64,000 nucleotides of DNA. It comes from a bacterium (GTDB lineage Bacteria; Patescibacteriota; Minisyncoccia; Phycocordibacterales; VMGT01). The stretch spans positions 10,457 to 74,456 of the forward strand of contig JAUYPI010000018.1 in assembly GCA_030697645.1 (NCBI GenBank), in the 5' to 3' direction. Under the pieces are notes generated by a model. It worked only from the letters and a program-made list of their open reading frames with translations. It was not told the origin of the DNA and did not search any database. Numbering within the stretch: the first letter of the stretch is position 1; each line of letters starts with the position of its first letter. Below, piece by piece: positions 1 to 64,000 of the stretch. The position numbers and the translations under genes are program-made.

Positions 1-70
1 CCCACCGCGAACGGCGTGAGAAAGATGGCGAGGAGCAGCTTCCCTATTTCTTTGAGCGCGCTGAGCAACG

Positions 71-379
71 TCATATTTGTACCGTATCACATGCACGTAA
101 AAATGCGCGCGCGAGTACGCCGTGGACAGCGTTACGCGGAACGGTATACGTCGCCTCGCTCCACGACAGCGTACTTGCGAGCACGAGCGTGTCGACATTC
201 TGCTCGGCGACGCGTTTGACGACATACAGTATGCACGATTCACCTATTGCCGCGCCCGAAACGACGACAAAATCACCCACACGCGCTCGCCGGAGCGACG
301 TGGCCCAGTAAGTTTTCCCGGGGACGAGGCAGGGCCAGCAGGAGAGACCGGAAACGCGGACTCGAAAAATTGGCAGCAT
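71..379 (-). CDS. hypothetical protein (about 100 aa). The ORF-track N-terminus, 380-493, is translated palindromic repeat, so the start is taken at the first Met after the repeat
   Basis: Open minus-strand frame with GC-rich third codon positions like neighbouring genes. No recognisable motif; the VPGKT stretch is not a convincing P-loop. Confidence 0.3.
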   Translation of the reverse strand: MLPIFRVRVSGLSCWPCLVPGKTYWATSLRRARVGDFVVVSGAAIGESCILYVVKRVAEQNVDTLVLASTLSWSEATYTVPRNAVHGVLARAFLRACDTVQI

Positions 380-400
380 GCAGTATATATCCGTTACTCG

Positions 401-577
401 AATTTCCAAATTCCAAAAAACAAGCTCCAAACCAAATAAATTCCAAGCTCCAACCAACAAGCTCCAAACAAATTTCAAATTCCCATGCATCAAATCTCAA
501 ACACGCACGTCGTGTTTGGAAATTGGATTTTGAATATTGAGACTTGTTTGGAAATTGTTGGTTGGAAATTGGAGCTT
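401..577. repeat. Palindromic heptad-repeat element, B-type (TTTCCAA / TTGGAAA units around a CAAACACGCACGTCGTGTTTGG core)
   Basis: Left arm repeats AATTCCAAGCTCCAA-like units and the right arm is its reverse complement. The same architecture recurs at 9293, 31509 and 57371. Confidence 0.8.
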
Positions 578-646
578 ATGCGGGCTTCGACCATGGCGCT
601 GCATGTTGTTTACTGCTTGCCGCATACTGCTTGCTGCCAGGCCGTG

Positions 647-1129
647 TCAGTAAAGTGTATCAGTGATCGTTTTATACGCCTCATATTTCTCCGGCGCGCC
701 TTTAGTCTCGTAGAATATGCGCGCGATTTCGTCGACACCAGCGAGGAGCGCGACGGCATCTTCGGTGTGCGGATCTTGCTTGAGCTTCGAGGCGAGTTTT
801 ATGGTTTTCCAGAAAAGCTCATGGAGGTTCGGATATTTCTCAAGGTGCTCGGGTTTGAAGAAGTCTGACCAAAGGATTTCAAGTTCGCGCTTCACGAGCT
901 CGGCATGTTGCTCCTTGATCATAATGCGCCGCATGAGAGCGTTGTGATATGCGTTGATTGCGAGCATGTCGTTTTCATCTCCGGGCAGCGGCAGCGTATC
1001 GAGCTGCTCGACCATGCGCGCAACCGTTTTTGCGGCAATTTTCGCCGGTGTGGGATCGTAGATTCCGCACGGGATGTCACAGTGCGCCTCGGCGCGGATC
1101 GTGTGGATGAGTTTCATAGACGTTCTCAC
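647..1129 (-). CDS. sodN: nickel-containing superoxide dismutase (NiSOD) precursor
   Basis: After a short leader the sequence reads HCDIPCGIYDP, the Ni-hook motif, and ILWSDFFKPEHLEKYPNLH matches the NiSOD four-helix core. A propeptide precedes His1. Confidence 0.85.
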   Translation of the reverse strand: MRTSMKLIHTIRAEAHCDIPCGIYDPTPAKIAAKTVARMVEQLDTLPLPGDENDMLAINAYHNALMRRIMIKEQHAELVKRELEILWSDFFKPEHLEKYPNLHELFWKTIKLASKLKQDPHTEDAVALLAGVDEIARIFYETKGAPEKYEAYKTITDTLY

Positions 1130-1197
1130 TAAAGTTACGCGAATAATGGTAAACGTAGTATAGCAAAGCCGAGCATGGCACGGAAGCCCGCGAGGAA

Positions 1198-2118
1198 GTG
1201 GACGTCGCTCTGCTGCGCGCGCAGCCGCGGCGAGATGCTATACTGCCTCTAATGACGCCAGATTTTTTTGCCCACCACCAATATCGTGATTACGTGATTT
1301 ATACCGCGCTTGCAAGACGCGAGCGTAATCCGGAGTTCCGTCGGATTCTCGAGCTCCTGATTGGCCAGGAGTACACCGACTACGAGTTCTGGAAACAGTT
1401 TGCAACGCAAAAAGAGTTCCGCGTGCGGCGGCTTGATGTTGTGTTTTACCTGCTGCTGCGGCGGCTCTTCGGCCTCACGTTTACCGCGAAGTTTCTTGAG
1501 GGACGTGAGCGGCTTATGATCGAGCGCTACGAGCGCTACATCGCGGGAGTCAAAGATGCTGCGCTCCGAGTGCGGATGGAGGAGGTGCTCGCGCATGAGC
1601 GCGAGCACGAGCGGTACTTCATCAACCAGGTGAGGGAGGGAAAAGTGGAGTTCATGTCGAGTATCGTCTTGGGGCTTAATGACGGCCTGATCGAGCTCAC
1701 CGGTGCGCTCACCGGTTTCTCTTTTGCGCTTGGCACGACGCGCCTCGTTGCCGCGGCCGGGCTCATCACCGGCGTCGCGGCGTCGCTCTCTATGGCCGCA
1801 AGCGCATTCCTCCAGGCCGAGTTTGAGGCAGGGAAGCGGCCGCAGAGCGCCGCGCTCTACACCGGCGTCTCGTACCTCGCGGTCGTCGGCATCCTCGTCG
1901 CACCGTTTTTCTTTTTCGGCAGCGTTTTTTCGGCGCTCGCCCTGATGCTTACGAGCGCCGTCGCGATCATCGCCGCGGTGTCGTTTTACACCGCCGTGAT
2001 CTTCGGCCGCTCCTTCGCGCGCCAGCTCGGCACGATGCTTTTCTTCAGCCTCGGCGTTGCGGCAGTTGCATTCTCGATCGGGTTTCTTTTTCGTACACTC
2101 ACAGGCGTTACGGTATAA
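1198..2118 (+). CDS. VIT1/CCC1-family iron/manganese transporter with an N-terminal ferritin-like (rubrerythrin-type) domain. The start may be the internal Met near 1252
   Basis: N-terminal ferritin-like helices with ExxH-type motifs (EVLAHEREHE) are followed by a glycine-rich multi-TM domain typical of VIT1. The gene is divergent from sodN. Confidence 0.7.
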   Translation: MDVALLRAQPRRDAILPLMTPDFFAHHQYRDYVIYTALARRERNPEFRRILELLIGQEYTDYEFWKQFATQKEFRVRRLDVVFYLLLRRLFGLTFTAKFLEGRERLMIERYERYIAGVKDAALRVRMEEVLAHEREHERYFINQVREGKVEFMSSIVLGLNDGLIELTGALTGFSFALGTTRLVAAAGLITGVAASLSMAASAFLQAEFEAGKRPQSAALYTGVSYLAVVGILVAPFFFFGSVFSALALMLTSAVAIIAAVSFYTAVIFGRSFARQLGTMLFFSLGVAAVAFSIGFLFRTLTGVTV

Positions 2119-2184
2119 GGGTGGCAGTTTGCGAGCGTACCTTTCCCCTGCTCTAGTTTTCGTCGTGTTGGCTGCGGAATGTTG

Positions 2185-3135
2185 TTAGTTTTTGGCCGAG
2201 TCTTGAAACCAGCGAACTGTTCTTGCGAGGCCCTCTTTGAGCGGCGTGCGTGCTCTGAAGCCGAGGAGGCGTCGGGCTTTGTGTGTGTCCGCACGGGTGG
2301 CGCGGACATCGCCGATGCGCGGCGGTCGACGCTCGAGCTCGAGCGGCTTGCCAGTCGACCTCTCAATAAGCGAGTGCAGATCAGAGAGCGAGACGCTGGT
2401 GCCGCCTGCGACGTTGATTGCCATGCCGGAAAAAGGTTTTGCGGCGCGCATCGCGAGGATGTTTGCCTCGGCTACGTCGTCAACGTAGCAGAAGTCGCGT
2501 GACTGCCCCCCGTCGCCTTCAAGGTAGGGTGTTTTCGCGCCGTTTGTAAAGAGTGTTTCGAGCCATGCGGCAATGACGGTCGAGTACGGCGAGTCGCCGT
2601 GCTGCCCGGGGCCGTAGACGTTGAAATAGCGCAGGCAGACCGTGTCGAGTCCGTAGAGCTTGCTCCATTGTTGGCAGAGGAGCTCGCAGAGGTATTTTTG
2701 GAGCGCGTAGGGCGAGCGGGGGTTTGCGGGCGTGCTTTCCCTCGTCGGAAGTTGTGTCGTGTTGCCGTACACGGACGATGAGGAAGAGAATATGAAGCGT
2801 TTGACGTGGTGTTTTGCGGCTGCTTCAAGAAGCGCGATTGTGCCCAAGACATTGGTTTCCGCCGTTTCGTGCGGGTGCTCCACCGAATACGCGACGCGCG
2901 GGAGTGCCGCGAAGTGGAAGATATAGGAAGGGGAGTGGTTTCGAAACACACGCGCGAGAAGCTCGCGGTCGCAAATTGAACCGCGATAGAGCGTGGCGTC
3001 CTGAGGCACCACTTCAGCGCGGCCGTTTGAGAGATCGTCAATGCCGATAACTGGCACGCGTGGTCGTGCCCTCATGAAGCGCTTCGCGAAATTACTGCCG
3101 ATAAAGCCGGCGATGCCGGTGATGAGGATAGACAT
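2185..3135 (-). CDS. NAD-dependent epimerase/dehydratase (UDP-sugar 4-epimerase family)
   Basis: N-terminal GIAGFIGSNF Rossmann motif, a YxxxK catalytic motif (YALQK), and an SDR-extended fold along the whole length. Confidence 0.85.
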   Translation of the reverse strand: MSILITGIAGFIGSNFAKRFMRARPRVPVIGIDDLSNGRAEVVPQDATLYRGSICDRELLARVFRNHSPSYIFHFAALPRVAYSVEHPHETAETNVLGTIALLEAAAKHHVKRFIFSSSSSVYGNTTQLPTRESTPANPRSPYALQKYLCELLCQQWSKLYGLDTVCLRYFNVYGPGQHGDSPYSTVIAAWLETLFTNGAKTPYLEGDGGQSRDFCYVDDVAEANILAMRAAKPFSGMAINVAGGTSVSLSDLHSLIERSTGKPLELERRPPRIGDVRATRADTHKARRLLGFRARTPLKEGLARTVRWFQDSAKN

Positions 3136-3139
3136 GGTT

Positions 3140-3384
3140 TACACAATGTTTACACAATTTCCAATTTCTAACTTCTGATTTTTGAGTACGGACTTACCTC
3201 AATTCGAAATCAGAAATTAAAAATCCGAAGTTGCGTTAGCAAAATTCGAATTTGCGTCAGCGGTTTGCACAATTTTCAATTTTCAAGGGCCCAATTTTCA
3301 AACACGACCGTCGTCGTTATTGAGTCATTGACACATTAAAAATTGATTGAAAATTGCAAAATTGAAAATTGGAAATTAAGTGAT
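3140..3384. repeat. Composite palindromic heptad-repeat region: a degenerate arm at 3140-3262 plus a canonical A-type palindrome at 3271-3377
   Basis: AATTTTCAATTTTCAA...CAAACACGACCGTCGTCG...ATTGAGTCATTGACACATT...GAAAATTGCAAAATTGAAAATT. It sits between two minus-strand sugar-nucleotide genes. Confidence 0.8.
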
Positions 3385-4158
3385 TTAGGCATTGACGACA
3401 TCACTGCGTCCGGAGAAAAGCGAAGCGCGCACATTTGAGACTGTCCGGAGCTGCTCTGGCGTGTTGACGCCGAGGACTTCTTCGGGGAGCGCGGCGGGCA
3501 GGGCGAGAATAGAGCGGCCGCGCCCGGTGAGCACGCGCACGGCGTCAGTGAGATAATACTCGCCGTTTGCGCTGTTCGGCCGGAGGTTTTTGAGCGCAGA
3601 AAAGAGCGCTCGCGCACGATAGCAGTAGGCGCCCGCGTTGATCTCGCGGATCTCTCGCTCCTCCTCAGTCGCGCTTTTCTCTTCTTCAATCCGCACAACG
3701 CGGCCCGAGGCGTTCCGGACGATGCGGCCGTAGCCGGTTGGATTATCGAGGAGGGCGGTAAGAAGTGCTCCTGTCGCGCGTGCCTTTCGGTGCGCGACAA
3801 AAAGGCGCGCGAGGGTCTCGGAGCGGATAAGCGGCGTATCGCCGTAGCGGATGAGGACGTCACCGTCAAATCCTTTGAGGAGGCTCTCGGTAATGGAGAC
3901 CGCATGCCCAGTGCCGCGCTGTTCCTCCTGTCTTATAAACTCAATAGGAAGCTCCGAGTACGCACGCACGGCCCCGGCGACTGCCTCGGCCCGATAGCCG
4001 ACGACGAGAATGACGCGCTGGGGTGCGAGCGGCACAATGGCTTCGAGCACATGCGCGATCAATGGCTTGCCATCGAGTTCGTGGCAGACTTTCGGGATGT
4101 CGCCACCCATACGGGTACCTTTACCCGCCGCAAGGATTATTACTGCAAGGGAGCGCAT
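3385..4158 (-). CDS. sugar-phosphate nucleotidyltransferase (GlmU N-terminal uridyltransferase-domain-like), with no acetyltransferase LbH domain
   Basis: LAAGKGTRM nucleotide-binding motif near the N-terminus. The length fits a single NTP-transferase domain. The start is taken at the Met preceding the motif. Confidence 0.7.
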   Translation of the reverse strand: MRSLAVIILAAGKGTRMGGDIPKVCHELDGKPLIAHVLEAIVPLAPQRVILVVGYRAEAVAGAVRAYSELPIEFIRQEEQRGTGHAVSITESLLKGFDGDVLIRYGDTPLIRSETLARLFVAHRKARATGALLTALLDNPTGYGRIVRNASGRVVRIEEEKSATEEEREIREINAGAYCYRARALFSALKNLRPNSANGEYYLTDAVRVLTGRGRSILALPAALPEEVLGVNTPEQLRTVSNVRASLFSGRSDVVNA

Positions 4159-4250
4159 AGAAAATATGCACTTTCTGTAACTTCGCACGCCTGTGCGACG
4201 CTACATGCCTGGGCGCTACTCTCGCGAGCCCGCGTGAGATACAATGCTTA

Positions 4251-4430
4251 GGCCCCGTCCATAAATACCTTCCCCATCTCGCACTCACTGCACGCCCTTA
4301 TCGAGCATCGTGCTCAATCGCGAAATCCTCATCGTATCTCGATACGTCTCGGATTCGCTCATTCCGCGCCAAGCTGCATCAGGCCATGCACTGAGCACGA
4401 TATTAGGGGAACTTATTTATGGACGGGGCC
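4251..4430. mobile_element. MITE-like structured element, copy 1, with 17-bp terminal inverted repeats (GGCCCCGTCCATAAATA ... TATTTATGGACGGGGCC)
   Basis: Perfect terminal inverted repeats read directly from the sequence. The internal 145 bp is about 90% identical, in reverse orientation, to the copy at 60669-60845, and contains further internal inverted repeats. Confidence 0.75.
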
Positions 4431-4436
4431 TTACTG

Positions 4437-5300
4437 ATGTTCGTCGGCTTTAAGAAAAATATTCGCTCCTACGCACTCGTGGCGCTTTTTGCCGTGACCG
4501 TCTTTGTCTGGTACGCCGCGCTCCGCGAGGAGCGCGGCGGCGTGCTCTCCGTGGCATTCCTCGACGTAGGGCAGGGCGACGCGGCCCTGATTGAGAGCCC
4601 GACTGGCCGCCAGGTGCTCATTGACGGCGGGCCGGGGAGGAGCGTGCTCCGCGCCTTGGGGCGCACTATGCCTTTCTTCGACCGCTCGATTGACGTCGTA
4701 ATTGCAACGCACCCAGACCAGGACCACATCGGCGGGCTGCCGGAGGTGCTTGCGCGCTATCGCGTTTCGCATATCCTCGAGCCGGGCGTCGCTGCGGACA
4801 CGGCCGTGTACGGTGCGTTTGCAGAGAGCGTCCGAATCGAGGGTGCGGAACACATACTCGCACGGCGCGGGCAGAAAATCGAGCTTGGCGGCGGGGCGTA
4901 CCTCGACATTCTCTTCCCGGACCGCGACGCAGGCGGCCTCGAGACGAATACCGCCTCTGTCGTTCTAAAGCTCACCTATGGCGCGACCTCATTCCTCCTC
5001 ACCGGCGACTCGCCGAAGCAAATCGAGGAATACCTCGCGGCGCTCGACGGCGAAGCGCTCGACGTTGACGTCCTAAAGGCCGGGCACCATGGCTCGAAGA
5101 CGTCGACGTCAGACTACCTCCTCGGCCTTGCCTCGCCTGCCTATGCCGTGATCTCGGCCGGGCATGACAACCGCTACGGCCATCCGCACCGGGAGGTGCT
5201 CGACGCACTGGCACGTTTCGGAGTCAAGCCCCTCGGCACGTATGAGCGAGGCACCATCATTTTTGAGAGCGACGGCAGGGAGGTGCGGCTGAAGAAATAG
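4437..5300 (+). CDS. ComEC/Rec2-family metallo-beta-lactamase domain protein (competence-related), with a single N-terminal TM
   Basis: VAFLDVGQGDAALIE, HPDQDHIGG and KAGHHGSKTSTS motifs match the ComEC C-terminal MBL domain. The ORF-track start at 4419 lies inside the terminal repeat of the upstream element, so the next ATG is used. Confidence 0.8.
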   Translation: MFVGFKKNIRSYALVALFAVTVFVWYAALREERGGVLSVAFLDVGQGDAALIESPTGRQVLIDGGPGRSVLRALGRTMPFFDRSIDVVIATHPDQDHIGGLPEVLARYRVSHILEPGVAADTAVYGAFAESVRIEGAEHILARRGQKIELGGGAYLDILFPDRDAGGLETNTASVVLKLTYGATSFLLTGDSPKQIEEYLAALDGEALDVDVLKAGHHGSKTSTSDYLLGLASPAYAVISAGHDNRYGHPHREVLDALARFGVKPLGTYERGTIIFESDGREVRLKK

Positions 5301-5381
5301 GGGCGAGAGAACGATTGACATATATTAAAGTGCGTGCTACACCTGACATAGGGGTTTTTCGATAGCCACGCCACCTTACAT

Positions 5382-5813
5382 GTGGAGGAATCATCGATGA
5401 CGTTTTATGTTGTCAGACAGTATGGTGGTTCAGAACGTCGCCTCCAGGGAGTTTTGGTCGTTAGAAAATCAGAGTATTTTGTTATGGAGGCTTTGATCTC
5501 TGAGTGTCATGATACGCGCTTAAAACGCGTAAAAGAAGGACCTATCGCTGATCGAGCGCATGCTATCGAATTTGATTTAGGGCCTGAACGCGACTTTATT
5601 CCTCCTGCACTTCAGGAAGTATTACGACGTGCTGTCGACGACGGGTGTATGTTGAAATGGATGGTGGTCGACGAAAATCCTAGATTATTTTTCAGTCGTT
5701 GGGATGGGCGTTACAGTACCGAACGCGCCTTTACCGAATGGGAGGAGGTAGGAAAACAAGATGGAGGGCTAGAGGTCGTTCGAGATTATGCAGAAGAGGT
5801 TTCTCGATCGTAA
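5382..5813 (+). CDS. hypothetical protein, encoded in a lower-GC (~48%) segment
   Basis: Clean ORF followed by a strong terminator. Composition differs from the flanking DNA. No recognisable motif. Confidence 0.5.
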   Translation: MEESSMTFYVVRQYGGSERRLQGVLVVRKSEYFVMEALISECHDTRLKRVKEGPIADRAHAIEFDLGPERDFIPPALQEVLRRAVDDGCMLKWMVVDENPRLFFSRWDGRYSTERAFTEWEEVGKQDGGLEVVRDYAEEVSRS

Positions 5814-5834
5814 ACCGTAGAAAGCCTGCCGTAT

Positions 5835-5877
5835 CCCTGTGCTCGTGTTTGTCTCACGAGCACAGGGCTTATTTTTT
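5835..5877 (+). terminator. rho-independent terminator
   Basis: CCCTGTGCTCGTG-TTTGTC-TCACGAGCACAGGG hairpin followed by a CTTATTTTTT tract. Confidence 0.8.
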
Positions 5878-5948
5878 CATGCTTCAATTTGCTAATCAGC
5901 GAGGATTTTGGTTTGATAAAGCACAATGCATACCTCTCTGGTGTGCGC

Positions 5949-6023
5949 GCGAGCGTAGTTCAGTGGTAGAACGCTGACCTGATAAGTCAGAGGTCGAAGG
6001 TTCGATTCCTTCCGCTCGCACCA
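5949..6023 (+). tRNA. tRNA-Ile (anticodon GAT), CCA encoded
   Basis: Cloverleaf: acceptor GCGAGCG/CGCTCGC, D-arm GTAGTTCAGTGGTAGAAC, anticodon stem-loop CTGAC-CTGATAA-GTCAG, T-arm GAAGGTTCGATTCCTTC, 3' ACCA. Confidence 0.85.
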
Positions 6024-6046
6024 GATAGGAAAAGTCAAAGCATTTC

Positions 6047-6929
6047 GGAAAGGCGGCGGAGCCGCACCGCTCAAAACCGCAAAAGAACCTGGAGAAAAAC
6101 ATCGGCTCGCCTGCCCGCCTCTGGAGGGAACCATATTTTAATTTTGGGGGAAGAAAATTTTTTAATCCTATGAATAAGAAGGTTACTTTTTTTATAGGTT
6201 TATTAGGATATATATTCGCGGGAATAATAGCGCGATTAGTTTTTAGTAAATCTTCTTTTTATCCAGGGTTAGGATTACAGACTGCCGACTACTCAATTGC
6301 CAATTTAGCTTTTCTATCAATTATTCCCGCGATAATTTTTGTATTGTTTTTTTTCATTTTTCATTATCTATTTAAAGATAGAGAAAATATTATTTTAAAG
6401 TCAAGCGGTTTTATTTTAGTATTTTCTTCTATCTCAATTTATATATGGCGTACACTTTTAGTTTTTGGAATAGGTAGTAATGATCTTCCTATCGATCCAA
6501 TAATAGGATTATTGGGATTTGTTGGAACGCTTACGACATTTATTTATCTCTCCTATCATTCTCTCCGTCTTTATAAAAGTAGCAGCCGTTTATGGGTAGC
6601 CGAACTGATTGCATCAATAGTTGTTTTAGTATCAGGGACTATTTTTAGTGCTTCTGAGTTGTCATATGTAGGTCTAGTCTTACTACCTGCGAGCCTCGTA
6701 TTTTTCCTATTTTCTTTTTTCACCCTACTTATTAAATCATGGAGAGAAACACATAAGTCATCATTTTTCTTCTCTATTCTTGGTCTACTCGTCATAATTT
6801 TCTCAACAGGGCTAGTTTTTGTCATTAAAGTACTTTCCGAATGTTGCCACTGATTATTAACAACTTTTAAGATGGGTCGCCGCCAAAGAAAAATTGGAAA
6901 TTGTTATCGGTGCGGCTCCGCCGCCTTTC
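6047..6929. mobile_element. AT-rich inserted segment bounded by perfect 23-bp inverted repeats (GGAAAGGCGGCGGAGCCGCACCG / CGGTGCGGCTCCGCCGCCTTTCC), 24 bp downstream of tRNA-Ile
   Basis: The inverted repeats were read directly at 6047-6069 and 6907-6929. The enclosed DNA is ~30% GC against ~60% flanking. Confidence 0.6.
6170..6853 (+). CDS. hypothetical multi-pass membrane protein (AT-rich, probably foreign)
   Basis: Six or more hydrophobic segments and Ile/Phe/Leu/Lys-rich composition. It lies inside the inverted-repeat-bounded segment. Confidence 0.55.
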   Translation: MNKKVTFFIGLLGYIFAGIIARLVFSKSSFYPGLGLQTADYSIANLAFLSIIPAIIFVLFFFIFHYLFKDRENIILKSSGFILVFSSISIYIWRTLLVFGIGSNDLPIDPIIGLLGFVGTLTTFIYLSYHSLRLYKSSSRLWVAELIASIVVLVSGTIFSASELSYVGLVLLPASLVFFLFSFFTLLIKSWRETHKSSFFFSILGLLVIIFSTGLVFVIKVLSECCH

Positions 6930-7016
6930 CGAATTTTCGCGGGGGGATTTCTTCGCCGCCGCAGGCGGCGAAATGCGTTCGGACTAATTTAAGTAAGAAT
7001 GCTGCATGACGTTGTT

Positions 7017-7598
7017 ATGCTTGCTACGATTTTAAAATCGAAAAAACGCTGTTCGTGGGTTGGAAATGATCTGCCGATGCAGCAATATCACGATGAGGAA
7101 TGGGGCGTGCCTACCTACGATGACCTGAGGGCATTTGAATTTCTTGTACTTGAAAGTGCCCAGGCAGGATTAAGTTGGCGCACAGTTCTCCACAAAAGAG
7201 AAAACTATCGAAAAGCATTTGCAAACTTTGATCCACAAAGAGTTTCTCGTTTTTCGAGTCGTGATGTTGCGCGATTGTTAAAAAACTCTGGCATTATTAG
7301 AAACAATGCAAAAATTAATGCAGCCATTAATAATGCACATCGGTTTGTTGAAGTACAGGAAGAGTTCGACTCCTTTACGGCATATTCATGGGGGTTTGTT
7401 CATAACGAACCAATAAGACACTCTATTCGAGGAATAGCTGATTATCCAACGATAAGCGCTGAATCAGTTGCGTTTGCTGCCGATCTGAAAAATCGCGGAT
7501 TCAAATTTCTCGGCCCGACGATCATGTATGCTCACATGCAAGCCGTCGGCATGGTGAATGATCACATGATAGGATGTTTTCGTCGCACACGCGTATAA
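7017..7598 (+). CDS. tag: DNA-3-methyladenine glycosylase I
   Basis: CSWVGNDLPMQQYHDEEWGVP, LVLESAQAGLSW and C-terminal AHM..CF motifs characteristic of Tag. Confidence 0.85.
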   Translation: MLATILKSKKRCSWVGNDLPMQQYHDEEWGVPTYDDLRAFEFLVLESAQAGLSWRTVLHKRENYRKAFANFDPQRVSRFSSRDVARLLKNSGIIRNNAKINAAINNAHRFVEVQEEFDSFTAYSWGFVHNEPIRHSIRGIADYPTISAESVAFAADLKNRGFKFLGPTIMYAHMQAVGMVNDHMIGCFRRTRV

Positions 7599-7795
7599 TT
7601 CGACTACCATCTTCTTTCGGCGACGGTAGCCGAGTACGATGTCGTTTTATGAAAGGCGAGTATGTACAAGAGAAAGCGCGACCGCGGTCGGCACGGAGGC
7701 CGCCGCGGCTCGAGTGGAAAGTCGCGCGACGCGGCTCACGGCCGGTGCGGAAAGCACGTGCAATAGAGACGAAGTAGCGGCGGCAGTCGTGCACA

Positions 7796-8149
7796 CTACA
7801 TGCCGAGCGCGCGACGAATGCGCGTGTCGACTTCGGCCATATCGGCACTGCTTAGTCTGCCTGGCGCATAGCGTACCAAGCGCGGATCGAGCGTTGCCAG
7901 TTTCGCGCGGACCCACGACGGTGCAAGGAGGTTTGCCTGTCGCCAGTCTTTGAGCGCGTAATCGAACCGCGTGGCATGCCGCATTGAGGTAATCATGGCA
8001 ACCGTGAGATCGTCAGTTGCGTGTGTGAACGCAGACACGCTCACCACCACAGCGGGCCGTGTTTTGGCGGTCGAGAGGTCGCTAAAGGGGAAGGGGATGA
8101 GGACGACATCACCTCTGCGGTACATCGTAGATTTTTTGCCAGTTGTCAT
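7796..8149 (-). CDS. PemK/MazF-family endoribonuclease toxin (type II toxin-antitoxin)
   Basis: RGDVVLIPFPFSDLSTAKTRPAVVVS is the MazF/PemK signature. It overlaps the upstream antitoxin ORF. Confidence 0.8.
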   Translation of the reverse strand: MTTGKKSTMYRRGDVVLIPFPFSDLSTAKTRPAVVVSVSAFTHATDDLTVAMITSMRHATRFDYALKDWRQANLLAPSWVRAKLATLDPRLVRYAPGRLSSADMAEVDTRIRRALGM

Positions 8150-8357
8150 AGAGGGCGTCCTGTGGATTGTCCCAGTCGGCAGCGAAACTCGTCGCGGCGA
8201 GCGAACTCCACGCGGTGTCGTTCGCTACCGGGACTGTGTGTAGGCGATCGTCTGACGTGCGATTGCGGCGGAGCAAGCGCACCACTCGATGAACGAGCCG
8301 TACTTGATCAGAGCGGAGATCGCGGACGTCTATTGTATTGTGCGTGGTCGTTTGCAT
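8109..8357 (-). CDS. MazE-like antitoxin
   Basis: Small ORF directly upstream of and overlapping the MazF-like gene. The C-terminal acidic/aromatic tail (DWDNPQDALYDNW) is typical of MazE/PemI toxin-binding regions. Confidence 0.6.
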   Translation of the reverse strand: MQTTTHNTIDVRDLRSDQVRLVHRVVRLLRRNRTSDDRLHTVPVANDTAWSSLAATSFAADWDNPQDALYDNWQKIYDVPQR

Positions 8358-8425
8358 AACATGCGCATATCATAGCAAACGATTGGGAAAGGGCAACACG
8401 CAGGCGCGTACGCCGACTCGGCAGT

Positions 8426-9289
8426 TCAGGGCAGTTCAAGCATCGCGACGAATTTTTCGATTGGCACGCTTGCGCCGGAGGCATTGCGGTGCCCGCCGCC
8501 GCCGAGGAGAGTGGCGAGATCGAGCGCTGACGGGTTCTGCCCATCGGCGCTCCTCACGCTAAAATTGACGACCGCCCCTTTGAAGCGAAAAATGGCGACC
8601 GCGGAGTCGTGTTTTTTCGAGAGCGCATGCCCGAGCTCGGATTCAAAGTAGGGCGAATTGTAGCCCGGTACACGGTGCTCTCCTACACGGAGCCATGTCG
8701 GATCGCGGCCCTCGGCAAAGTGCGAGATCAGGGTGTCGGCGTAGCGGGTCATGTGCTCTCCGGCCGCAATAAACGGCTCGAGATTGCCACCGAGGAGCTC
8801 AAGTACGCGCTTGGGCTGGTTCATGAGCGTCGAGAGGTGCATCAGAAGATGGCGCGTGCGTTGTCCGAAGCTAAAGCGCCAGAGGTCATTATCTTCGACG
8901 AGCGTGATGAGTTCCGTCACGGGCTTCTCGGGAAAAAAGTGGTGCCACGCGAGGGAGGCACCGGAGCGTTCGTTATCAAAGACGAAAGTGAAGTTTTCGT
9001 GTTCGCGCGCGAGCTGCTCGAGGGTCTCTTTAATGCCGATGTGGTGATCAATCGTGACGACGCTTTTTGCATGTGCGAGAAGCTCCTGCACGCCGACCGC
9101 AATGTCAACGGTGTAGACTTCTGTGTCTGCGCTGACACGCCCGAGGAGGTTCTCGAGCTCGGAGTGTGAAATGTCGTGGCCCACCGGATGGAGCTCGATG
9201 TGCGGAAATTTTTTGAGCAGCACCGCGGCGGCCGCAGTGCCGTCCGTGCAGTCTTTGTGATAGAGGCCGATAGTGTGAGGGTGGTGCAT
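8426..9289 (-). CDS. DHH-family phosphoesterase (NrnA-like oligoribonuclease / pAp phosphatase)
   Basis: DHH motif (VTIDHHIG) and DHHA1 motif (GGGGHRNASGA). The start is taken at MHHPH, immediately after the upstream repeat. Confidence 0.8.
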   Translation of the reverse strand: MHHPHTIGLYHKDCTDGTAAAAVLLKKFPHIELHPVGHDISHSELENLLGRVSADTEVYTVDIAVGVQELLAHAKSVVTIDHHIGIKETLEQLAREHENFTFVFDNERSGASLAWHHFFPEKPVTELITLVEDNDLWRFSFGQRTRHLLMHLSTLMNQPKRVLELLGGNLEPFIAAGEHMTRYADTLISHFAEGRDPTWLRVGEHRVPGYNSPYFESELGHALSKKHDSAVAIFRFKGAVVNFSVRSADGQNPSALDLATLLGGGGHRNASGASVPIEKFVAMLELP

Positions 9290-9292
9290 ATA

Positions 9293-9445
9293 AGCAAAAT
9301 TCGAAATCCGAAACAAATCGAATTTCCAAGCAACCAATTTCCAAATTTTCAAATCTCAAACACGAACAACGTTCGGGTTTAGAAATTGGAGCTTTGAGAT
9401 TTGGAAATTGTCTTCCAAATTGATTCCTTGGAGCTTGGAAATTCG
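9293..9445. repeat. Palindromic heptad-repeat element, B-type
   Basis: AATTTCCAAGCAACCAATTTCCAAATTTTCAAATCTCAAACACGAACAACGTTCGGGTTTAGAAATTGGAGCTTTGAGATTTGGAAATT... It lies immediately 5' of the DHH gene start on the minus strand. Confidence 0.8.
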
Positions 9446-9576
9446 GGCATTGCCTGTATTTTGTGCTTCGATATTCGGATTTAGTGGGCTGAGGCATCGG
9501 ACGCCCCACAATTTTGTTGTTCAGCGCAAAAAGTGCCAACTAAAACGAATTTTGCTAGAGTATAGCATAGTCTTTC

Positions 9577-9660
9577 GGGCACGTGGCGGAATTGGTATAC
9601 GCGCTACGTTCAGGGCGTAGTCCCCGCAAGGGGTTGGGAGTTCGACTCTCCCCGTGCCCA
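9577..9660 (+). tRNA. tRNA-Leu (anticodon CAG), long variable arm, no encoded CCA
   Basis: Acceptor GGGCACG/CGTGCCC, anticodon stem-loop CTACG-TTCAGGG-CGTAG, variable arm TCCCCGCAAGGGGT, T-arm GGGAGTTCGACTCTCCC. Confidence 0.85.
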
Positions 9661-9692
9661 CAAACGCGAATTTTTCCATTTGTTTACGTTGT

Positions 9693-10277
9693 ATGGATAC
9701 TTTGAAACAAAACTGCATAATTATCCACGGCTGCCCATCAGATGCGGAGAAGGCGATGAATCCCACAACCAGAACATACGACAAGCACTGGATTCCTTGG
9801 GCCAAAAAGGAACTAACGACACTGGGCATAAAAACAGAAACGCCGCTCATGCCGAGTCCTTGGGAGCCGGACTATGAAAAATTTAAATCGGAGTTTGAAA
9901 AATATACAGTGGGAGAAAATACCACCGTGGTCGGCCATAGTTGCGGAGCGGCCTTTTTGGTTCGGTGGCTCGGAGAAACGAAGAGAAAAATCTGCAAACT
10001 TGTGCTTGTTGCTCCGTGGAAAATCTCTGACAAAGATGACGCGTTCCGGAAAGCATTTTACGCATGCCCCATCGACGAGACGATAAAATCGAGAGTCAGC
10101 AAGGTTGTGATGTTTACTGCCGACGACGAGGAAAGTGATGGAAAAGAAAGTTTACGAATTTTTCACCGCGCATTAGGCGGTGAAATTATCGAATTGCAAG
10201 GGCACGGCCACTACACAATGAATGACATGGGAACAGAGGAGTTCCCCGAATTACTTGAAGCAATGGTTGGGAAGTAA
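9693..10277 (+). CDS. serine hydrolase of the alpha/beta fold (YdeN/RBBP9-like esterase family)
   Basis: IIIHGCPSD near the N-terminus and the VGHSCGA nucleophile elbow (GxSxG). Lower-GC gene immediately after tRNA-Leu. Confidence 0.65.
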   Translation: MDTLKQNCIIIHGCPSDAEKAMNPTTRTYDKHWIPWAKKELTTLGIKTETPLMPSPWEPDYEKFKSEFEKYTVGENTTVVGHSCGAAFLVRWLGETKRKICKLVLVAPWKISDKDDAFRKAFYACPIDETIKSRVSKVVMFTADDEESDGKESLRIFHRALGGEIIELQGHGHYTMNDMGTEEFPELLEAMVGK

Positions 10278-10290
10278 TCAAGGCACCGTT

Positions 10291-10740
10291 ATGAACGAAA
10301 TCCCCCATATCGAACACGTCTGGTCGCAGCTGTGTCAATTGTCCTCGGTGGACCAGGACACGAATAGCGTGTCGCTTTTTCATCTGATTGAAGAGCTGGC
10401 GATTGAGCGCGCGAAAAGTGCGCCGCCTCCGCCTGAGGGGGGCGTCGTGATCCCCGTCGCCTGCGAGCTTGTGACGCTCTGGCATAAGCGCTCCGAGGGG
10501 CAGCACGTGATTGCCGACGTCGAGGTGGCGCTCTTTGATCCTCAAGGGGCGCGGCTTCAGAGTGTGATCTACAAACTCGACATCGCGCCGCAGCATAGTC
10601 GTACGCGTTTTCGTCTCAAGATGAATGGGCTCAAGATTACCACTGCGGGCACATATTCGTTTGCGGTGAATATCCGCGGCCCGAATGAGACGCAGTTTGT
10701 TGAGGCCGCCCGCGTGCCGCTCGGGGTGCGGATCAGCTGA
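10291..10740 (+). CDS. hypothetical protein
   Basis: ORF with a start adjusted to the first Met after the upstream stop. No recognisable motif. Confidence 0.45.
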   Translation: MNEIPHIEHVWSQLCQLSSVDQDTNSVSLFHLIEELAIERAKSAPPPPEGGVVIPVACELVTLWHKRSEGQHVIADVEVALFDPQGARLQSVIYKLDIAPQHSRTRFRLKMNGLKITTAGTYSFAVNIRGPNETQFVEAARVPLGVRIS

Positions 10741-10772
10741 AAGGCCACTATAGTTCGCTTCTCCACTGAACC

Positions 10773-12359
10773 ATGGGTGACTACAGCGCTTATTTTCGCG
10801 GCAAGCAGATTACGCTAATAGGCCTGGGGCTTCTTGGGCGCGGTGTTAATGTGGCGAAGTTTCTTGCGGAGTGTGGGGCGGATATGCTCGTGACCGATTT
10901 GAAAACGAAGGATCAGCTTCAGCCGTCGCTTAAAAAACTCGCGCGGTTTAAGAATATTCGCTTCGTGCTCGGCGAGCACCGACTCGAGAACTTCCGGGGT
11001 GTCGACATGGTGATCAAGGCCGCGGGCGTGCCGCTTGATTCGCCGTTTATCGCCGAGGCTCGCTCACATGGCGTGCCGGTCAAAATGGACGCGTCACTCT
11101 TTGCCGAGCTCGCGCCGCCCGGCGTGCTTCTTGTCGGCATTACCGGAACGCGCGGGAAGTCAACGACGACGCAGTTGCTCTACGAGGTGCTAAACGACTG
11201 GCGTAAGGTATTAGGTGTTAGGTATCAGGTTGGCGGACGTTCCGGCCACGAACTCCCCAGTTACCAGTTACCAGTTACCAGTCCCTCGCGGTCACATCGC
11301 GTCTTCCTCGGCGGTAACATCCGTGGCATGGCAACCCTGCCACTCCTCAAAAAAGTCCGCCCTGGCGACATCGTCGTTCTCGAGCTCGACTCGTGGCAGC
11401 TTCAGGGCTTCGGCGAGGCGAAGATCAGTCCGCACGTTGCGGTTTTTACGACATTTTTCGATGACCACCTTAATTACTATGATAGGGACCGCGGACGTTA
11501 TTTGAAGGATAAGGCAAACATTTTTACATACCAAAGTGGCGTAAAAAATTTTCAATTTTCAATTTTCAATTTTCAAACTCGGCCAGTATTGATTGTGGGC
11601 GCACAGGCGGCACCTTTGATACGCAAACATTTTGCGGAGCACGCACAGCGGATGAAGGTGGTGCGGCCGAGCAATGTACCGAAAAATTGGAAGCTCGCGA
11701 TTCCTGGCGAGCATAATCGCGCGAATGCTGCCTCGGCGCTCGTGGCGGCGGATGCACTTGGTGTGCCGCGTTCGGTCAGCAAGCGCGCTATTACTTCTTT
11801 TCATGGTCTCCCCGGTCGCCTCGAGCTCGTGCGAGAGCTCCGCGGCGTCAAAATTTATAACGACACGTGTGCGACGACTCCGGAGGCAACGATCGCCGCG
11901 CTCCGCGCGCTCGGCAGACTAAGCAGCAAGCAGCAAGCAGCAAGCAGCAAGGTCCATCGGATAATTCTTATTATGGGTGGAGCGGACAAAGGGCTCGACA
12001 TGTCGGGGCTGCTCAAGGAGATTCCAAGGTATTGCAGAGCAGTTATTTGGCTTCCGGGTACTGGCACAAATAGAATTATGAAGCATGAATCAAGAAGCAT
12101 GGAAACGGAAGCAATAATTCATTATTCCAAATTCTTGATTCAAGAGATGTACACAACCACACTGAGCGCGGCAATAAAGCAGGCGGTCCTTGTCGCAAGG
12201 AAGGGGGATAGTATTCTCTTCAGCCCCGCCTTCGCCTCATTCGGCATGTTCAAGAATGAGTACGACCGGGGAGAAAAATTTAATCGCGCGGTAGCGGCCC
12301 GTAAAGACACGACCCGCGCGAAGGCGCGGGTCAGTAGAATGCAACATAACGAATCTTAA
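10773..12359 (+). CDS. murD: UDP-N-acetylmuramoyl-L-alanine--D-glutamate ligase, enlarged by three in-frame heptanucleotide-repeat insertions
   Basis: Mur ligase ATP motif GITGTRGKSTTT, central and C-terminal Mur ligase domains (GGADKG, SPAFASFGMF). At 528 aa it is longer than a typical ~450 aa MurD. The coding sequence contains (TTACCAG)3 at 11261-11283, (AATTTTC)4 at 11547-11576 and (CAAGCAG)4-5 at 11921-11951. Confidence 0.85.
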   Translation: MGDYSAYFRGKQITLIGLGLLGRGVNVAKFLAECGADMLVTDLKTKDQLQPSLKKLARFKNIRFVLGEHRLENFRGVDMVIKAAGVPLDSPFIAEARSHGVPVKMDASLFAELAPPGVLLVGITGTRGKSTTTQLLYEVLNDWRKVLGVRYQVGGRSGHELPSYQLPVTSPSRSHRVFLGGNIRGMATLPLLKKVRPGDIVVLELDSWQLQGFGEAKISPHVAVFTTFFDDHLNYYDRDRGRYLKDKANIFTYQSGVKNFQFSIFNFQTRPVLIVGAQAAPLIRKHFAEHAQRMKVVRPSNVPKNWKLAIPGEHNRANAASALVAADALGVPRSVSKRAITSFHGLPGRLELVRELRGVKIYNDTCATTPEATIAALRALGRLSSKQQAASSKVHRIILIMGGADKGLDMSGLLKEIPRYCRAVIWLPGTGTNRIMKHESRSMETEAIIHYSKFLIQEMYTTTLSAAIKQAVLVARKGDSILFSPAFASFGMFKNEYDRGEKFNRAVAARKDTTRAKARVSRMQHNES

Positions 12360-13513
12360 ACACGTAACTTGGTGAGCAAACTGCGTGCTTGCTGCTCCGC
12401 CCATTCAATCGCGCTGAAAAGCGACACCACATCGTTCGCTTCGTACGGCGTATGTAGTCGCATCACGCCTTGGATACCGAGCGGAATCTGGTGAAATCCA
12501 ATGGAGCGGTCGAGAAATGCCCGCACAAAAACATCATTCGCCGCGCACATCACCGCTGGCATGGTGCCGCCGATTTTCGCCGCCTCGTAGGCCAGACTGA
12601 CGCACGGGAAACGATCGGTATCGCATGGCTCAAAGGTGAGTTCTCCTGGTGCGTCAAACAATGAAAATTTTGTTGCGTTGTGTACGGGGCGCCGCTGTGG
12701 GTACAGAAGCGCGTACTGAATGGGAATACGCATGTCCGGCACGCTCAGCTGGGCAAGGGTTGTTCCGTCTTTGAATGCCACCATGGAGTGGATGATTGAC
12801 TCAGGGTGAACCACTATATCTATCCGCTCCGGAGGAATCTCAAAGAGATGCATCACCTCAATCACCTCAAAACCCTTGTTCATCAGCGTTGCTGAGTCAA
12901 CGGTGATCTTCGGACCCATTTTCCAGGTGGGGTGCTTGAGGGCCTGTAGAGGTGTCACGCGCTCGAGTTTTCTTTTGGGGGTTTTGCGGAACGGCCCCCC
13001 TGAAGCCGTGAGGATAAGTCGTGCGACTGATTCTCGCGGCACTCCCTCGAGGCACTGAAAGATGGCGCTCGGTTCCGAGTCCACCGGAAGGATCCACGCC
13101 CCGTATTTTTTTGCGGTTTCCATCGTGAGGACTCCAGCCGCGACCATGGTTTCTTTGTTCGCGAGCGCCATGTCCTTTCCTTTTCCGAGCGCGGCAAGAG
13201 TGGGCTTGATTCCAGCAACCCCGACAATGCCGTTGACCACGAGATCGGCCTCTCCGAGAGTCGCGAGTTGTGCAAGCCCCGCTTCCCCCACAAACACCGG
13301 GATTGATACCTCCGGTATTAAAATTTTTGCCTGCGATGGATCGCTGACCGCGACGACTTGGGGCCGAAATTCCTTGATCTGTTTATACAACAGGGCGATT
13401 TTTTGGTGCGTGGAAAGAGCAACTATTTCGAGCAGATCAGGGTTATTTCGCACCACATCAAGTGTTTGCGTTCCGATAGAACCGGTTGATCCTAAAACGG
13501 TAAGTTTTTTCAT
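12356..13513 (-). CDS. dxr: 1-deoxy-D-xylulose 5-phosphate reductoisomerase
   Basis: N-terminal GSTGSIGTQTLDV NADPH motif and conserved Dxr core (ANKE, LPVDSEPSAI, HPTW) along the full length. Confidence 0.9.
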   Translation of the reverse strand: MKKLTVLGSTGSIGTQTLDVVRNNPDLLEIVALSTHQKIALLYKQIKEFRPQVVAVSDPSQAKILIPEVSIPVFVGEAGLAQLATLGEADLVVNGIVGVAGIKPTLAALGKGKDMALANKETMVAAGVLTMETAKKYGAWILPVDSEPSAIFQCLEGVPRESVARLILTASGGPFRKTPKRKLERVTPLQALKHPTWKMGPKITVDSATLMNKGFEVIEVMHLFEIPPERIDIVVHPESIIHSMVAFKDGTTLAQLSVPDMRIPIQYALLYPQRRPVHNATKFSLFDAPGELTFEPCDTDRFPCVSLAYEAAKIGGTMPAVMCAANDVFVRAFLDRSIGFHQIPLGIQGVMRLHTPYEANDVVSLFSAIEWAEQQARSLLTKLRV

Positions 13514-13638
13514 CGCTTTTCCCTTGCGTTGGCTCGCGGGTTTTTAATTGTGTCTGTGGTGTATAACCACGCTGCGCCAAAAAAGGAGACACGGGTTAGT
13601 TGAATAGAGCCTGACGACATAGGAGTCGTTGTAAAAAA

Positions 13639-13667
13639 TACGGCCGCCTGTAGAGCAGGCGGCCGTA
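13639..13667 (-). terminator. rho-independent terminator for the upstream minus-strand gene
   Basis: TACGGCCGCCTG-TAGAG-CAGGCGGCCGTA hairpin. On the minus strand it is followed by TTTTTT. Confidence 0.8.
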
Positions 13668-13690
13668 GACCGTTCAAGCGTTCTCCACCC

Positions 13691-14587
13691 TTACCGCCGG
13701 CGGATGACAAGCACTCCATTGCGGCCGTCGTGCTGGCCCAGGCTCACGGCGCGGCGGTGTGACCACCACACGTAATCGTTATCCGCGTCGAGGGCGCTAT
13801 AGGTGTCGGTGCCGTCTGTAGCTATGTTCGATGGCTCGATGTCACGGTGCTGAAATTGTGCCCGGATGATTTCCGGTATTGAGAGGCAGCCCGATGCGGG
13901 GTAACCACCACTCGCTAGGTGGCCGCAGGTAGCGTAGAAGTGTGCAAGTATGGCCTTGTTGGCCACAGCGTAGCGCGGATGGCGTGGGTCGTGAGTGAAG
14001 TGTACCGGGCCGATACCTCCGGCGACGAACACTTTTATCTCAGCCGAAATGCCTCTACGTATGCCATTTATTATCGCGTCAACAACGCTTGCCGATCGCA
14101 CTGTGGGCTCGATGTCGCCGACGATAGCAGCGCGGTTAAAGAGGGAATCTCGTCCGGCGTGCGCCGCGATGACCCAGTGCGTTGCGGTGTTGTACGCGAC
14201 TATAACGTGGCAGTCCGCGACAGAAAACCATGCGCCCGAGTGTGGCGGGAGCACGCACCCCTCTGCCAATGGGCCACGGAGCAGTGCGAATTTGCTGTTG
14301 GCGAGCGAAATGCGCTCGGTGAAATCCTCGCTCTCGCAGATAGCTGCGTTAAATCGTGAATGGTCAGGCGCATACACCGTATCGATGCCTGCCTGAAGTG
14401 CGACGTGGCGTAGCTGCGAGAATTGCTCGAGTGCTTCCGCGTGTTCGAGTTCCTCTTGCCGGCGCACCGCATCAATACGCCAATCAACGTCAGCACCATT
14501 ACGGCCGAAAAGGCGTACCTCAACCTTGCCGTCGAACGGCGTGAAGATTGCGCTGGGGTTCATAGGGTTCGATCGATTTCCGAGCAT
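13691..14587 (-). CDS. YfiH/PgeF-family (DUF152, Cu-oxidase_4-like) purine nucleoside phosphorylase / peptidoglycan editing factor (tentative)
   Basis: Conserved Cys and His spacing (SVADCHVIV ... HAGRDSL ... H) resembles the YfiH family. The assignment is uncertain. Confidence 0.5.
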   Translation of the reverse strand: MLGNRSNPMNPSAIFTPFDGKVEVRLFGRNGADVDWRIDAVRRQEELEHAEALEQFSQLRHVALQAGIDTVYAPDHSRFNAAICESEDFTERISLANSKFALLRGPLAEGCVLPPHSGAWFSVADCHVIVAYNTATHWVIAAHAGRDSLFNRAAIVGDIEPTVRSASVVDAIINGIRRGISAEIKVFVAGGIGPVHFTHDPRHPRYAVANKAILAHFYATCGHLASGGYPASGCLSIPEIIRAQFQHRDIEPSNIATDGTDTYSALDADNDYVWWSHRRAVSLGQHDGRNGVLVIRRR

Positions 14588-14629
14588 ATTTTTTCTCCTC
14601 GTCTCTAGGCGTGTGTGACATGTACTTTG

Positions 14630-15247
14630 TTACCATTTCCAAAAGAAGCGCGGTACGCTTTCGTAATACCGTGCGTACTCGGGCCCTTTCATCTCACGAA
14701 GGAGCGTCTCCTCGCGCGCGATGTTTGACCGGACGTAGCAGTAGGTGAGTACGCCGAGCAGAAGTGCGGCGACGTTTTGTAGCAGCAACACGAGCGCGAA
14801 TGCCTCGGCGAGTGAACCGCAATACATCGGGTTGCGACTCCATCGGTAAAGTCCGCGCACCGTCACTTTTCCTTCGCGAACAATCGGCCCCTTGACTGCA
14901 TTGCTCCAGTTCGCGCCAAGCTCCCACTTCGCACGAAGCTGAAGCACGATTGCCGCGATAAGAAGCGCAAGTCCCGCGAGGCAGAGCGCGTCATCTTCTG
15001 CAAAAATGCCCACAGGAATGGCCCTCAATGGACGAAGCACGCTCACAAACAACCACGGTGCAAGAGAACGAACAATGAGTGCGCCCCACAACAAGAGGAG
15101 TGCTCGTTCTTGAACCCAAAGCCATGGTACTTGTCGGTGCTTTTCGACACGCCCCTGTACTATTTTTTTGGAGAGCCACCACCTGCCAGTCCTGAGGACG
15201 ACAAAGAGCGAAACGATGATAACGAACAACGTTGTGTTTTCGATCAC
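14630..15247 (-). CDS. isoprenylcysteine carboxyl methyltransferase (ICMT)-family / phospholipid methyltransferase-like membrane protein
   Basis: Multi-TM protein with a C-terminal GLYRWSRNPMY motif and downstream E...R typical of the ICMT family. Confidence 0.7.
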   Translation of the reverse strand: MIENTTLFVIIVSLFVVLRTGRWWLSKKIVQGRVEKHRQVPWLWVQERALLLLWGALIVRSLAPWLFVSVLRPLRAIPVGIFAEDDALCLAGLALLIAAIVLQLRAKWELGANWSNAVKGPIVREGKVTVRGLYRWSRNPMYCGSLAEAFALVLLLQNVAALLLGVLTYCYVRSNIAREETLLREMKGPEYARYYESVPRFFWKW

Positions 15248-15484
15248 GGTTTTCTCCTCCGTGTGAGTGACTGCGAAGATTCAACTGTCCGCGCTTCAAA
15301 CTACTACAGTTGCCGCCGGAGCACAACGACACGCTACATTGCAGACGGACGGTGTCGGGCGCGAACGGGCTTGCTTTCGGCAAGGTCCTGTGGTAGCTTG
15401 CGCCGAGGATTGCATCGCGGCATAGTGCCGCAGCGCAACGTACGTTTCAGCGCAACAGTATTGTTGCAGGGAAAGGAAGTTGAG

Positions 15485-16288
15485 ATGGAGAACCAGGCCA
15501 CATATGGCGGCATACTGAGGTATCTTGACGCAATACCGATTCCGTCGAGTGCTATCGCGGTGCCGGTGCGGACCACGCAGACGGCAGAGACCCTGGCGGC
15601 ATCTCGTATTCTTTTTGATTTTGTCCATGATGAAGCCAGGCAGAGCCAGTTGGCAAGGTTTTTCGACGCTGTCAGCGTCGCACGGAAAGAGTCGGGGTTT
15701 GTTCAATCGTGTCGGCGGCTTTTAGTGCCCGAACGCGCCCCTTACGGTTTGCGCGGTTTTTCTTTTCTGACCGAAGAGCATGGCCTATTTCTCCCACTTA
15801 TTTGCGCCGCTATGAAGTGGGGGATTGATGTGCCTCCTTCTGACCCCGTGCTTACCAAACTTCGCCGTGTCTCTATCGACTCAAGCGCGCTGGGGGTAGT
15901 GGTGCAGGCGGGCGGAGGAGATTATTCTATTAAAACACGTCTCGACGGTAGCACACTCGGCGGCGAGCTCCACATTGTAGGAAAAAACGTCAAAAAGGAA
16001 CTCGTGGTTCTTGAGCGTCGGTGTTTACAGCTCGGATTCGGAACGATCCAGGAACCCATGGAGACAACGGGTCAAATCGGCGTGGCGCTCTTTGCCACAG
16101 AAGTTTTGTGGTATCCGATCTTCGGGCATGACCATGTCGTTAAGTATCTGCGGCACGCGCTCCAGGGCGCGATCGGCAGGGTGACGGACCCGCTACAGTT
16201 GGTGCAGTTGATGGCGAAGTGTGAGGCGAACGCGCCGCGTTTGCGCGAGGTTCTCTTTGCCGAGCCCGAGAAGGACCCAAGAAGCTAA
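15485..16288 (+). CDS. hypothetical protein. The ORF-track N-terminal extension runs antisense into the ICMT gene and is trimmed to the internal Met
   Basis: Start chosen at ATG 15485 (MENQATYGG), downstream of the convergent gene. A terminator hairpin follows. Confidence 0.5.
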   Translation: MENQATYGGILRYLDAIPIPSSAIAVPVRTTQTAETLAASRILFDFVHDEARQSQLARFFDAVSVARKESGFVQSCRRLLVPERAPYGLRGFSFLTEEHGLFLPLICAAMKWGIDVPPSDPVLTKLRRVSIDSSALGVVVQAGGGDYSIKTRLDGSTLGGELHIVGKNVKKELVVLERRCLQLGFGTIQEPMETTGQIGVALFATEVLWYPIFGHDHVVKYLRHALQGAIGRVTDPLQLVQLMAKCEANAPRLREVLFAEPEKDPRS

Positions 16289-16300
16289 AGGCCCAGAAAC

Positions 16301-16332
16301 ATAGCCCAGCCGCTTTTAAGCGACTGGGCTAT
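16301..16332 (+). terminator. terminator hairpin
   Basis: ATAGCCCAG-CCGCTTTTAAGCGA-CTGGGCTAT, a 9-bp perfect stem followed by a T-rich stretch. Confidence 0.6.
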
Positions 16333-16446
16333 CCGATTTTTCGGCAGACTTCTTTACAACGATACGAAGCCCGCTCCCTCGCGCGTGAGGGAGCGGTGTA
16401 CGTTTGAGCGCGTGCTGCGTATGGCTTGCTCGGCGTTGTTTACTGA

Positions 16447-17127
16447 TCAGCGAAGTTGTGCGTTGGGATCGAGACGGAAGCGGTCGAGGAAGTCCTGTCG
16501 CGCATTTTCGGGCGATCTCGATAAGAACACGCCCACCAGAGCAAAAAATGTGACCAAGCACGAGAAGGTTAGGAAGGTTAGGGCGTTCCTGGCGTGTGCT
16601 GCGGCATTTCGTGCAGGGTATGCCACTTCGAGTTCGAGTCCCGCGAGGTAGCTGAGGGCAGCAACAGCGCCAACAAATCCGAGCCGCCAGAGCCAGCCGC
16701 GAAATTTCACACGCCTGCTTGCGGAAACAATGCTCGCGATTTCCCCGATCGGTCGGATGCTCTCGCCCCAGAGGGCGATGCGGTGGCGGACGCTATTTTT
16801 GTCTGTCCCAATAAAAAGGGGATCGCGAAGATCGCGCCGCTCCGGCGTGCGAAGCTCGTAGCTCGCAAAGAGTTCCAGTTCATCCGCGAAGCGGAGTTCC
16901 TCATGGACTTCCTTTGGCGCTTCGTGTTGCGCCAGGGTGCGCGCGACGGTGTGGTGCAAAAGGGCGCGATTGGCATGCGAGTATGCATATCGCGTCGGGA
17001 GCCACGCCTGCCACGTGCTCTCTTCTTCGGCCGAGATCACAGGGTAGAAGAGTGATGGTTCGAGTTCGGTGAGCGCCGTGTTGTCCGGTGTTGCAAGCGT
17101 GTGCGTACGGAAAATATCTGTTTGCAT
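16447..17127 (-). CDS. hypothetical membrane-anchored protein
   Basis: Two C-terminal hydrophobic segments. No recognisable motif. The start is tentatively the second Met. Confidence 0.45.
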   Translation of the reverse strand: MQTDIFRTHTLATPDNTALTELEPSLFYPVISAEEESTWQAWLPTRYAYSHANRALLHHTVARTLAQHEAPKEVHEELRFADELELFASYELRTPERRDLRDPLFIGTDKNSVRHRIALWGESIRPIGEIASIVSASRRVKFRGWLWRLGFVGAVAALSYLAGLELEVAYPARNAAAHARNALTFLTFSCLVTFFALVGVFLSRSPENARQDFLDRFRLDPNAQLR

Positions 17128-17262
17128 GAGACGTCCTCCTCTGTGCAATATTTATTCTCGCGCAGGCATGACCTGTGCACTTGGTATCTATTCTTACATA
17201 TAGCAGGAATGCTGCAGTGAGGCAAGTCTCTTTGTCGAAGACGCGGCTGCGCCTACATATAC

Positions 17263-17288
17263 CAAACGCCCCCGAAGGGGCGTTTGGT
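17263..17288. terminator. bidirectional terminator hairpin downstream of the HU gene
   Basis: CCAAACGCCCC-GAAG-GGGGCGTTTGG. Confidence 0.6.
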
Positions 17289-17334
17289 ATAAATGGGATA
17301 CGTGCGCTCCGGAGCACACATTTCTTTTACGCGG

Positions 17335-17607
17335 TTATTTCACCGCGTCTTTGAGCGCCTTTGCGGCGCGGAACTTCGGCACGCGCTGTGCTGCCACCTG
17401 GATCGTCTCTCCGGTCCGCGGGTTGCGGGCTTGCCGTGCGGCACGCATCTTTGCCGAGAATATACCGAGGCCAGCGATCGAGACTTCGCGTCCTTGCTTG
17501 AGCGTTGCCACAATGGCCTCCATGAGGACCTCCATGGCCCGCTCGGCCTGAGCCCTCGTGAGCTCGACCTTGTGGCTGATTTCGTTCACTAAATCTGCTT
17601 TGTTCAT
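17335..17607 (-). CDS. hup: HU-family nucleoid-associated DNA-binding protein
   Basis: 90 aa with MNKADLVNEIS, GLGIFS and RNPRTGE motifs of the HU/IHF fold. Confidence 0.9.
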   Translation of the reverse strand: MNKADLVNEISHKVELTRAQAERAMEVLMEAIVATLKQGREVSIAGLGIFSAKMRAARQARNPRTGETIQVAAQRVPKFRAAKALKDAVK

Positions 17608-17726
17608 AGGAAAAGGTTAATTATCGCGAGTAAAATCGACCCAAACCCTTACACCTAGCCATTATAGGGCACTATCGGCGGTGCGCAAATGATAAAAATC
17701 GTGACTGTGGATAGCGAAAGTGGACG

Positions 17727-17817
17727 TGTATCTTGTATTTTGTATTTCGTAGTTTGTATAAAAGCTGAATCTCGCTATACAAAATACGAGATACAAGATA
17801 CGAAATACAAGCTACAA
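17727..17817. promoter_or_regulatory. Long imperfect AT-rich palindrome between rny and the HU gene
   Basis: GTATCTTGTATTTTGTATTTCGTAGTTTGTATA ... TATACAAAATACGAGATACAAGATACGAAATACAAGCTACAAG, imperfectly complementary arms around 17767. Confidence 0.4.
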
Positions 17818-17818
17818 G

Positions 17819-19348
17819 TTACCGCGCGAACTCTATCGCCCTGGTCTCGCGAATCACGGTTACTTTGATCTCTCCCGGAAATTTGAGCTCCTGCTCGACG
17901 CGTATTGCGATCTCGCGCGCGGTGGCGCGCGCCTCGGCGTCGGAGACGTCCTCGGGCTTCACAAAAATGCGTATCTCGCGGCCTGCCGAGAGGGCGAAGG
18001 ATTTTTCGATTCCCGGGAACGAGTTGGCGATCGCTTCGAGGTCTCCGAGGCGCTTGAGGTAGTTCTCTACGCTGTCGCGGCGCGCGCCGGGGCGGCCTCC
18101 GGAGATCGCGTCCGCGACTTGGACGATGATGGACTCGAGCGTCTCGTACGGGTATTCCTCATGGTGCGATTGCATGGCGAGAACGATCGCGGGGTCCACG
18201 TTGAACTTCTGAAGGATGCGTCGCCCGATCTCAACATGCGTACCTTGCACGTCGTGATCCACGGCCTTGCCGATATCGTGGAGGAGTGCCCCTGCGCGCG
18301 CGACAGCGGGGTTTGCGCCGACCTCCTCGGCGATCATGCCTGCGATATGGGCCATTTCGATTGAGTGCTGGAGCACGTTCTGTCCGTAGCTCGTGCGGAA
18401 ATGGAGGCGCCCCAGGATGCCGAGGAGCTTCGGGTCGAGGTTGAGCGCGCTGCACTCATAGGCGGCCTGCTCGCCTTTCTCTTTGATGATTTTACTGATG
18501 TCCGCCTGGGCTTTCTCAACAAGATCCTCGATCCGCGCGGGCTGGATTCTGCCGTCGAGGATGAGATTCTCGAGTGCGAGGCGCGCGACGTGGCGGCGCA
18601 CCGGATCAAAACAGGAGAGCGTGATCACCCCCGGCGTGTCGTCAACAATCACCTCGACGCCGGTTGCGCGCTCAAAGGCTTTGATATTGCGGCCCTCTTT
18701 GCCGATAATTTTTCCCTTGACGTCGTCCGAGGGGAGGGCCACGGTTGTCGCGAGCGTCTCCGAGGTGACGGCGTTCCCGAGCCTATGGATCGCGGTCGTG
18801 AGGATCTCGCGCGCGCGGCGCTCCAGGCGCTCGAGACCCGCGCTCTCGAGCTTCTGGACGCGCACCATCATGTCCTGGTCGAAATTTTTCTCGACCGTCG
18901 CGAGCAGTTCCGCGCGAGCCGCCTCCTCACTGAGACCCGCGACGCGCTCGAGCTCGCTCTGCTTGCGGCGCTCGAGTTCCTCGGCTCGCGCGCGTACCGC
19001 TTTTACCTCCTCGACTTTCTGCTTCACCCGCTCGACCTCGGCGTCAATCTCGCCTTGCCTGCGGTCGAGGAGTTCTTCTTTTTTAATAAAGCGCTCTTCG
19101 GTGCGTCTGAATTCGCCCTCACGGGTCTTCAGCGTGCGCTCGAATTCGGCCATCCCGACTTTTGCCTTTTCTTCTCCCTCGGCGACGATTTTTTGTGACT
19201 TTTCCTTGGCGTCAAGCATCATCTGCTTAATCGCAAGTTCCATCGAGCCCTTTTTTCCGAGCGAGACGATCCAGCGCAGGAAATATCCGAACGCTGTGCC
19301 TAGTAGGCCGGAGGCGGCGGCGAGAGCCAGTGCTATTTTAAGTGACAT
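17819..19348 (-). CDS. rny: ribonuclease Y
   Basis: N-terminal TM, long coiled-coil, KH domain (GKIIGKEGRNIK), and HD domain (HSIEMAHIAG...LLHDIGK). Confidence 0.9.
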   Translation of the reverse strand: MSLKIALALAAASGLLGTAFGYFLRWIVSLGKKGSMELAIKQMMLDAKEKSQKIVAEGEEKAKVGMAEFERTLKTREGEFRRTEERFIKKEELLDRRQGEIDAEVERVKQKVEEVKAVRARAEELERRKQSELERVAGLSEEAARAELLATVEKNFDQDMMVRVQKLESAGLERLERRAREILTTAIHRLGNAVTSETLATTVALPSDDVKGKIIGKEGRNIKAFERATGVEVIVDDTPGVITLSCFDPVRRHVARLALENLILDGRIQPARIEDLVEKAQADISKIIKEKGEQAAYECSALNLDPKLLGILGRLHFRTSYGQNVLQHSIEMAHIAGMIAEEVGANPAVARAGALLHDIGKAVDHDVQGTHVEIGRRILQKFNVDPAIVLAMQSHHEEYPYETLESIIVQVADAISGGRPGARRDSVENYLKRLGDLEAIANSFPGIEKSFALSAGREIRIFVKPEDVSDAEARATAREIAIRVEQELKFPGEIKVTVIRETRAIEFAR

Positions 19349-19629
19349 AGAGACGAAGGGCTTGCTCTATGCCGGTCGTGCATGAGTGTTCTTTGAGGCG
19401 CGCGAGGTTCGGGAATCCTGAGTCAGACGTACGAAGAGATACCCCCGTGTGCGCCAGGGCTCGAGCGGAAGGAATCTCGACATGTGCGGCTCAGGTGGGG
19501 TATGCTCATGAGAGAGACAAGCACGATACGGCCGGAGCAAACAACAATTGACTAAATTCCGGTAATAGCTACACTATACGCCGGAGTGTTCTTTTTGTCG
19601 AGCTGCTTTGAGGGAGGAGGCGATAGGCC

Positions 19630-20130
19630 ATGGCGTTTCTCAGTGGGTTATGTAGCCGTTGTCCGGGTGTCCTCATTGGGAGCTATTGGTGCGCGCACCT
19701 AGCGTGGTCCTTGTGTTTGTGGGGCTCATTTTCGACATTCGACAGTACGTGGTGGCGCGACCTTGGGGCGCATGCGGTTTCTGGGGCCATGCTTCTACTG
19801 TCGTGGTACGTTGCCTTCGGCGAGCCGAGCCCGCTGCCCGGCTGGGCACGGCGTATGTGCGAGTGGTTTCTCGTCCATCATACGTATACACGGGCTGTCT
19901 TTTTTGCGATTGTCGAGGGTGTGGTGTGGGAGCTTTTCGAGTGGACTCTCGATCGTGTGCGGTTATCTCTACCATTCCATCTTGCGGCGGCGCAAGACGG
20001 TTGGACGGACACACTGCTCGATATCGCCGTGGCGATCCCGACCGCGATGCTCGCGATGGCTGCGATCAGATGGCATGAGCGGCGGCGTCGATCGGCGCGC
20101 GAGCCTGTGGCGGTATGCGCCGCACCCTAA
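19630..20130 (+). CDS. hypothetical membrane protein (possibly VanZ-like). Which of three overlapping plus-strand frames is real is uncertain
   Basis: Hydrophobic helices with conserved-looking W/E/D positions. A high-GC region with several overlapping ORFs. Confidence 0.3.
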   Translation: MAFLSGLCSRCPGVLIGSYWCAHLAWSLCLWGSFSTFDSTWWRDLGAHAVSGAMLLLSWYVAFGEPSPLPGWARRMCEWFLVHHTYTRAVFFAIVEGVVWELFEWTLDRVRLSLPFHLAAAQDGWTDTLLDIAVAIPTAMLAMAAIRWHERRRRSAREPVAVCAAP

Positions 20131-20243
20131 CCCCCCTACGTTTGGCGTAGGGGGTTTCGTCGTGGCTGCCCGCCAGGCTTGTGCACAGACCGCAAAGATT
20201 ATCGCGCGGGTTGTTTGGTATACTGTGTGTAAATATAGGATTG

Positions 20244-20372
20244 AATTTTCAATTTCTAATTTTCAATCAATTTTCAATTATTCAATTTTCAAACACGAAC
20301 GGCGCGCCACCGTCATTGGATCATTGTAACATTGAAAATTTATTGGAAATTGAAAATTGTAAATTGAAAATT
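20244..20372. repeat. Palindromic heptad-repeat element, A-type, ending 4 nt before the pilB ATG
   Basis: AATTTTCAATTTCTAATTTTCAATCAATTTTCAATTATTCAATTTTCAAACACGAACGGCGCGCCACCGTCATTGGATCATTGTAACATTGAAAATTTATTGGAAATTGAAAATTGTAAATTGAAAATT. Confidence 0.85.
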
Positions 20373-20376
20373 TTGT

Positions 20377-22143
20377 ATGCACATAGAGGACCCCCAGCTC
20401 ATTGAATTCATCGAAGACGCCGGGCTTGTCTCGCGTGCCGATCTCGACCGAGCGAAGACAGAGGCGACGAAAAAGAAAACACCCCTCGGCGACTTTCTGG
20501 TGACCGATGGCAAGATTACCGCGGATGACTTACGTCGCATCGAGGCCTATATTCTCGGCATACCCTTTGTAAGCTTGCATGACCAACCGCTTGACCAAGC
20601 GACGCTCGCCCTCGTGCCCGAGCCCATCGCACGCACGCACAATATCGTCGCGTTCCGCAAAGACGGCGAGACGCTCGAGGTTGCGATGCTCGACGTCGAA
20701 GACCTCGGAGCTATTGATTTCGTGAAGAAGAAGACCGGTCTCAAAATCCTGCCGCGCCTCACCGACAGCGTTTCGATCAAGGACGCGCTCAAGCTCTATC
20801 AGCGCGGGCTCCATGAGGAATTTGGGGAGCTTATTAAAACCGACACCGCCGCGCTGCCGGACATTAAAGCCGCCGCGGAGGATATAGGCGGGGGCGGCGA
20901 GCCGAAAAGCGAGGCAGACCTCAAGAAGCTCGCGGAGGATCTGCCGGTTATAAGAATTGTCGACACGCTCCTTAAGCACGCCGTGCTCCAAAATGCCTCG
21001 GACATCCACATCGAGCCGATGGAAAATCAGGTTCTCGTGCGCTATCGGATTGACGGCCTGCTTCGCGACGCGATGGTGCTCCCGCGGCACGCGGCGGAGA
21101 GCATTACGGCGCGTATCAAGGTGCTCGCGCAGCTGAAGCTCGACGAGAAGCGCCTGCCGCAGGACGGGCGCTTTAAGGTGGAGTCCGAGAGCGAGCGGGT
21201 GGCGATCCGCGTCTCGATCCTACCCACCTACTTTGGCGAGAAGACGGTGATGCGTCTCCTCAGAGAGAGCGTTCAGGGATACACACTCGAGGGGCTTGGC
21301 TTTCACGGTGCGGCGCTTGAGCAGGTGCACCATGCGCTCACCAAGACGACCGGGATGGTTCTCACCACAGGCCCCACTGGATCAGGTAAAACCACGACGC
21401 TCTATACCATGCTCGACATCCTAAATACTCCGGGCGTCAACATTTCGACCATTGAAGACCCGATCGAGTACCAGATGGCGCGCGTCAACCAAACGCAGGT
21501 TCGCCCCGAGATCGGGCTTACCTTTGCCTCGGGGTTGCGCACCCTCGTGCGGCAGGACCCAGACATCGTGATGGTCGGCGAGATACGCGACACTGAGACC
21601 GCAGGGCTTGCGATCAATGCCGCGCTTACCGGCCACCTCGTGCTCTCGACCTTGCACACAAACTCCGCTGCGGGCGCGATGCCGCGCTTGATTGATATGA
21701 AGGCCGAGCCGTTCCTTCTCGTTTCGACTCTCAACGTGGTGATCGCACAGCGGCTCGTGCGCCGCATCGGCAAAGAGCGGGAGAAACTATCCCTCACGAA
21801 GAACGACCTCGCGTCGCTCGAGAAGCACGTTAATCTCGATCGCATTCAGAAGCAGCTTGAGGAGGAGAGTGTGATACCGGAAGGCACGAAGTTCGACAAA
21901 ATCGCGTTCTACCGGCCGAAGCACCCCGATGCGCTGGAAGGTTATCAGGGACGTGCGGGCATTTACGAGGTGCTGGTCGTCACGCCGGCGATTAAAGAGC
22001 TCGTGATGCGCGGCGTCCCTTCCGATGAGATCGCGGCTCGTGCGCGGGCGGATGGGATGCTCACCATGTTTGAGGACGGGATCTTCAAAGCGGCGCAGGG
22101 GATAACGACGATAGAAGAGGTGCTCAGGGTAATATCAGAGTAG
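20377..22143 (+). CDS. pilB: type IV pilus assembly ATPase PilB (GspE family)
   Basis: N-terminal GspII domain, Walker A TGPTGSGKTTTLY, Asp box and His box of secretion ATPases. Confidence 0.9.
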   Translation: MHIEDPQLIEFIEDAGLVSRADLDRAKTEATKKKTPLGDFLVTDGKITADDLRRIEAYILGIPFVSLHDQPLDQATLALVPEPIARTHNIVAFRKDGETLEVAMLDVEDLGAIDFVKKKTGLKILPRLTDSVSIKDALKLYQRGLHEEFGELIKTDTAALPDIKAAAEDIGGGGEPKSEADLKKLAEDLPVIRIVDTLLKHAVLQNASDIHIEPMENQVLVRYRIDGLLRDAMVLPRHAAESITARIKVLAQLKLDEKRLPQDGRFKVESESERVAIRVSILPTYFGEKTVMRLLRESVQGYTLEGLGFHGAALEQVHHALTKTTGMVLTTGPTGSGKTTTLYTMLDILNTPGVNISTIEDPIEYQMARVNQTQVRPEIGLTFASGLRTLVRQDPDIVMVGEIRDTETAGLAINAALTGHLVLSTLHTNSAAGAMPRLIDMKAEPFLLVSTLNVVIAQRLVRRIGKEREKLSLTKNDLASLEKHVNLDRIQKQLEEESVIPEGTKFDKIAFYRPKHPDALEGYQGRAGIYEVLVVTPAIKELVMRGVPSDEIAARARADGMLTMFEDGIFKAAQGITTIEEVLRVISE

Positions 22144-22145
22144 GC

Positions 22146-22265
22146 AAATTTTCAATTTTCAATTTTGCAATTTTCAATCAATTTTGCAATGACTCAATTT
22201 TCAAACACGAACGACGTCGTCGTCATTGAGACGTTGAAAATTTATTGAAAATTGAAAATTGAGAA
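22146..22265. repeat. Palindromic heptad-repeat element, A-type, between pilB and pilC
   Basis: AAATTTTCAATTTTCAATTTTGCAATTTTCAATCAATTTTGCAATGACTCAATTTTCAAACACGAACGACGTCGTCGTCATTGAGACGTTGAAAATTTATTGAAAATTGAAAATTGAGAATTGGAAATTG. Confidence 0.85.
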
Positions 22266-22283
22266 TTGGAAATTGCGATAGCT

Positions 22284-23513
22284 ATGCCTTCCTTCACCTA
22301 CAAGGCCAAAAAAACCGACGGTGCCGAATACGACGGCACCTTCGACGGCGTTGATCGCTTCGCGCTCTTTCACCATATCCGCGAGGAGGGCGGCACGGTG
22401 GTCTCGTTTGAGGAGAAAGGAGGAGAGAAACGCCGTGCGTTCCATGTGAACCTCGAGTCGATTAACGCGTTTTTGAGCCGGGTCAGAGAGCACGATAAAA
22501 TTTCTCTCGCGAGGAACCTCGGCGCGATGCTATCCGCCGGGCTCTCCGTCTCCCGCGCGCTCGAGATTCTCGATCGCCAGATGCGGCACCCAGCGCTCCG
22601 GAGAGTCTTCGGGCACCTCCAGGGCTCAATCAGCGCCGGCAAAACGCTCCATGAGGGGCTCTCCGCGTTTCCGCGCGTGTTCCCGCCGCTTTTTATCGCG
22701 ATGGTGCGGGCAGGGGAGGAGAGCGGCGGGCTCGCACAGGCGCTCGCGCTCATTTCGACCCAGATGGAACAAACGTATCTTCTCAAAAAACGTATTCGCG
22801 GCGCAATGATGTACCCGACGATCGTCCTCTGCGCCATGGTAGCGGTTGGCGCGGCAATGATGGTCTATGTGGTGCCGACCCTCTCGGACACCTTTCGCGA
22901 ACTCAAGGTAGAACTTCCCACGAGTACGCGCATCATCATCGGCATTAGCGATTTTATGAAAGCGCACTATCTGCTTGCGTTTGGTGGAGCCGTAGCGGCA
23001 ATCGTGGGCTTTTTCGCGCTCCTCCGCACGCGTCTTGGTCGCCGCGCCAAGGAGATCGTCCTACTCTATACCCCGATCATTCGCCCCTTGGTCCAGGAGA
23101 CGAATGCCGCGCGCGTCGCCCGCACGCTCTCCTCGCTCCTCTCTGCCGGCGTGGCGATTACCCACGCCTTTGAGATTACTGCCGACGTGGTGCAGCACAG
23201 CTCATTTCGCGCCGTGCTCGTCGAGGCCGAGGGGCGAATTCAGAAAGGGACGTCGATTGCGGATGTGTTCCGCGCCGCCGAACATCTTTATCCGCCGTTC
23301 GTCTCCGAGATGATCGCGGTTGGCGAGGAGACAGGCGATCTCTCCGCAATGCTTGTGCGCGTCGCTGATTTCTACGAGGAGGAAGTATCGCGCAAGACCA
23401 AGGACATGTCAACGGTCATCGAACCGTTTCTTATGGTGACGATCGGCGCCGGCGTCGGCTTCTTTGCCGTGTCCATGATCCAGCCCATTTATTCGTTATC
23501 GTCGGCAATTTAG
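22284..23513 (+). CDS. pilC: type IV pilus inner-membrane platform protein PilC (GspF family)
   Basis: Two GspF repeats with conserved motifs (LSRNLGAMLSAGLS / LSSLLSAGVAI) and three TM segments. Confidence 0.9.
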   Translation: MPSFTYKAKKTDGAEYDGTFDGVDRFALFHHIREEGGTVVSFEEKGGEKRRAFHVNLESINAFLSRVREHDKISLARNLGAMLSAGLSVSRALEILDRQMRHPALRRVFGHLQGSISAGKTLHEGLSAFPRVFPPLFIAMVRAGEESGGLAQALALISTQMEQTYLLKKRIRGAMMYPTIVLCAMVAVGAAMMVYVVPTLSDTFRELKVELPTSTRIIIGISDFMKAHYLLAFGGAVAAIVGFFALLRTRLGRRAKEIVLLYTPIIRPLVQETNAARVARTLSSLLSAGVAITHAFEITADVVQHSSFRAVLVEAEGRIQKGTSIADVFRAAEHLYPPFVSEMIAVGEETGDLSAMLVRVADFYEEEVSRKTKDMSTVIEPFLMVTIGAGVGFFAVSMIQPIYSLSSAI

Positions 23514-23539
23514 GTTTGTATAGCGCAAAGTGCTGCTAG

Positions 23540-23657
23540 AATTTTCAATTTACAATTTTCAATTTTCATTAAATTTTCAATTCCTCAATTTTCAAACACG
23601 AACGACGCCGCCGGCATTGAATCATTGACACATTGAAAATTGCAAAATTGAAAATTT
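23540..23657. repeat. Palindromic heptad-repeat element, A-type
   Basis: GAATTTTCAATTTACAATTTTCAATTTTCATTAAATTTTCAATTCCTCAATTTTCAAACACGAACGACGCCGCCGGCATTGAATCATTGACACATTGAAAATTGCAAAATTGAAAATTT. Confidence 0.85.
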
Positions 23658-23714
23658 AAGATACGGCGAGCACTTTGGTTTTGGCATGTGATATTAGTGC
23701 GACTACCAGTATTT

Positions 23715-24161
23715 ATGCGCGGTTTCACTTTAATTGAAATTCTTATCTCTGTTGCAGTCATTGCGATTCTCGCAAGCATTGCGACAATCTCGTTTACGGG
23801 CCTCCGCGAGCGGCAGGCGCTTTCAATCGGCGTCGAGGAGGTGCGCACACTCCTCTCTCGTGCCCGGGCGCGCACGCTTGCCGCGGAAGATGACAGCGTT
23901 TTCGGGCTCCACATAACCACTTCATCAGTCACGCTTTTTCGGGGTGTGACGTACAATCCTGCTGCAGGAGACAATGAACTGCATGTGCTCGATTCGCTCG
24001 TGACGATTTCCGCCCACGCACTTGCTGGCGGCGGCGCGGACGTGGTATTCGACAAACGAACTGGGATGACGAGTGATTACGGTACGATAACGGTGGCTCT
24101 CGCGAGTGACGTGAGCGAGAATAAGGTCATCACGATTGCGCAGACGGGGCTTGTGGAATAG
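23715..24161 (+). CDS. prepilin-type N-terminal cleavage/methylation domain protein (type IV pilin or pseudopilin)
   Basis: RGFTLIEILISVAVIAILASIA class III signal peptide with Gly(-1), Phe(+1), Glu(+5). Confidence 0.85.
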   Translation: MRGFTLIEILISVAVIAILASIATISFTGLRERQALSIGVEEVRTLLSRARARTLAAEDDSVFGLHITTSSVTLFRGVTYNPAAGDNELHVLDSLVTISAHALAGGGADVVFDKRTGMTSDYGTITVALASDVSENKVITIAQTGLVE

Positions 24162-24190
24162 CGAAATGGCCAAGGCAGCTGGTCGGGCCG

Positions 24191-24308
24191 AATTTTCAAT
24201 TTACAATTTTCAATCAATTTTCAATTACCCAATTCTCAAACACGACGCCGTCCGTAATTGAGTCATTGAAACATTGAAAATTTATTGAAAATTGAGAATT
24301 GGAAATTT
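24191..24308. repeat. Palindromic heptad-repeat element, A-type
   Basis: AATTTTCAATTTACAATTTTCAATCAATTTTCAATTACCCAATTCTCAAACACGACGCCGTCCGTAATTGAGTCATTGAAACATTGAAAATTTATTGAAAATTGAGAATTGGAAATTT. Confidence 0.85.
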
Positions 24309-24318
24309 AATTGCGGTT

Positions 24319-25365
24319 ATGTTGCTTACTACCAAGCCACCACGGGGCTTCAGCCTCGTTGAGGTCGTCGTCGGTTCCGCCATCATTCTCATCGTGCTCG
24401 GCGGGCTTATTGCCGCGTTCACTCGCTACGCAGCGACGCTTTTCCGCACTACCGATCGGGTACAAGCAACGTATCTTGCCGAGGAGGGGATTGAAGTGGC
24501 GCGTATCCTCCGCGACGCGAGCTGGACCAGCTTTGCCGCGCTCACGCTCGATACGCCGTACCGGCTCGCGCTCTCAAGCGGCGTGTGGGAGGCGACGACA
24601 AGCGAGGCGCTCATTGATGGCGCGTTTGATCGCACGATGACGCTTCAGAGCGTGTATCGGCGGACGAGCGATAGTGATATCGTTGCGTCAACCTCGCTCG
24701 CGAGCAAGGCGATCGACCCCGACGCGCGGTACGTTTTAGTGCGCCTCAGCTGGAGCCCGCTGCCGTTCTCCGAGGCCTCTGCGGAGGCATTTGAGGCAGG
24801 CTCCACAGACGGGGATCTTGGGGGCTTTCCGTCAAATAACGGCGGCAATGGCGACATCGCGCAGGGTTTCACCGTGCCTGCCGGGAGCGACATCGTGGTG
24901 CCGCGCGTGGAGCTTTATCTGCGTCGTGTAACCGCCGCACCATCTGATTTGTACCTTGAAATCCGAAGCGGCTCGACGGTAGGGCCCGTCGTTGCGACGT
25001 CCGCGACGCTTGATGGCGCGTCCCTGCCTGCGACACTGTTGTGGACTTCATTTACTTTTCCGACACGGCCGACGCTCACCGGGGGCGTTCTCTACCACCT
25101 GCGCCTTCGGAGTGATCCCGATTCGACCGTCGCATTTTCCGGTTCGATCGGAACGATTCATTGGGGCTATCTACAGGCTGACCCGAGCCCCTACGGAGGC
25201 GGCATCGCGCGACGATACGTTGGACGTCTTGGGAATCCACTGGACGAAGGTCAGGCGCTCGATCAGTACGACTTTTCGTTTCGTGTCTACAAGGAAGTGC
25301 CGGGCGGTTTTGCTGAGGCAATCGAGTACACGACACACCTTGTGAATTTGTTTGAGACACCGTAG
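24319..25365 (+). CDS. prepilin-like minor pilin (large pseudopilin)
   Basis: PRGFSLVEVVVGSAIILIVLGGLIA prepilin leader with Glu+5. 350 aa, Gly/Ser/Thr-rich C-terminal domain. Confidence 0.75.
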   Translation: MLLTTKPPRGFSLVEVVVGSAIILIVLGGLIAAFTRYAATLFRTTDRVQATYLAEEGIEVARILRDASWTSFAALTLDTPYRLALSSGVWEATTSEALIDGAFDRTMTLQSVYRRTSDSDIVASTSLASKAIDPDARYVLVRLSWSPLPFSEASAEAFEAGSTDGDLGGFPSNNGGNGDIAQGFTVPAGSDIVVPRVELYLRRVTAAPSDLYLEIRSGSTVGPVVATSATLDGASLPATLLWTSFTFPTRPTLTGGVLYHLRLRSDPDSTVAFSGSIGTIHWGYLQADPSPYGGGIARRYVGRLGNPLDEGQALDQYDFSFRVYKEVPGGFAEAIEYTTHLVNLFETP

Positions 25366-25367
25366 GC

Positions 25368-25660
25368 GAAATTTTCAATTTTCAATTTTGCAATTTTCAA
25401 TAAATTTTCAATGAATCAATTTTCAAACACGTAACCACTCACCTTCGTACACAACCGCGTAACAAAGCCGTCATTGCGAGGAGCAAGATCCCTTCGCTTC
25501 GCTCGGGACAGGCTCCGCAATTCAGAGTCAGTACGTAAAACCCCTGGATTGCTTCGCTCCTTTTAGTCGCTCGCAAAGACGGGCGTGAGTGATTACTCAA
25601 ACACGAACGGTGCCGTGGTCATTGAGACATTGAACCATTGAAAATTGCAAATTGAAAATT
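25368..25660. repeat. Palindromic heptad-repeat element, A-type, split by a nested 165-bp insertion
   Basis: The left arm ends ...CAATTTTCAAACACG at 25431 and the repeat resumes TCAAACACGAACGGTGCCGTGGTCATTGAGACATTGAACCATTGAAAATTGCAAATTGAAAATT at 25596, directly abutting the ATG at 25661. Confidence 0.85.
25431..25595. mobile_element. MITE-like insertion with 12-bp terminal inverted repeats (GTAACCACTCAC / GTGAGTGATTAC, one mismatch) and an 8-bp target-site duplication (TCAAACAC)
   Basis: Inverted-repeat ends and duplicated TCAAACAC on both flanks read directly from the sequence. The insertion interrupts an otherwise typical palindromic repeat at its core. Confidence 0.7.
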
Positions 25661-26191
25661 ATGCGAGATTTCCAACATCCAAAACTCGGTCAGACATTGA
25701 TTGAACTACTCGTCTATGCTGCGCTCGTGGTCATCATTGGCGGTATCGTGACGACGATGCTTGTCGCGATGCAGCGCGCGATTGCGCAGACGCTTGTTGC
25801 GCGCCGCGTTCAGGCGACGGCCGCAGTGGTACTTGAGCGCATCGTGCGCGACGCGCGAGTGGCCCATGACATTGACGAGCTCGCGAGTACGCTTGGCGTG
25901 CATCCCGGGCGTGTGACCCTGCTCGTTCGTGATGAGGGCGGCGGGCCGGATGTCGCGTACGCCTTCGAGGCGGTAGCGTCAGCGCTCGAAGTGCGGCGCA
26001 ACGGCGTGCTTGAAGGATCCCTGACGCCCGACACCGTTTCGGTTGCGAATCTTGTTTTTCGGGAAGTCGTAACGCCGGTGTCGGAGGCGCTCCGCATCGA
26101 GCTCACGCTGCATGCGGAGCAGGGGCGGGCGTCGAGTACGGAGAAATTTTATGTAACTACCGTTTTGCGGGATTCGTATCAGTTGGAGTAA
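25661..26191 (+). CDS. prepilin-like minor pilin
   Basis: KLGQTLIELLVYAALVVIIGGI N-terminal hydrophobic helix with Glu+5 after a short leader. Confidence 0.7.
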   Translation: MRDFQHPKLGQTLIELLVYAALVVIIGGIVTTMLVAMQRAIAQTLVARRVQATAAVVLERIVRDARVAHDIDELASTLGVHPGRVTLLVRDEGGGPDVAYAFEAVASALEVRRNGVLEGSLTPDTVSVANLVFREVVTPVSEALRIELTLHAEQGRASSTEKFYVTTVLRDSYQLE

Positions 26192-26213
26192 TCGTATGTC
26201 TTCGTGTGTGAAA

Positions 26214-26327
26214 AAATTTTTAATTATCAATTTTGCAATTTTCAATCAATTTTCAATTACCCAATTTTCAAACACGACGCCGTCGTCATTGAGTCATTGA
26301 AACATTGAAAATTGTAAATTGAAAATT
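26214..26327. repeat. Palindromic heptad-repeat element, A-type, abutting the ATG at 26328
   Basis: AATTATCAATTTTGCAATTTTCAATCAATTTTCAATTACCCAATTTTCAAACACGACGCCGTCGTCATTGAGTCATTGAAACATTGAAAATTGTAAATTGAAAATT. Confidence 0.85.
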
Positions 26328-27617
26328 ATGACATACCTGCAATCTCAAAACCGCGGCGCCGCTCTCACTCTCGCCGTTCTGATGCTCACCGCCGCCATGA
26401 TTCTCGTCGTCGGCGGCGTGATGTTCCCTGCGCTTCACGCGATCCGCTCCGCGCACGAGTTCACGCGCTCCGAGGACAGTTTTTTTCATGCTGAAGGATT
26501 GCTTGAGGACGTGCTCTATCGGATGCGCGAAGACGTCGACGTGGATACGCTCGAGGTTTTCTCGGAGAGCGGCCGCGTCGCCACCGCAACGGTAACAGCA
26601 GTGGGGACGCTCCAGGAGATCGTCTCACGTGGTGAGCGACTGCGCTCAGTGCGTAAGGTGCGCGCGCTTCTTGATATCGGCAGCGGTGGCGCGGTGTTTA
26701 ACTTCGGCATTCAAGCAGGCGATGGCGGTGTTGATCTCGATAACAACGCGAGCGTTATAGGCAATGTCTATTCAAATGGTCCAATAGTAGGCGAAGGCCT
26801 CAACGACATTACGGGCTCAGCCGTTTCAGCGAGTACAACGGGGCTTATAGACGACATTCATACCGGAGCGGATGCGTTCGCACACATGATCAAAGATTCC
26901 CTCGTTGACGGCGATGCCTACTATCAGATCATAACCGGCACGACTGTCACCGGCACGCCTTTCGATGAGAGTCCGGATCAAGCGACGAGCACGCTCCCCA
27001 TAAGTGACGCGATGGTAGCAGACTGGGAGGCGGACGCTGTCTTGGGCGGCACACTCGTGTGCAATAGCGGATCAGAGCATAAAATTACAAGCGATACGAC
27101 ACTTGGCCCGGTAAAAATTCCCTGCGATCTTGAGATTTCCGGCAATACGACGATCACACTTCGCGGCGTGGTGTGGGTCGAGGGAGATATGAATGTTCAG
27201 AATAATTCTATTATCCGCGTCGATCCTTCTTTGGGCGCGAAGAGCGTGCCAATTATCGCTGACAAGCCGTCGAGTCCTCTCACCAAAGGAAAGGTGATAC
27301 TGCAAAACCACGCCACGTTCCAAGGATCTGGAGTGGGTAACTCATATGTATTAGTCCTCTCGCAGCATGCTTCGAGCGGTTGTGGGGGCACACCGGCGAT
27401 TGATGCCAAAAATTTTGCGACCGGCGACCTCCTCGTCTACGCTGGCCATGGTGAGGTATTGATTGAGGACAACATTAATCTCAAAGAAGTGACCGCAAAC
27501 TGCGTGCACGCAAAGAACAGTGCTCAGGTTGTCTACGAAGGCGGACTTGCAACGCTCCTTTTTGTTACCGGCCCCAGCGGCGGCTATATCATCTCAAGCT
27601 GGCGGGAGGAGGAGTAG
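26328..27617 (+). CDS. large pilus-associated protein with an N-terminal pilin-like TM helix (PilX/PilY-like minor pilin or tip-adhesin candidate)
   Basis: N-terminal GAALTLAVLMLTAAMILVV helix, then a 400-aa Gly/Thr/Asn-rich domain. It is the last gene of the pilin gene series. Confidence 0.55.
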   Translation: MTYLQSQNRGAALTLAVLMLTAAMILVVGGVMFPALHAIRSAHEFTRSEDSFFHAEGLLEDVLYRMREDVDVDTLEVFSESGRVATATVTAVGTLQEIVSRGERLRSVRKVRALLDIGSGGAVFNFGIQAGDGGVDLDNNASVIGNVYSNGPIVGEGLNDITGSAVSASTTGLIDDIHTGADAFAHMIKDSLVDGDAYYQIITGTTVTGTPFDESPDQATSTLPISDAMVADWEADAVLGGTLVCNSGSEHKITSDTTLGPVKIPCDLEISGNTTITLRGVVWVEGDMNVQNNSIIRVDPSLGAKSVPIIADKPSSPLTKGKVILQNHATFQGSGVGNSYVLVLSQHASSGCGGTPAIDAKNFATGDLLVYAGHGEVLIEDNINLKEVTANCVHAKNSAQVVYEGGLATLLFVTGPSGGYIISSWREEE

Positions 27618-27620
27618 GTG

Positions 27621-27660
27621 GGCGAATTTCCAATTTCCAATAACCAATTTCCAAACAATT
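27621..27660. repeat. Heptad-repeat fragment (B-type units) upstream of tpiA
   Basis: GAATTTCCAATTTCCAATAACCAATTTCCAAACAATTTTGC. The ORF track translates it as a spurious N-terminal extension of TpiA. Confidence 0.6.
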
Positions 27661-27695
27661 TTGCTTCAGCGTGCCGCGTGCGCTACACTGGGGCC

Positions 27696-28469
27696 ATGGC
27701 GGCAGGCAGACAATACTTTCTCGTTGCAAACTGGAAGCTTCACCCGGCGCGGATGGCCGAGGCGAAGATGCTCGCGGGTATTGCAAAGAAGCGGGCGAAT
27801 CGCTGCACTCGCGTGCTGAGCGTAATTTGTCCGCCCGCGATTTTTCTCGCGGAGCTTGCCGCACGCTACAGCTCGCAGAGGCTCTCCTTCGGCGCGCAGG
27901 ATTGCTTTTTTGAAGAGCGCGGCGCATTCACCGGAGAAATCGCGGCGCAGATGATTAAAGACGTGCGGGGGCAGTATGTGATTCTCGGCCACTCGGAGCG
28001 CCGCGCACTCGGTGAGACTGACGAGACGGTTAGTAAGAAAGTACGCGCCGCGCTCGGCGCGGGGCTCACCGCAGTGCTCTGCATCGGCGAGCGCGAGCGG
28101 GACGATGAGGGTCGCTACCTCGCGTTTCTCGAAAGCCAGCTTGGGGCGGCGCTCGCAGGGCTCTCGCGGCAGAAGCTCGGCAAGCTCATGGTCGCCTACG
28201 AGCCGATCTGGGCTATTGGGAAGGGCGCGGAGAGCGCAATGGGTCCGCACGACATGCACGAAACTTCGCTTTTTATCCGGAAAGTTCTTCGCGAGCGCTA
28301 TGGCGAGAGAGCGGCGTTTGCCGTGCCCATACTCTACGGCGGATCAGTCGCACCGGAGAACGCGGCAGCGATTGTGCGGGACGGCGAAGTCCAAGGCCTC
28401 CTCGTGGGCCATAAGTCGCTTGACCCGAAGGCATTCGGGGAGATTATGGGAGAGCTTGACAGCATTTGA
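27696..28469 (+). CDS. tpiA: triosephosphate isomerase
   Basis: VANWKLH, ILGHSERR and AYEPIWAIGKG catalytic motifs. Confidence 0.9.
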   Translation: MAAGRQYFLVANWKLHPARMAEAKMLAGIAKKRANRCTRVLSVICPPAIFLAELAARYSSQRLSFGAQDCFFEERGAFTGEIAAQMIKDVRGQYVILGHSERRALGETDETVSKKVRAALGAGLTAVLCIGERERDDEGRYLAFLESQLGAALAGLSRQKLGKLMVAYEPIWAIGKGAESAMGPHDMHETSLFIRKVLRERYGERAAFAVPILYGGSVAPENAAAIVRDGEVQGLLVGHKSLDPKAFGEIMGELDSI

Positions 28470-28493
28470 TCCTCAATCATCAGGCGTTGTCAG

Positions 28494-28625
28494 AATTTTC
28501 AATGCTCAATTTTCAATTTTCAATCAATTTTCAATTACTCAATTTTCAAACACGACGCAGCCCGTCTTTGAATCATTGGGACATTGAAAATTTATTGGAA
28601 ATTGGAAATTGGAAATTGGAAATTT
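28494..28625. repeat. Palindromic heptad-repeat element, hybrid: A-type left arm and B-type right arm (GGAAATTGGAAATTGGAAATT)
   Basis: GAATTTTCAATGCTCAATTTTCAATTTTCAATCAATTTTCAATTACTCAATTTTCAAACACGACGCAGCCCGTCTTTGAATCATTGGGACATTGAAAATTTATTGGAAATTGGAAATTGGAAATTGGAAATTT. Confidence 0.85.
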
Positions 28626-29784
28626 AGACCGTGCACATATTCCGAGCATTCGAGACGCTGCCAATCTTCGAGGCAAGCGGATAGTGCTGCGCCTGGACTT
28701 GAATGTCCCTCTGACTCCGCAAGGCGAGGTGGCGGACGATTTTCGTATTCGCAAGGTGTTGCCGACGCTCGCGCTGCTCGGTGAGCGGGGAGCACTGGTG
28801 CGCGCCGTGAGCCACATTGACGGTGCGGGGGGGTCGCTGCGCGCGGTTGCGGACTATATGGTTCGGCATCTTGGCGTCGCGCTCACATTTGTGCCGGAAA
28901 TGGCGCACCCGCAAGCTGCACTCGTACTCGAGCGCCAGAGTCCGCGCGAGATTGTGCTTTTTGAAAACATCCGCCGCGAGCCCGGGGAAGAGCGTAATGA
29001 CCCGGCGTTTGCCGAGCGTCTCGCTGGCCTCGGGGATGTATATGTCAACGACGCGTTCTCCGTGTCGCATCGCCCCCACGCCTCGATTGTCGGCGTGCCA
29101 AAACTCCTTCCATCCTATACGGGGCTCCAGTTTACTGATGAAATCGAACACCTCTCGCAGGCCTTTGACCCGCCGCGCCCGTTTATCTTTATCATCGGCG
29201 GCATTAAATTTTCGACGAAGTTGCCTCTCGTGCGTAAGTTCCTCGATATCGCCGATGCCGTGTTTGTCGGCGGCGCGCTTGCAAACGACATTTTCCGGGC
29301 GCGCGGGCTCTCGGTGGGGAAATCGGTTGTTTCAGAGGAAGCGCTTGATCTATCTGGCATCGTTAATCACCCAAAACTCCTCACGCCCTCGGACGTCCGG
29401 GTGCGTCCGGCGGATGATCCGCGCGAAGAGGCAGCGCACCTCGCGCGGCCGGAGAATGTCAGCGCCGACGAGATTATTATGGACGCGGGGCCAGCGACAC
29501 TTGAGGCGCTTCGCGAGAGCATCGGCTCGGCAGCGTTCATTGTCTGGAATGGCCCCCTTGGCGATTACGAACATGATTTCGAGGAGGGGACCGAGGCGCT
29601 TGCGGCTTTGATCGCTGCGGCACTCGGGCGCTCGGTCGTTGGCGGCGGCGATACCATTGCCGCGATCAGTCGCCTCAAACTTGAAGCAAAGTTCACCTTT
29701 GTCTCCACCGGCGGTGGCGCGATGCTCGACTTTCTCGCCGATAGCATGCTGCCGGGTCTTGAGGCGTTGATGGCGCGTGTGTGA
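28609..29784 (+). CDS. pgk: phosphoglycerate kinase. The true start is probably GTG at 28631; the first codons of the ORF are translated repeat
   Basis: KRIVLRLDLNVP N-terminal motif, hinge and C-terminal GGGDT / TGGGA nucleotide-binding motifs. Confidence 0.9.
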   Translation: MEIGNLDRAHIPSIRDAANLRGKRIVLRLDLNVPLTPQGEVADDFRIRKVLPTLALLGERGALVRAVSHIDGAGGSLRAVADYMVRHLGVALTFVPEMAHPQAALVLERQSPREIVLFENIRREPGEERNDPAFAERLAGLGDVYVNDAFSVSHRPHASIVGVPKLLPSYTGLQFTDEIEHLSQAFDPPRPFIFIIGGIKFSTKLPLVRKFLDIADAVFVGGALANDIFRARGLSVGKSVVSEEALDLSGIVNHPKLLTPSDVRVRPADDPREEAAHLARPENVSADEIIMDAGPATLEALRESIGSAAFIVWNGPLGDYEHDFEEGTEALAALIAAALGRSVVGGGDTIAAISRLKLEAKFTFVSTGGGAMLDFLADSMLPGLEALMARV

Positions 29785-30009
29785 AGTCGGTTAGTTTTCA
29801 CTCTCCGGGGTTTTTGGGGTTGGGGACGACCACTTCTCCGACTGAATACCCAATATCAGCTTTCATCTTGCGCGGACTTTTTCGCGCCTCAATGCCTCTC
29901 TGTATCGCGCCCACTAAGGCCTCTTCAAATTCGCGTGTCTTGGAAATTTTTCTAGTTTTTCTGCTTGAAACCGCCAGAACATGTCTTTGACGGCTTTCTC
30001 GCTAAAATA

Positions 30010-30786
30010 TCACACGCTATATTCCCAATTTCTAATTTTTTCTGCATACTGCTCCTGCAATATAAGATATTCCTCTTTCAGTAAGAGCAACAATTGGGTG
30101 TCGGGGTAGCACAAACGAAATTCTTGATCACGTTGGTATGAGTATGGCGCGAGAAAATTTTTAATTTCTACAAAAAGATCCAACTCGGGTAAATAGAAAT
30201 CTGGCGTATAATTTTGTCTTAAAAGCCGAAACGTCTTTGGTTGATGTACCCATCTAATACTAAAGAAATCAAGCAGGCGGGCAAAGTTGGCCTCCCACCG
30301 ACTATAGAAATATATATCTCCGAGATCAGCACGCACGCCAGCCTTGGCGCGTGCGGCTCGTGGAGACGTTGGTTTTCCACCAATTACTTGCATCGCGCAC
30401 CTATTGCTGCAAAACTTTCGAGGCTGCCATCGCGCAAATACAATTTCTTTGCCGCACAGTGCGTTTTCACACCTCCCTCGTACAGGAGGTACCCGGATGA
30501 CACCTTTATGCTTATTGGGGCGACCGCGTAGTGCGTTTGCAATTTTATGCCTCGTGGCCTCAGTGTGGTGACGCAGAACGTTATTATACATCGCCGCGCA
30601 AGATTGAGAACAAAACTTTTTAGGGTCGGAGGGATTAACGACGAACACCCGACCACAGGCAACTTGTAGACAAGTTCGTTCCTCCTTTTTGCACAAACTA
30701 CCTAACTTACCTTCCTTCCAACCGTTGATAGAAATCACGCTTTGTTTTTCTCTGTATTCCAAAGAATCGTAAAAAGCGTATCTCAT
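30010..30786 (-). CDS. PD-(D/E)XK-nuclease-like protein with two N-terminal Cys-rich (zinc-ribbon-like) repeats. AT-rich, and abuts the tRNA-Thr 3' end
   Basis: C-terminal YTPDFYLPELDLFVEIK fits the D...E-x-K restriction-endonuclease-like motif. Tandem CxxC...FCSxxC repeats (KKFCSQSC, RKFCSNRC). ~40% GC. Confidence 0.55.
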   Translation of the reverse strand: MRYAFYDSLEYREKQSVISINGWKEGKLGSLCKKEERTCLQVACGRVFVVNPSDPKKFCSQSCAAMYNNVLRHHTEATRHKIANALRGRPNKHKGVIRVPPVRGRCENALCGKEIVFARWQPRKFCSNRCAMQVIGGKPTSPRAARAKAGVRADLGDIYFYSRWEANFARLLDFFSIRWVHQPKTFRLLRQNYTPDFYLPELDLFVEIKNFLAPYSYQRDQEFRLCYPDTQLLLLLKEEYLILQEQYAEKIRNWEYSV

Positions 30787-30789
30787 AGA

Positions 30790-30863
30790 GCCGGTGGAGG
30801 GACTCGAACCCACAAAGCCTTCGCTTTACAAAAGCGCTGCTCTACCAATTGAGCTACACCGGC
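30790..30863 (-). tRNA. tRNA-Thr (anticodon TGT), probable
   Basis: Minus strand: acceptor GCCGGTG/CACCGGC, D-arm GCTCAATTGGTAGAGC, anticodon stem-loop GCGCT-TTTGTAA-AGCGA, T-loop GGTTCGAGTCC. The variable region is one or two nt longer than canonical, so the fold is slightly irregular. Confidence 0.65.
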
Positions 30864-30963
30864 GCCTCTCAACCACCACACTAACACAAAAGCCCTGCCT
30901 CTTGCAGGGCTGTCGGCACTCTTTGCTCTCCACTCGCCGCTTTCTCGTTCTACCCTCCACCCT

Positions 30964-31347
30964 CTACTTTCCATCCGCTACTCTCTCTTTGTACCCTGCC
31001 ATCTTACGCAAGAAGGGCGAGGCGGTGGATGTCGCGGCGAGCGCACGTTTGCTCGCAAACATCATGTTCGTCGCACGCTGAGAGATCAGCGCGCTCGGCG
31101 CGCGCACGCGCGAGAATTGCTCAATCACGGCATTGGCAGAGCGCGCGATACACACACACACACGCACTCGTGAATCAGCCCCAAGCGCCGAGCGACATGC
31201 ATCGAATGCTCCGCTCACCACCGCATCCGCGGCTTCTCTCCTTGTGCCGCCAAAGCGTCGTCCCACGTGCATTTGACGGGCGGCGAGGATAAAAAGCGCG
31301 GCAAGGGCACCGAGCGAGCTTAGAAACACGACGATCAAGGCCGTCAT
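30964..31347 (-). CDS. hypothetical small membrane protein (low confidence) containing a (CA)8 microsatellite
   Basis: N-terminal hydrophobic helix. ACACACACACACACAC at 31148-31163 lies in-frame. Confidence 0.3.
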   Translation of the reverse strand: MTALIVVFLSSLGALAALFILAARQMHVGRRFGGTRREAADAVVSGAFDACRSALGADSRVRVCVCIARSANAVIEQFSRVRAPSALISQRATNMMFASKRALAATSTASPFLRKMAGYKERVADGK

Positions 31348-31508
31348 AGAAGTTCTGCGCTAGAAGTCATGGTATGATTACAGTGTAGCATACTGACGCA
31401 AAATATGCTCCAGCTCTTTCCACAATTTCGTATTCATTCGCTTCCAGCGCCGCGGTTTGGAAGTTGGAGGTCATAATTTTAGCGCATAATGCAAAATAAC
31501 ACAGTAAA

Positions 31509-31667
31509 AATTCCAAGCTCCAACCAACAAATTCCACGTAAATTCCAAGCTCCAAAAAACAAGCTCCAAACAAATTCCAATGATTCAAATTCCAATTTCC
31601 AAACACGCACGTTTGAGATTTGGAGTTTGAGATTTGTTTGGAAATTGTTTTTTGGAATTTGGAAATT
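31509..31667. repeat. Palindromic heptad-repeat element, B-type, upstream of smpB
   Basis: AATTCCAAGCTCCAACCAACAAATTCCACGTAAATTCCAAGCTCCAAAAAACAAGCTCCAAACAAATTCCAATGATTCAAATTCCAATTTCCAAACACGCACGTTTGAGATTTGGAGTTTGAGATTTGTTTGGAAATTGTTTTTTGGAATTTGGAAATT. Confidence 0.85.
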
Positions 31668-31693
31668 CATTTTGCTTTTTGTACTACCATACC

Positions 31694-32146
31694 ATGCCCC
31701 AGCTGCTCACCAACAAAAAGCGCTTGACCGACCTCGACGTCCTTGAGACGCTCGCGGCGGGCATCGAGCTCCTCGGCCACGAGGTAAAAGCCCTGCGCAC
31801 CGGCATGGGGTCGCTCTCGGCAGCACACGCGATCGTGCGCGGCGGCGAGGCGTTCCTCGTCAACATGTCGATCCCGCCCTACCAGAGCGCGAACACTCCC
31901 GCAGGCTACGATCCAGAGCGGCCGCGAAAACTGCTCCTCAGACAACAAGAAATCGCCCACCTTGCCGGCTACGAACGACAGAAGGGCTTGACAATCATAC
32001 CAATTTCTGTGTATACTTCCCGCAGGAAGATAAAAATCTCGCTCGCGATCGGCCGCGGCAGGAAAAAACACGATAAACGTGAGGTTCTCAAAAAGCGTGA
32101 CGCCGAGCGCGACATGCGACGCACTGTAAAGAGCAGTTCGCGCTAA
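31694..32146 (+). CDS. smpB: SsrA-binding protein SmpB
   Basis: KKRLTDLDVLETLAAGIELLGHEVKALR ... EAFLVNMSIPPY ... RPRKLLLRQQEI ... KKHDKRE matches the SmpB fold and the C-terminal basic tail. Confidence 0.9.
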   Translation: MPQLLTNKKRLTDLDVLETLAAGIELLGHEVKALRTGMGSLSAAHAIVRGGEAFLVNMSIPPYQSANTPAGYDPERPRKLLLRQQEIAHLAGYERQKGLTIIPISVYTSRRKIKISLAIGRGRKKHDKREVLKKRDAERDMRRTVKSSSR

Positions 32147-32163
32147 ACCCTCAGCAGTCGTTC

Positions 32164-32199
32164 CCAGCACCACTTTTACGCTTGTAAAAGTGGTGCTGG
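32164..32199 (+). terminator. Perfect 16-bp hairpin between smpB and the tmRNA 5' end
   Basis: CCAGCACCACTTTTAC-GCTTG-GTAAAAGTGGTGCTGG. Its 3' arm runs directly into the GGGGATG acceptor of ssrA. Confidence 0.5.
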
Positions 32200-32609
32200 G
32201 GATGATTGGTCTTGACAAAAGAATACGCCCGTGAGGTGCGCAGGAGTGCTCCGACATCACTTAAAAAGGCCGGAACCAATACGTGCCAAGAACACTCTTG
32301 CACGAGCAAAGTCTATTCTTTCTCCCTATTTTGGGGTAAGCGACTTTGCTCTCGCATACGCCTAAAGCCGCGTCAGCGGTTTTCACGTCTGCGACGCTTG
32401 TTCTCTTTGACGCCCGATAAGACCGAACGAGTGTAATAAAAATTCGGACTGGAGCGCCGCGTGTCCCGCGCAGCGCTCAAGATTCTAGGGACGGCACGCT
32501 CGGTGAGATTTTGCTTGTTTCTCACTCGCCAGTGTATAAAAACAAGCTACCCTGCGTAGATGCCTCAGAGCAATTCTTTTGCACCCGGGTTCGACTCCCG
32601 GCATCTCCA
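32198..32609 (+). ncRNA. ssrA: tmRNA (transfer-messenger RNA)
   Basis: 5' GGGGATGATTGGTCTTGAC (tRNA-like domain acceptor and D-analogue), 3' GGGTTCGACTCCCGGCATCTCCA (T-arm and acceptor), with a G3.U70 wobble as in tRNA-Ala. It follows smpB. A candidate tag reading frame is GCAAAG...GCCTAA at 32306-32365. CCA is not encoded. Confidence 0.85.
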
Positions 32610-32712
32610 CTCGACTCGCCCCTCCTCGCGGAGGGGCGCGCTCGTAACGCTCGTAAAAAAACGAGGCGTTAAAAACAGCATACGTAAGTTACCCTGTCTT
32701 TTTGATGAACTT
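32605..32712 (+). repeat. Direct repeat copy 1 (about 107 bp): the last few nt of ssrA plus the downstream terminator region
   Basis: CTCCACTCGACTCGCCCCTCCTCGCGGAGGGGCGCGCTCGTAACGCTCGTAAAAAAACGAGGCGTTAAAAACAGCATACGTAAGTTACCCTGTCTTTTTGATGAACTT is duplicated with one SNP at 34183-34289. Confidence 0.85.
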
Positions 32713-32930
32713 TTTTTCTTCTGCTGGGATTAGTCCTCCACATTCCGCGCATCGTTTTAACCACTGCACACTAAAGCGCGAAATAGTTTAAAACAAACTA
32801 TTTCTGTGGATTACTATACCACTTGATTTATTGTATAAAATATTGTAGTGCTAATGCAGACTAAAGACCGACAATTCCGATCCTCATAACATAAGGAGGG
32901 AGCATATCTCCTCAAGATCGGTGGGAGTCT

Positions 32931-33707
32931 GTGCCTAAGCTGGAGTGTGCATTGTTCGATGGCGGCGCCTGGAGCTTCATACTCCCGATTGCAGTGGTGT
33001 TGGGATGTATTCTAGTATTGTTCCTCCATACTATGCGCCGCTCACGGCGCGGAGAAGCCATATCGTTAAGTGAGTGGCTACCAACTCCTCCAACGGGTCC
33101 AGATTCACAGTCGCCCACGACATGGCTAATCTATGGGCTGAGTGTCGTGAGTAGAGTCCTCCCGCTAGCAACGTTCTCGAAAGTATTTTCACTGCGCTGG
33201 CATATCGTTGTGCACGACGCGTATTTTGCGTTCTGGGTCGCGCTTGCATTGGCAACGCTACTATGGCCTCAGTATGTGGATTTACCGTTGCCGCTCTTCA
33301 TACTTCGGATAGGCGAGCACCTCACCGTATTTCTATATGAACTGATATACATTAGCGGTTTGCCGGCAAATCTGCGCCGACAAGTCCGATTCTCAATCGT
33401 GTATCGTATGCTCTTTGAAGAGATCCAGATCTTTTTCACGGTGGTGATATACGCCGCCGCGATCTATCGCGCATATGCGCCGTATATCGGGCTCGAAACA
33501 AGTTCCTCCCCGGCATGGGACGCGCTCTACGTGAGCATCGTAACCATAAGTACGCTCGGGTTTGGTGACCACGTGCCTCGTGACTGTCTTCGGTTGGTTG
33601 TCATGGCTGAAGTCCTCGTGGGTATGTTCATCGTGATTATCGGCATCGCTCGCTTGGTCGGTAAGATTACCGGATATATGGGCAACCATGACCAGACGAC
33701 AGCATAA
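32931..33707 (+). CDS. potassium-channel-like membrane protein, encoded in an islet bracketed by ssrA 3'-end repeats
   Basis: Multi-TM protein with a pore signature VTISTLGFGDHVP (TxGFGD selectivity-filter-like) near the C-terminal TM pair. The flanking leader is AT-rich. Confidence 0.6.
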   Translation: MPKLECALFDGGAWSFILPIAVVLGCILVLFLHTMRRSRRGEAISLSEWLPTPPTGPDSQSPTTWLIYGLSVVSRVLPLATFSKVFSLRWHIVVHDAYFAFWVALALATLLWPQYVDLPLPLFILRIGEHLTVFLYELIYISGLPANLRRQVRFSIVYRMLFEEIQIFFTVVIYAAAIYRAYAPYIGLETSSSPAWDALYVSIVTISTLGFGDHVPRDCLRLVVMAEVLVGMFIVIIGIARLVGKITGYMGNHDQTTA

Positions 33708-34182
33708 TGCCGGGCGTAACAGAAAGAGCAACCCCCTGATTTTTTGAAATCAGGGGGTTGAATATTGTGAGAGCAGGACTGCCGTTTTATTTCCTGTCGA
33801 GCAGGCGGCGTATTAATCCCTTTACGTAGGCGATACAGGCGCGACGTCTTTTCATTCTTGCTAATTTCCTCCTCTGCTCTTCGGCCATTCCTTCGTCAAT
33901 TTCTGCCTGCGATACAAAGATTCCCCCGCGTATACAAATCACCCGTGCTTCTCGCATACTTCGTTCTCCGGCAGTAGAATTATTCACGACTCCCATGTCT
34001 TTTCCTTATGTAGAAAGCAAACGAATGTGTAGTGACGTACCCCTCTAATCTTATAAAATTTTACTATGTATATCTTAATAAGTCAAAAATTGCGCTCGTA
34101 GGTTCCACAAGCAAGCGAAATATCTGGCATATGAATATATCCCATTTCCCCCTCAAAAATAGTTCTAACGTCCTGCACGGTG

Positions 34183-34289
34183 CTCCACTCGACTCGCCCC
34201 TCCTCACGGAGGGGCGCGCTCGTAACGCTCGTAAAAAAACGAGGCGTTAAAAACAGCATACGTAAGTTACCCTGTCTTTTTGATGAACT
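34183..34289 (+). repeat. Direct repeat copy 2 of the ssrA 3'-end / terminator segment
   Basis: About 99% identical to 32605-32712 (CCTCGCGG becomes CCTCACGG). Confidence 0.85.
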
Positions 34290-34613
34290 TCGTTTTGTTT
34301 CTATGGTGCTAAACCCATCACGCACTTCGCACGGAAATCAAGCCCGTAAACAACCCTGTGCTCTTCGCACAGGGTTGTTTATATACGTTTGATTTGTAGA
34401 AGCGCGGCTTACTCGATTGCCCCCGTCTCCACACGCCACCCCGCACACCGTCACTGCCGTGGCGGTGTTTGTATGATGAGCAGATACGGAGGGAATCGAG
34501 TGCGCGCTCGAGAACAACTATAGCGCTCCCTACCATGCAGTTCGTATAATGGTGCGTAATTCATAGTTAGTGTGTTACATTTTATTTTCTTGATATCTTG
34601 ATAGATGTGGGGG

Positions 34614-35984
34614 TTATATACCGATGCCGCGATAGACGATTCCTGCCGTAAGAAATTTCTCCTTATCTAAACAATTGCGCCCATCCACGACTGCCCTGAC
34701 GCCGTGCGTCGTAAAAAAATCGGGAGATAGGTCCACGAACTGCTGGTGCGCTGTCGCAACAACGACCGCCGTTGCTCCTGAAACCGCCTCGTCGATAGTC
34801 TCGGCAGTGGATTGTTTTGGAACAAACGGATCAAAGACACGCACGGAAAGTCCGGCTCGCTCCAAACGCTCAATAATCTTATACGACGGACTCTCACGAT
34901 CGTCCTCGATATTCGGCTTATATGCGACACCCAGCACCGCGGCGGAGGCGCTGGCGAATGGTATTGAGAGATCCTTTAGCGCGCGGAGTAAGAGGTCTGC
35001 GGTATAGGCAGGCATGCGATTGTTGATCTTCCGCGCCAGGGAAAGAAAGTCATGGTGGAAACCATTCTCCTCGGCATAGCGGATCAGGTAATACGGATCA
35101 ACCGGAATGCAATGCCCGCCCACGCCGCAGCCGGGGTAATGCGCCAGAAACGAAAACGGCTTTGTCGAGGCGCCACGTATCACGTTCTCCACGTTAATCC
35201 CAAGACGCGCGAAGGAGAGCGCAAGCTCGTTTGCAAATGCGATATTCACGTCGCGAAACGAATTCTCGACGACTTTGACCGCCTCCGCTTCTCGAACGGA
35301 GTTCATCTCGAGAATCGCGGCATCAATGACCGACCGATAAAACGCGGACGCCCTCTCGAGACTCTCCGGTCCAATGCCGCCCACCACCCGCGGAATGTTC
35401 CCGACATGCCACAGGGAATCCCCCGGGTTAATCCGCTCCGGCGCATGGGCAACAAAAAAGTCACGTTCGACGGCAAGCCCGGAGTTCTTCTCGAGGAGCG
35501 GAACAACAATACTCTCTGTAACATTGGGGTTTACGGTCGACTCAAGTATGACGAGCTGCCCTGCCCGGAGGTACCGACCGACATCCCGACAGGCCGCTTT
35601 GAGCGGGCTTAAGTTCGGCGCATGATTCTTATAGACTGGCGTTGGCACGCATACCGCGATGATATCAGCGTCGGCCACGGCGAGAAAATCCGTCGAGAAT
35701 GTAAGCGACGGATTCGCGCCATTCTTCCTCTCGAGGCGGTGTGCAAGTGCGCTCACTTTTTCCTCGTCTATGTCTATGCCGGTTACAGAATACCCTCTGC
35801 GGTACGCCTGCTCCGCAAGCGGCAGGCCGACATAGCCAACGCCCACGACCGCAAGGGTCTTCCAAGCCGTACTCTGCTCCTCTCGGTTCTTCTCCGGCTC
35901 ATCAGCACCCCATTCACGCCGCTCGGTTTTTTGCGCTTCTTTATGTGTACTCATAACATAATCGCGAATAATCGCGAAAAACAA
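34614..35984 (-). CDS. nucleotide-sugar dehydrogenase (UDP-glucose / UDP-N-acetyl-mannosamine dehydrogenase family)
   Basis: N-terminal LAVVGVGYVGLPLA NAD-binding motif, catalytic Cys region (GGHCIPVDP), and C-terminal UDP-binding domain. Confidence 0.85.
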   Translation of the reverse strand: MFFAIIRDYVMSTHKEAQKTERREWGADEPEKNREEQSTAWKTLAVVGVGYVGLPLAEQAYRRGYSVTGIDIDEEKVSALAHRLERKNGANPSLTFSTDFLAVADADIIAVCVPTPVYKNHAPNLSPLKAACRDVGRYLRAGQLVILESTVNPNVTESIVVPLLEKNSGLAVERDFFVAHAPERINPGDSLWHVGNIPRVVGGIGPESLERASAFYRSVIDAAILEMNSVREAEAVKVVENSFRDVNIAFANELALSFARLGINVENVIRGASTKPFSFLAHYPGCGVGGHCIPVDPYYLIRYAEENGFHHDFLSLARKINNRMPAYTADLLLRALKDLSIPFASASAAVLGVAYKPNIEDDRESPSYKIIERLERAGLSVRVFDPFVPKQSTAETIDEAVSGATAVVVATAHQQFVDLSPDFFTTHGVRAVVDGRNCLDKEKFLTAGIVYRGIGI

Positions 35985-36236
35985 ACAAACTAATAATTAA
36001 AAGACCAACGATTCAACGATTCTGAATACACTGTATCGCAGAGTCGGTGAACGAAGCATGAACGTACGCATCAGACATCCTGCGCTTTGAGATACGCGAT
36101 ATGCCTAAAGATATGTCAACTGATTTAAAAATCCCGACGCCGTGGGCCGGTTTCCATTCATGAAAAATTTTATGAACAGACACGCACAAAAATGCTTTGA
36201 AATAAAAATGAATTCCAATACACTTCTCTGCATCCT

Positions 36237-37853
36237 ATGCATACAAACCCGAATAAAAAAAATAACGGTCGCGCGCTTTCAAATATGCTCCTGGCGACGA
36301 TTCTCTTTTCGCTCGGGCTCTTTGGTATAATGACCCTCGGCACTCGCGGGAGAGTACGCGCCGCGCCGAGTGAGCCGTTTCGGTACACATTTTCAACAGA
36401 CGGAAACCTGCGAGAATCCGCAACAAAAGAAGGGAGTTCGAGCCCGTACTGGTGGCTCGCATCGGGCGGCTATCTCGGCATACAAGGAGGTGTCGGGAAG
36501 AGCGTGCATGGCGCGCTCGACGTCGCTGATCCCGTCCGCGTACTTACTGCAAAGAAAAATGCATACGCGACCGACAACGGCTTTCATCCCCAAAATGTAT
36601 TCCGGCTGCTTACAAAAAATACGTCATGGGACAATGTCCATGTTGACGCCCTCGTTACTCTCGATAGCACCAATCTGTTCAACCCCGACAACGCTCACCC
36701 GTGGAACGGCGCGCACCTTATTGCCCGCTACACTGACGAAAATAATTACTACGCCGCGGGAATTCGTTTTGACGGCACTGCGGCCATAAAGAAAAAATCG
36801 GGCGGTATCTATACCACACTCGCCCAAGCGCCGGTATTTAGTGGTTTGTATGACCCGCTCAAATCCCACAATCTCCTGCCACACCACGAACCCATTCGCC
36901 TCCGCATGAGCGTCTTAAATGAACCGGGTGGAAATGTTCGCATCGCCCTCGAAAAAAACCCGACGAGCTCGGGGGTATGGACGTCGCTTGTCGAGACACT
37001 CGATACCGGAGCGCTCGGTGGCGCAATCCTCCCCGCAAGCGGCAGCGTCGGTCTATTCTCAGACTTCCTCGACATCACACTTGACGATATCGTCATTGAA
37101 AGCATCCCTGCGGAACCCGCCGTCCCGTATTATGGCCTCTCTCCGGAACGGCTCGTTCAAGAAGAGGGCTCTATGGCGGAGACCAGCGATGCGGCATGGT
37201 GGGTAAGCTCCGGCGGCTACTTCTCCATTCTCGGAGAAACCGGAGCTACGGTGCGCGGAGAGCTTGCAGATAACGACTACTGGCGGAAAGTATATGCTCT
37301 GGACAATCCGATAGACACCGACGATGGGTACCGGCCGCAGAATGTCTTCCGGCTTGTTACCAAAAAGCAAGCAAAAAACGTGAGCCAGCAGGCGTACTTT
37401 ACGATCGAACGATATAATACGAGCGAGAGCCCGAACCGCCAAGCTCATAATGGTATCCTTTTCTTCAGCCGCTACGTTGACGCAAATAATCTCTACTATA
37501 CCGGCATTCGGGTTGACGGGTATGTTGTTATTAAGAAAAAAATAAAAGGAACGTACTACACGCTCGCGACGAAAAAAATCTTTGACGGAACATATAATCG
37601 TACGACGAGCCCCATCCTCCTCCCCACTCTTGTCTGGATCGGCGTGCGCTCTGTAGTGGCGACGATGCCAGACGGCACCATTCTGATCTCGGTCGATGTG
37701 GATAAAAACAACAGCGGCTCTTGGGAGCGTGTTCTCAGCGCTCTTGACGATGGAACCAGCTTCGGGCCAACAATCGACCAGACAGGATACGCGGGTATGC
37801 GCACCGACTTTATGGATGTCGTGTTCAAAAAATACGCATTCGACTCACTCTAG
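36237..37853 (+). CDS. secreted protein with two tandem ~250-aa homologous repeats, function unknown
   Basis: N-terminal signal/TM (LLATILFSLGLFGIMTLG). Two halves share YWW/AWW-SGGY, PQNVFRL(L/V)TK, NNYY(A/T)GIR(F/V)DG and IKKK...YTLA motifs. A terminator hairpin lies at 37872-37910. Confidence 0.65.
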   Translation: MHTNPNKKNNGRALSNMLLATILFSLGLFGIMTLGTRGRVRAAPSEPFRYTFSTDGNLRESATKEGSSSPYWWLASGGYLGIQGGVGKSVHGALDVADPVRVLTAKKNAYATDNGFHPQNVFRLLTKNTSWDNVHVDALVTLDSTNLFNPDNAHPWNGAHLIARYTDENNYYAAGIRFDGTAAIKKKSGGIYTTLAQAPVFSGLYDPLKSHNLLPHHEPIRLRMSVLNEPGGNVRIALEKNPTSSGVWTSLVETLDTGALGGAILPASGSVGLFSDFLDITLDDIVIESIPAEPAVPYYGLSPERLVQEEGSMAETSDAAWWVSSGGYFSILGETGATVRGELADNDYWRKVYALDNPIDTDDGYRPQNVFRLVTKKQAKNVSQQAYFTIERYNTSESPNRQAHNGILFFSRYVDANNLYYTGIRVDGYVVIKKKIKGTYYTLATKKIFDGTYNRTTSPILLPTLVWIGVRSVVATMPDGTILISVDVDKNNSGSWERVLSALDDGTSFGPTIDQTGYAGMRTDFMDVVFKKYAFDSL

Positions 37854-38089
37854 CCATGCCAGTGAGACCGAAAGACAAACACCCCCGCCTATAGCGGGGG
37901 TGTTTGTCTTTCATGCTATACGCAAAAGAACTAAACAGAACTTTCAAGAATTCTCTCAACACTTTCACCACCGATGCAACCCATACAATGCAGACGACTC
38001 CTTCGCATTCACGCCTTCATATCAATCCTCTTCCGTCGTTCTGTTTTTTAGAATACCACAACAATCGTGAACAATTCGTGAACATGTAT

Positions 38090-39250
38090 CTATTTACGTA
38101 AAAAGTCGATCGATATCTCGTCTTGATAGTGCGCAGCAGGGGCTGTATCGTGTGCGCGCGGATCATAATTGCCACACGGGAGCAGCACATACACGATCGT
38201 GCCTTTTCCCTGACTGCTTTTTATGCTGATGCGGCCATTATGGAGACGAATCAACTCGCTCACTATCGCAAGCCCGAGTCCGCTCCCGCCTTGTTTTCTG
38301 CCGCGCGATGGATCGCCTCGATAAAAAGGTTCGAAAATATGAAACAGGTCCTTTTTTGCGATGCCCCTGCCGGTGTCCGCGACGACCAGTTCAATATGAC
38401 CCTTATAATCGGGCCGAATCGTGAGGGTAATAACGCCGCCCTCTGGCGTATGCGTGACGGCGTTTTTCAGAAGATTCATCACCACCTGTTCCATCGCCAC
38501 CGCGTTCGCCCATATACTGCAAAAATCGCTTCGTTTGATAACGATGTCGATGTTTTGGCTGCGAATCATCTGGGTCAATTTGTTAATCGTACGATCCACT
38601 ATCACCCCCAGGTCGATGTCCACGAACTCGATACGTCCGGGCCGAAGGAGCCGGTTGAACGTGAGCAGGTTGTTAATGATTTCAGAGATGCGGTCGAGCT
38701 CTTCTATATTGCTTTGCAGCTGTTTTGTCGTTTCTGCATCGAATTTTTCTCCCTCAAGCAGGAGGACTTCGGTATTTGCCTTCACTATGGCAAGCGGCGT
38801 GCGTAATTCGTGGGCGATATCGGAAATAAATCGTTTTTGTGCCTCAATCGTTTTACGAGTCGGTATCAGTATGAGACGCGTCAGGAAGTATCCGAACACG
38901 GCGGTAAGCGAGAGCATCACCGCATAAAAAATGAGGTAGTTATGGCCGTATATCTTACGAAGGGATTCGTCGATGGATATTTTCGGCGGTGTGCCGGTTT
39001 TTATAAGCGACGAGAGGCCGGTGGTTATGGTTTCCGTTATCCGCGCGTTGAACCTATATAACATCGCCGTGAAGACGATCACCATGGTGATGGTAAACAC
39101 TACCATCAACACGACCACCATGATGGTCGTGTTGGCGAATGTGCCTCGCGGGATTTTATTCCTTAAAACGGTAGCCAGTTCCCCTGACCGTTTCAATAAT
39201 TTCCGCAGTGTCTCCTTTGTTCGCAAGCTTCTTGCGGAGTTTTTTAACAT
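38090..39250 (-). CDS. sensor histidine kinase (two-component system). The ORF start overlaps the upstream response-regulator gene by ~95 nt, and the true start may be the internal Met near 39121
   Basis: Two N-terminal TMs, H-box ISDIAHELRTPL, N, G1 (DTGRGI) and G2 (GGSGLGLAIV) boxes. Confidence 0.85.
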   Translation of the reverse strand: MLKNSARSLRTKETLRKLLKRSGELATVLRNKIPRGTFANTTIMVVVLMVVFTITMVIVFTAMLYRFNARITETITTGLSSLIKTGTPPKISIDESLRKIYGHNYLIFYAVMLSLTAVFGYFLTRLILIPTRKTIEAQKRFISDIAHELRTPLAIVKANTEVLLLEGEKFDAETTKQLQSNIEELDRISEIINNLLTFNRLLRPGRIEFVDIDLGVIVDRTINKLTQMIRSQNIDIVIKRSDFCSIWANAVAMEQVVMNLLKNAVTHTPEGGVITLTIRPDYKGHIELVVADTGRGIAKKDLFHIFEPFYRGDPSRGRKQGGSGLGLAIVSELIRLHNGRISIKSSQGKGTIVYVLLPCGNYDPRAHDTAPAAHYQDEISIDFLRK

Positions 39251-39833
39251 ACACGTCGACTACATTGCTAAAGCCATCGAAATAAAAATCCCAGACGTTC
39301 GTTATGATCTCTTCCCGATTCAGCGCTCGGCCGGGATTGCGCATCAGGTATTCAAGCAGCGCAAACTCCCGAAGCGTCAGAGCGAGCAGCACGTCCTCTT
39401 TTTTTGCAACCCGTGCCGCGGGGTCGAGCTCGATACCGTGTGCGCTTAATTTAGTCGGCAGCGTTTTCTGCGGCCGCCGCATAAGCGCCTGAATACGCGC
39501 ACAGAGCTCGGCGAATGAAAACGGTTTCAGGACATAGTCATCTGCACCTGCGTTCAGAGCTTCAACCTTCTTGTCAATCTCGTGGCGGGCGGTGAGCACC
39601 AAAAACGGCATCAACACTCCCGCCTCTCTCGCCTCGCGACATATGGCTATACCGTCAAGCGAGGGGAGCATCAAGTCAACTATCGCCAGGTCATACTCAT
39701 TGCGGTAGAGCAAGATACGACGGAGGGCTTTATGTCCGTCATCTAATATATCTACCGCATAGCCCATCTTCGTAAGTCCTTTTTCGAGGCTCTGGGCGAG
39801 CTTCTCTTCGTCTTCAATGAGTAGTATTCGCAT
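39156..39833 (-). CDS. OmpR/PhoB-family response regulator
   Basis: Receiver domain (MRILLIEDE, DLAIVDLMLP) and a winged-helix C-terminus (LTLREFALLEYLM...GTGYRF). Confidence 0.9.
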   Translation of the reverse strand: MRILLIEDEEKLAQSLEKGLTKMGYAVDILDDGHKALRRILLYRNEYDLAIVDLMLPSLDGIAICREAREAGVLMPFLVLTARHEIDKKVEALNAGADDYVLKPFSFAELCARIQALMRRPQKTLPTKLSAHGIELDPAARVAKKEDVLLALTLREFALLEYLMRNPGRALNREEIITNVWDFYFDGFSNVVDVYVKKLRKKLANKGDTAEIIETVRGTGYRFKE

Positions 39834-39984
39834 ACGAGAATATATACTGGTTAAAGCGAGTAGGTAGGTATTCTGCGCTGCTCACGCGTCGTCTCAGAAA
39901 TCGTCTCTACAGTTCAGTATACTACTCGTACATGAATTTTTCATGAACGGGCGTCCACCGATGCGAGAGACGGGTTTTCGAGCG

Positions 39985-41616
39985 CTATTCGTCGATCGGC
40001 GTCGCACGAGGGGTTGTCGCTCTAATTGGGGTTACCGAGACGGAATCAACCACAAGCTCGCTTTTGTCTACCTCAGGGTCCCAGATCTTTATACCGATGC
40101 CACCTTGAGACAGCTCGGGCTCGAGAAATTCGCTTGCCACGAGCACCTCGTCGTTCATGCTACAGGAGACGACTCTGCCTTCCACACGAATACCGACGCT
40201 AAAGGTGCCCTCCGGGATCAAAAACGAAGGACGCCGCTCGCCCTTTATGACACGCCGCTCCCCCTCAAGCGTCTCTTCGACGTGCGCAAACCCATTGCCG
40301 AAATTGCAAGCGGCATTGTTGTCTTTGTCCTTAAAACGCGCCCAGAGGAGCACTCCGGTGCGGGGCTCTGATGCGACGAGTGCCCTGAATTCATAATCAC
40401 CCCAATGACCGGTTCCATCAAGCAAAGCGGCGCTGCCGGTTTCCCCGGGGGAATTCACCATTTTCAATACTCCGTTTTCGAGGGCGTGCTCACCCCACAT
40501 CGAGAACCAGTCAAGAGTATTCGTTTCGAATATATCGCGATACGGCAAGTCTTTTCCGTACCCGCTCTCGAGTACCGCGAGCAGGTCTTTTCCGTCCCAG
40601 AGAGAAGATACCTCGATGCGCTTTACCATAAACGACTCATGGTGCGGATCAGGATAATTCTGCGAGAGCCCTTCGCCCCTAAAAGTCTGGTAGAACACGG
40701 TATCATAGACAGCGTGCGCTCTGTCGCGTAAAACGACTGACGGTTCAAGGCCTGAATCCAACTGCCCGAAATCTCCAAAGGGGAATGCAAACGTGTGCAC
40801 CGGCAGGCCATAAACTGCCTCAAGTCTCTCCCGCGAGACTCTGAGATCCTCGCCGATGCGCGCGCGGTACTCCTCGAGAGTCTCCGTGCGGTCCTCCTCG
40901 GCGAGCCAGAGCGGGTGCGCGAGGTACGAGCCGGTATTCCCCTCTCTGTCTATAGCGACTGAGGCGTCGTGTCCGTCCTGGCCATGAGAGCCGATCTCCC
41001 ACCTGCCGCTCGCGAGCATCGAGGCAATTTCGCCTTCTGAGAGATAATAACTGCTGCCTTCTCTGGTTGAATACTTGGGAAGTATGAAGTTGACCGCTCT
41101 AAACCCGAGAATCTGGAGCACAGGATCGACGGGGTAAAAGCTCTCTTTTGGACCGTCGTCGAAGGTGAGGAGAAATGAGCGCGCCGGAAGTCGCTTGGTG
41201 CCGTCAAGGAAGGCCGCTGCGTCTCTAAGCGTCACCGTGTGCCACCCGGCACGCTTCAGTATAAACATCTGCTCCGCAAACAGCGCTCGCGTCACCTTGT
41301 GCCCGTTTGGCTCACGTGTCAGGGCGTGGTATATCAGGACCGGAAGAGCCTCGGTGGGCGGGGATTCATGTCTGTAGCGCACCGCGCTGATACCGGCAAT
41401 GGCAGCCGCGAGCGACGTACCCCCGCCGAGCGCCCACCGGCTCGAGTAGTTCGCCAGGAAAACATACCGCTCACCGATGCGCTTGAGCGCGTAGGTAAAC
41501 GGCATACTGCCAAACCGGGCTTCTTTAACCGCGAGGGTACCCGCGACACACCCCATCAGCATGATTATGATGGCGGCGAGCACACATATTTTTCTTAAAG
41601 AGATGTCGGCGTGCAT
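39985..41616 (-). CDS. polysaccharide deacetylase (NodB homology domain; PgaB/IcaB-like) with a large C-terminal extension
   Basis: N-terminal TM, NodB motif LTFDDG and downstream His motifs. It is adjacent to a processive GT2 gene. Confidence 0.7.
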   Translation of the reverse strand: MHADISLRKICVLAAIIIMLMGCVAGTLAVKEARFGSMPFTYALKRIGERYVFLANYSSRWALGGGTSLAAAIAGISAVRYRHESPPTEALPVLIYHALTREPNGHKVTRALFAEQMFILKRAGWHTVTLRDAAAFLDGTKRLPARSFLLTFDDGPKESFYPVDPVLQILGFRAVNFILPKYSTREGSSYYLSEGEIASMLASGRWEIGSHGQDGHDASVAIDREGNTGSYLAHPLWLAEEDRTETLEEYRARIGEDLRVSRERLEAVYGLPVHTFAFPFGDFGQLDSGLEPSVVLRDRAHAVYDTVFYQTFRGEGLSQNYPDPHHESFMVKRIEVSSLWDGKDLLAVLESGYGKDLPYRDIFETNTLDWFSMWGEHALENGVLKMVNSPGETGSAALLDGTGHWGDYEFRALVASEPRTGVLLWARFKDKDNNAACNFGNGFAHVEETLEGERRVIKGERRPSFLIPEGTFSVGIRVEGRVVSCSMNDEVLVASEFLEPELSQGGIGIKIWDPEVDKSELVVDSVSVTPIRATTPRATPIDE

Positions 41617-41672
41617 GAAGATAAAGAACGTGAATTACGAAACTGCCCTTTCGTCATTAGAAAAAAGGGGAT

Positions 41673-43073
41673 TTACCGCGTTCCCCACCGGGAGTCATTC
41701 AGGGTGAAGATGGCCCACGGCAGCTGCCATATCAGCACGACCGTATTGATCCAAAAATATAAAACCGCCATAATCCATGCCCGCGGCCCTGCTTTCAGCC
41801 GATAATACGCGCCGTGGAGAAGCAACATGCAAAAAAGACCGAACAGGTAGGCGATCGGCAGTGCCCTCGTCGAGAGCGGCAGCCAGAGAACCGCTCGAAA
41901 GAAGACAATCGGCGAGACAAAAGCAAGAAAGACGTAACAGTAGAACGAGAGCGCGGCAATCGGATTTTTTCTCCACACGAACGAGCTGGCGATGAACGTT
42001 TCCCGCACCCATGATTTTTTCCAGCGCTGCTGCTGCCGCAGGTACTTCTTAAACGTATCGGGAACAACGGTGTGCGCCTTTGCCTCCGGAGAATAAACGG
42101 CTTTCCAACGCCGAATCACGAAGTTGGTCAGACTGCGGTCATCGCCAAACGTGCACTCGGTGCCTAAAAATTTTTGGTGCAGCCATTCCTCAATCACCGG
42201 CATGATATAGGCCCTCCGGTATGCGCTGCAGCAGCCGGGGCAACAGGTAACCATCCCGAAGACTGATTCCGCGGCCTTGTATACCGCGAAAGAAATATAA
42301 TAACGGACGGACTGCATTTGCGTCAGGAGATTCGTCTCCCGATTATAGACATCCGTGTGCCCCGACACGGCTCCCACAGCGCGATTCGAAAAATATTTCA
42401 CGAGGTGTTTGACGCAGTCCGGTTCAATGAAGCTGTCGGAGTCGATAAAGATGACGATCTCATTCAACGCGCGTTTGACGCCTTCGGCCATCCCGTGCCG
42501 TTTGCCACGATTTTTTTTCCAATCAATAACCTCAACGCGCTTGATGAACGGCTCGATCAGGCGCTCGACTTCGAGCATTTTTTCGAGCGTCCCGTCCGTC
42601 GAGCCGTCATTGATCGCGATCACTTCGATCTTCTCGTGCGGATAATTCACCTCCGCAAACCGCCATATCGTCTGCGCAATATTGTCTTCTTCGTTCTTTG
42701 CAGGTACGACAAAAGTAACGGACGGTTCATAATTCTTGTCGTACGGCAGAGAACGCTGAAAGTATGCAAGCAAAAACCGAGAGAGAATATAGACGGTGAT
42801 AAGGATGCTATAGGTCCCAAAAAGTATATTGTCGGTAATCGAAGACGCGGTCAGGGCCTTGAGCAGCAAGATGACATATATGGTAAAAAAGAAAAGAAAC
42901 CAAGCGCCGAGGTCGCCAAAAACCCCCCGGACAGAGCCAGGATAGCGAAATACATGCCGCTGCTGTGGGAGGGCGTTTCGAGGCATGTGCCTCACCCTAG
43001 CAACAGGAGCATTAAAAAAAGATGAATGAATCTTCCCCCAGGAAATGTAAGATTTCATGGGGCACGCCGACAA
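41673..43073 (-). CDS. processive family-2 glycosyltransferase (PgaC / IcaA / cellulose-synthase-like polysaccharide synthase)
   Basis: GT-A domain with DGSTD and DSD motifs, a QQQRW (QxxRW) motif, and multiple TM helices on both sides. Confidence 0.8.
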   Translation of the reverse strand: MSACPMKSYISWGKIHSSFFNAPVARVRHMPRNALPQQRHVFRYPGSVRGVFGDLGAWFLFFFTIYVILLLKALTASSITDNILFGTYSILITVYILSRFLLAYFQRSLPYDKNYEPSVTFVVPAKNEEDNIAQTIWRFAEVNYPHEKIEVIAINDGSTDGTLEKMLEVERLIEPFIKRVEVIDWKKNRGKRHGMAEGVKRALNEIVIFIDSDSFIEPDCVKHLVKYFSNRAVGAVSGHTDVYNRETNLLTQMQSVRYYISFAVYKAAESVFGMVTCCPGCCSAYRRAYIMPVIEEWLHQKFLGTECTFGDDRSLTNFVIRRWKAVYSPEAKAHTVVPDTFKKYLRQQQRWKKSWVRETFIASSFVWRKNPIAALSFYCYVFLAFVSPIVFFRAVLWLPLSTRALPIAYLFGLFCMLLLHGAYYRLKAGPRAWIMAVLYFWINTVVLIWQLPWAIFTLNDSRWGTR

Positions 43074-43078
43074 CTAGT

Positions 43079-43588
43079 ATGAATCAGGATATCGAGGAAC
43101 AATTTTTGAAAGCACACGACGCATACGCCGATGCGCTCTTTCGCCATTGCTATTTCCGCGTCTACGACCGGGAGCTCGCGAAGGATTTGACCCAGGAGAC
43201 ATTCTGCAGAACGTGGACGTATCTTGCCGAAGGCAAAGAGATCGGCAACATCCGCGCCTTTCTCTACCGCGTCCTCCACCACGTCATTGTCGATGAAATA
43301 AGACGGAAAAAGTCGATCTCGCTCGATCGGCTTATAGAAAAGGGATTCTCGCCGCAGGACGAATCCTTTTTAGAGGGCGAGGATCAGCGCCGTGTCGTCA
43401 CCGAGCTTCTGCAGAAATTAAGCCGCCTTGATGAACCGTATCGAGATGCGGTCCGCATGCGATTTGTTGACGAGCTGTCTCCCAAAGAAATAGCCTCGAT
43501 TCTCGGCGTATCGGAAAACGTCGTATCGGTACGTATACACCGGGGGACGAAAAAACTGCGGCACTTACTACACGCAGAACAAGCATGA
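43079..43588 (+). CDS. ECF-type RNA polymerase sigma-70 factor
   Basis: Region 2 (FRHCYFRVYDRELAKDLTQETF) and region 4 HTH (LSPKEIASILGVSENVVSVRIHRGTKKLR). Its stop overlaps the start of the following gene (ATGA). Confidence 0.85.
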   Translation: MNQDIEEQFLKAHDAYADALFRHCYFRVYDRELAKDLTQETFCRTWTYLAEGKEIGNIRAFLYRVLHHVIVDEIRRKKSISLDRLIEKGFSPQDESFLEGEDQRRVVTELLQKLSRLDEPYRDAVRMRFVDELSPKEIASILGVSENVVSVRIHRGTKKLRHLLHAEQA

Positions 43589-44838
43589 TCCTTTCCTATC
43601 TCACTCGTATGGACAACGATCTACAAAACATTTTTAATACAGCACAGCACGTACGCCTCTCATCTGTGGAAAAAGCAGAGATGCGGGCGGGCTTGGTGTT
43701 GTTCACGGAAAAACACCCGGTAAGAAACATCGCGGTCGCCCGACAACTCATGAGAGAAAGGTCGAAACCCGATATTCTCGCGTTTGCGGAAATGTCGGCA
43801 TTACAATCATTGCTAAGCAGATTACAACCTATGTTTATAGCTTTACTTATTGCACTCCTCGTAGGAGGAGGCACGTCGTTTGCGGCGGGGAGCGCCCTTC
43901 CCGGCGATGTCTTGTACCCGGTCAAGATCGGCGTCAATGAAGAGGTCGGCAGTTTCCTCGCGTTTTCCGACGAAGCGCAAGCCCGCTTCGATGCGAGAAG
44001 GGCGGAGAATAGGCTCGAGGAGGCGGAAAAGCTCGCCGCCAAAGGACGATTAGATGCCGAGGCAAGTGCTCAAATAGAATCTCGCTTCGAGAGTCACACC
44101 AAAGCATTCGAAGAGGGTGTCGCGGCGGTAGCGGCAAAGAAAAATAGTCCATCATCGTTTGAAATGCATTCAAACTTTGAAGCGTCGCTCGGTGCTCACG
44201 AACAAGTTCTGGCTCGGCTCGCCCTCGAGCGCTCAGAGGCTCGTCTCGTGCTGGAACCTCTCTTGATTAGCGTACGTACGCGGCTCGAAGCAACAGAGAG
44301 AGCGAGGGTCAGCGCCGAGACGGATGTCAGAGCACAAGCGAACGGCGAGTTCAAAACCGCGGCAGAAGGTAAGATGCGCGCTGCAGAAAACAAAATCCGC
44401 GAAGTTCGCAGCTTTCTCGAGAGAAAGAAAGCGTCCATCAGCGCAGGCGCATACGCAGCGGCCGAAGCACGGCTCGGTGTTGCAGCAGACGTCATTGCCC
44501 GAGGAAAAGCAGAAATGGAGGCCGAAACATACGGCAGTGCATTTGCGAGCTTGCAGGAGGCAATCCGTATTGCCCAGGAGGTACAGGTGCTCACGGCAGT
44601 GGAAGATCGCATCGACATTGAAATCGAGGTGCCGGGGATCGATCTAAAAATAAAAACCGGCGACGCCTTAGAGGATGAGGCACGAGTGGAAGGAGCGGGA
44701 GAAGCCGAAGAGGGTGCCACACAAGGAACATCGTCAAGGGCTTTCATTGAGCTGGAATCGGAAACAAAACTGGAATCGGAAACTGATTCTAAAAAAATTG
44801 AAGGAGAAGGTAAGATAAAAATCGATGTTGGGTTGTAA
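43585..44838 (+). CDS. putative anti-sigma factor (DUF5667-like): single TM and an extracytoplasmic coiled-coil domain
   Basis: Translationally coupled to the ECF sigma gene. One TM segment (FIALLIALLVGGG) followed by the PGDVLYPVK motif typical of DUF5667 partners of ECF sigmas. Ala/Glu/Arg-rich. Confidence 0.55.
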   Translation: MILSYLTRMDNDLQNIFNTAQHVRLSSVEKAEMRAGLVLFTEKHPVRNIAVARQLMRERSKPDILAFAEMSALQSLLSRLQPMFIALLIALLVGGGTSFAAGSALPGDVLYPVKIGVNEEVGSFLAFSDEAQARFDARRAENRLEEAEKLAAKGRLDAEASAQIESRFESHTKAFEEGVAAVAAKKNSPSSFEMHSNFEASLGAHEQVLARLALERSEARLVLEPLLISVRTRLEATERARVSAETDVRAQANGEFKTAAEGKMRAAENKIREVRSFLERKKASISAGAYAAAEARLGVAADVIARGKAEMEAETYGSAFASLQEAIRIAQEVQVLTAVEDRIDIEIEVPGIDLKIKTGDALEDEARVEGAGEAEEGATQGTSSRAFIELESETKLESETDSKKIEGEGKIKIDVGL

Positions 44839-45081
44839 CCATCTCCGCTGTTGCGCTACCTTGCTGCACCACGAAGCTATGCGTTGGATTTCCAAAGAGC
44901 TCGAAGCGAAACATTCCCCCATCTCCACCACCAAGCGCACACCGCACATCACGAACCGCGCAGCAAGCTGCGCGGTTCGTGATGTGCGGACGGTTCCGAG
45001 AAACTTTTCGTCCGCACTCTTTGTTTTCTTAAATGTCGCGACACAAAAACAGTTCTCCTATACTGCATGGAGGTTTGAGAG

Positions 45082-45858
45082 GTGATTCTAGTCTGCTCTG
45101 ATTCAGACGGCGTTCTCAAAGATGGCAAGAAGCCGGTGCCACTAGAAATCATTCGAGCAATCGACACTGCCCGCGCGCGGCTCGATATCATGTTCGTCAG
45201 AATCACCGGCGCCCCCGTTGCCCACCTCTCTGACGGCCTCAAAGCTGATCGCGCTTTTGGCGAAGCCGGTGGCGTGGAACTATTGCCCGATGGTGCTGTC
45301 GCCGTAGCACGCTATGCCGAGAGGGCAGTCAGAGCTCTACGCACGCTAAAACAGGGTCTCGACGTCAGAGCCGAAGATGGAATCGTCGGCAGTCCATACG
45401 GCACGTTTGGCCTTGAGGGCGTACGGCATACATCCCTGACACTTTTTTTTGGAGAGCATGCGCTCTACCCCGGCCAGTCCACAACAGCAGAGCCTGAGCA
45501 CGTCGCAGCATGGATTCAAAATCACATTAGAAGGCTGGACTTGCCGCTCTATATGAGAGCTGGCAGAAGTGGCACGTACACGTATCTTGATATCGGCCAC
45601 CCGCAGGTCATGAAAAAAGAACGTGTGGTCAGGGTGATTTTGAGAAGCACATCCCATGAACGAGCCTATTATCTGGGCGACTCGGGGAATGATGCGGGTG
45701 CCATGCGTTTGAGAGGGATAATTCCGGTAACGTTTGCAAACGGTACCGCTGACATCCAAAGAATCGTCAAGAAAAGAAAGGGGTTAAAAATAGAAAAGCC
45801 TGGTCCGTACGGCGGTGTCGAAGAATTCTTTGCCCGCCTCAGTACAGGAGGTCTATAG
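45082..45858 (+). CDS. HAD-superfamily hydrolase (Cof-like sugar phosphatase)
   Basis: Motif I variant SDSDGVL and motif IV GDSGNDAGAM. Confidence 0.6.
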   Translation: MILVCSDSDGVLKDGKKPVPLEIIRAIDTARARLDIMFVRITGAPVAHLSDGLKADRAFGEAGGVELLPDGAVAVARYAERAVRALRTLKQGLDVRAEDGIVGSPYGTFGLEGVRHTSLTLFFGEHALYPGQSTTAEPEHVAAWIQNHIRRLDLPLYMRAGRSGTYTYLDIGHPQVMKKERVVRVILRSTSHERAYYLGDSGNDAGAMRLRGIIPVTFANGTADIQRIVKKRKGLKIEKPGPYGGVEEFFARLSTGGL

Positions 45859-45905
45859 CTCATAGTGTGGGGAGGTACTCGTACCTCCCCATTACCTTTG
45901 GTTGG

Positions 45906-46838
45906 TTATTGCCTCCCCCGCGCAAACACTGCTGCTGCGGCGCCTAAAAGCCCGGCATCGTCGCCAAGCGGCGTTCGTTGAATCTTTGGCAACGCAAGGT
46001 AGCGATCTGCATATTTCTTTATCCCCGCAAGAATAGTGGGGTTCTGGAGTGCCACCGACCCTCCGAGCGTGATTATTTCGGGATCGTACGCAACGATACA
46101 ATTAGAGATTGCGCGTCCGTTAATCCTATGCAGCTCTTCGAGAAAACGGCGTGAAAGACTCTCGCCCGCGCGAGCTCTCTCGAACAAATCCTTGGAGTCG
46201 GTCGGCTCAAAGTCAGTTCTACATCCATTGGCTTTCGTCCACGCTTCGAAAAATCTCGGGATGTTCCGTCCGGACGCATAGCCCTCCCAATGCCCGGCTC
46301 CCGTGCCGCAGGTACAGGGAAGATTAAGAGCGGTGTCAATGACCATGTGGCCCACTTCAGCCGCGTTGCCGCTTCTCCCGAGCACAAGTCTCCCATCAAC
46401 GAGCGCCCCAGCGCCAATGCCGGTTGAGATTGTTATATACAGAATGTTCTTGCGCCGTCGGCCTGCACCAAACCGCTGCTCCCCCAAAACCGCAGCATTA
46501 CAGTCGTTCAATAATACAACGGGCAGGTTGAATCTTTTTGAGAGCGGGGCCACCAGTGGCACAAAAGCAAATGGAATGTTGGGCGAGGAGAGCGGGCCTC
46601 CGCGCCTGTAATCGAGGGGGCCCATTGAAGATACACCGACGCCGAGAATGGGGATGCGTCTGTGCTTCGACGCGACTGACTCGAGCATCGCCGCAATTTT
46701 TTGAGGAATAACACCAGGTGTTTTTCCGTGCCGCGGCGTGTTAACTTTTAGTCTCTCAATAATCCGCCCGTCGGAGCATATAAGCCCGACCCGAACGTTC
46801 GTTGCCCCGAGATCAACCGCAAACGCATACGTTTTCAT
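45906..46838 (-). CDS. ROK-family sugar kinase (glucokinase / N-acetylglucosamine kinase-like)
   Basis: N-terminal DLGATNVRVGL ATP-binding motif, ROK Cys/His zinc motif (CTCGTGAGHWE), and GIGAG. Confidence 0.85.
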   Translation of the reverse strand: MKTYAFAVDLGATNVRVGLICSDGRIIERLKVNTPRHGKTPGVIPQKIAAMLESVASKHRRIPILGVGVSSMGPLDYRRGGPLSSPNIPFAFVPLVAPLSKRFNLPVVLLNDCNAAVLGEQRFGAGRRRKNILYITISTGIGAGALVDGRLVLGRSGNAAEVGHMVIDTALNLPCTCGTGAGHWEGYASGRNIPRFFEAWTKANGCRTDFEPTDSKDLFERARAGESLSRRFLEELHRINGRAISNCIVAYDPEIITLGGSVALQNPTILAGIKKYADRYLALPKIQRTPLGDDAGLLGAAAAVFARGRQ

Positions 46839-47041
46839 GGCACTGATTGCAACGACATTCAGTCCTTAGAAGATACAAACTGTCCTGGGCCGCACGGGCG
46901 TCTCTCTCTGGCCGAGCGGAGATGATTTATCGGGGGGACATAGTGAGGGGCATTTTGTGCCTTCCACAAAATGGTTATCCCCAGCTCATCGCTGCTATCT
47001 TACAGGTTACCATGTGATAAATTTAAGTCACCAGTGATGCT

Positions 47042-47377
47042 ATGCCCAAAGGTAAACCAATTTCAGGTGGAGGTGGTGGTATGCCTGCCGACGATGCATA
47101 CATGACGAAACGTGGCTGGGACAAGGGTCTCAGGCGTGATATTGCAGCGCTTCCGCGTCGAGATCGTGCACGCATTGAAGCCATGAAAGACGCAGGACAA
47201 TTGCTCGATTCGGACTATGCACGAGGCGGCGTATTCGGTCCAATAAAACGTGATGTTATCACCGGAAAAGAAGCAAAAACATTTATAGAGGGTATAGAGA
47301 AAAATCGCGCAACGTTGGGGTTGTCAGGGCGGTCAGTCGACGCTCTTAAAAATGCTTTTAAAAAACGAATGAGGTAG
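47042..47377 (+). CDS. hypothetical small basic protein
   Basis: ORF with a Gly-rich N-terminus, followed by a strong bidirectional terminator. Confidence 0.45.
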   Translation: MPKGKPISGGGGGMPADDAYMTKRGWDKGLRRDIAALPRRDRARIEAMKDAGQLLDSDYARGGVFGPIKRDVITGKEAKTFIEGIEKNRATLGLSGRSVDALKNAFKKRMR

Positions 47378-47438
47378 TGGAGAAGTAAGCGTTTTCTGCT
47401 CGCGTGGGGCTCGATAAAGCGCAAAGTTAATTACAGCA

Positions 47439-47482
47439 CCAAACAAAACCGTCCTGTCTGAAGCAGGACGGTTTTGTTTGGT
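47439..47482. terminator. bidirectional rho-independent terminator
   Basis: CCAAACAAAACCGTCCTG-TCTGAAG-CAGGACGGTTTTGTTTGG, a perfect 18-bp stem. Its 3' end abuts the tRNA-Leu 3' CCA. Confidence 0.8.
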
Positions 47483-47565
47483 GCCCAGGAGAGGATTTGA
47501 ACCTCCACGGGATTGCTCCCATACGCCCCTCAAGCGTACGCGTAAACCAGTTCCGCCACCTGGGC
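47479..47565 (-). tRNA. tRNA-Leu (anticodon GAG), long variable arm, CCA encoded
   Basis: Minus strand: acceptor GCCCAGG/CCTGGGC, anticodon stem-loop TACGC-TTGAGGG-GCGTA, variable arm TGGGAGCAATCCCGT, T-arm GGAGGTTCAAATCCTCT, 3' ACCA. Confidence 0.85.
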
Positions 47566-48270
47566 ATTTTTATTGTGGGTCTCATTTATGGAAAATATTT
47601 TTTGCGCTTTGACGAATTTTCTTTCTAGACAAGGAAGGCCTGTCGCATAGTACATGCGTTCAAAAAGAGCGAGGGATTCTCTTTTGGCGTATCGCAGTTG
47701 TAACACGCGCGAACCCTGACCTATTCGACCCCGTACGCCCACTAACCTCCGCGAGGTTTGTTGCAACCACTCTAAAAATGGGCGGCTTGCCGACACAAAC
47801 GAAAGATAAAACACGTAGCTGCTATGCCAACGTGGATCCCAATATGCATAGATGCTGCCGTCCCCATCAAAACATCCACGCAAAAAATCAAAAAAGAACT
47901 GGTCTGGAACCGCGAGCGCGCCGATGGTCTTGGATTTATTGGGGGTTAACCCAATGCCCTGCAACCAATGATAAAAACTAACATCTCCGAATTGAACCTT
48001 GTAATACTCCTTTTGATCCCCGCGACCACTATAACCCGTTCCTATTTTAATCCTTTGCAGCCCAAGAATATTTTTGAACGTTTCAAGCTGGTCCTTGTCT
48101 TTTGATACAAGAATTATATGTCGACCGCTTTTTGACAGGCTGCCGTCTGTTGCGATCAGGCCAACAGCGTAGGCCATTTTTTCTGACCACTCAATCGAAG
48201 ACGGATCGCGAGGTTTTGGCCCTCTCTTTCCCATCACTCTAGTATACCCTGTATACCAATTAGTAGACAA
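47530..48270 (-). CDS. LAGLIDADG-family homing endonuclease (double-motif, free-standing). Its 3' end overlaps the first ~35 nt of tRNA-Leu
   Basis: Two LAGLIDADG motifs, LIATDGSL and FDGDGSI, about 100 aa apart. Lower-GC gene between rplS and tRNA-Leu. Confidence 0.8.
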   Translation of the reverse strand: MSTNWYTGYTRVMGKRGPKPRDPSSIEWSEKMAYAVGLIATDGSLSKSGRHIILVSKDKDQLETFKNILGLQRIKIGTGYSGRGDQKEYYKVQFGDVSFYHWLQGIGLTPNKSKTIGALAVPDQFFFDFLRGCFDGDGSIYAYWDPRWHSSYVFYLSFVSASRPFLEWLQQTSRRLVGVRGRIGQGSRVLQLRYAKRESLALFERMYYATGLPCLERKFVKAQKIFSINETHNKNAQVAELVYAYA

Positions 48271-48305
48271 CCCAACAGCAAAGAAAGGGAAGCAGTGCGG
48301 ACCCG

Positions 48306-48737
48306 TTACCCGGCAACAACATTACTACCCTCCTGTTGGTCGCTCACCTCGACCGGCTTCGGTGTATCGTCCTCCGTCGTCCGGTATTCGAGCCTGCTGC
48401 GGCGGAGCTGGCGGCGCGCTTCTCTCGCCGCTCTCTCGCGGATGTAGCCAAGCTTCGCGCGGCGCACCTTCGCGCGCTTCACAATCTCGATTTTGGCGAT
48501 GACCGGCGAGTGGAGGGGAAAAATGCGCTCGACGCCGACGCCGCTTGCGACGCGCCGCACTGTAAATGTCGCGCCGATCTCACTCCCATGCCGCACGCCG
48601 AGCACGAGCCCCTCGAAGAGCTGCACCCGCGTCTTGCCCTTTTCTTGTATTTTCTGCGAGACGCGCACCGTGTCCCCGGGCCGAATGCCGAGCTTAGCGC
48701 GCGCTGCCCTATTCACCGGCGTAAAAACAATTGCCAT
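48306..48737 (-). CDS. rplS: 50S ribosomal protein L19 with a ~40-aa C-terminal extension
   Basis: [31 protein letters not shown] core of bL19. The start is taken at MAIVFTPV. Confidence 0.85.
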
Positions 48738-48778
48738 TAGACAAGACGATACCATGACGTCTCGCGGGGCGCAATGCA

Positions 48779-49549
48779 CTATGACGCCCGCATGCCGTCG
48801 AGTAGTACGAGCGCCCGCTCGAAATCCTCCGGCAGTGGCGCCTCGAGTGTGAGACGCACGAGAGAGGGCATAACGAGCGAGAGTTGCCGTGCATGGAGCG
48901 CAAGGCGCGTGAAGCCGAGCGCGCAGGCTCGGGCGGATGCGTACCGACGGTCACACACAACGGGGTGCCCAATTGCCTTGAAATGAACACGGATCTGATG
49001 CGTCCGGCCAGTCTTCGGCCGCACCTCGAGAAAAGAAAAGCCCCCCGCAGTCTCAAGCACGCGATACTCGGTCAGTGCGTCGCGAAGTTTCCCGCGCGCC
49101 CCTCGCTCCGCAGAAAACTTTCTAAAATCGTTCCGACTCCGGCCGATTGAAGCCGTAATCGTGCCAGAATGCTCGTGCGGCACACCATAAAGAAACGCAT
49201 TATATGTCTTACTCACCTCGCGCGCTTGAAATGCGTGTTTCAAATACGCAAACATCTCCTGTGTTTTTGCGATAAGCACTACACCAGAGGTCTCCCGATC
49301 AAGTCGGTGCACGATCCCCGGGCGCGCGAGCACGCTTCCGTCGGCGAGCCGCATCGGCTCGCCGACCCCCTCGATCGCCGGATAATGCTCCGTGGCCCAG
49401 TCGGCAACCGTGCCGCCTGCTTCCTTATCGCTCGCATGTATCAAAACACCTGCTGGTTTATTGATACCTATGAGCACGTCATCTTCGTATATAACAGTAA
49501 TTGTTCCCGCCATGTAGTTATCTGCCATGACGCCTCGTGCGCTCGGCAT
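48779..49549 (-). CDS. RluA-family pseudouridine synthase (RluD/RluC-like)
   Basis: Catalytic [12 protein letters not shown] motif and the RluA-family core ([18 protein letters not shown]). Confidence 0.85.
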
Positions 49550-50240
49550 ACTGTTTAATCAGAGAAAAAAATTCCTTTTTTGAAAAAGCGGGCCAGTAAG
49601 TATCGGTGAAAAAAAGTTCGCTATACACCGACTGCCACGGCAAAAAGCCCGAGAGCCGATATTCCCCACTCGTACGAATAATCATATCTGGATCGGGAAA
49701 ATCCTTCGTCCATAATTTCTTCGTAAACAGCGTTTCATCGAGATGTATAGTTTCTGTTGGGGAAAGAGAGCGAATCGCCGAAATAATTTCCGCTCGTCCA
49801 CCATACGAGAGTGCCACACCAAGCGTCAGACCGGAAAATATCTTTGTTTTTTCTTCAACACGTTTCATCCCCGCCACCACATCAGGCGAAAAACGTTCTC
49901 GCTCACCGATAAAAATAACACGTGTTTTTTGTGTTGTTGCTGCCGTGAGCAAATCATTCATCATCGTGCGGAAAAGATCCATCAAATAACTGACTTCGTC
50001 TTGGGCACGATTCCAATTTTCCGTCGAAAACGCATAGACAATAACATGTGAAATGCCGATTTCCCGGGCCCATTCGATAAGCTTTTTGAGTTTCGCATAT
50101 CCTCGTCTATGCCCTTCGAATGTTGGCAGGCCCCGCGCACGAGCAAAGCGGCGGTTGCCGTCCATAATGATTCCGACGCAGCAGGGCACTGTTGTTGCTT
50201 TCTCGGGAATAGCACCGTCTTGTTTTTTTCTCCAAAGCAT
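49518..50240 (-). CDS. uppS: undecaprenyl-diphosphate synthase (cis-isoprenyl transferase)
   Basis: GIIMDGNRRFA substrate-binding motif and the C-terminal RxxG / ExxxR region of the UPPS fold. Confidence 0.85.
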   Translation of the reverse strand: MLWRKKQDGAIPEKATTVPCCVGIIMDGNRRFARARGLPTFEGHRRGYAKLKKLIEWAREIGISHVIVYAFSTENWNRAQDEVSYLMDLFRTMMNDLLTAATTQKTRVIFIGERERFSPDVVAGMKRVEEKTKIFSGLTLGVALSYGGRAEIISAIRSLSPTETIHLDETLFTKKLWTKDFPDPDMIIRTSGEYRLSGFLPWQSVYSELFFTDTYWPAFSKKEFFSLIKQYAERTRRHGR

Positions 50241-50245
50241 CGTAC

Positions 50246-50524
50246 TTAGTACACTATTCGGAAATCAGAATAGTTTCCCTGCGGCTCGTTCCATGCGACA
50301 GCGACATGCTCGACAGACGAAAGTAGAGGACCTTTTTTGAGGATCTCGATGAATGCTCGCAAGTCCTCTTCTCTTCCCTCCGCCTCCACTCGTACGGAAC
50401 CATCCGGCATATTTTGCACCGTCCCGACAAGGTGAAGCCGCCGAGCATTGCGTTTCGCAAAGTCGCGGTACATCACCATCTGCACACGGCCGGTAATGCG
50501 ACACAAAATTTCTTTCTGTTTCAT
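50246..50524 (-). CDS. acyP: acylphosphatase
   Basis: 92 aa. ITGRVQMVMYRDF and GTVQNMPDGSVRVEAEG motifs of the acylphosphatase fold. Confidence 0.8.
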   Translation of the reverse strand: MKQKEILCRITGRVQMVMYRDFAKRNARRLHLVGTVQNMPDGSVRVEAEGREEDLRAFIEILKKGPLLSSVEHVAVAWNEPQGNYSDFRIVY

Positions 50525-50618
50525 ACGTTGGCATTGCGCTCGGCGCTACAAGCATGCTATAAAAACGTGAGTTGTAAGCTCTACTCGAATCGAAGGCACC
50601 TCAGAAAAGGGAATACCC

Positions 50619-51251
50619 ATGCTCAAAAAAGTAGACCATGTGACCTATGCCGTGCTACCGGAGCGTATGCGTTTCTGGCTATGGTACCATATTGAAGTAG
50701 AAGGGGGGCGGCTCGTAACTAAGCTCGACGATGTAACTCCCGACGCACCGAGCAGTATGACGCTCTGCTGTATCGACTACGATGACGAATTCGGAATCGC
50801 GCTCGTCTCGGGTATTGACCGGGTGAAACGCTCGCAGGTGAGCGTCTTCGTTGAGCGACACGGAGATCACGCCGTCCAGCACGTGGCGTATGGCGTCGAA
50901 AACCTCGACGACTTTGTCAATCGGCTCTGCTCGCTCGGTGGACGGATGCGCGGTGAAATGATCACGCGCCATGACGGTTTCGGCCTGGTGAAGCAAGGCT
51001 TTGGGAAAGGATACGCGGCGTCCGGAGACCCGGCGGCAGACTCGTTCCCGGAGTACCTCGAGCGTCCTCCTCGTGCGCGGCGCAAGAAAGCCCGCATGCG
51101 GCCGCATATTACTTTTTCAGTAACCGCAGGGCGCGGATTCTACGAACAACTTGAACGCGCTCGCGCTACGGCTGACGCCGAGCCGCTCATCGACGAGTCC
51201 TCAATGCCATCCGATTGGACGATACCGGAGCCGCAAACAAAAACGCCGTAA
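50619..51251 (+). CDS. VOC-superfamily (glyoxalase/dioxygenase-like) protein, tentative
   Basis: Paired beta-alpha-beta-beta-beta-like modules beginning HVTYAV / VQHVAYGV. Weak assignment. Confidence 0.4.
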   Translation: MLKKVDHVTYAVLPERMRFWLWYHIEVEGGRLVTKLDDVTPDAPSSMTLCCIDYDDEFGIALVSGIDRVKRSQVSVFVERHGDHAVQHVAYGVENLDDFVNRLCSLGGRMRGEMITRHDGFGLVKQGFGKGYAASGDPAADSFPEYLERPPRARRKKARMRPHITFSVTAGRGFYEQLERARATADAEPLIDESSMPSDWTIPEPQTKTP

Positions 51252-51352
51252 GCGATGCACGTAGCGTCTATGGCACCATCGCCCCGCCCGAGAGAGCGGG
51301 GCGTCTTCTGTGGGATTCTCGCGTTTACCACAGAAGACTGTGGTGGGCACGC

Positions 51353-51613
51353 TTATCCATACAATCGATCATGCGGGCCGATTTCGACAAAAACGACCGT
51401 GTCGCGATCGAGCTGTTTAAAAATGACTCGTAGGTCCCCGCCGACATTAAAGCCCCGGTACCCATCATATTTCCCGGCGAGCGGATGATTGTTGAGCAAC
51501 GGATGGAATTGATCCGCCAAAAAAAGATCGCGTCGCTCCTTGAATTTTCTTTTCTCGGCAAGACGGAGCAGCCGATACCTCTTCTCAAAACGCCTATGGA
51601 GAATAATAATCAT
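51353..51613 (-). CDS. RelE/ParE-superfamily toxin (YafQ-like)
   Basis: 86 aa. HPLAGKYDGYRGFNVGGDLRVIF...VFVEIGPHDRLY matches the RelE/YafQ pattern. It overlaps the upstream antitoxin gene (ATGA). Confidence 0.75.
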   Translation of the reverse strand: MIIILHRRFEKRYRLLRLAEKRKFKERRDLFLADQFHPLLNNHPLAGKYDGYRGFNVGGDLRVIFKQLDRDTVVFVEIGPHDRLYG

Positions 51614-51885
51614 AGCGCGTCGAGGTAGGCGTCCATTTTCGCGGCACTCGTAAACGCGGGCGAAAAATTTTTCTTCCTGCGAATATCACGATCAACGTCC
51701 ACCAACAGCCGCTCGAGCTCCGGCGACATGCGGGGGATAGTGGCGGCATACAGCGCTCGGCTCCGAATAAATTGGCGGAGCTGCGCATTCATCACCGCGG
51801 AGAGGGAGAGACCGAGCTCTCCCGCGATCTGCTGCGCGTTTTCTTTCACTTCCCGATCTGCCTTAATGTGAATGATTGTTTTCAT
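51610..51885 (-). CDS. RelB/DinJ-family antitoxin
   Basis: Small ribbon-helix-helix-like N-terminus (IHIKADREVKENAQQIAGELGLSLSAVMNAQLRQF). Translationally coupled to the toxin. Confidence 0.7.
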   Translation of the reverse strand: MKTIIHIKADREVKENAQQIAGELGLSLSAVMNAQLRQFIRSRALYAATIPRMSPELERLLVDVDRDIRRKKNFSPAFTSAAKMDAYLDAL

Positions 51886-51943
51886 AACCTGAAGTATATA
51901 CGACGGTTACAGATGAGTCAAGCAGGCCTCTCGTACCTATCTC

Positions 51944-53173
51944 TCACACCACAATTTCTTCCCCTTTGTAGTGCCGCAGCGTCGGGAGCGCGCGGGCGAC
52001 GAGGAGTGTCGCGACGAGCGTCCCTATGCCGCCCGCGACGACCGAGAACGGTGCCGACGTCGCCGCGGCGAGAAGCCCGGCCTCGGCATCCCCGAGCTTC
52101 GGTCCCCCTGCTGCAAACAGAAGATTGATGCCGACCATCCGGCCCCGGAGGCGCCCGGGCGTCAGTGTGTGTCGAATCGTATTGCGCAGGATAACGCTCA
52201 CCATGTCGCCTGCCCCCGCGAGCGCGAGCAGCGCGAGCGAGAGATAAAAGGAACGTGAGAGCCCGAACCCGATCGTTGCAATGCCGTAGACGCTGACCGC
52301 TACAAGTATAATCCGCCCCTGATGTTCTATGTGTTTCAGGCCGGACAGCGCAAGTCCCGCAAGAATGGCGCCTGCGGACGTCGCCGCGTAGAGGATCCCA
52401 AGCCCCCGGGCGTCCACCGCGAGAATGTCCAGCGCGAAAATAGGCAGGAGCGACGTTGCGGATCCGAAAAACGTGGCAAAAAAATCGAGGAGGGTTGTCG
52501 AGAAAATAATCTTTGAGTTTTTGACGAATCGCACCCCTTCCACAAACGAGTGCACGCTAAATGACGCCCGTGCCTCGGCGTGGTGTGGGCGAATGTTGAG
52601 CGGGATAATGGTGAGTATCATCGCGACGAGCGCAACGCTGTTAAAGAAATAAATACTCTGCACGCCGTAGAGCGCGATGAGAAAGCCGGCGATCGCGGGG
52701 CCGACGATAACCGCTGCCTGCCGCGCGAGCGTGTTTAAGCTGACCGCGTTAAGAAGGTGCGTCTTGGGGATCAAATCTGGGATGATGGATTGCCGCACCG
52801 GCCCAAAGAAAGCCATCGCAGCAAAATTGCATGCCACCAGCGCAAAGAGCAGCGCCGGAGAAACTGCGCTAGACGCTGTTGTGAGAGCGAGGGTGAGAGC
52901 AACGAGGGCCAGGAAGACCTGGGTGGCAACCAAGAGTTTCTTTCTGTTCACGGTGTCCGCCGCGATCCCACCGACGCTCGAAAGCAGAAGAATCGGCAGA
53001 AAACTCACGACACCGATGAGCCCGAGCATCACGGCGGAGCGGGTCATCTCATACATCTGCCAGCTGATCGCAATAGCCTGCATCTGGGAACCCATCTGCG
53101 AGACAAAAAAGCCGGCGAGAAAGAGCCGGTATTCCCTGATGGAGAGTGACGAAAAAGGGGAAAGTTTTTTCAT
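51944..53173 (-). CDS. MFS-family transporter
   Basis: Twelve predicted TM helices with MFS-like loop motifs. The start is set at MKKLSPF; the ORF-track upstream extension is GC-rich leader. Confidence 0.8.
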   Translation of the reverse strand: MKKLSPFSSLSIREYRLFLAGFFVSQMGSQMQAIAISWQMYEMTRSAVMLGLIGVVSFLPILLLSSVGGIAADTVNRKKLLVATQVFLALVALTLALTTASSAVSPALLFALVACNFAAMAFFGPVRQSIIPDLIPKTHLLNAVSLNTLARQAAVIVGPAIAGFLIALYGVQSIYFFNSVALVAMILTIIPLNIRPHHAEARASFSVHSFVEGVRFVKNSKIIFSTTLLDFFATFFGSATSLLPIFALDILAVDARGLGILYAATSAGAILAGLALSGLKHIEHQGRIILVAVSVYGIATIGFGLSRSFYLSLALLALAGAGDMVSVILRNTIRHTLTPGRLRGRMVGINLLFAAGGPKLGDAEAGLLAAATSAPFSVVAGGIGTLVATLLVARALPTLRHYKGEEIVV

Positions 53174-53192
53174 AAAAAATAAGGTAACGAAC

Positions 53193-53335
53193 GGAGGAGG
53201 TGGCATTGAACCTCGTCGCTCCGCTCCTCGCTCAGAACCCACGGTTCTAAACAGCTCCCCCCAGCCCTCTCTAGCGGGAAGGGCTGGGTCGCTGCTCTCC
53301 TGCACGGGGAACTCCCGTCTTCGGCGGGGCTCCCT
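53193..53335 (+). repeat. GC-rich tRNA-Ser-related repeat, copy 1 (partial)
   Basis: Shares GGAGGAGGTGG, ACCCACGGTT and CACGGGGAACTCCCGT blocks with 56171-56303. It flanks an AT-rich islet. Confidence 0.5.
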
Positions 53336-53336
53336 T

Positions 53337-53708
53337 CTACATAGTAGCCCTATATGCCTTTATCCTATCCTTATCTTCGTTTTCCGATTCACCCTTGAAA
53401 TAAATCTCAATAAACTCGACCTTCAGTGTTTGGACATGGAAAGCGTAGATGATCCTGATCCCACTTTTCACTCCACGTCCCTTCAATGCCTTACAAGCAA
53501 ATTTTTTGAGTTTGCAAATTAGAACCTCGTCAGTACAGAATTGCGGCATCGGGAAGATTGCCTGCTTATTGATCTTTTGGGTGTGGTAAAGCTCAGTGGC
53601 GAACGCCTTGGCAACCTCAATATCTTCGTTGAGGGAGTGAAATTTCTTGAGAAGTCTCTTGAGATCACGCTCAAATTCTTCCGTGGAGCTATAAGTCAGT
53701 TTCGTCAT
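53337..53708 (-). CDS. RelE/ParE-fold toxin (ParE_toxin-like)
   Basis: C-terminal LKGRGVKSGIRIIYAFHVQTLKVEFIEIYFKG resembles the ParE/RelE core (Y-R-I-I-Y ... hydrophobic ... K). It overlaps the upstream HTH-antitoxin gene by 20 nt. ~35% GC. Confidence 0.55.
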   Translation of the reverse strand: MTKLTYSSTEEFERDLKRLLKKFHSLNEDIEVAKAFATELYHTQKINKQAIFPMPQFCTDEVLICKLKKFACKALKGRGVKSGIRIIYAFHVQTLKVEFIEIYFKGESENEDKDRIKAYRATM

Positions 53709-54468
53709 AGATCCGTACGGAAGTTTCCGGAGTTCGATAAAAGACAGATTCGTATTTTATGATTTGCCCCTCTTCGGTCCCAAGCCAGGGCACATCTTTA
53801 TGAGAGTAGTCGCTCAATTCAGTCGCGGTTTTATCGGAAAGTCGAGAAAGCACTTCGTCTATATGTTTGATTTCTTGGGCATTTAGGACGGAAATATCAG
53901 CATCTCTTCGCGGAAGATACTTGGTTTGCTCGTGTTGAAAATACTTGCTCTTGACCGTCTCTAGTTCGCCTTTCTTCTCCATTGACTCAACGATCTTCTT
54001 AAACTCAACTGGAGTCGGTCCGAAATGATTCCGTGTGTATGTTGCTCCAATGAGCTGTTCTTCAAACTTTTCGTAAAAATCAAAGTCAATAAAGTAGAGT
54101 AGCTTATACAGCACCGTCATACCGACATTTGGTTTACTGCCGACTTTCTTAAGTATATAAAGCAAAACCTCCTTGAACTTTTTAACATGACGTTGGGGCA
54201 CATCAATACGCATCTCCTGTTTCGGGGAGCTGTGGGCTTTTTCACTTAAAGAAACTTTGACGTCCGGAGCTACCTTGCCTGCAATCAGATCTGAAAATGA
54301 AATATTAAAAATTTGGGCGATCTTGTTCGCCTGGGAGAGAGTGAGTTCTTTTGCCCCCTTCTCAATTTCTATATAACTCGCACGAGAAACACCGATTTTA
54401 TCAGCCACAAAAGCCTGCGAAAGCCCCTGCTTATTACGCAGTTCTAGTAGAAAATAGTGCTTAATCAT
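53689..54468 (-). CDS. XRE-family HTH fused to a Panacea (DUF4065, SocA-like) antitoxin domain
   Basis: N-terminal HTH (LRNKQGLSQAFVADKIGVSRASYIEIEKG). The C-terminal VLYKLLYFIDFDFYEKFEEQLIGATYTRNHFGPTPVEF matches the DUF4065/Panacea pattern. Confidence 0.65.
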   Translation of the reverse strand: MIKHYFLLELRNKQGLSQAFVADKIGVSRASYIEIEKGAKELTLSQANKIAQIFNISFSDLIAGKVAPDVKVSLSEKAHSSPKQEMRIDVPQRHVKKFKEVLLYILKKVGSKPNVGMTVLYKLLYFIDFDFYEKFEEQLIGATYTRNHFGPTPVEFKKIVESMEKKGELETVKSKYFQHEQTKYLPRRDADISVLNAQEIKHIDEVLSRLSDKTATELSDYSHKDVPWLGTEEGQIIKYESVFYRTPETSVRIYDETDL

Positions 54469-54650
54469 GGTTTGAGTATAGCAAACGGGAATAAGTTGTC
54501 AAGTATTCCGACAATCTAACTGTTGATAATCTTGACAACGAAAATGCGAGGAGTAAAATAGCAAAAGAGTGGCACTGTTGCGGCAGTAACCACTCGATCA
54601 TTCGGAAAGGCTTTTTAGCCCTTTGGGGCCTTCCGGCCTATCTCTGCACA

Positions 54651-54929
54651 ATGCGATCCAACAATTTCATTCTAACAGACCTAGACTCATTAACAAACAA
54701 GGGTTATAAACTTCTTCACAAAATGCCCTATTACACTCGTAATACTGGCAAACCGTGGAAGGCACAAGACGTTTCCCAACTCAGGCAACTGATTCATCAA
54801 AATGCCCCGACGCGGGTAGCCGGATTCAAACTTGGGAGAACTGATGATGCAGTCAGGGCCGAGGCAAGCAAAATAGGCCTCAGTCTCAAACCGGCAAATC
54901 AGTCCCCGTACACTCGCCGTAAGTCGTAG
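54651..54929 (+). CDS. hypothetical small protein (AT-rich islet)
   Basis: ORF with no recognisable motif. Confidence 0.35.
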   Translation: MRSNNFILTDLDSLTNKGYKLLHKMPYYTRNTGKPWKAQDVSQLRQLIHQNAPTRVAGFKLGRTDDAVRAEASKIGLSLKPANQSPYTRRKS

Positions 54930-55003
54930 GTAATAAAAGAGGAGCAGAGCCGCAACCTGCTCCTCTTTTATTTCCCAGATTTAGTTCGATTATCTTGTTT
55001 GCA

Positions 55004-55468
55004 TTACCGATTTCCTTTTGCCCGGTTGTGTGTTTTGCACAACATCTGGCAATTTTCGACGATAGTTTTACCGCCTTCATGCCAAGGAGTAATGTGATCT
55101 GCTTCCATTTCTGAAATATCGTACTTCTTCTTACAAAATGGGCAAATACCATTTTGCCGCTCGTATGCTTCGCGCTTCATCTTGTCGGTAAAAGCACGGA
55201 TTGAAAGATAGTTCTCTCGTCTTGTCAGAACATACGGATAAATACCGGATTTTTTGGTAACATCCTCGTCTTGCATTAACTCTTTAATTTCGGTTTCCAG
55301 TTTAGCGGCGTTTAGTTTCTTATCTTTGTATTGGTTGTGTAGTTCTCCCCAATTTACATGCGCCATTTCATGTCGATAATTTGGAAAAGTTTTTCGCACC
55401 CACGCAATCACATCTTGGAAGTATTGCCACAACTCATCAGCATTTCTGTCGTGCTGATGTTTGGCCAT
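55004..55468 (-). CDS. HNH-family nuclease domain protein (DUF1524 / McrA-like His-Me finger), probably a remnant of a larger defence gene
   Basis: CPFCKKKYDISEMEADHITPWHEGGKTIVENCQMLCKTHNRAKGN is an HNH motif with Cys-pairs and an H-N-N/H arrangement. Confidence 0.7.
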   Translation of the reverse strand: MAKHQHDRNADELWQYFQDVIAWVRKTFPNYRHEMAHVNWGELHNQYKDKKLNAAKLETEIKELMQDEDVTKKSGIYPYVLTRRENYLSIRAFTDKMKREAYERQNGICPFCKKKYDISEMEADHITPWHEGGKTIVENCQMLCKTHNRAKGNR

Positions 55469-55559
55469 ATAATCTTCTATTTTGCCGTCATTTATCCATG
55501 AAAGCGTGGTTTCTAAGTATTCTTGCCGGATTGGTGAGCCGCTAACTAATTGTCCGCCG

Positions 55560-55916
55560 TCATTCGCTAACAGATACGCCGCACAGTTTGATTTGCTGAA
55601 TTTTAAAGATTTCTTTGTAAGTAATCGCGTTTTGATTACCCATAATTAAGAACTTTTTCTTGTGCTTTACTAGTTGAGCAACATATTCACGGAATAAAGA
55701 AAATGGAGGGTTGGTTATGACTATATCGGATTGCTTGAGTGATTCGATGCATTCGTCGCTCCGAAAGTCACCACTACCACGCAGAGGGGTTGCGGTGTTC
55801 TTGTCGTGTTTGAGCAAATACTTAACGTCATCAAGATTTATCGCTCCATCCTTGTCGATATCCGGCACTTTTGTAATTTCAATTTTGAAAGGTTGTTTGC
55901 CTTTTGATCCAGCCAC
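55560..55916 (-). pseudogene. fragment of an N6-adenine DNA methyltransferase (motif IV only)
   Basis: VITNPPF catalytic motif in a 118-aa ORF with no motif I or target-recognition domain. Different frame from the downstream HNH ORF. GTG start. Confidence 0.5.
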
Positions 55917-56060
55917 TTCAAATAACGGTAATTGCCCTCCAACAATCGGTGAACCGCTGTAGCTTGTAGTGATGAGCTTTTTCAGCCCGAGAGCGTTGAA
56001 ATTAGATGCAAAGTATTTGAAAAAGTTGCTCTCATGTGGATCATCGCAATTACAATATTA

Positions 56061-56162
56061 TTTCAAGAGCTCGTCGCTTGTTACTCCCAACGCTTGGGCG
56101 ATTTTTTCAATGGTGGCAAGCGTGGGATTGCCTTTGCCTGCCTCAATATTGCTCATTTTTTC
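56061..56162 (-). pseudogene. C-terminal fragment of an XRE-family HTH regulator
   Basis: The minus-strand translation MSNIEAGKGNPTLATIEKIAQALGVTSDELLK is the second half of a Cro/C1-type HTH, with no N-terminal half. Confidence 0.5.
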
Positions 56163-56170
56163 AATTTTGG

Positions 56171-56303
56171 CGGAGGAGGTGGGATAGAACCGTTTGGAAA
56201 CCCACGGTTTTCCAACGTTCGCTCACTCCGTTCGCTCACTGCCTTCCTCCACGGGGAACTCCCGTTCCCCGACCCCCTCCCGTTCGAATCCCACCTCCTC
56301 TCG
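56171..56303 (+). repeat. degenerate tRNA-Ser-like sequence (pseudo-tRNA / att-like repeat copy 2)
   Basis: 5' GGAGGAGGTGGGATAG and 3' CCCGTTCGAATCCCACCTCCTC resemble the ends of the adjacent tRNA-Ser, but the T-stem cannot pair and about 60 extra nt lie in the middle. Confidence 0.5.
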
Positions 56304-56333
56304 CAAAATATATTCGCTGCGCTCGGTATTTTG

Positions 56334-56417
56334 CGGTGGAGGTGGTATTCGAACCCACGAGGCCTTGCGGCCGGCTGTTTTCAAAACAGCTGGAATAAAC
56401 CACTATCCGACTCCTCC
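56334..56417 (-). tRNA. tRNA-Ser (anticodon TGA), long variable arm
   Basis: Minus strand: acceptor GGAGGAG/CTCCACC (one A.A mismatch), anticodon stem-loop GCTGT-TTTGAAA-ACAGC, variable arm CGGCCGCAAGGCCTC, T-arm GTGGGTTCGAATACCAC, discriminator G. Confidence 0.8.
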
Positions 56418-56455
56418 AGTGTGTATGGAATGTGTGATAGTATAGCATGGAGCGC

Positions 56456-56905
56456 ATGAGATTTTTAGGCATTGACTATGGCACGAAACACGTTGGGATC
56501 GCGATTTCCGATGAGCGGGGAGCGGTTGCGTTTCCGAAGGCGGTGCTTGTGAACATTCCCGGCGTCGTTGATGAGATCGCAGCTCTGGCGCAGGCGGAGG
56601 GAGTTCAGGGCGTCGTGGTCGGAGAATCGCGTCGCGCGGATGGGGGAGAGAATGCGCTTCAGCGCGAGATAGTTCGATTTAAACACACGCTCGAGAGCGC
56701 GCTGCCGGGCGTGTCTGTTTCTCTACAGCACGAGGGGATGAGTACGCAGAGCGCGCGGGTGGCGCCTAAGGCGCGGCGTGGCGTTCTCTCGCGAGAGCGC
56801 CGCGCTCCGGCGGCCGCGGCGCGTCGGCGTGAGCCCGCTGATGCTCGTGCCGCGGCAGTGATTTTACAGCGGTTTCTTGATCGACAGTCTCACACTAAAA
56901 GCTAG
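56456..56905 (+). CDS. ruvX: RuvX/YqgF-family putative pre-16S rRNA nuclease (Holliday-junction-resolvase-like)
   Basis: FLGIDYGTKHVGIAISD N-terminal RNase H-like motif and conserved acidic residues. Arg-rich C-terminal tail. Confidence 0.8.
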   Translation: MRFLGIDYGTKHVGIAISDERGAVAFPKAVLVNIPGVVDEIAALAQAEGVQGVVVGESRRADGGENALQREIVRFKHTLESALPGVSVSLQHEGMSTQSARVAPKARRGVLSRERRAPAAAARRREPADARAAAVILQRFLDRQSHTKS

Positions 56906-56930
56906 AAGCTAACAGCTAAAAGCTAAGTCC

Positions 56931-57254
56931 GTGGTTTCCTTCGACGATTTTCAAAAACTTGATGTTCGCATCGGTACCATTGTTTCTGCCGAGCGCGTCG
57001 TGGGGAGCGACAAACTCCTCAAGCTCACCGTGGATATCGGGGAGTCCTCACCGTGCCAGATCATTGCCGGCATCGCGGCGTTCGTTCGGCCCGAGGCGCT
57101 TGTCGGAGCGCAGTGTCCGTTCGTGGCAAACCTTGAGCCGCGGATGATTCGCGGCCTCGAGAGCCAAGGGATGCTTCTCGCGATAGACGCGGAGGAGGGA
57201 TTCGCACTCCTCCACCCGAGCCGTGCTGTAGCGACAGGCAGCAGGGTACGGTAG
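56931..57254 (+). CDS. tRNA-binding domain protein (CsaA / Trbp111 / EMAP-like OB-fold)
   Basis: FQKLDVRIGTIVSAE...KLLKLTVDIGE...QIIAGI...LVG...VANLEPRMIRG.ESQGMLL matches the Myf/tRNA-binding domain. Confidence 0.75.
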   Translation: MVSFDDFQKLDVRIGTIVSAERVVGSDKLLKLTVDIGESSPCQIIAGIAAFVRPEALVGAQCPFVANLEPRMIRGLESQGMLLAIDAEEGFALLHPSRAVATGSRVR

Positions 57255-57370
57255 TCCAGTGGCAACTGTGTATCCGGTGGACAATGAATCCGCGATTCAG
57301 ATGTCCCCCCGTCATTTCTAAATCCGAAGTCTGGATATGGAGATCAAACATACCCAGAATACCAAGCTCG

Positions 57371-57510
57371 AATTTCCAAATTCCAAAAAACAAGTTCCAA
57401 ACAAATCACAATACTCAAAATCCAATTTCCAAACACGACGTGCGTGTTTGGGATTTGATGCATTGAAATTTGAAATTTGTTTGGAACTTGTTGGTTGGAG
57501 CTTGGAGTTT
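57371..57510. repeat. Palindromic heptad-repeat element, B-type, upstream of pilM
   Basis: AATTTCCAAATTCCAAAAAACAAGTTCCAAACAAATCACAATACTCAAAATCCAATTTCCAAACACGACGTGCGTGTTTGGGATTTGATGCATTGAAATTTGAAATTTGTTTGGAACTTGTTGGTTGGAGCTTGGAGTTT. Confidence 0.85.
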
Positions 57511-57668
57511 ATGACTCGGAGTCTCGGGTCGGCAATTTCGTTATTCACCGTGCTCATATTCTTGCTCCACTCGAATGCGGGAAGCGTACGAGGTTCTCAA
57601 CAGGCGCATGGTAGAGCTCGCTCACGCGGCGCGGTATACTAGAGGTGCGGCAGACCTTTGCCTCTACC

Positions 57669-58811
57669 ATGGCAGCTACAGTGCTCACTCACACGCCTGC
57701 GCTCCGCGGCGCCTCTCTCGGTGATCGGATTCTTGACTGGTTTCCGGCGCCGAAACTGCTTGCGCTGCCTGCAATAGGCATTGACATCTCAGAGAGCGCC
57801 GTTCGCTACATAGAGCTTTGCCGTACGGCAGCAGGCGTGAGGCTTGGTTCCTTTGGCGACATTGCTCTTGGAGCAGGCACATTCCAGAGTGGCGGCATCG
57901 CAGATCGTGCACGGGTCGTGGACGCGCTGCGGCGCGTGCGCAGCGTGATCCGTACTCCCTACGTGTGGGCTTCTCTACCGACTGAGAGGGCATACATTTT
58001 CGAGGTCGCACTGCCATCGCGCACTATTGGATATGCTGATCTGCGGCGAACGATTGAGTTCCACCTCGAGGAGCACGTGCCGCTTGCCTCACGTGACGCT
58101 ATCATCGATGTTGTCACCGCAGATCTGCTCGCCCCCTTGGCCGGGGCCGCCGTCGTTGCAGTGCCGGCTACACTGGCCGAGGAGTATCTCGGCGTTTTTC
58201 ATGAGAGCGGGCTGCGCCCGCTCTCGCTTGAAGTCGCTGCGGAGGCCGTAGCGCGCGCTCTTGTGGTCCCCGGGGATGCCGAGACCGTCCTCATCCTGCG
58301 TATGGGGAGCGACCGTACGTCCCTCATCTTCGCCCGCTCTGCGGTGGCGTTGTTCGCCTCGACGATTGAGTTTGGTGGAGCGGCGCTTACGGCCGCGCTC
58401 GCACATGAGCTCGGGATCGTCGTGGATGAGGCGGAGCGTCTTAAGCGCGAGAGCGGGCTCATCGCGAGTGCGGAGAATAAGCGCATCTCTACGACGCTCG
58501 GCGAGCATGTAGGCGTTCTTGTCAAGGAGGTCGCGCGTTACATCGGGTACTGGAGTACGCACGGAGCCGAGACGCCGAGCGGCGAGGCTCTAAAAGCTGG
58601 CCGGCAGGGCGTCTCCCGCGTGTATCTCTGCGGCGGCGGGGCAAATCTTCGCGGTCTCGCGTCACATCTCAGCTCCGCGCTCGCTCTCCCGGTCTCTCTT
58701 GCCGATGTGTGGACGAGCTGTTTTTCGCTCGACGAGTATATTCCGACGCTCCCGCGGCACGAATCACTGGCGTATTGCGCTGCAGTCGGCCTTGCCCTCC
58801 GAGGGCTGTGA
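57669..58811 (+). CDS. pilM: type IV pilus assembly protein PilM (actin-like ATPase fold). An alternative GTG start lies at 57645
   Basis: AIGIDISESAVRYIEL N-terminal sugar-kinase/actin-fold motif and C-terminal LCGGGANLRGL. It is followed by a pilN-like gene. Confidence 0.75.
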   Translation: MAATVLTHTPALRGASLGDRILDWFPAPKLLALPAIGIDISESAVRYIELCRTAAGVRLGSFGDIALGAGTFQSGGIADRARVVDALRRVRSVIRTPYVWASLPTERAYIFEVALPSRTIGYADLRRTIEFHLEEHVPLASRDAIIDVVTADLLAPLAGAAVVAVPATLAEEYLGVFHESGLRPLSLEVAAEAVARALVVPGDAETVLILRMGSDRTSLIFARSAVALFASTIEFGGAALTAALAHELGIVVDEAERLKRESGLIASAENKRISTTLGEHVGVLVKEVARYIGYWSTHGAETPSGEALKAGRQGVSRVYLCGGGANLRGLASHLSSALALPVSLADVWTSCFSLDEYIPTLPRHESLAYCAAVGLALRGL

Positions 58812-58835
58812 TAAGAGGAGCTAGAGGAAATAATA

Positions 58836-59393
58836 ATGTCAAATCTTCTTCCGATAGTAGAAAAACGATTATTGCTGCGCGAGTATCGGCTCCGCACGGG
58901 AATCGCGATCCTGTATTTTCTCGGAGCGCTTGCGGCGATCGGCGCCGTTGCGCTCATCCCCTCGCTCGTGCGCGTCCACTCGCTCGTTTCCTCGGTGGAG
59001 CGTGCGCGACAATTCGAGGAGAAAACCCTTGAGCAACTCGGCGCCTCCGCTGTCGCACATGGCTTCCGGGAAGCGAACGAGGAACTTGCCTCACTCGCGT
59101 CTATCCTCACAGAGCCCGAGCTCGCGGTTCTCGTGCATACCGTTGCGGTCGTTCGTCCTGCCAGCGTTTCTATTCAGAGCATTGCGTATGAACCGAAGGG
59201 CGATGGAGCTGGATCGCTTACCCTCGGCGGTACGGCGATGCTTCGGGATGATCTGCTGCAGTTCGTCGAGGCGCTCCGGCGCGAGGCGGCGTTCGTCGCC
59301 GTCAATCTTCCGATCGGCGCCCTCGCGCGTGAGCGCGACGCGAATTTCACTATTTCGGTTAAGCTTGCGGAGAAGGAGCGGACGGGGGAGTGA
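58836..59393 (+). CDS. pilN: type IV pilus assembly protein PilN
   Basis: MSNLLPIVEKRLL, the NLLP motif at the N-terminus, and a single TM. A GAGGAG ribosome-binding site lies 8 nt upstream. Confidence 0.75.
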   Translation: MSNLLPIVEKRLLLREYRLRTGIAILYFLGALAAIGAVALIPSLVRVHSLVSSVERARQFEEKTLEQLGASAVAHGFREANEELASLASILTEPELAVLVHTVAVVRPASVSIQSIAYEPKGDGAGSLTLGGTAMLRDDLLQFVEALRREAAFVAVNLPIGALARERDANFTISVKLAEKERTGE

Positions 59394-59487
59394 GATGTGC
59401 AGGACGCAAGGCCTGAAAGCCGATGTTCCCAAATAATCAATAAGCAAGATATAAAAAGTTCAAATGCCAAAATCGAAATGTCAACGA

Positions 59488-59612
59488 AATTTTCAATTTT
59501 GCAATTTTCAATCAATTTTGCAATGACACAATTTTCAAACACGACGTCGTCCGTCATTGAGCATTGAAACATTGAAAATTCATTGAAAATTGCAAAATTG
59601 AAAATTGTAAAT
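59488..59612. repeat. Palindromic heptad-repeat element, A-type, upstream of the pilO-like gene
   Basis: AAATTTTCAATTTTGCAATTTTCAATCAATTTTGCAATGACACAATTTTCAAACACGACGTCGTCCGTCATTGAGCATTGAAACATTGAAAATTCATTGAAAATTGCAAAATTGAAAATTGTAAATT. Confidence 0.85.
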
Positions 59613-59708
59613 TCTTGGACTTGATTTGACATTTGGCATTAATGCACGGTCACATTTTTGGTGTTTGGCGACTTGTATATTTGCTATTTTGATTTGTACT
59701 TTGTATCC

Positions 59709-60248
59709 ATGGGTTACAAGCAACAATTTTTTCTCGCGCTCTCGGTGGGCATCGTCGCGCTTGCACTTCTCGTTAGTGAGCTCGCGGCGATCCGCAGCGG
59801 CAGAGCGCGTCTCGCGTTCACGCTCGAGGCGATATCTGCCCTCGAGCACGAGCGTGAGGCGCTCGACGCGACACGTTCACTCGCGGAGAGAACGGCGAGA
59901 GATCGCGCGGCGCTCGACGAGAAGTTTATACCGCGCGACGGAGTCGTCGCGTTTTTGAAACGCATTGAGGATTTGGGGAAACGCTCGGGCACAACACTTG
60001 CGGTCGAGACCCTCTCGGCTGCCTCCCCCATATCATCGGAGGCATCACTTGAAGACATGGCGCTCCGTTTTACCGCTCTCGGAGCGTTTCAGAACATTGT
60101 GCACCTGCTGGCGCTCGTTGAGTCTCTGCCGGTGGCCGCAGAGGTCACCTCCGCGCGTCTCGAGGCTGCACCCGCCGGTGAGGAGGGCGCCTCCTTGTGG
60201 CGGACGACCGTTTTTCTTCACGCGCTCAAGAAGCGCGACGCACAATAA
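59709..60248 (+). CDS. pilO: PilO-like type IV pilus assembly protein
   Basis: Single N-terminal TM then a coiled-coil and periplasmic domain. Position after pilM and pilN. Assigned by architecture only. Confidence 0.5.
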   Translation: MGYKQQFFLALSVGIVALALLVSELAAIRSGRARLAFTLEAISALEHEREALDATRSLAERTARDRAALDEKFIPRDGVVAFLKRIEDLGKRSGTTLAVETLSAASPISSEASLEDMALRFTALGAFQNIVHLLALVESLPVAAEVTSARLEAAPAGEEGASLWRTTVFLHALKKRDAQ

Positions 60249-60267
60249 AAATAAATAATGACTTGCT

Positions 60268-60609
60268 ATGTTTCCATTTGGAATGTTCAATAATGGATTT
60301 GCGCACCTTCGGCGCCACTCGGGCGCCGAGCGGGCGTGGCGTTTCCCGGATGTGCGCCGCCTATGGCTTTGGATGCTCATCGCGGGTGCGGGCCTTGTGG
60401 TGGGACTCTCCGGATACGGCGTTCTCACGTTTCGATATCTCGACCGGCTTGATCTCACCGTAGCAGAGCCTGACATACCCCTCCGCCTCGCGCGCGTGCT
60501 CGATGAGGAACTCCTGCGCTCGGTGCGCGCCGAATTCGATGCCCTCGAGACCGTACATAAACGACTCCTTGAGAATCCGTCAGCCGATATTGTTGACCCC
60601 GCGCGGTAA
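60268..60609 (+). CDS. hypothetical small membrane protein (possible PilP-like partner)
   Basis: One TM (LWLWMLIAGAGLVVGLSGYGVL). Last gene of the pilMNO block. Confidence 0.35.
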   Translation: MFPFGMFNNGFAHLRRHSGAERAWRFPDVRRLWLWMLIAGAGLVVGLSGYGVLTFRYLDRLDLTVAEPDIPLRLARVLDEELLRSVRAEFDALETVHKRLLENPSADIVDPAR

Positions 60610-60668
60610 TATTGATAGCGTGTTTGTGAACTCCCTGCGTACGTGACCTATGGTGCTGCGTACGCTAA

Positions 60669-60845
60669 GGCCCCGTCCATAAATAAGTTCACTCATATCG
60701 TGCTCAATGCGTGCCCTGATGCAGCTTGGCGCGGAATGAGCGAATCCGAAACGTATCGAGATACGAAGAGGATTCGCGACTGAGCACGAGTTGCATAAGG
60801 GTGCGCAGTGAGTGCGAGATGGGGAAGTTATTTATGGACGGGGCC
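60669..60845. mobile_element. MITE-like structured element, copy 2 (same 17-bp terminal inverted repeats, reverse orientation relative to copy 1), 6 nt upstream of tRNA-Arg
   Basis: GGCCCCGTCCATAAATA ... TATTTATGGACGGGGCC. The interior is about 90% identical to the reverse complement of 4270-4413. Confidence 0.75.
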
Positions 60846-60851
60846 TAACCA

Positions 60852-60923
60852 CCCCTCGTAGCTCAATGGACAGAGCCGCGGACTTCTAAGCCGCTGATGG
60901 GGGTTCGATTCCCTCCGAGGGGA
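60852..60923 (+). tRNA. tRNA-Arg (anticodon TCT)
   Basis: Acceptor CCCCTCG/CGAGGGG, D-arm GCTCAATGGACAGAGC, anticodon loop CTTCTAA, T-arm GGGGGTTCGATTCCCTC. No CCA. Confidence 0.8.
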
Positions 60924-60969
60924 TAGAAAGGTTTTGCGAAGAAGGAGCGGCCAAAAAAACTCAGCTGCC

Positions 60970-61046
60970 GGACGATTAGCTCAGTTGGCTAGAGCGCTGC
61001 TTTTACACAGCAGAGGCCGGAGGTTCGAGCCCTCCATCGTCCACCA
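60970..61046 (+). tRNA. tRNA-Val (anticodon TAC), CCA encoded
   Basis: Acceptor GGACGAT/ATCGTCC, anticodon stem-loop CTGCT-TTTACAC-AGCAG, T-arm GGAGGTTCGAGCCCTCC, ACCA. Confidence 0.85.
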
Positions 61047-61198
61047 GAATTTTTAAGTGCGGTTAATTGCTTGCGTGAAAACACGCACACTGTGGTGAGT
61101 TCTGGCCCGCAGCGACGCAATCGCTGCAGGGCTTTTCTTTTTGTGTTTTTCTTGATAGAAATTGGATAGGACGTGCCGCTGTTTTGAAAGTCAAACAC

Positions 61199-61380
61199 GC
61201 ACCCTTAGCTCAGCTGGCTAGAGCGTTCGTTCATCCCGTTAGAAAGCGTGGGCACTTAGCTCAGTTGGTAGAGCGTTCCCTTCACACGGGAGAGGCCACA
61301 GGTTCGAGTCCTGTAGTGCCCATTGCTTTCTAACGGGACGAGCACGCGAGAGGCCGTAGGTTCGAGTCCTACAGGGTGCA
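61199..61380 (+). tRNA. Split tRNA-like gene (182 nt): canonical acceptor, D- and T-arms, but the anticodon region is occupied by a 13-bp helix bearing a complete tRNA. The anticodon cannot be assigned
   Basis: 5' GCACCCT-TA-GCTCAGCTGGCTAGAGC and 3' GTAGGTTCGAGTCCTAC-AGGGTGC-A form a perfect acceptor and T-arm. Between them lie TTCGTTCAT-CCCGTTAGAAAGC-GT-[tRNA-Val]-TT-GCTTTCTAACGGG-ACGAGCACGCGAG. Confidence 0.6.
61250..61322 (+). tRNA. tRNA-Val (anticodon CAC), nested inside the split tRNA-like gene
   Basis: Acceptor GGGCACT/AGTGCCC, D-arm GCTCAGTTGGTAGAGC, anticodon stem-loop TTCCC-TTCACAC-GGGAG, variable AGGCC, T-arm ACAGGTTCGAGTCCTGT, discriminator A. Confidence 0.85.
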
Positions 61381-61413
61381 TCGAAACGCTACACAAGCTG
61401 CGCGAAATACTTC

Positions 61414-61484
61414 GGGCTCATAGTAAAGTGGTATTACGCGGCATTCGCATTGCCGAGTCCCGGGTTCGATTCCCGGTGAGTCCA
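61414..61484 (+). tRNA. tRNA-Ala (anticodon CGC), G3.U70 present
   Basis: Acceptor GGGCTCA/TGAGTCC with a G3.U70 wobble, D-arm GTAAAGTGGTATTAC, anticodon stem-loop CGGCA-TTCGCAT-TGCCG, T-arm CCGGGTTCGATTCCCGG. Confidence 0.8.
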
Positions 61485-61529
61485 TGTCAATCCATTTTAA
61501 TCTACTCGCAGCTACGTTAATCTATAGAT

Positions 61530-61925
61530 ATGACAAGGCGAAACATTTTAGCGGTCATTATCGGATTGATTATTGGGTTTGTTCCTGCTTACACGAGGTT
61601 GCTTTTTTATGTCGGTAAACCGTTCTTAATGTTCTTTAACCCAATAATTAGTAGTTTAATTGCAGAGTGGTTATACTTCTTGATTTTGGGGATTGCGGTA
61701 TTCGTTGCAAGTTTTCCTAAATCGTATTACCTAATTCCTGTTGTTGGATTACCTATTGCAATAGTATCCGCATTGAATAATTATTTGACCCTATCGGTAT
61801 GGACAAGCACAGTATCGGTGTTTCTATCCTTTATGGTTTTCGGAAGTATTGGTTATTTTATAGCAAAACTGATATCTGTAAGTTTTGCCAAACCACCAAC
61901 TCTTGTAAAATCTGGTTCCAATTAA
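61530..61925 (+). CDS. hypothetical membrane protein (AT-rich, directly after the tRNA cluster)
   Basis: Four hydrophobic helices. ~35% GC against ~60% background. Confidence 0.5.
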   Translation: MTRRNILAVIIGLIIGFVPAYTRLLFYVGKPFLMFFNPIISSLIAEWLYFLILGIAVFVASFPKSYYLIPVVGLPIAIVSALNNYLTLSVWTSTVSVFLSFMVFGSIGYFIAKLISVSFAKPPTLVKSGSN

Positions 61926-62052
61926 TCCTCACGAAGTCCATACATACCCGAAAGCAATAGGTTTGCGAAAATGTTGGAGATCGATCGCCATAAGAATCTG
62001 CGCAAAGAATTCGTCCGGTGCCTTTGCCACAATAGAGCTGCAATTATGAGCT

Positions 62053-63216
62053 ATGTTAAGGGCTCGTCCAAAAATTTTTTATGTTGCGAACGCACGGATG
62101 CCCTCGGAAAAAGCGCACGGGATTCAGCTCGCGAAGATGTGCGAGGCGTTTATTGAGCAGGGCGTTGATCTTACGCTTGTGGTGCCGCGTGTGAGTGGTG
62201 GCGGCCACGGCAGCGTGCGTGCGTACTACGGCCTGCGCGTCGATGTGCCTACTGTTTTTTTGCCTGTTCTAAATTTTTTTCCATCGGCGTCGTGGGGTTT
62301 TACGCTCCGGGCGTTTTCGTTTGCGGTGAGTTCGTTTTTGTATGTGTTGCTCAAGCGGCTGCGGTACGGCCGCGCTGGCGCGTTTATCTACACAATAGAC
62401 CTTGATCAATTTTCCTATTTTCTCTTGCCGCTTGCAGGGTTTCCGGTTTTTTTTGAGGCACACGGGGGGAAGTGGTCGAGTGCGTTTTTGCGGTTTTTCC
62501 TCCGCCGCGTGCGTGGCGTTATCACAAACAGCGGCGGCACCAAGGCCGCTCTCTTGCGAGATTTTGATCTCGCCGAAGCGCGCGTCGTCGTCGAGCCGAA
62601 CGGTATTGATCTTGCTCAGTTTGCTGCGCTCCCCACGCGAGAGGAGGCGCGGCGCGCGCTTGGCTTGCCGCAAGAAGCCGAGATCGCGCTCTACGTCGGT
62701 CGTTTCTACGGGTGGAAGGGGCTCAGTATTCTTATCGAGGCGGCGCGATTGCTCCCAAATGTCGCCTTTTGGCTCGTCGGCGGCGGGATTGAGGAATTTT
62801 GCGGTGTCGCGGGCGTCTCGATGAGCGACGTGCCCGCAAACATTTCTTTTGTTGGCGGCGTGTCGCAGAGCGAGGTGCCGCGCTGGCTCGCCGCCGCAGA
62901 CGTCCTCCTCGTCCTCGGCACGCAGCACAACGAGTACTCCTGGCGCGAGACCTCGCCGATGAAGCTTTTTGAATACATGGCCTCGCGCCGTCCCATAGTC
63001 GCGAGCGCGACGCCGGCAAACAGAGAAATTGTCTCCGACGACGAGGCGATCTTTTATACGCCCGACGATGCAGATTCTCTCGCACGCGCAATTACACGCG
63101 CGCTTGGCGAACGAGAGATTTCTACCGCACTCACTGACAGAGCGTTCGCGAAAGTCGCTCGATGGACCTGGTCCGAGCGCGCGAGGCGAGTGCTTGACTT
63201 TTGCTTACGTTCGTGA
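62053..63216 (+). CDS. family-4 (GT-B) glycosyltransferase
   Basis: GT4 C-terminal domain with an E-x7-E-type motif region (EYSWRETSPMKLFEYMASRRPIVAS) and an N-terminal GT-B half. Confidence 0.8.
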   Translation: MLRARPKIFYVANARMPSEKAHGIQLAKMCEAFIEQGVDLTLVVPRVSGGGHGSVRAYYGLRVDVPTVFLPVLNFFPSASWGFTLRAFSFAVSSFLYVLLKRLRYGRAGAFIYTIDLDQFSYFLLPLAGFPVFFEAHGGKWSSAFLRFFLRRVRGVITNSGGTKAALLRDFDLAEARVVVEPNGIDLAQFAALPTREEARRALGLPQEAEIALYVGRFYGWKGLSILIEAARLLPNVAFWLVGGGIEEFCGVAGVSMSDVPANISFVGGVSQSEVPRWLAAADVLLVLGTQHNEYSWRETSPMKLFEYMASRRPIVASATPANREIVSDDEAIFYTPDDADSLARAITRALGEREISTALTDRAFAKVARWTWSERARRVLDFCLRS

Positions 63217-63382
63217 TAGTGAACTAGCAGATGAACGCACCAACGAGATCCAGGCGTTATCCCTTTGTTCATGTGTTCAATGAAGTCCAGAGGAGGAGAG
63301 GATTGCAGTACCCACAGCCCCGTATCGTTTTCGCAGGAGCGAGCGTGCAATCTACGCGGAGATTTTCTTCCCAAAGAAGGTC

Positions 63383-63802
63383 GTGTACATGCGCGAGGTT
63401 TATCGGGCCTTGGAGGAAAGTTTACAAGAAAGTATAGTGAGGAGCGACCTGATGACGAATGCACCAGATCTGCTGGTTGAATTGCAGGACTACACCAATC
63501 TTTTCGATCCCCAGCAGTACAGAAGAATGTATCCCCGCACGACACCGATCACGGTTGCAGAAGCCCATCAGCGCATTTTACGGTATCGAACTGTCATCGC
63601 TGGCTGGTCAATCTATGAAGTTGATGGCGTCTACATGAACCCGCGTCGTGACCAACCGGACGATGAGTTGACACAGGTGGTGCGGCTCGTTTTCCGTCCG
63701 GAGAATCATATAAGGAGGAACATAAAGCGGGTAGAAAAAGCACGCAAAATTCATGGCCGCAGACAGTACTACGCAGCGTATCAAAGGCGTCGTCGCGCGT
63801 AG
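63383..63802 (+). CDS. hypothetical protein
   Basis: ORF with a basic C-terminus. No recognisable motif. Confidence 0.4.
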   Translation: MYMREVYRALEESLQESIVRSDLMTNAPDLLVELQDYTNLFDPQQYRRMYPRTTPITVAEAHQRILRYRTVIAGWSIYEVDGVYMNPRRDQPDDELTQVVRLVFRPENHIRRNIKRVEKARKIHGRRQYYAAYQRRRRA

Positions 63803-64000
63803 AGGCACCACGGTACACAAAAAGTCATCATCGAGCCGGCTTCCTTCGTGGAGCCGGTTTTGTTTCTATGCCACACCATGTTCAGTTTGGTCCTGGTTGC
63901 CGACACCCACACGGACGTGTGGCTCGCGACCGAGGAAGAGTTGCTGCCGGAGAACTCCTGCGGCCACTGGTATCCGCGGCACGTTGCACTTCGTGCGCTC

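Follow-up and report, generated by a model that had tools for sequence, protein, structure and literature searches.

Heptad-armed palindromes between the genes of a Patescibacterium are probably gene-less derivatives of a four-helix-bundle cassette

We analysed a 64-kb stretch of DNA (the window) in which long palindromic repeats lie beside many genes, among them those of a type IV pilus operon. We conclude that the repeats are probably gene-less, MITE-like derivatives of a heptad-armed cassette that is widespread in Patescibacteria and encodes a four-helix-bundle protein. They are best read as shells of a selfish cassette filling the gaps between the genes of an ultra-small bacterium, and not as a purpose-built pilus switch.

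Every locus given in the preliminary description holds the repeats described there, and we count 13 full copies and two fragments with one arm (Table 1). Nine full copies are type A, with AATTTTC/GAAAATT heptads, and four are type B, with GCTCCAAAC/TTCCAA units; the summed element length is 1,932 bases, or 3.0% of the window. The 12-mer core TTTTCAAACACG occurs 14 times with at most one mismatch, where shuffled sequence would give 0.43. The plus strand has 15 occurrences of CAAACACG and the minus strand six, and all 13 full copies carry it on the plus strand. The copy at 28494 had been taken for a hybrid of the two types, but its right arm is a GGAAATT heptad variant rather than type B, and pairs with AATTTTC through G-U. 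The orphan left arm near 27621 is the exact complement of this right arm, so the two bracket tpiA. Two further hairpins are built of other heptads, and the one ending at 3241 is probably a differently composed relative of the elements. The preliminary description did not recognise the repeats as a known element, and in the literature we likewise came across no account of such elements from Patescibacteria.

Table 1. Repeat elements and related hairpins in the window, with their immediate surroundings
Feature	Coordinates	Strand	z-score	Composition and site
Type B, copy 401	401..579	+		GCTCCAAAC/TTCCAA units; left arm longer than right; 68 nt 3' of minus-strand sodN (647-1129)
Hairpin of other short units	3147..3241			AATTTCC, TTCTGATTT/AAATCAGAA, AAATCCGAA
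Type A, copy 3271	3271..3377	+	-4.8	NTP-transferase (stop 3385) and epimerase (start 3135), both minus strand
Type B, copy 9293	9293..9446	+	-5.8	hairpin 9318-9446; divergent spacer, DHH-family gene (minus, ATG 9289) and tRNA-Leu (9577)
Left-arm fragment 11547	11547..11576	+		AATTTTC x4.3; within MurD-like ligase gene (10773-12359)
Hairpin, TGTATTT/ATACAAG heptads	17724..17822		-6.8	rny-hup spacer, both genes minus strand
Type A, copy 20244	20244..20372	+	-3.8	pilB ATG 20377
Type A, copy 22146	22147..22275	+	-8.5	fills pilB-pilC spacer, from 3 nt past pilB stop; pilC ATG 22284
Type A, copy 23540	23540..23659	+	-3.6	3' of pilC; 55 nt ahead of pilin ATG 23715
Type A, copy 24191	24191..24307	+	-9.0	between two pilin genes; ATG 24319
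Type A, copy 25368	25370..25660	+		directly adjoins ATG 25661
Type A, copy 26214	26214..26327	+	-5.5	directly adjoins ATG 26328 of large pilus-operon protein
Orphan left arm, fragment 27621	27625..27654	+		AATTTCC x4; upstream of tpiA
Type A, copy 28494	28494..28625	+	-8.6	right arm (28594-28624) GGAAATT x4; tpiA-pgk spacer
Type B, copy 31509	31509..31667	+	-8.8	hairpin 31543-31667; divergent spacer upstream of smpB (ATG 31694)
Type B, copy 57371	57371..57510	+	-9.0	upstream of pilM operon; adjoins 44-codon ORF (57511-57642), pilM start 134 nt further on
Type A, copy 59488	59488..59613	+	-7.2	after pilN; next gene 44-95 nt away

The long RNA hairpins that had been proposed are real by folding. 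Each copy has a paired stem of 35-57 bp, predicted energies run from -24 to -60 kcal/mol and z-scores from -3.6 to -9.0, and none of 200 shuffles folds as well as the real hairpins. The arms of copy 59488 are 97% complementary, and copy 23540 is enclosed by an outer stem, CAAAGTGCT...AGCACTTTG (23526-23677). The loop of copy 25368 houses a nested 166-bp element, which brings this copy to 291 bp. This insert (25432-25597) is an unrelated palindromic element whose ends form the inverted repeats GTAACCACTCAC/GTGAGTGATTAC, and a direct repeat of TCAAACACG flanks it.

The origin of the elements can be read from their conserved centre. In copy 22146 the centre CAATGACTCAATTTTCAAACACG reads ATG ACT CAA TTT TCA AAC ACG, or MTQFSNT, and the core of type-B copy 401 reads ATG CAT CAA ATC TCA AAC ACG. 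When the four-helix-bundle protein found between heptad arms was used as a query, the 120 best homologues were Patescibacterial four-helix-bundle proteins, and over 100 of them began with M-x-Q-F-S-N-x-YDLEERTAKFGE. Over-long gene calls among these homologues read NFQFSISNQF, which is AATTTTC heptads in translation. The conserved centre of the window copies is thus the start codon and first six codons of the cassette gene, and we reject it as a regulatory box. The protein family is PF05635 (8e-15) or TIGR02436 (79.6 bits, cut-off 24), that of the S23p protein of 23S rRNA intervening sequences. The window itself has no intact four-helix-bundle gene, which counts against our reading.

Elsewhere, intact four-helix-bundle genes of about 120 codons lie between such arms (L013, L036, L057, L061, L076, L082, L083, L084), and L044 has decayed copies of the cassette. 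In L083, another Patescibacterium, the intact cassette occupies the rny-hup spacer. The two arms of copy 59488 match the flanks of the gene in L057 (Wildermuthbacteria) at 47/52 and 44/49 positions, and an arm of copy 22146 matches them at 53/59, so both window arms are homologous to cassette flanks. That internal deletion of the gene yields exactly such hairpins is seen in L084, where an intact cassette is followed, one gene downstream, by a copy that keeps 13 codons and an identical 3' flank and has lost about 320 nt of the gene. Given the same arms around a gene elsewhere and this deleted copy, we regard the window copies as gene-less derivatives.

The elements turn over quickly, and the arm exchange or recombination suggested earlier is real. 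In relatives with 80-85% pilB nucleotide identity, the corresponding spacers contain hairpins built of GTCAAAA or AGCTTAT heptads; such dissimilar hairpins at the same sites, in relatives of 82-85% nucleotide identity, count against a shared leader. Among strains of one organism, the pilB-pilC spacer has either a second cassette or a gene-less hairpin, and a copy upstream of pgk in L051 closely resembles window copy 57371, at a different locus. Insertions nested in earlier hairpins also occur. The copies are therefore quickly gained, lost and replaced at the few sites that a compact genome tolerates, namely intergenic spacers, the loops of earlier hairpins and permissive protein loops. Fragment 11547 lies in frame (NFQFSIFNFQ) in the MurD-like ligase gene, and the corresponding protein segment is missing from seven homologues. 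The element is present in MAGs and metagenome contigs of 33-58% G+C, and arms are 82-87% identical between organisms whose PilB proteins are only 43% identical. Such conservation, far better than that of host genes, fits horizontal spread; a sequence-specific function would also fit it.

The preliminary description proposed a shared cis-regulatory leader of the pilus and competence regulon, with most copies ending 0-10 nt before a start codon. This placement holds for about half of the copies (5-6 of 13 abut a start) and fails for the rest. The elements end 4 nt before pilB, 8 nt before pilC, 11 nt before the second pilin gene and 0 nt before two pilus genes, and the only in-frame start of pgk upstream of the PGK domain (TTG 28609) sits 17 nt inside the right arm of copy 28494; the remaining distances are 26-134 nt. 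Upstream stop codons are equally near (3-29 nt), and the elements fill entire spacers. A leader is not supported, given a centre that is the relic of a gene start and gene-less copies elsewhere that have no orientation bias (16 co-oriented and 14 anti-oriented). Copies also lie at the 3' ends of genes, between minus-strand genes and, as a fragment, inside a coding gene, and we saw no copy-specific compensation between the two arms of any one copy. Shine-Dalgarno motifs are rare throughout the genome, with 8 of 42 genes having one, and the suggested occlusion by a hairpin arm thus lacks a ribosome-binding site to act on.

The recurrent link to type IV pilus operons is real and tells against our own reading, although it does not amount to support for a regulon-specific leader. 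In a pattern-based sample of about 30 loci, pilB/pilC adjoined an element in L020 only, and look-ups of homologous cassettes found pilus operons in three of six. The window, L020 and L071-L080 all have an occupied spacer ahead of pilB. Hairpins are present in all six pilus-operon spacers of the window, all six of L051 and the two readable ones of L054, the only other relative with readable pilus spacers. Where deletion pressure acts on a genome, such full occupancy may reflect selection for a hairpin; alternatively, earlier hairpins may draw in new insertions. Selection would suit a domesticated regulatory or processing element, that is, hairpins kept, whatever their origin, for setting the relative expression of pilus genes. 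Such hairpins might keep start codons masked up to the point of RNase III cleavage of the stem, or might insulate cistrons. The five copies that end 0-11 nt before a start, the pgk start inside an arm, the hairpins of differing sequence in every readable pilus spacer and the recurrence of cassettes or hairpins beside pilB in distant lineages all speak for it. We nevertheless consider it unlikely: besides the unbiased orientation, the placement and the lack of arm-to-arm compensation noted above, unrelated genes flank most elements outside the window's genome, a single spacer differs among strains in having cassette or hairpin, and L020 and L055-L060 have tight pilus-gene junctions without a hairpin.

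Three further explanations seem to us still less probable. Ordinary transposase-driven repeats, either REP/BIME elements mobilised by a REP-associated tyrosine transposase or IS-family MITEs, are very unlikely. A Y1 transposase gene weakly similar to REP-associated transposases is found in L051/L052 and L027, and the single strand shared by all 13 window copies is reminiscent of single-strand transposition. This uniform direction is also a point against our own reading, and the direction of the genes does not fully account for it, since copy 3271 runs opposite to the minus-strand genes on either side. However, the Y1 protein scores 40.5 bits against a cut-off of 80, its gene is absent from the window and is flanked by its own unrelated hairpins (GGACATCGGATGTCC), and the full-length relatives of our elements encode a four-helix-bundle protein, not a transposase. 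Neither a target-site duplication nor a transposase is evident for the elements, which is a weakness of our own reading as well. We give equally little credence to terminators, attenuators or REP-like 3' stabilisers of the upstream mRNA: although very stable hairpins begin 3-29 nt past stop codons, and T runs follow some copies elsewhere (L014, L018, L038), none of the elements fits the terminator pattern, their A/U-rich stems have no U tract, and they lie within evident operons, between genes, where ending transcription would do harm. It is highly improbable that the elements are DNA-level recombination sites that bracket and shuffle genes like integron attC sites. Complementary arms do bracket tpiA in the window, rpsO in L004 and nusB in L006, the copies are co-oriented, and the window and L051 differ in gene content at precisely such a site; but the window genes that were scanned include no integrase, conserved attC-type core sites are absent, and the bracketed genes have housekeeping roles and keep a conserved order.

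If the window elements are shells of the four-helix-bundle cassette, their accumulation in pilus operons could follow from how the cassette is expressed. In all 11 cases, a gene-bearing cassette points the same way as the gene upstream of it, and the cassette would have no promoter of its own and be transcribed through host operons, so that long, well-transcribed operons such as that of the pilus would collect it. Once transcribed, the arms would pair into a double-stranded RNA stem of 35-57 bp, a likely RNase III substrate judging by its length and by what is known of intervening sequences; the window contains no gene for RNase III. Excision of the hairpin from the polycistronic transcript might follow, as for intervening sequences in 23S rRNA; this would make an insertion tolerable and would split the pilus mRNA into shorter units with A/U-rich ends. 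Effects on mRNA stability or translation may be a by-product, as with the Correia elements of Neisseria.

Correia (nemis) elements resemble the window elements as short, gene-less inverted repeats that lie densely beside genes. They are co-transcribed with adjacent genes, RNase III cleaves their hairpins and thereby incidentally affects mRNA stability, and their host is also naturally competent and piliated. Unlike those of the window elements, their terminal repeats are short, and they duplicate a TA target; to our knowledge they share no sequence with the window elements, and have no heptad arrays and no gene-bearing parent. Rickettsia palindromic elements insert in frame into protein-coding genes, as does our Mur-ligase fragment, and the heptamer STRR repeats of cyanobacteria form tandem arrays like the window arms. 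We know of no sequence relation between either of these and the window elements, nor of STRR repeats arranged as long palindromes around a gene.

Like MITEs, the window elements are multicopy, gene-less internal-deletion derivatives of a longer element that keep both inverted ends and vary in presence among strains. Unlike MITEs, they have a parent without a recognisable transposase, no target-site duplication was found, and their ends are long tandem-heptad arrays rather than short terminal repeats. REP/BIME sequences are also dense intergenic palindromes between co-transcribed genes, but REPs are 20-40 nt long and G+C-rich, and the REP-associated-type transposase occurs only in relatives, with different hairpins of its own.

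The 23S rRNA intervening sequences of Coxiella, Leptospira and others carry a gene of the protein family (PF05635/TIGR02436) that the full-length form described here also encodes. The Coxiella intervening sequence has been termed a selfish element; its S23p gene, which is decaying, lies in the loop of a 28-bp terminal-inverted-repeat stem, with variable tandem heptamers ahead of the start codon, and it is excised by RNase III (PMC4990558). PF05635 genes have also been found in rRNA-gene insertions of Patescibacteria (PMC11270868). The window copies differ in that they are gene-less, sit in spacers of protein-coding operons instead of rRNA helices, have much longer arms (35-57 bp of pairing) made almost wholly of heptads, and reach a high copy number, 15 in 64 kb; RNase III cleavage, demonstrated for intervening sequences, is only a likely property of the window elements. 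The intervening sequences and the cassette family otherwise share a gene in the loop of a long terminal-inverted-repeat stem, a variable number of tandem heptamers before the start codon, gene decay or deletion, selfish behaviour and a sporadic distribution.

We inspected all of the loci in the preliminary description, and each contains the palindromic element as described there; a tandem-repeat scan and an inverted-repeat scan of the window independently recovered the same elements. They are A+T-rich and 107-185 bp long, carry 4-8 heptads per arm, a number that varies from copy to copy, and make up 3.0% of the window. In type-A copies the two heptad arms enclose the centre TTTTCAAACACG...GTCATTGAG.CATTGAAACATT, and with at most one mismatch TTTTCAAACACG occurs 14 times in the window versus 0.43 expected. 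Folding agreed with the earlier expectation of long hairpins, predicting for each element an RNA hairpin of 35-57 pairs with -24 to -60 kcal/mol and z of -3.6 to -9.0. The window has no rRNA gene, and every copy is situated either between or within genes for proteins or tRNAs.

Positions of the heptad elements (named by start position) and of other features in the window
Feature	Position	Orientation	Details
Type-A copies (n=9)	3271, 20244, 22146, 23540, 24191, 25368, 26214, 28494, 59488	+ (core)	AATTTTC left arm, GAAAATT right arm
Type-B copies (n=4)	401, 9293, 31509, 57371	+ (core)	GCTCCAAAC/TTCCAA units; core CAAACACG in common with type A
One-armed fragments (n=2)	11547, 27621		
Element end to most probable start, pilus operon			pilB 4, pilC 8, pilin-1 55, pilin-2 11 nt; two further pilus-operon genes 0 nt each
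Element end to most probable start, other genes			smpB 26, pilM 134, gene after 59488 44-95 nt
Arms bracketing tpiA	27625-27654 with 28594-28624		Complementary heptad arms
ORF upstream of pilM	57511-57642		44 codons (MTRSLGSAISLFTVLIFLLHS...), beginning exactly at end of element 57371
Insert in loop of 25368	25432-25597		166 bp, palindromic
Tandem-heptamer arrays in MurD-like gene (10773-12359)	11206-11230, 11257-11282, 11547-11576, 11921-11951		AGGTATT, CCAGTTA, AATTTTC, AAGCAGC, respectively
182-bp element, two copies	4250-4431, 60668-60846	Opposite to each other	90.7% identical
Perfect 23-bp palindrome	44942-44989		2-nt centre; CCGCACATCACGAACCGCGCAGC/GCTGCGCGGTTCGTGATGTGCGG
Low-G+C island	5380-7600		ORFs adjoining methyladenine glycosylase
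Low-G+C island	53690-55920		HTH-SocA/Panacea antitoxin-like gene, HNH endonuclease, EcoRI-type adenine methylase fragment

Based on the following observations, we believe that the window elements are very probably homologous to cassettes in which inverted heptad arms enclose a four-helix-bundle (S23p) gene. In L013, a contig from Saccharibacteria, the core runs directly into an ORF that belongs to PF05635 (23S_rRNA_IVP, 8e-15); the ATG of this ORF sits within the arm motif (CAATGGCTCAATTTTCAAACACG, that is ATG GCT CAA TTT TCA AAC ACG), and the right arm comes after its stop codon. A database search with the L013 protein returned 2,591 homologues, and among the best 120, more than 100 have the N-terminus M-x-Q-F-S-N-x-YDLEERTAKFGE; NFQFSISNQF, which is AATTTTC heptads translated, is read in several over-long gene calls among the homologues. 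The sequence ATG A.. CAA TTT TCA AAC ACG is still present in window copies 22146, 59488, and 25368, and the type-B cores translate as Q-I/F-S/P-N-T. Both arms of the window elements can be aligned, at 85-90% identity, with the sequences on either side of a gene from Wildermuthbacteria (L057). No intact four-helix-bundle gene was detected in the window by tblastn, and the window copies retain only the ATG and six codons.

We examined 11 gene-bearing or decaying cassettes from other genomes and metagenome contigs (L013, L036, two in L044, L057, L061, two in L076, L082, L083, and L084). Full-length copies with a PF05635 / TIGR02436 gene in the loop are found at each of these loci except L044. The arms are of the AATTTTC type or the closely related AATTTCC type in 9 of the 11, including the L083 cassette in the rny-hup spacer, whereas both L044 copies, which are decayed, and the second cassette of L076 are built with other heptads. 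All 11 are co-oriented with the upstream gene. L084 has an intact cassette and, one gene further on, a copy with 13 codons and an identical 3' flank, from which the rest of the gene is missing, and this is direct evidence for the origin of gene-less hairpins. Both the window copies and this deleted copy have inverted ends in common with a longer gene-bearing element together with an internal deletion, as MITEs do, but the parent gene encodes not a transposase but a four-helix-bundle protein, a relative of Avd, the accessory protein of diversity-generating retroelements. No transposase lies beside any of the 11 cassettes. Around the window copies there is no flanking direct repeat, the terminal AATT being part of the arm, and no close relative provides an empty site for comparison.

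The preliminary description read the elements as a shared cis-regulatory leader placed directly before the start codons of type IV pilus/competence genes. The window belongs to a member of the Paceibacteria (Parcubacteria) close to Candidatus Taylorbacteria. By Pfam scan, its genes include sodN, an epimerase, an NTP-transferase, a DHH-family protein, a MurD-like ligase, dxr, rny, a pilB-pilC-pilins operon followed by tpiA and pgk, smpB adjoining tmRNA, and a pilM/pilN operon. Close placement holds for pilB, pilC, pilin-2, and two other pilus genes (0-11 nt) and does not hold for the other genes in the table, where the distances are 26-134 nt. Upstream stop codons are equally close to the elements (3-29 nt); the elements fill the spacers. 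Copy 401 is located 3' of sodN on the minus strand, copy 3271 is flanked on both sides by minus-strand genes, and copies 9293 and 31509 are in divergent spacers. The core is on the plus strand in 13/13 window copies, including the one between minus-strand genes, so the uniform orientation is not due to gene direction alone. Element pairs in three loci from elsewhere (L008, L019, and L039) are likewise co-oriented. For pgk, a single in-frame start precedes the PGK domain, a TTG at 28609 that lies within the right arm of copy 28494, which would make the first five pgk codons heptad sequence buried in the stem.

Other tests also failed to support a shared leader. When both strands were folded, neither energy nor G-U pairing differed consistently between them, and because both strands fold alike nothing points to selection on one transcript. 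In a duplex-energy matrix the arms did not appear to co-evolve, with averages of -33.0 kcal/mol for own pairs versus -35.8 for cross pairs (permutation p 0.93). The only promoter-like sequences in the arms are minimal 9-of-12 matches (TTGAAA-N17/18-GAAAAT) on both strands, as expected from A+T-rich repeats, so they do not argue for promoters. Intrinsic terminators were rejected, since 0 of 18 terminator-like sites in the 19.5-32.5 kb region coincide with an element body. Occlusion of a ribosome-binding site, also proposed earlier, is hard to maintain because Shine-Dalgarno motifs are rare genome-wide (8/42 genes), and for the same reason their lack beside the elements is not special. A secondary, acquired role has room nevertheless, because every readable pilus spacer in the window and two close relatives holds a hairpin, and because homologous cassettes recur in pilus operons (3/6 look-ups), with the position upstream of pilB common to the window, L020, and L071-L080.

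Complementary heptad arms bracket tpiA in the window, and the housekeeping genes rpsO (L004, 4237-4994) and nusB (L006, 101-688) are bracketed likewise in other loci. With complementary arms around whole genes, transcripts could form long-range stems like those flanking the 16S and 23S rRNA. The N-terminus of the short ORF upstream of pilM is hydrophobic.

Scanning for the exact pattern CAATNNNNCAATTTTCAAACACG brought up true copies in MAGs of Patescibacteria, including Andersenbacteria and Saccharibacteria, and a further 30 or so in metagenome contigs with 33-58% G+C, all built in the same way; a profile search found one or two elements per 10-kb locus. Most elements elsewhere adjoin non-pilus genes, and among the pattern-found loci only L020 has pilB/pilC beside an element. 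Relative to neighboring genes, 16 are co-oriented and 14 anti-oriented. In the closest relatives, L051/L052 (PilB 91%, pilB 85% nucleotide identity) and L054 (89%, 80%), gene order is unchanged, and comparison of orthologous spacers went against a conserved leader sequence, as the same spacers hold hairpins of different heptads. All six of the six pilus-operon spacers of L051 have a hairpin of 100-130 nt built of GTCAAAA/GCAAAAG heptads without the CAAACACG core, and the pilB-pilC spacer of L054 has AGCTTAT/AGCTAAA heptads. The only CAAACACG-bearing copy in L051 is upstream of pgk and closely resembles window copy 57371, which is upstream of pilM. In L071-L080, one organism in related samples, a type-A cassette lies immediately upstream of pilB, and the pilB-pilC spacer is occupied in some contigs by another four-helix-bundle cassette and in others by a gene-less hairpin, 146 nt long and made of AAATCCT heptads. 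In the more distant pilus operons of L020 and L055-L060, genes adjoin tightly save where an element is present. Arm identity is 82-87% between organisms whose PilB proteins are only 43% identical.

Nested insertions occur in the loop of window copy 25368, in L054, and in L051. The insert in copy 25368 ends in the repeats GTAACCACTCAC/GTGAGTGATTAC and is flanked by a direct repeat of TCAAACACG. Inside it is a GTCATTGCGAGG...CGCAAAGAC motif from a repeat family present in many uncultured bacteria; no second copy of the insert was present in any sequence retrieved. A search of public short-read assemblies for longer contigs of the same organism gave only two Logan contigs (L001 and L086) with one gene each (pilB and pilC, respectively), both of which stop after some 45 nt of flanking repeat, so the elements break short-read assemblies at every gene junction.

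All four heptamer arrays in the MurD-like ligase gene fall at gaps in homologues. The in-frame segment SGVKNFQFSIFNF is missing from seven homologous proteins, and the closest homologue (P0241) has a different repeat-encoded peptide (RSDEAIS...RFARDD) in a loop. From these alignments, an enzyme gene is taking up repeats in frame. Separately, the window has a 182-bp element with terminal inverted repeats of 18-26 bp (AGGCCCCGTCCATAAATA...) and TA/TAA flanks, one copy next to a metallo-beta-lactamase-fold gene and the other next to a tRNA cluster; this is a MITE of conventional type, with no relation to the heptad elements. The perfect 23-bp palindrome is in a region without heptad elements. The two low-G+C islands (~0.42-0.44 versus ~0.55 elsewhere) are probably acquired DNA.

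We also considered known kinds of dispersed palindromes. REP/BIME sequences mobilized by a REP-associated tyrosine transposase are short and G+C-rich, which does not describe elements of this length and composition. A Y1 transposase as mobilizer was rejected because the candidate's score of 40.5 bits falls short of the cut-off of 80, because it is flanked by its own hairpins (GGACATCGGATGTCC), and because the window lacks it. Y1 genes of the IS200/REP-associated type are found in L052 (1145-1834), L051 (3-437), and another locus, L027 (2-292), with their own short hairpins TCTTTGGACATCGGATGTCCAAAGA on both sides; this is a second, independent palindrome system of the relatives and not of the window. 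An integron attC array was rejected since a scan of 40 window proteins detected no integrase domain and the genes between elements are housekeeping genes in conserved order. Carriage by phage was likewise rejected, given that the pattern scan found no copies in viral contigs. The preliminary description did not recognize this as a described element, and our searches agree: Rfam gave only sub-threshold plant microRNA precursor hairpins (24-38 bits versus cut-offs of 74-140), and we found no description of such elements in Patescibacteria in the literature outside subscription journals.

Homology to the four-helix-bundle cassettes leaves the manner of spread to be considered. No function is known for the S23p / four-helix-bundle protein that rRNA intervening sequences encode, and how those elements spread has been an open question since the 1990s. 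It is conceivable, although we consider it unlikely, that the heptad-armed cassettes are a distinct class of mobile element that needs no conventional transposase to spread among Patescibacteria and perhaps enters hairpin loops via an RNA or single-strand intermediate helped by the four-helix-bundle protein, and that type IV pilus (DNA-uptake) operons have co-opted the gene-less hairpins as punctuation that depends on RNase III. Such a history would explain why a hairpin is kept in every readable pilus spacer despite replacement of its sequence, and why the arms are far better conserved than host genes. The window presents an element of the intervening-sequence kind outside rRNA, abundant, with strain-level turnover and gene-less hairpins throughout a compact genome, and its many natural "before and after" sites are suited to working out insertion, deletion, and RNA processing. 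Heptads translated as protein cause over-long gene calls, and heptad elements add repeat-encoded peptides to enzymes.

The Coxiella intervening sequence, called a selfish element, has an S23p gene in the loop of a 28-bp terminal-inverted-repeat stem, variable-number tandem heptamers before the start codon, a decaying gene, and excision by RNase III (PMC4990558), and PF05635 genes have been reported in rRNA-gene insertions of these bacteria (PMC11270868). The window elements are like the rRNA intervening sequences in parent protein family, long stem formed from terminal inverted repeats, variable-number heptamers, and gene decay, but they differ in being located in mRNA spacers, in having lost the gene, and in copy number and arm length. 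Their stems should be long enough for RNase III, whose gene is absent from the window, and we put it at about an even chance that the enzyme cuts the elements from operon transcripts and that insertion is tolerated for that reason. If it does, operon structure in Patescibacteria would be unreadable from gene order alone. The Correia elements of Neisseria are cut in transcripts by RNase III, and by analogy the window elements would resemble them in likely effect.

Follow-up and report, generated by a model that had tools for sequence, protein, structure and literature searches.

Near the start of the window, by which we mean the whole 64-kb stretch of DNA analysed here, a hairpin-forming repeat of about 180 bp separates two divergent genes, one for an NTP_transferase (GlmU/IspD-like) and one for an MBL-fold (Lactamase_B) ComEC/Rec2-like protein. 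A second copy lies in the opposite orientation just ahead of a tRNA cluster. Each copy is bounded by terminal inverted repeats (TIRs) and flanked by a short target-site duplication (TSD). The features at the two sites are as follows.

3385–4158, minus strand: divergent NTP_transferase (GlmU/IspD-like) gene, the conserved left neighbour of the copy 1 site
4248–4250: left TSD of copy 1, TTA; relatives have a single triplet here (ACAATGC-CCA/TCA-CTGATG)
4251–4430, minus strand (the better-folding strand, collinear with the plus strand of copy 2): copy 1, putative hairpin MITE of about 180 bp
4251–4267, plus strand: left TIR of copy 1, GGCCCCGTCCATAAATA, from the motif scan
4414–4430, minus strand: right TIR of copy 1, holding an ATG (4419–4421) preceded by a Shine-Dalgarno-like AGGGGA
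4419–4436, plus strand: six element-derived codons, MDGALL (TIR + TSD + CTG), in frame; public annotation 293 aa
4431–4433: right TSD of copy 1, TTA
4437–5300, plus strand: MBL-fold (Lactamase_B) ComEC/Rec2-like gene, with its ancestral start 3 nt downstream of the insertion
60666–60668: left TSD of copy 2, TAA
60669–60845, plus strand: copy 2, putative hairpin MITE of 177 bp; plus-strand fold −114.9 kcal/mol
60669–60685, plus strand: left TIR of copy 2, from the motif scan
60829–60845, minus strand: right TIR of copy 2, from the motif scan
60846–60848: right TSD of copy 2, TAA
60852–60923, plus strand: tRNA-Arg(TCT), first of the tRNA cluster (ARAGORN, Rfam), with the insertion target at −6 to −4 from its 5' end

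Anatomy and surroundings of the two copies

The sequence GGCCCCGTCCATAAATA opens each copy and its reverse complement closes each. The motif scan revealed four exact sites in the window (4251+, 4430−, 60669+ and 60845−) against 0.06 expected from dinucleotide shuffles, and none elsewhere in the 64 kb even at up to three mismatches. The two copies with perfect 17-bp TIRs that a preliminary description of this DNA had reported are thus borne out by an exact 17-mer at all four ends. The repeats in fact run on beyond 17 bp, with 18 perfect and 21 of 22 matching positions in copy 2 and 23 of 25 in copy 1. Compared as reverse complements, the copies are 90.5% identical, close to the value of about 90% given earlier for their inverted interiors, and the shared block comprises the element together with 3–6 flanking nucleotides (4245–4433 versus 60666–60851). 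Perfect TIRs despite a divergence of about 10% between the copies fit selection on the termini; at this distance, a recent origin cannot be demonstrated for either. Over its full length the element forms an imperfect palindrome, its arms being about 76% complementary, and each copy folds as one long imperfect hairpin, scoring z = −8 to −14 relative to shuffled sequence, in keeping with the internal inverted repeats described before. Coding capacity is absent, as had been suggested: indels between the copies break or shift the reading frames.

The MBL/ComEC-like protein has homologues at 88%, 82% and 80% identity, the nearest named ones being from the Parcubacteria group and Taylorbacteria. Homologues of 286–287 aa align from the Met at 4437, and the ATG at 4419, within the right TIR of copy 1, adds six codons upstream of that start, in agreement with the earlier proposal of a spuriously extended ORF. 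The distance of 6 nt between copy 2 and tRNA-Arg was likewise correct, the tRNA starting at 60852. Further along the same cluster, 39 nt between tRNA-Val and tRNA-Ala (61343–61381) are 79% identical to the 3' half of tRNA-Val(CAC), and may represent what is left of a tRNA, or a tRNA that ARAGORN did not recognise.

The window contains other repeats. AT-rich palindromic intergenic elements, built as (AATTTTC)n ... GC-rich centre ... (GAAAATT)n heptamer runs, fill most gaps between the pilus and glycolysis genes and lie at 3253–3377, 20225–20375, 22147–22277, 23528–23684, 24172–24315, 25359–25689, 26204–26356, 28482–28627 and 59488–59616; they are probably the first MITE-like family of the preliminary description. 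A second flavour, AAATTCCAAGCTCCAA...TTGGAGCTTGGAATTT, forms a sister type at 397–580, 9304–9402, 27621–27659, 31498–31670 and 57367–57513, and both flavours also occur in relatives (L059 2419–2540; L070 about 4948–5113). Moreover, a direct repeat of about 115 nt with 96% identity (32605–32722 and 34183–34302) starts in the last 5 nt of the tmRNA gene (32198–32610) and brackets 1.5 kb in which an Ion_trans_2 channel protein (32931–33707) is the only Pfam-matched ORF; no integrase was found between the repeats. This segment may represent a local duplication or else a small ssrA-associated island.

Target duplications, empty sites and further copies

A 3-bp direct duplication flanks all three complete copies of the element, being TTA at copy 1, TAA at copy 2 and TTA at a copy from another species (L062) described below. 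Given that TTA and TAA are reverse complements and that copies 1 and 2 are mutually inverted, both were inserted into the same type of target. The duplications at the two window copies had not been mentioned in the preliminary description.

Relatives that keep the divergent NTP_transferase/MBL gene pair allow the copy 1 site to be compared base by base. Two of them, L070 and L071, whose MBL protein is 88% identical, read ...GTGTACAATGC-CCA-CTGATGC..., and a third, L074 (82%), reads ...ACAATGC-TCA-CCGATG..., where the window reads ...GATACAATGC-TTA-(180 nt)-TTA-CTGATGT...; the empty-site sequence for copy 1 is ACAATGCTTACTGATG. The window differs from all three at this site by exactly the element plus one triplet (TTA), which is the signature of a transposition that would have proceeded through a 3-bp staggered cut. 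For copy 2, relatives were traced via an upstream 113-aa ORF, and the order of pilus operon, tRNA-Arg and tRNA-Val is kept. The spacer from the pilus-operon ORF to tRNA-Arg measures 242 nt in the window and 43–87 nt in L076, L077 and L079; none of these three has an element at the copy 2 position, their diverged spacers leaving this empty site short of base resolution.

In a relative with 80% identity (L073), the gap between the glmU-like and MBL genes holds an unrelated perfect palindrome, GATTTACAATAATTCACGATCGTGAATTATTGTAAATC, at 1195–1240. The gap may tolerate or attract hairpin insertions.

Copies of the element were also found outside the window. An exact-protein look-up identified the MAG GCA_034376905.1 (99.9% identical) and two SRA assemblies as the window's strain. 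Short SRA contigs start within the element, and MAG contig 173 (L067 1–331) carries the glmU-like gene, copy 1 and 59 nt of the MBL gene. Contig 103 of the same MAG (L059) matches window 4351–15300 with one mismatch; its element equals copy 1 from 4351 onward, has 11 differences within 4253–4350, and is preceded by a left flank unrelated to the window, consisting of TTA and then the frr gene. Recombinant or chimera alike, this contig exposes the left half of a third copy, by which at least three copies are shown in the gene pool of the window's strain.

The two contigs of GCA_034376905.1 place different genes to the left of the MBL gene, frr in the case of contig 103 and the glmU-like gene in that of contig 173, and the switch point lies inside the element, after window position 4350 (L059 3152–3435 versus window 4188–4430). 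Either copies have recombined in the population, or the assembly is chimeric at the repeat; exchange or mis-joining between copies would in either case produce the discordant glmU-like/MBL and frr/MBL junctions of this sister assembly.

A six-frame concatenated translation of the element, used as a protein query, gave one match only, a spurious ORF (P0001) that overlies a decayed fourth copy. This copy is present in GCA_964539325.1 and on four metagenome contigs (L062–L066), which represent another species. Its left terminus is decayed and a 28-bp deletion has occurred; it is flanked by TTA/TTA and lies between a PIN gene, whose stop codon served as the target, and a uvrA-like gene. In that genome the copy 1 site is empty (L070). 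Thus the family predates the split of the two species, with independent insertions in each. Four members are known, at least two of them outside the window. Viral contigs yielded no match in an exact scan for a 33-nt interior core and none in a scan for the TIR, and blastn of the element against plasmid and phage collections gave no match.

An intergenic hairpin without mobility, copied in inverted form by a simple segmental duplication, might be considered, as only two copies occur within the 64-kb window and they are 10% apart; the preliminary description had offered simple duplication as the reading if just these two existed. Further copies do exist, however, in unrelated contexts. The similarity moreover stops at the TIRs, each copy has its own 3-bp direct duplication, and relatives have no element at either site, and we therefore give this explanation next to no credence. 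The same observations, namely TSDs at three complete copies, both sites empty in syntenic relatives and copies beyond the window, uphold the original assignment of the repeat as MITE-like.

A shorter family with the same terminus

The first 21 bp of the 180-nt element, GGCCCCGTCCATAAATAAGTT, are identical to those of a second, non-coding and intergenic element of about 95 nt. An exact 17-mer scan of one genome per species gave four Candidatus Lloydbacteria loci, two Kaiserbacteria loci and one locus from a 'Saccharibacteria' MAG, and a 21-mer scan of metagenomes, groundwater metagenomes among them, gave 24 loci. At all the CPR loci the motif opens this short element, which has the layout GGCCCCGTCCATAAATAAGTTCTACAAAATATGGACGTGGCAC-AAGGG-GCCGTAACCACAAATAACGAGGACGTTATTTGTGGACGGGCCC and is made up of a pair of tandem hairpins, the arms of which are variant forms of the terminal repeat; its right terminus is the variant GGGCCCGTCCACAAATAA and its interior is unrelated to that of the 180-nt element. 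Examples are L015 2865–2955, L005 5732–5820 and L030 7169–7258, in addition to about 20 loci (L035–L058). The window has no copy of this family, and no Rfam family matches it at the gathering score. The two kinds of element thus share a 21-bp terminus and a 3-bp TWA duplication, but the shorter one is built of two tandem hairpins, sometimes more, whereas the longer one is a single long foldback. This common terminus in other Parcubacteria lineages lends further weight to the MITE reading.

Other matches were set aside. Those of the 17-mer in Bacteroidota and other non-CPR genomes are single, lie in coding-like sequence and number about what is expected by chance for 596 Gb, and a solo TIR match within GC-rich coding-like sequence (L040) is a fragment or a chance hit.

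Some of the short elements are modular. Variants with at least one extra hairpin (GGGCACTTCCATTT...AAATTGGTCGCAC) occur at L030 4111–4265, L037 about 1310–1488 and L047 about 1830–1993; in L045 (1–146) the extra hairpin module is tandemly repeated, and in L051 (4851–5069) the second loop carries an insertion of about 130 nt. The stem of each module resembles the terminal repeat.

Both ends are available at 19 distinct loci. At 13 of these, one with an ambiguous end, the triplets on the two sides agree fully, and at four more they match at two of the three positions; a full match is expected by chance at 1/64 per locus. The matching triplets are TTA (seven), TAA (four), ATA (two) and CTA (one), minus the one ambiguous case. 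TTA/TTA and TAA/TAA occur with the same interior orientation, and a 2-bp TA duplication therefore cannot explain the flanks. A TA duplication of the IS630/mariner type was also considered and rejected, for one end of the element would then have to carry an additional base that varies and agrees with the flank on the other side. Three loci of one metagenome (L035, L039 and L058) contain near-identical elements with different flanks, which points to recent activity of the short family.

Hairpins in tandem modules of variable number, recalling a BIME-like mosaic, are also what might be seen if these were REP/REPIN-type palindromes spread by a RAYT (an IS200/IS605-like Y1 transposase) through single-stranded DNA hairpins. 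The stems of the short family do keep their complementarity, compensatory changes maintaining the pairing in 5 of 23 pairs. REP/REPIN and IS200/IS605 elements, however, are not known to make target duplications, whereas here the flanking triplets co-vary (TTA/TTA, TAA/TAA, ATA/ATA) in 3 of 3 complete copies of the long family and at the 13 of 19 loci of the short one, and the empty site differs by exactly the element plus 3 bp. No Y1 transposase domain was found among the scanned window ORFs either, and we regard a REP/REPIN origin as very unlikely.

A structured small RNA or a cis-regulatory hairpin, its repeats being kept for RNA function and its mobility being incidental or due to recombination, had been put forward earlier as the alternative to a transposon. 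The folding of the 180-nt element is indeed very strong, and it is biased: in all four copies the same strand (plus for copy 2, minus for copy 1) folds 20–28 kcal/mol better than the other, with 6–8 G·U pairs as against 1–2. This strand faces the downstream gene in four of four contexts (tRNA-Arg, glmU-like, frr and uvrA-like), and copy 2, given its distance of 6 nt, would be co-transcribed with the tRNA. The asymmetry in folding energy is real but not decisive. Two of the four contexts are uninformative as to orientation; it says nothing for copy 1, which lies between divergent genes, and amounts to a coin-flip at the other sites. Arm-versus-arm transition mismatches, the measure of the G·U bias, stand at 6:2 (binomial p = 0.29) among copies that share ancestry and are not independent, and a covariation check over four sequences revealed one compensatory pair among 66. 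The two strands of the short family fold equally well (mean difference 1.6 ± 3.7 kcal/mol), leaving the sibling without strand asymmetry. No Rfam family reached threshold for the long element, the best being a 21-bit match to a miRNA hairpin against a gathering score of 72. Neither in nor beside either copy was a promoter-like or terminator-like site found, and the only terminator-like matches (4469–4497) fall inside the MBL coding sequence. TSDs, empty sites and a terminus attached to an unrelated interior are, by contrast, features of transposons. The RNA alternative thus did not gain support and we consider it improbable, while incidental RNA-level effects of the element are quite plausible.

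Taken together, a length of 177–180 bp, within the limit of about 300 bp for a MITE, the lack of an ORF, the TIRs, TSDs, empty sites, extra copies and shared terminus indicate that the 180-bp repeats are, with good probability, a MITE, that is, a mobile non-autonomous transposon.

Probable class of the element and likely consequences for its host

Given a MITE, its TIRs would be the binding and cleavage sites of a transposase that acts in trans and is encoded elsewhere in the genome, or has since been lost. Pfam scans of 40 window ORFs, among them all otherwise unassigned ones of at least 139 aa, gave no transposase or recombinase, the DDE_Tnp_1, DDE_Tnp_4 and DUF4096 types included; the Pfam content of the window is housekeeping, pilus, glycolysis and toxin-antitoxin functions together with LAGLIDADG and HNH endonucleases. 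The gene tables of related contigs list no transposase. In about 590 kb of related loci, all-versus-all blastn found no IS-sized repeat, and a regular-expression search of the six-frame translations found no IS5 DUF4096 N-terminal motif. Exact-TIR scans of genome, metagenome and viral collections returned short elements only and no autonomous one. Among inverted TIR pairs 0.7–3.5 kb apart with up to four mismatches, a single weak pair (L053/L055) was seen, probably by chance. The label 'MITE' is therefore one of anatomy and mobility, not of a known parent IS.

Just two proteins of the mobile-element type were seen in the window, a LAGLIDADG-like ORF (47530–48270, minus strand), which abuts and overlaps tRNA-Leu(GAG) (47479–47565), and a stand-alone HNH endonuclease ORF (55004–55468, minus strand).

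Judged by the length of the duplication and its TTA/TAA target alone, the enzyme acting on a MITE of this kind has somewhat less than an even chance of being an IS5-family (IS427/IS1031-type) or PIF/Harbinger-like DDE transposase making 3-bp staggered cuts at TWA. MITEs derived from IS5-family insertion sequences, of which IS1237 is an example, are of the same small non-coding type, with TIRs that start with GG and a 3-bp duplication, IS1237 itself duplicating TTA (TAA) (PMC2516522). Here, in contrast, the host is a groundwater bacterium of the Parcubacteria, and neither a parent IS nor a transposase of the IS5 type came to light in the sequence scanned. The related PIF/Harbinger elements of eukaryotes duplicate 3 bp as well (PMC12730594; PMC2213677). 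Among them, the Tourist/mPing MITEs resemble the present element in duplicating TTA/TAA, lying near genes and forming hairpins, but their hosts are eukaryotes and any kinship would run only via the putative IS5/Harbinger transposase. The TIR of mPing starts with GGCC, as does the TIR here, a likeness to be taken as a lead only.

Another point of comparison is provided by the Correia (NEMIS) elements of Neisseria and by ERIC/RUP, which are 100–180 bp long, have TIRs, lie near gene starts and are co-transcribed, and whose long RNA hairpins can alter the expression of neighbouring genes. Correia elements duplicate TA and have unrelated 26-bp TIRs, and their promoter, IHF-site and RNase III effects have been demonstrated experimentally. 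The present element is like Correia and ERIC in its probable consequences for its neighbours, the MBL gene and the tRNA operon. It lies outside named families of the Correia/ERIC type, as the TIRs and the duplication differ: membership in Correia/NEMIS was rejected since a TA-only TSD conflicts with the flanks of the 95-nt family and the TIR is unrelated. In its working the element resembles IS5/Harbinger-type MITEs, and in its likely side effects Correia- or ERIC-type hairpin repeats.

In relatives the ATG of the MBL gene follows a TACAAT box by 8 nt, which suggests that the leader of this gene is very short or perhaps absent. Copy 1 was inserted at −6 to −4 from that ATG; its right TIR supplies AGGGGA-N10-ATG (4419), and the TTA duplication puts this ATG in frame with the MBL gene. 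The element would thereby part the ComEC/Rec2-like gene from its −10-like TACAAT box, and would set a 180-nt hairpin and a new Shine-Dalgarno–ATG ahead of it. Given the position of the insertion, transcription from the old promoter would start right at the edge of the element, so that the entire hairpin would be included in the RNA. At the second site, the preceding stop codon is directly followed by a block that all relatives conserve; the insertion is downstream of it, and the element is therefore probably transcribed as the leader of tRNA-Arg. As such, copy 2 would form a hairpin leader of the tRNA-Arg operon, most likely transcribed, and RNase P would remove it.

A wider proposal joins the two families. 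The 180-nt and 95-nt elements might form one Parcubacteria-wide superfamily with an invariant 21-bp terminus and an as yet unrecognised transposase, whose gene might reside on a phage or plasmid or in the host organism, in which selected hairpins act as RNA or single-stranded DNA on adjacent genes and tRNA operons. The compensatory changes, together with folding that is biased to one strand, suggest such selection; taken as a whole, this proposal is doubtful.

Patescibacteria (candidate-phyla) genomes are tiny, and the usual description has them poor in mobile DNA. In a full-text search of the literature, no account of MITEs from the Candidate Phyla Radiation turned up, and the TIR string occurred in no paper. 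This study adds a MITE family with a base-exact empty site at copy 1 and a terminus conserved across several Parcubacteria lineages. The element breaks and mis-joins assemblies, for contigs terminate within its sequence and in one MAG it links frr to the MBL gene, and it corrupts annotation by placing the six spurious codons on a ComEC-like protein. The shared terminus offers a means of finding the transposase and of following gene flow between these uncultured organisms. For the host, the position of the two copies should affect the expression of a competence-related gene and of a tRNA operon.

Follow-up and report, generated by a model that had tools for sequence, protein, structure and literature searches.

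A very short common core is typical of the sites used by serine integrases, and open reading frames are their usual targets; tRNA genes are unusual ones (PMC9303363). Elements that depend on serine recombinases include A118, phiC31 and Bxb1, SPbeta with SprA, SCCmec with CcrAB, and Tn4451 with TnpX. Like these, complete members of the cassette family described here encode an enzyme with Resolvase, Recombinase and zinc ribbon domains, and the ends of the family's elements have a very short common core, GCAC(CA). Unlike them, the family's units are about 1 kb long, usually hold one gene, mostly lack a recombinase and are stacked in arrays; their target is the 3' end of many tRNA genes, not one ORF; and complete copies hold two pairs of ~100-nt perfect inverted repeats, which serine-integrase elements are not otherwise known to have.

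Integron cassettes are organised in a similar way: small, mostly single-gene, promoterless units with a conserved 3' recombination module and huge cargo diversity, standing in tandem arrays at a fixed entry point and co-oriented with an upstream promoter source. All of these features are present in the family. However, integron IntI is a tyrosine recombinase and the family's enzyme, as read in the two copies inspected in detail, a serine recombinase, with no IntI noticed beside any copy; entry is at tRNA 3' ends, not at attI; and attC is defined by structure, whereas the family's frame is ~330 nt of near-identical sequence, including a conserved 3' module of ~130 nt. Tyrosine-integrase islands and prophages at tRNA genes resemble the family in inserting exactly at the tRNA 3' end, in leaving that end intact, and in that the same tRNA holds different elements in close relatives. 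The family lacks their 20–45-bp duplicate of the tRNA 3' part at the distal end; only ~3–6 nt are common, and the O module that forms this end has just GCA(CC) in common with the tRNA end. Its recombinase is also of the serine type, a departure from the usual rule (PMC9303363). The resemblance to mobile insertion cassettes and MITEs is that of a non-autonomous unit with a passenger gene between inverted repeats, but the family's repeats are not terminal, have no target duplication and have no DDE transposase partner.

The genomes of Patescibacteria (CPR) are very small, and the literature on their mobile elements is scant. No description of the present family was found in the literature, and it is apparently undescribed so far. 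The window analysed here is a stretch of 64 kb of patescibacterial DNA. With a probability of roughly 75%, its positions 6024-7006 are a copy, without recombinase, of a ~1-kb integrative gene cassette whose family is Patescibacteria-wide and whose members lie directly 3' of tRNA genes. Judged from its sequence, the element is most likely a non-autonomous, serine-recombinase-dependent integrative cassette. Its parts are collected in Table 1.

Table 1. Parts of the cassette and the adjoining tRNA gene, in positions of the window
Feature	Position	Strand	Basis and remarks
tRNA-Ile(GAT)	5949..6023	+	ARAGORN; Rfam tRNA, 79 bits; 3' end ...CGCACCA is the left cassette boundary and putative attB half-site
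P' remnant GATAGGAAAAGTCAAAG	6024..6040	+	module map, junction alignment; first 17 nt of the ~100-nt P-ext, remainder deleted here
Left arm stub (inverted module I)	6044..6076	-	compared with the right arm, 26 nt perfect at 6044-6069 and 33 nt at 91%
Leader L with ribosome-binding region ATTTTGGGGGAAGAAAATTTTTTAATCC (6141-6168)	6070..6169	+	alignment to L002, module map
Cargo ORF, 227-aa multi-pass membrane protein	6170..6853	+	~32% G+C, no Pfam family
Trailer T GCCGCCAAAGAAAAATTGGAAATTGTTA	6879..6906	+	module map; homology to codons ~31-40 in the recombinase gene of the family
Right arm, module I CGGTGCGGCTCCGCCGCCTTTCCGAATTTTCGCGGGGGG	6908..6946	+	26 nt at 6908-6933 match the left stub perfectly
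GC hairpin TTCGCCGCC-GCA-GGCGGCGAA	6952..6972	.	perfect 9-bp stem; variable insert between I and O
Right arm, module O AAATGCGTTCGGACTAATTTAAGTAAGAATGCTGCA	6971..7006	+	right cassette end; nhmmer match 6966-7006, end statistics over 232 ends, 19-mer scans

The locus was first singled out by an earlier note, which drew attention to a perfect 23-bp inverted repeat next to the tRNA gene. The left copy, GGAAAGGCGGCGGAGCCGCACCG, stands where it was placed (6047-6069); its reverse complement lies at 6908-6930, one position to the right of the 6907-6929 first given. Both belong to a perfect 26-bp inverted repeat (6044-6069 / 6908-6933), and a longer version of 33 bp at 91% identity (6044-6076 / 6901-6933) leaves 824 nt between the arms. 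When up to three mismatches are allowed, the 23-mer has only these two sites within the 64 kb, and the mean over 100 dinucleotide shuffles was 0.00 matches; the repeat is therefore neither a chance match, as the note had judged, nor a common motif in the window. Neither the 23-mer nor its 14-nt core recurs in the window above chance. A chance or artefactual origin is rejected by the absence of shuffle matches and by an independent assembly (L001) that is 99.9% identical over the locus. The proposed search for a target-site duplication gave a negative result: no direct repeat lies just outside the 26-bp arms, where the left flank reads ...GTCAAAGCAT and the right flank TTTTCGCGGG. The surroundings are largely as first described, including the tRNA-Ile and the hypothetical ORF (5382-5813) upstream of the repeats and, between them, the low-GC gene for a multi-TM protein, which has ~6-7 hydrophobic segments and a measured G+C slightly above the 30% reported. 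The piece GAAAAATTGGAAATTG (6888-6903), previously assigned to a "B-type palindromic unit", belongs to the conserved trailer module of the family and is not a fragment of an AT-rich intergenic repeat.

The frame of the window copy runs from the tRNA CCA end (6023) through a piece of P', a truncated inverted arm, leader, cargo and trailer to a full ~100-nt right arm that ends at ~7006. According to the module map and junction alignment, every family member has a P-ext module of ~100 nt after the tRNA. The left arm has been shortened here by three quarters: its outer ~75 nt, comprising the remainder of I, the GC hairpin and module O, are missing. The leader has a 19-nt GC-rich insertion at 6109-6127 that is absent from L002, a locus with the same cargo, and the GC hairpin insert differs among family members. 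The window junctions read ...CGCACCA/GATAGG on the left (6017-6029) and ...GCTGCA/TGACG on the right (7001-7011), with GCA common to both. The family recombinase has no tblastn match in the 64 kb, the P' motif does not follow any of the window's other tRNAs, and an Rfam E-value scan of 5800-7100 gave the tRNA as its sole match, with no other known RNA family. A simple terminator scan found only a weak site at 6925-6946 in the window and none in the complete copy L118; a terminator role of T-I is a conjecture.

To gauge the extent of the family, the right-arm 19-mer AAATGCGTTCGGACTAATT was scanned for exact matches; it occurs at at least 120 loci in metagenomes and at least 120 in species-representative genomes (at least 240 in total). 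Almost all of the matches listed have Patescibacteria/CPR labels, and more than 20 candidate lineages are named among them; some of those listed, a minority, are machine-labelled TPA bins named "uncultured Gammaproteobacteria". A genome-wide motif, which the note named as a refuting result, is not seen within the window, yet the 23-mer is part of a module repeated over hundreds of Patescibacteria genomes. Across hundreds of loci the conserved frame consists of P-ext, a leader with a ribosome-binding region, cargo, trailer T, arm I, GC hairpin and arm O, and the window's T-I-O module is 92-94% identical to MAG copies from Jorgensen-, Magasanik-, Nomura- and Giovannonibacteria and from WWE3. The commonest tRNA-linked form has a single arm and no left arm, and arrays are one-armed too; two-armed relatives number 45 among the matches listed, with arms of ~100 nt. 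Two arm patterns searched against 2.9 million viral contigs gave no match, and a viral origin was rejected on this ground.

Conservation of the frame is accompanied by great diversity of the cargo. Among the matches listed, ~187 non-recombinase cassettes fall into ~158 sequence clusters, 137 of them singletons, and Pfam matches include ATCase, asparaginase, NUDIX, HNH, cyclodipeptide synthase, methyltransferase and hydrolase. At least eight cargo clusters are found with different tRNAs or flanks, a count that may be inflated because the ~330-nt frame is repeated within a sample and could yield chimeric joins, most loci being short metagenome contigs or MAG scaffolds. The window's cargo protein has a single homologue among 5.8 billion proteins (P0001, 93% identity), encoded on L002. 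There the same cargo lies in a different context, between 76-nt perfect inverted arms at which no target duplication was seen, and the two loci align from 6044 to 6993 at 87%.

The frame always begins directly behind a tRNA ...GCACCA end and stops at ...CTGCAC. Among the matches listed, 33 junctions read tRNA...GCACCA/NNNAGGAAAAGTCAAAG or GCACCA/NNNAGGAAAAGTCAAAGAG... on Arg, Leu, Tyr, Lys, Phe, Val and Ile tRNAs; at 232 listed O ends conservation ceases after ...CTGCAC, and the 35 ends with P' next all read CACCA. The short core GCAC(CA) common to left and right junctions is taken from these two sets of 33 and 232 sequences. Tandem arrays occur in L093, L098, L049, L042, L055, L103 and L230. 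The arrays begin at tRNA genes, and their successive cassettes are joined O-to-P' with the junction sequence ...GGACTAATTCAAGAATACTGCACCAGACAGGAAAAGTCAAAGAGTTTTGG...; O/P' junctions are present inside arrays and composites, and 20 of those listed have no recombinase start nearby. The idea that the O arm mimics a tRNA 3' end was dropped, since by eye its GTTCGG motif is out of register with the T-loop. The P+/O- junction holds a sigma70-like TTGACT-17-TATTCT, kept in both P variants and pointing into arm and cargo. The promoter scan total is within chance range, and a promoter at this junction is no more than a lead.

In complete copies, a large serine recombinase of ~490-545 aa is encoded between tRNA and cargo. 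A second, inverted I/O arm lies between the recombinase module and the leader, and the cargo is flanked by two near-identical ~100-nt arms. The recombinase ORFs of the two copies inspected in detail (L118, 2239-3870; L102, 2742-4394) have Resolvase, Recombinase and Zn_ribbon_recom domains, and the nearest solved structures are those of A118 integrase and SPbeta SprA. Thousands of homologues with 78-99% identity occur in CPR. Databases label the enzyme only "recombinase family protein". Among the matches listed, recombinase homologues adjoin 36 of 242 loci, and the recombinase is on the leader side in 18 of the 27 two-armed elements with enough flank. Two further features mark complete elements: an internal O/P' junction in inverted orientation, and perfect 100-nt inverted repeats, the second such pair, on either side of the recombinase gene. 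A separate recombinase mini-element with a palindromic attP was considered and set aside: excision between inverted P-ext repeats is impossible, and every recombinase unit found has an adjoining O arm. Perfect identities of 27 nt join cargo flanks and recombinase gene; in L118, leader pieces are such copies of recombinase-gene segments. Loss of the recombinase is recurrent, with deletion end points that vary among the window, L005, L049, L095, L240, L188 and L173.

Comparison of the tRNA-Ile neighbourhood in relatives, suggested by the earlier note, showed that synteny is kept (MBL gene, tRNA-Ile, variable occupant, small basic-protein gene) and that the occupants differ. One relative, L243, has the same stub architecture with another cargo; against the window its leader is 75% identical, its T-I-O module 92% and its neighbouring MBL gene 83%, and its stub has decayed. 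L247 reads tRNA-Ile, P-ext, recombinase 3' end, and L245 has a GC-rich large serine recombinase; the occupants in close relatives include a complete recombinase-bearing copy. All five relatives inspected are occupied, with no empty site among them, and neither an excised circle nor any other recombination product was found. The stubs of the window and L243 may go back to one ancient deletion or to two independent ones.

The junction sequences suggest how a cassette could arrive. The recombinase would join the cassette's O/P' junction (attP-like, with GCAC(CA) as its core) to a tRNA gene, whose 3' end would act as attB; joining would rebuild the tRNA end and place the promoterless cargo downstream of the tRNA in the same orientation. 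The assignment of the att sites is read from junction sequences alone, with GCACCA common to all partners and the crossover point not fixed. A simple attP x attB scheme accounts for neither the internal inverted O/P' junction nor the second 100-nt inverted repeat. The window copy would be derived from a two-armed, recombinase-bearing form, in which a deletion from P' position 17 into arm I probably took out the recombinase module together with the outer three quarters of the left arm, and the 26-bp inverted repeat would be what survived. As a deletion leftover, the repeat would have no role in transposition in the window; at most, it might be a small hairpin-forming stub between tRNA and leader. 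A simple old deletion does not explain why the 26-nt stub still matches the right arm perfectly when the stub of L243 has decayed. At present the window cassette might move or be replaced only via a recombinase provided in trans or by homologous exchange over the conserved frame.

Other readings of the repeats fit parts of this evidence. The 23/26-bp repeats could be terminal inverted repeats, and the element a MITE-like non-autonomous transposon (mobile insertion cassette) with a transposase in trans: the repeat has no mismatch, is found nowhere else in the window and lies around a low-GC passenger gene, and the family is clearly mobile. Yet homology to more than 240 related loci runs outward beyond both repeats, to the tRNA boundary at 6023/6024 on the left and to ~7006 on the right, and the repeats are not the element's extreme ends; target-site duplications are absent from them, the left arm is wholly absent from the commonest family form, and a large serine recombinase is the only linked recombination enzyme. 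This makes transposon ends extremely unlikely. What survives of the original proposal is a gene in a small non-autonomous mobile element, a copy without its own recombinase; the transposon mechanism is not supported. Because a serine recombinase gene adjoins a segment bounded by near-identical inverted repeats, the arms might also be recombination sites at which the enzyme flips the cargo (Hin/Gin type, inverton), and the window a locked, decayed copy; a second perfect inverted repeat encloses the recombinase gene, and homogenisation of arms within elements would fit frequent arm-arm recombination. No orientation polymorphism was seen, however: all 18 recombinase-linked two-armed copies have the recombinase on the leader side, and its 3' end faces the tRNA wherever both are visible. 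An invertible segment, which would also leave tRNA junctions, arrays and the one-armed majority unexplained, is very unlikely.

The arms might instead act in RNA, the 5' and 3' copies pairing in the transcript so that the cargo mRNA is looped out, stabilised or processed, close to the "long-range stem" first considered. Near-perfect complementary arms of ~100 nt bracket the mRNA in complete copies, the sigma70-like match points into arm and cargo, and the 3' module of the window has a more stable fold (-56 kcal/mol) than its shuffles (-44 kcal/mol; z = -3.2). Against pairing, the region of the left stub has no folding advantage over shuffles (z = +1.3), the promoter-like match is within chance expectation, and the commonest tRNA-linked form and the arrays have a single arm; mismatches between the two arms of sense transcripts are 24 of G:U type and 25 of A:C type, with no G:U bias, and a role in RNA is unlikely. 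Cargo turnover at this site could also proceed mainly by homologous recombination after DNA uptake, the frame serving as portable homology arms. This fits the common site and frame but unrelated cargo of the window and L243, with the identities given above, as well as frames 92-94% identical in distant lineages and the 27-nt identities between cargo flanks and recombinase gene. It leaves unexplained how cassettes first reached tRNA ends, why junctions on at least seven tRNA isotypes fall precisely at GCACCA, and the tight linkage to a large serine recombinase. As the main process it is rather unlikely; as a secondary route it is compatible with a serine-recombinase-dependent cassette.

The family spreads unrelated genes among ultra-small groundwater bacteria (Patescibacteria/CPR): a single family, with a frame 92-94% identical over many candidate phyla, holds ~150 cargo genes in this sample and is found at no fewer than seven tRNA isotypes. 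For annotation, it accounts for recurrent low-GC single genes beside tRNAs in CPR genomes. We tentatively propose, with slightly more doubt than confidence, that Patescibacteria have an integron-like capture system built on a large serine recombinase, in which ~1-kb cassettes with a near-universal ~330-nt frame are inserted, stacked and exchanged at tRNA 3' ends and expressed from the tRNA promoter or a hybrid P/O promoter. Such a system might be a major route by which accessory genes reach these reduced genomes over phylum-level CPR lineages, and the paired arms and circularly permuted recombinase-gene fragments might be traces of cassette building. If the proposed mechanism is true, the recombinase and its att sites would be a compact natural pair with a tRNA-end target, a candidate tool for genome engineering; the family would be a serine-recombinase analogue of the integron and would make horizontal gene flow in uncultivated symbionts directly accessible.

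The feature beside tRNA-Ile is a decayed, non-autonomous copy of a family of approximately 1-kb gene cassettes that lie directly 3' of tRNA genes in Patescibacteria/CPR. The exact 23-bp inverted match described by the earlier note stands (GGAAAGGCGGCGGAGCCGCACCG at 6047-6069), with its right copy one base further right than described (6908-6930); the perfect repeat is 26 bp long and extends to 33 bp at 91%. As had also been noted, it encloses a low-GC gene (~32% G+C against mostly 50-63% across the window) whose product has several hydrophobic segments; this cargo has no Pfam match. A single homologue of the cargo protein (93% identity) was found among 5.8 billion proteins, on L002, a 2-kb JGI contig that carries no tRNA and has unrelated flanks. 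There it sits inside a perfect 76-nt inverted repeat, and the first bases of the contig, in reverse complement (ATGAAATAC, MKY), are the start of the family recombinase. Because window 6044-6993 aligns to L002 (at 87%), the right arm of the window copy is full length; it reaches ~7006, immediately ahead of the Tag glycosylase frame or overlapping with where that frame begins.

Coordinates of features in the window and in compared loci or contigs (L numbers)
Feature	Position	Remarks
tRNA-Ile(GAT)	5949-6023	encodes CCA
Perfect inverted repeat	6044-6069 / 6908-6933	26 bp
Cargo ORF	6170-6853	227 aa, enclosed by repeats
GC-rich hairpin inserts	6109-6127, 6952-6972
19-mer probe	6971-6989	outer right arm
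143-aa ORF with terminator	5382-5867	perfect 13-bp stem at 5835-5867; between MBL gene and tRNA-Ile
Tag (DNA-3-methyladenine glycosylase I)	6999/7017-7598	42% G+C; between O end and small basic-protein gene
Small basic-protein gene	7642-7777
MazF/PemK toxin, small upstream partner ORF	7796-8357 (-)
tmRNA gene	32198-32610	unusually long tag peptide (AKNTLARAKSILSPYFGVSDFALAYA)
AT-rich units	436-579, 20316-20372, 22147-22274, 23540-23666, 24178-24310, 25360-25420, 26216-26340, 27624-27662, 28498-28625, 31540-31672, 57375-57506, 59488-59606
Recombinase ORF	L118 2239-3870	Resolvase, Recombinase, Zn_ribbon_recom domains
Recombinase ORF	L102 2742-4394	Resolvase, Recombinase, Zn_ribbon_recom domains
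Inverted repeat bracketing recombinase gene	L118 2096-2195 / 3599-3698	perfect, 100 nt
Perfect 27-nt copies	L118 1952-1978 / 3573-3599; 781-807 / 2330-2356
GC-rich serine recombinase	L245 2322-3170 (-)	distantly related; ends over tRNA-Ile 3' end (...HITRWCGW*)
Partial tRNA 3' halves	L229 2586-3010, L193 5270-5350, L246 2385-2525	beside family modules

The probe for the family was the 19-mer AAATGCGTTCGGACTAATT. It had no match in viral contigs; at least 120 loci were found in metagenome contigs, mostly from groundwater, and at least 120 in one-genome-per-species contigs, nearly all of them Patescibacteria/CPR MAGs. The record titles of the listed species-genome loci name more than 20 candidate lineages, with some automatically labelled TPA bins bearing other names. 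Every locus was mapped for five modules as well as for tRNAs and the recombinase; the modules are P-ext (P, ~100 nt), outer arm (O), inner arm (I), leader (L) and trailer (T). The commonest tRNA-linked form is one-armed (tRNA, P-ext, ribosome-binding region, cargo, T, I, O). In arrays (L093, L098, L049, L042, L055, L103 and L230), the O end of a cassette abuts the next P-ext, and 20 such O|P junctions have no recombinase start nearby. In the composite form, the P-ext after the tRNA is followed by the recombinase gene, which is convergent with the tRNA; next come inverted copies of P-ext, O and I, and then L, cargo, T, I, O. In the window, tRNA-Ile is followed by 17 nt of P' (the start of P-ext), which CAT joins to an inverted I comprising only the innermost 26 nt of the left arm; after this stand L, cargo, T, I, the hairpin and O. 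MAGs of distant CPR lineages have T-I-O modules 92-94% identical to that of the window.

The recombinase body is present in 36 of 242 loci, many of which are too short to show one, and is absent from the window. Twenty-seven two-armed elements have 600 nt or more of sequence past the arm on the leader side, and in 18 of them the recombinase lies there. The L118 and L102 proteins begin MKYILYARKST; among solved structures, A118 integrase and SPbeta SprA/YokA are nearest to them. At least 7769 homologues were found at E <= 1e-10; the best 120 clusters show 78-99% identity, and all of those with a source name belong to CPR lineages, labelled only "recombinase family protein". The leader and trailer of the L118 cargo consist of perfect 27-nt copies of pieces of the recombinase gene (its last codons, ribosome-binding region and codons 31-40), which flank the cargo in circularly permuted order.

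Thirty-three tRNA junctions (Arg, Leu, Tyr, Lys, Phe, Val and Ile) read ...GCACCA|NNNAGGAAAAGTCAAAGAGTTTTGG..., with ACACCA in one, and the window junction, GCACCA|GATAGGAAAAGTCAAAG, agrees. The O ends (n=232) are conserved through CTG-C-A-C (191, 175 and 163 of 197); conservation is half lost one base past CTGCAC and absent beyond. Where P' comes next, the end reads CACCA in 35/35. Taken together, O ends and tRNA junctions indicate that the ends of the integrated unit share only GCAC(CA). Serine recombinases have short common cores (PMC9303363), and a core of this kind suits such an enzyme.

Cargo is highly varied. Sequence upstream of 223 T modules fell into 159 clusters; one with 36 members is mostly the recombinase's own 5' region, and the rest are cargo, including 137 singletons. 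A Pfam scan of cargos (n=10) identified xylose-isomerase-like barrel, asparaginase, aspartate carbamoyltransferase, HNH nuclease, cytidylyltransferase-deaminase, alpha/beta hydrolase, NUDIX, cyclodipeptide synthase and methyltransferase; many of the remaining cargos encode small membrane or pilin-like proteins. In at least eight cargo clusters the tRNA or the distal flank differs between copies (e.g. tRNA-Phe vs tRNA-Tyr, tRNA-Arg vs tRNA-Leu), though the repeated frame can mislead short-read assemblers and some contexts may be chimeric. Partial tRNA 3' halves pile up beside modules at three loci, which suggests repeated integration at the same tRNA.

In how it works, the family is closest to a serine-integrase element. 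It resembles integron cassettes in organisation and tyrosine-integrase islands in its tRNA 3' end target, and it fails defining tests of both, as well as of MITE/MICs and invertons. The earlier note had proposed that the repeats could be transposon ends; the MITE/MIC result and the target-site check, which found no direct repeat flanking the arms, speak against this. Nor is the repeat a common motif, with no further copy in the 64-kb window at up to three mismatches and 0 in 100 shuffles. Arms in 45 two-armed elements are ~100 nt (up to 152), with mostly 0-2 mismatches within an element; between elements they differ by whole GC-hairpin insertions. A long-range stem had also been proposed earlier; selection for an RNA stem is not supported, as arm mismatches are balanced (24 G:U-type vs 25 A:C-type) and one-armed copies are the commonest tRNA-linked form. 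Inversion gained no support: recombinase-linked copies keep the leader on the recombinase side, with the recombinase 3' end facing the tRNA. The P+|O- junction reads TTGACT-17-TATTCT, pointing into the cargo (TTGCAA-17-TATTCT in variant P); the promoter scan total was within chance range, and the terminator scan was negative or weak.

End points of recombinase loss vary between loci: 40 nt of P' fused to L (L005), 33 nt of P' fused to an inverted P variant (L049), a gutted recombinase remnant (L095, L240) and P-/P+ mini-palindromes (L188, L173). The window copy would have lost its recombinase module through deletion as in these loci, and from such comparison we infer that its 26-bp repeat is a relic and no active end. 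Short GC-rich hairpin inserts (CGCCGCCGCAGGCGGCG, CCGCCAACTGGCGG, GCCTGCGCCGAGGCTTCGGCGGGCAGGC and others) occur at several positions in the AT-rich frame of many loci (e.g. L010, L022, L026, L047 and L095), and in both arms of two-armed copies.

Relatives were traced via the neighbouring MBL/ComEC-like protein, in line with the earlier suggestion to compare this neighbourhood. They keep the MBL gene, then tRNA-Ile(GAT), then a variable stretch and the small basic-protein gene. L243 (MBL 88% aa) has 16 nt of P', a decayed stub of I, and L; in place of the window cargo it carries two other small membrane ORFs, and its T, I and O abut the small gene. In L245, with the same MBL protein from a different sample, tRNA-Ile is followed on the opposite strand by the C-terminal portion of a GC-rich large serine recombinase; L247 (82% aa) has P-ext and the family recombinase 3' end, a complete-type copy; L246 (80% aa) has a gap in the scaffold, a duplication of the tRNA 3' end, and an unrelated gene. 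These different occupants mark the site as a hot spot, and no empty site was found among the relatives examined. Since the L245 recombinase ends over the orthologous tRNA-Ile 3' end, more than one recombinase lineage uses this target. The Tag gene, absent at L243, may be former cargo or a separate insertion. The 143-aa ORF upstream of the tRNA has no Pfam homologue; in L243 the corresponding interval is a spacer of only 196 nt. Most window tRNA genes (9577-61484) do not encode CCA; tRNA-Ile, tRNA-Leu(gag) and tRNA-Val(tac) do, and the element may have been the source of the tRNA-Ile ACCA.

Elsewhere in the window, dense AT-rich intergenic units (ATTGAAAATTG / AATTTCCAAATT) form a repeat class that is genome-wide in the host and distinct from the cassette frame; often they are inverted pairs, 30-57 nt long, that form hairpins. 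The near-identical assembly GCA_034376905.1 has different genes upstream of 4247; at the break (L001 3253-3438), 186 nt are 89% identical to window 60666-60848 (reverse), a stretch abutting tRNA-Arg(tct). A repeat prone to recombination may account for this, or else an assembly join.

No published description of the cassette family was found in the full-text literature, and the worth of the window copy is that it brings this family to light.
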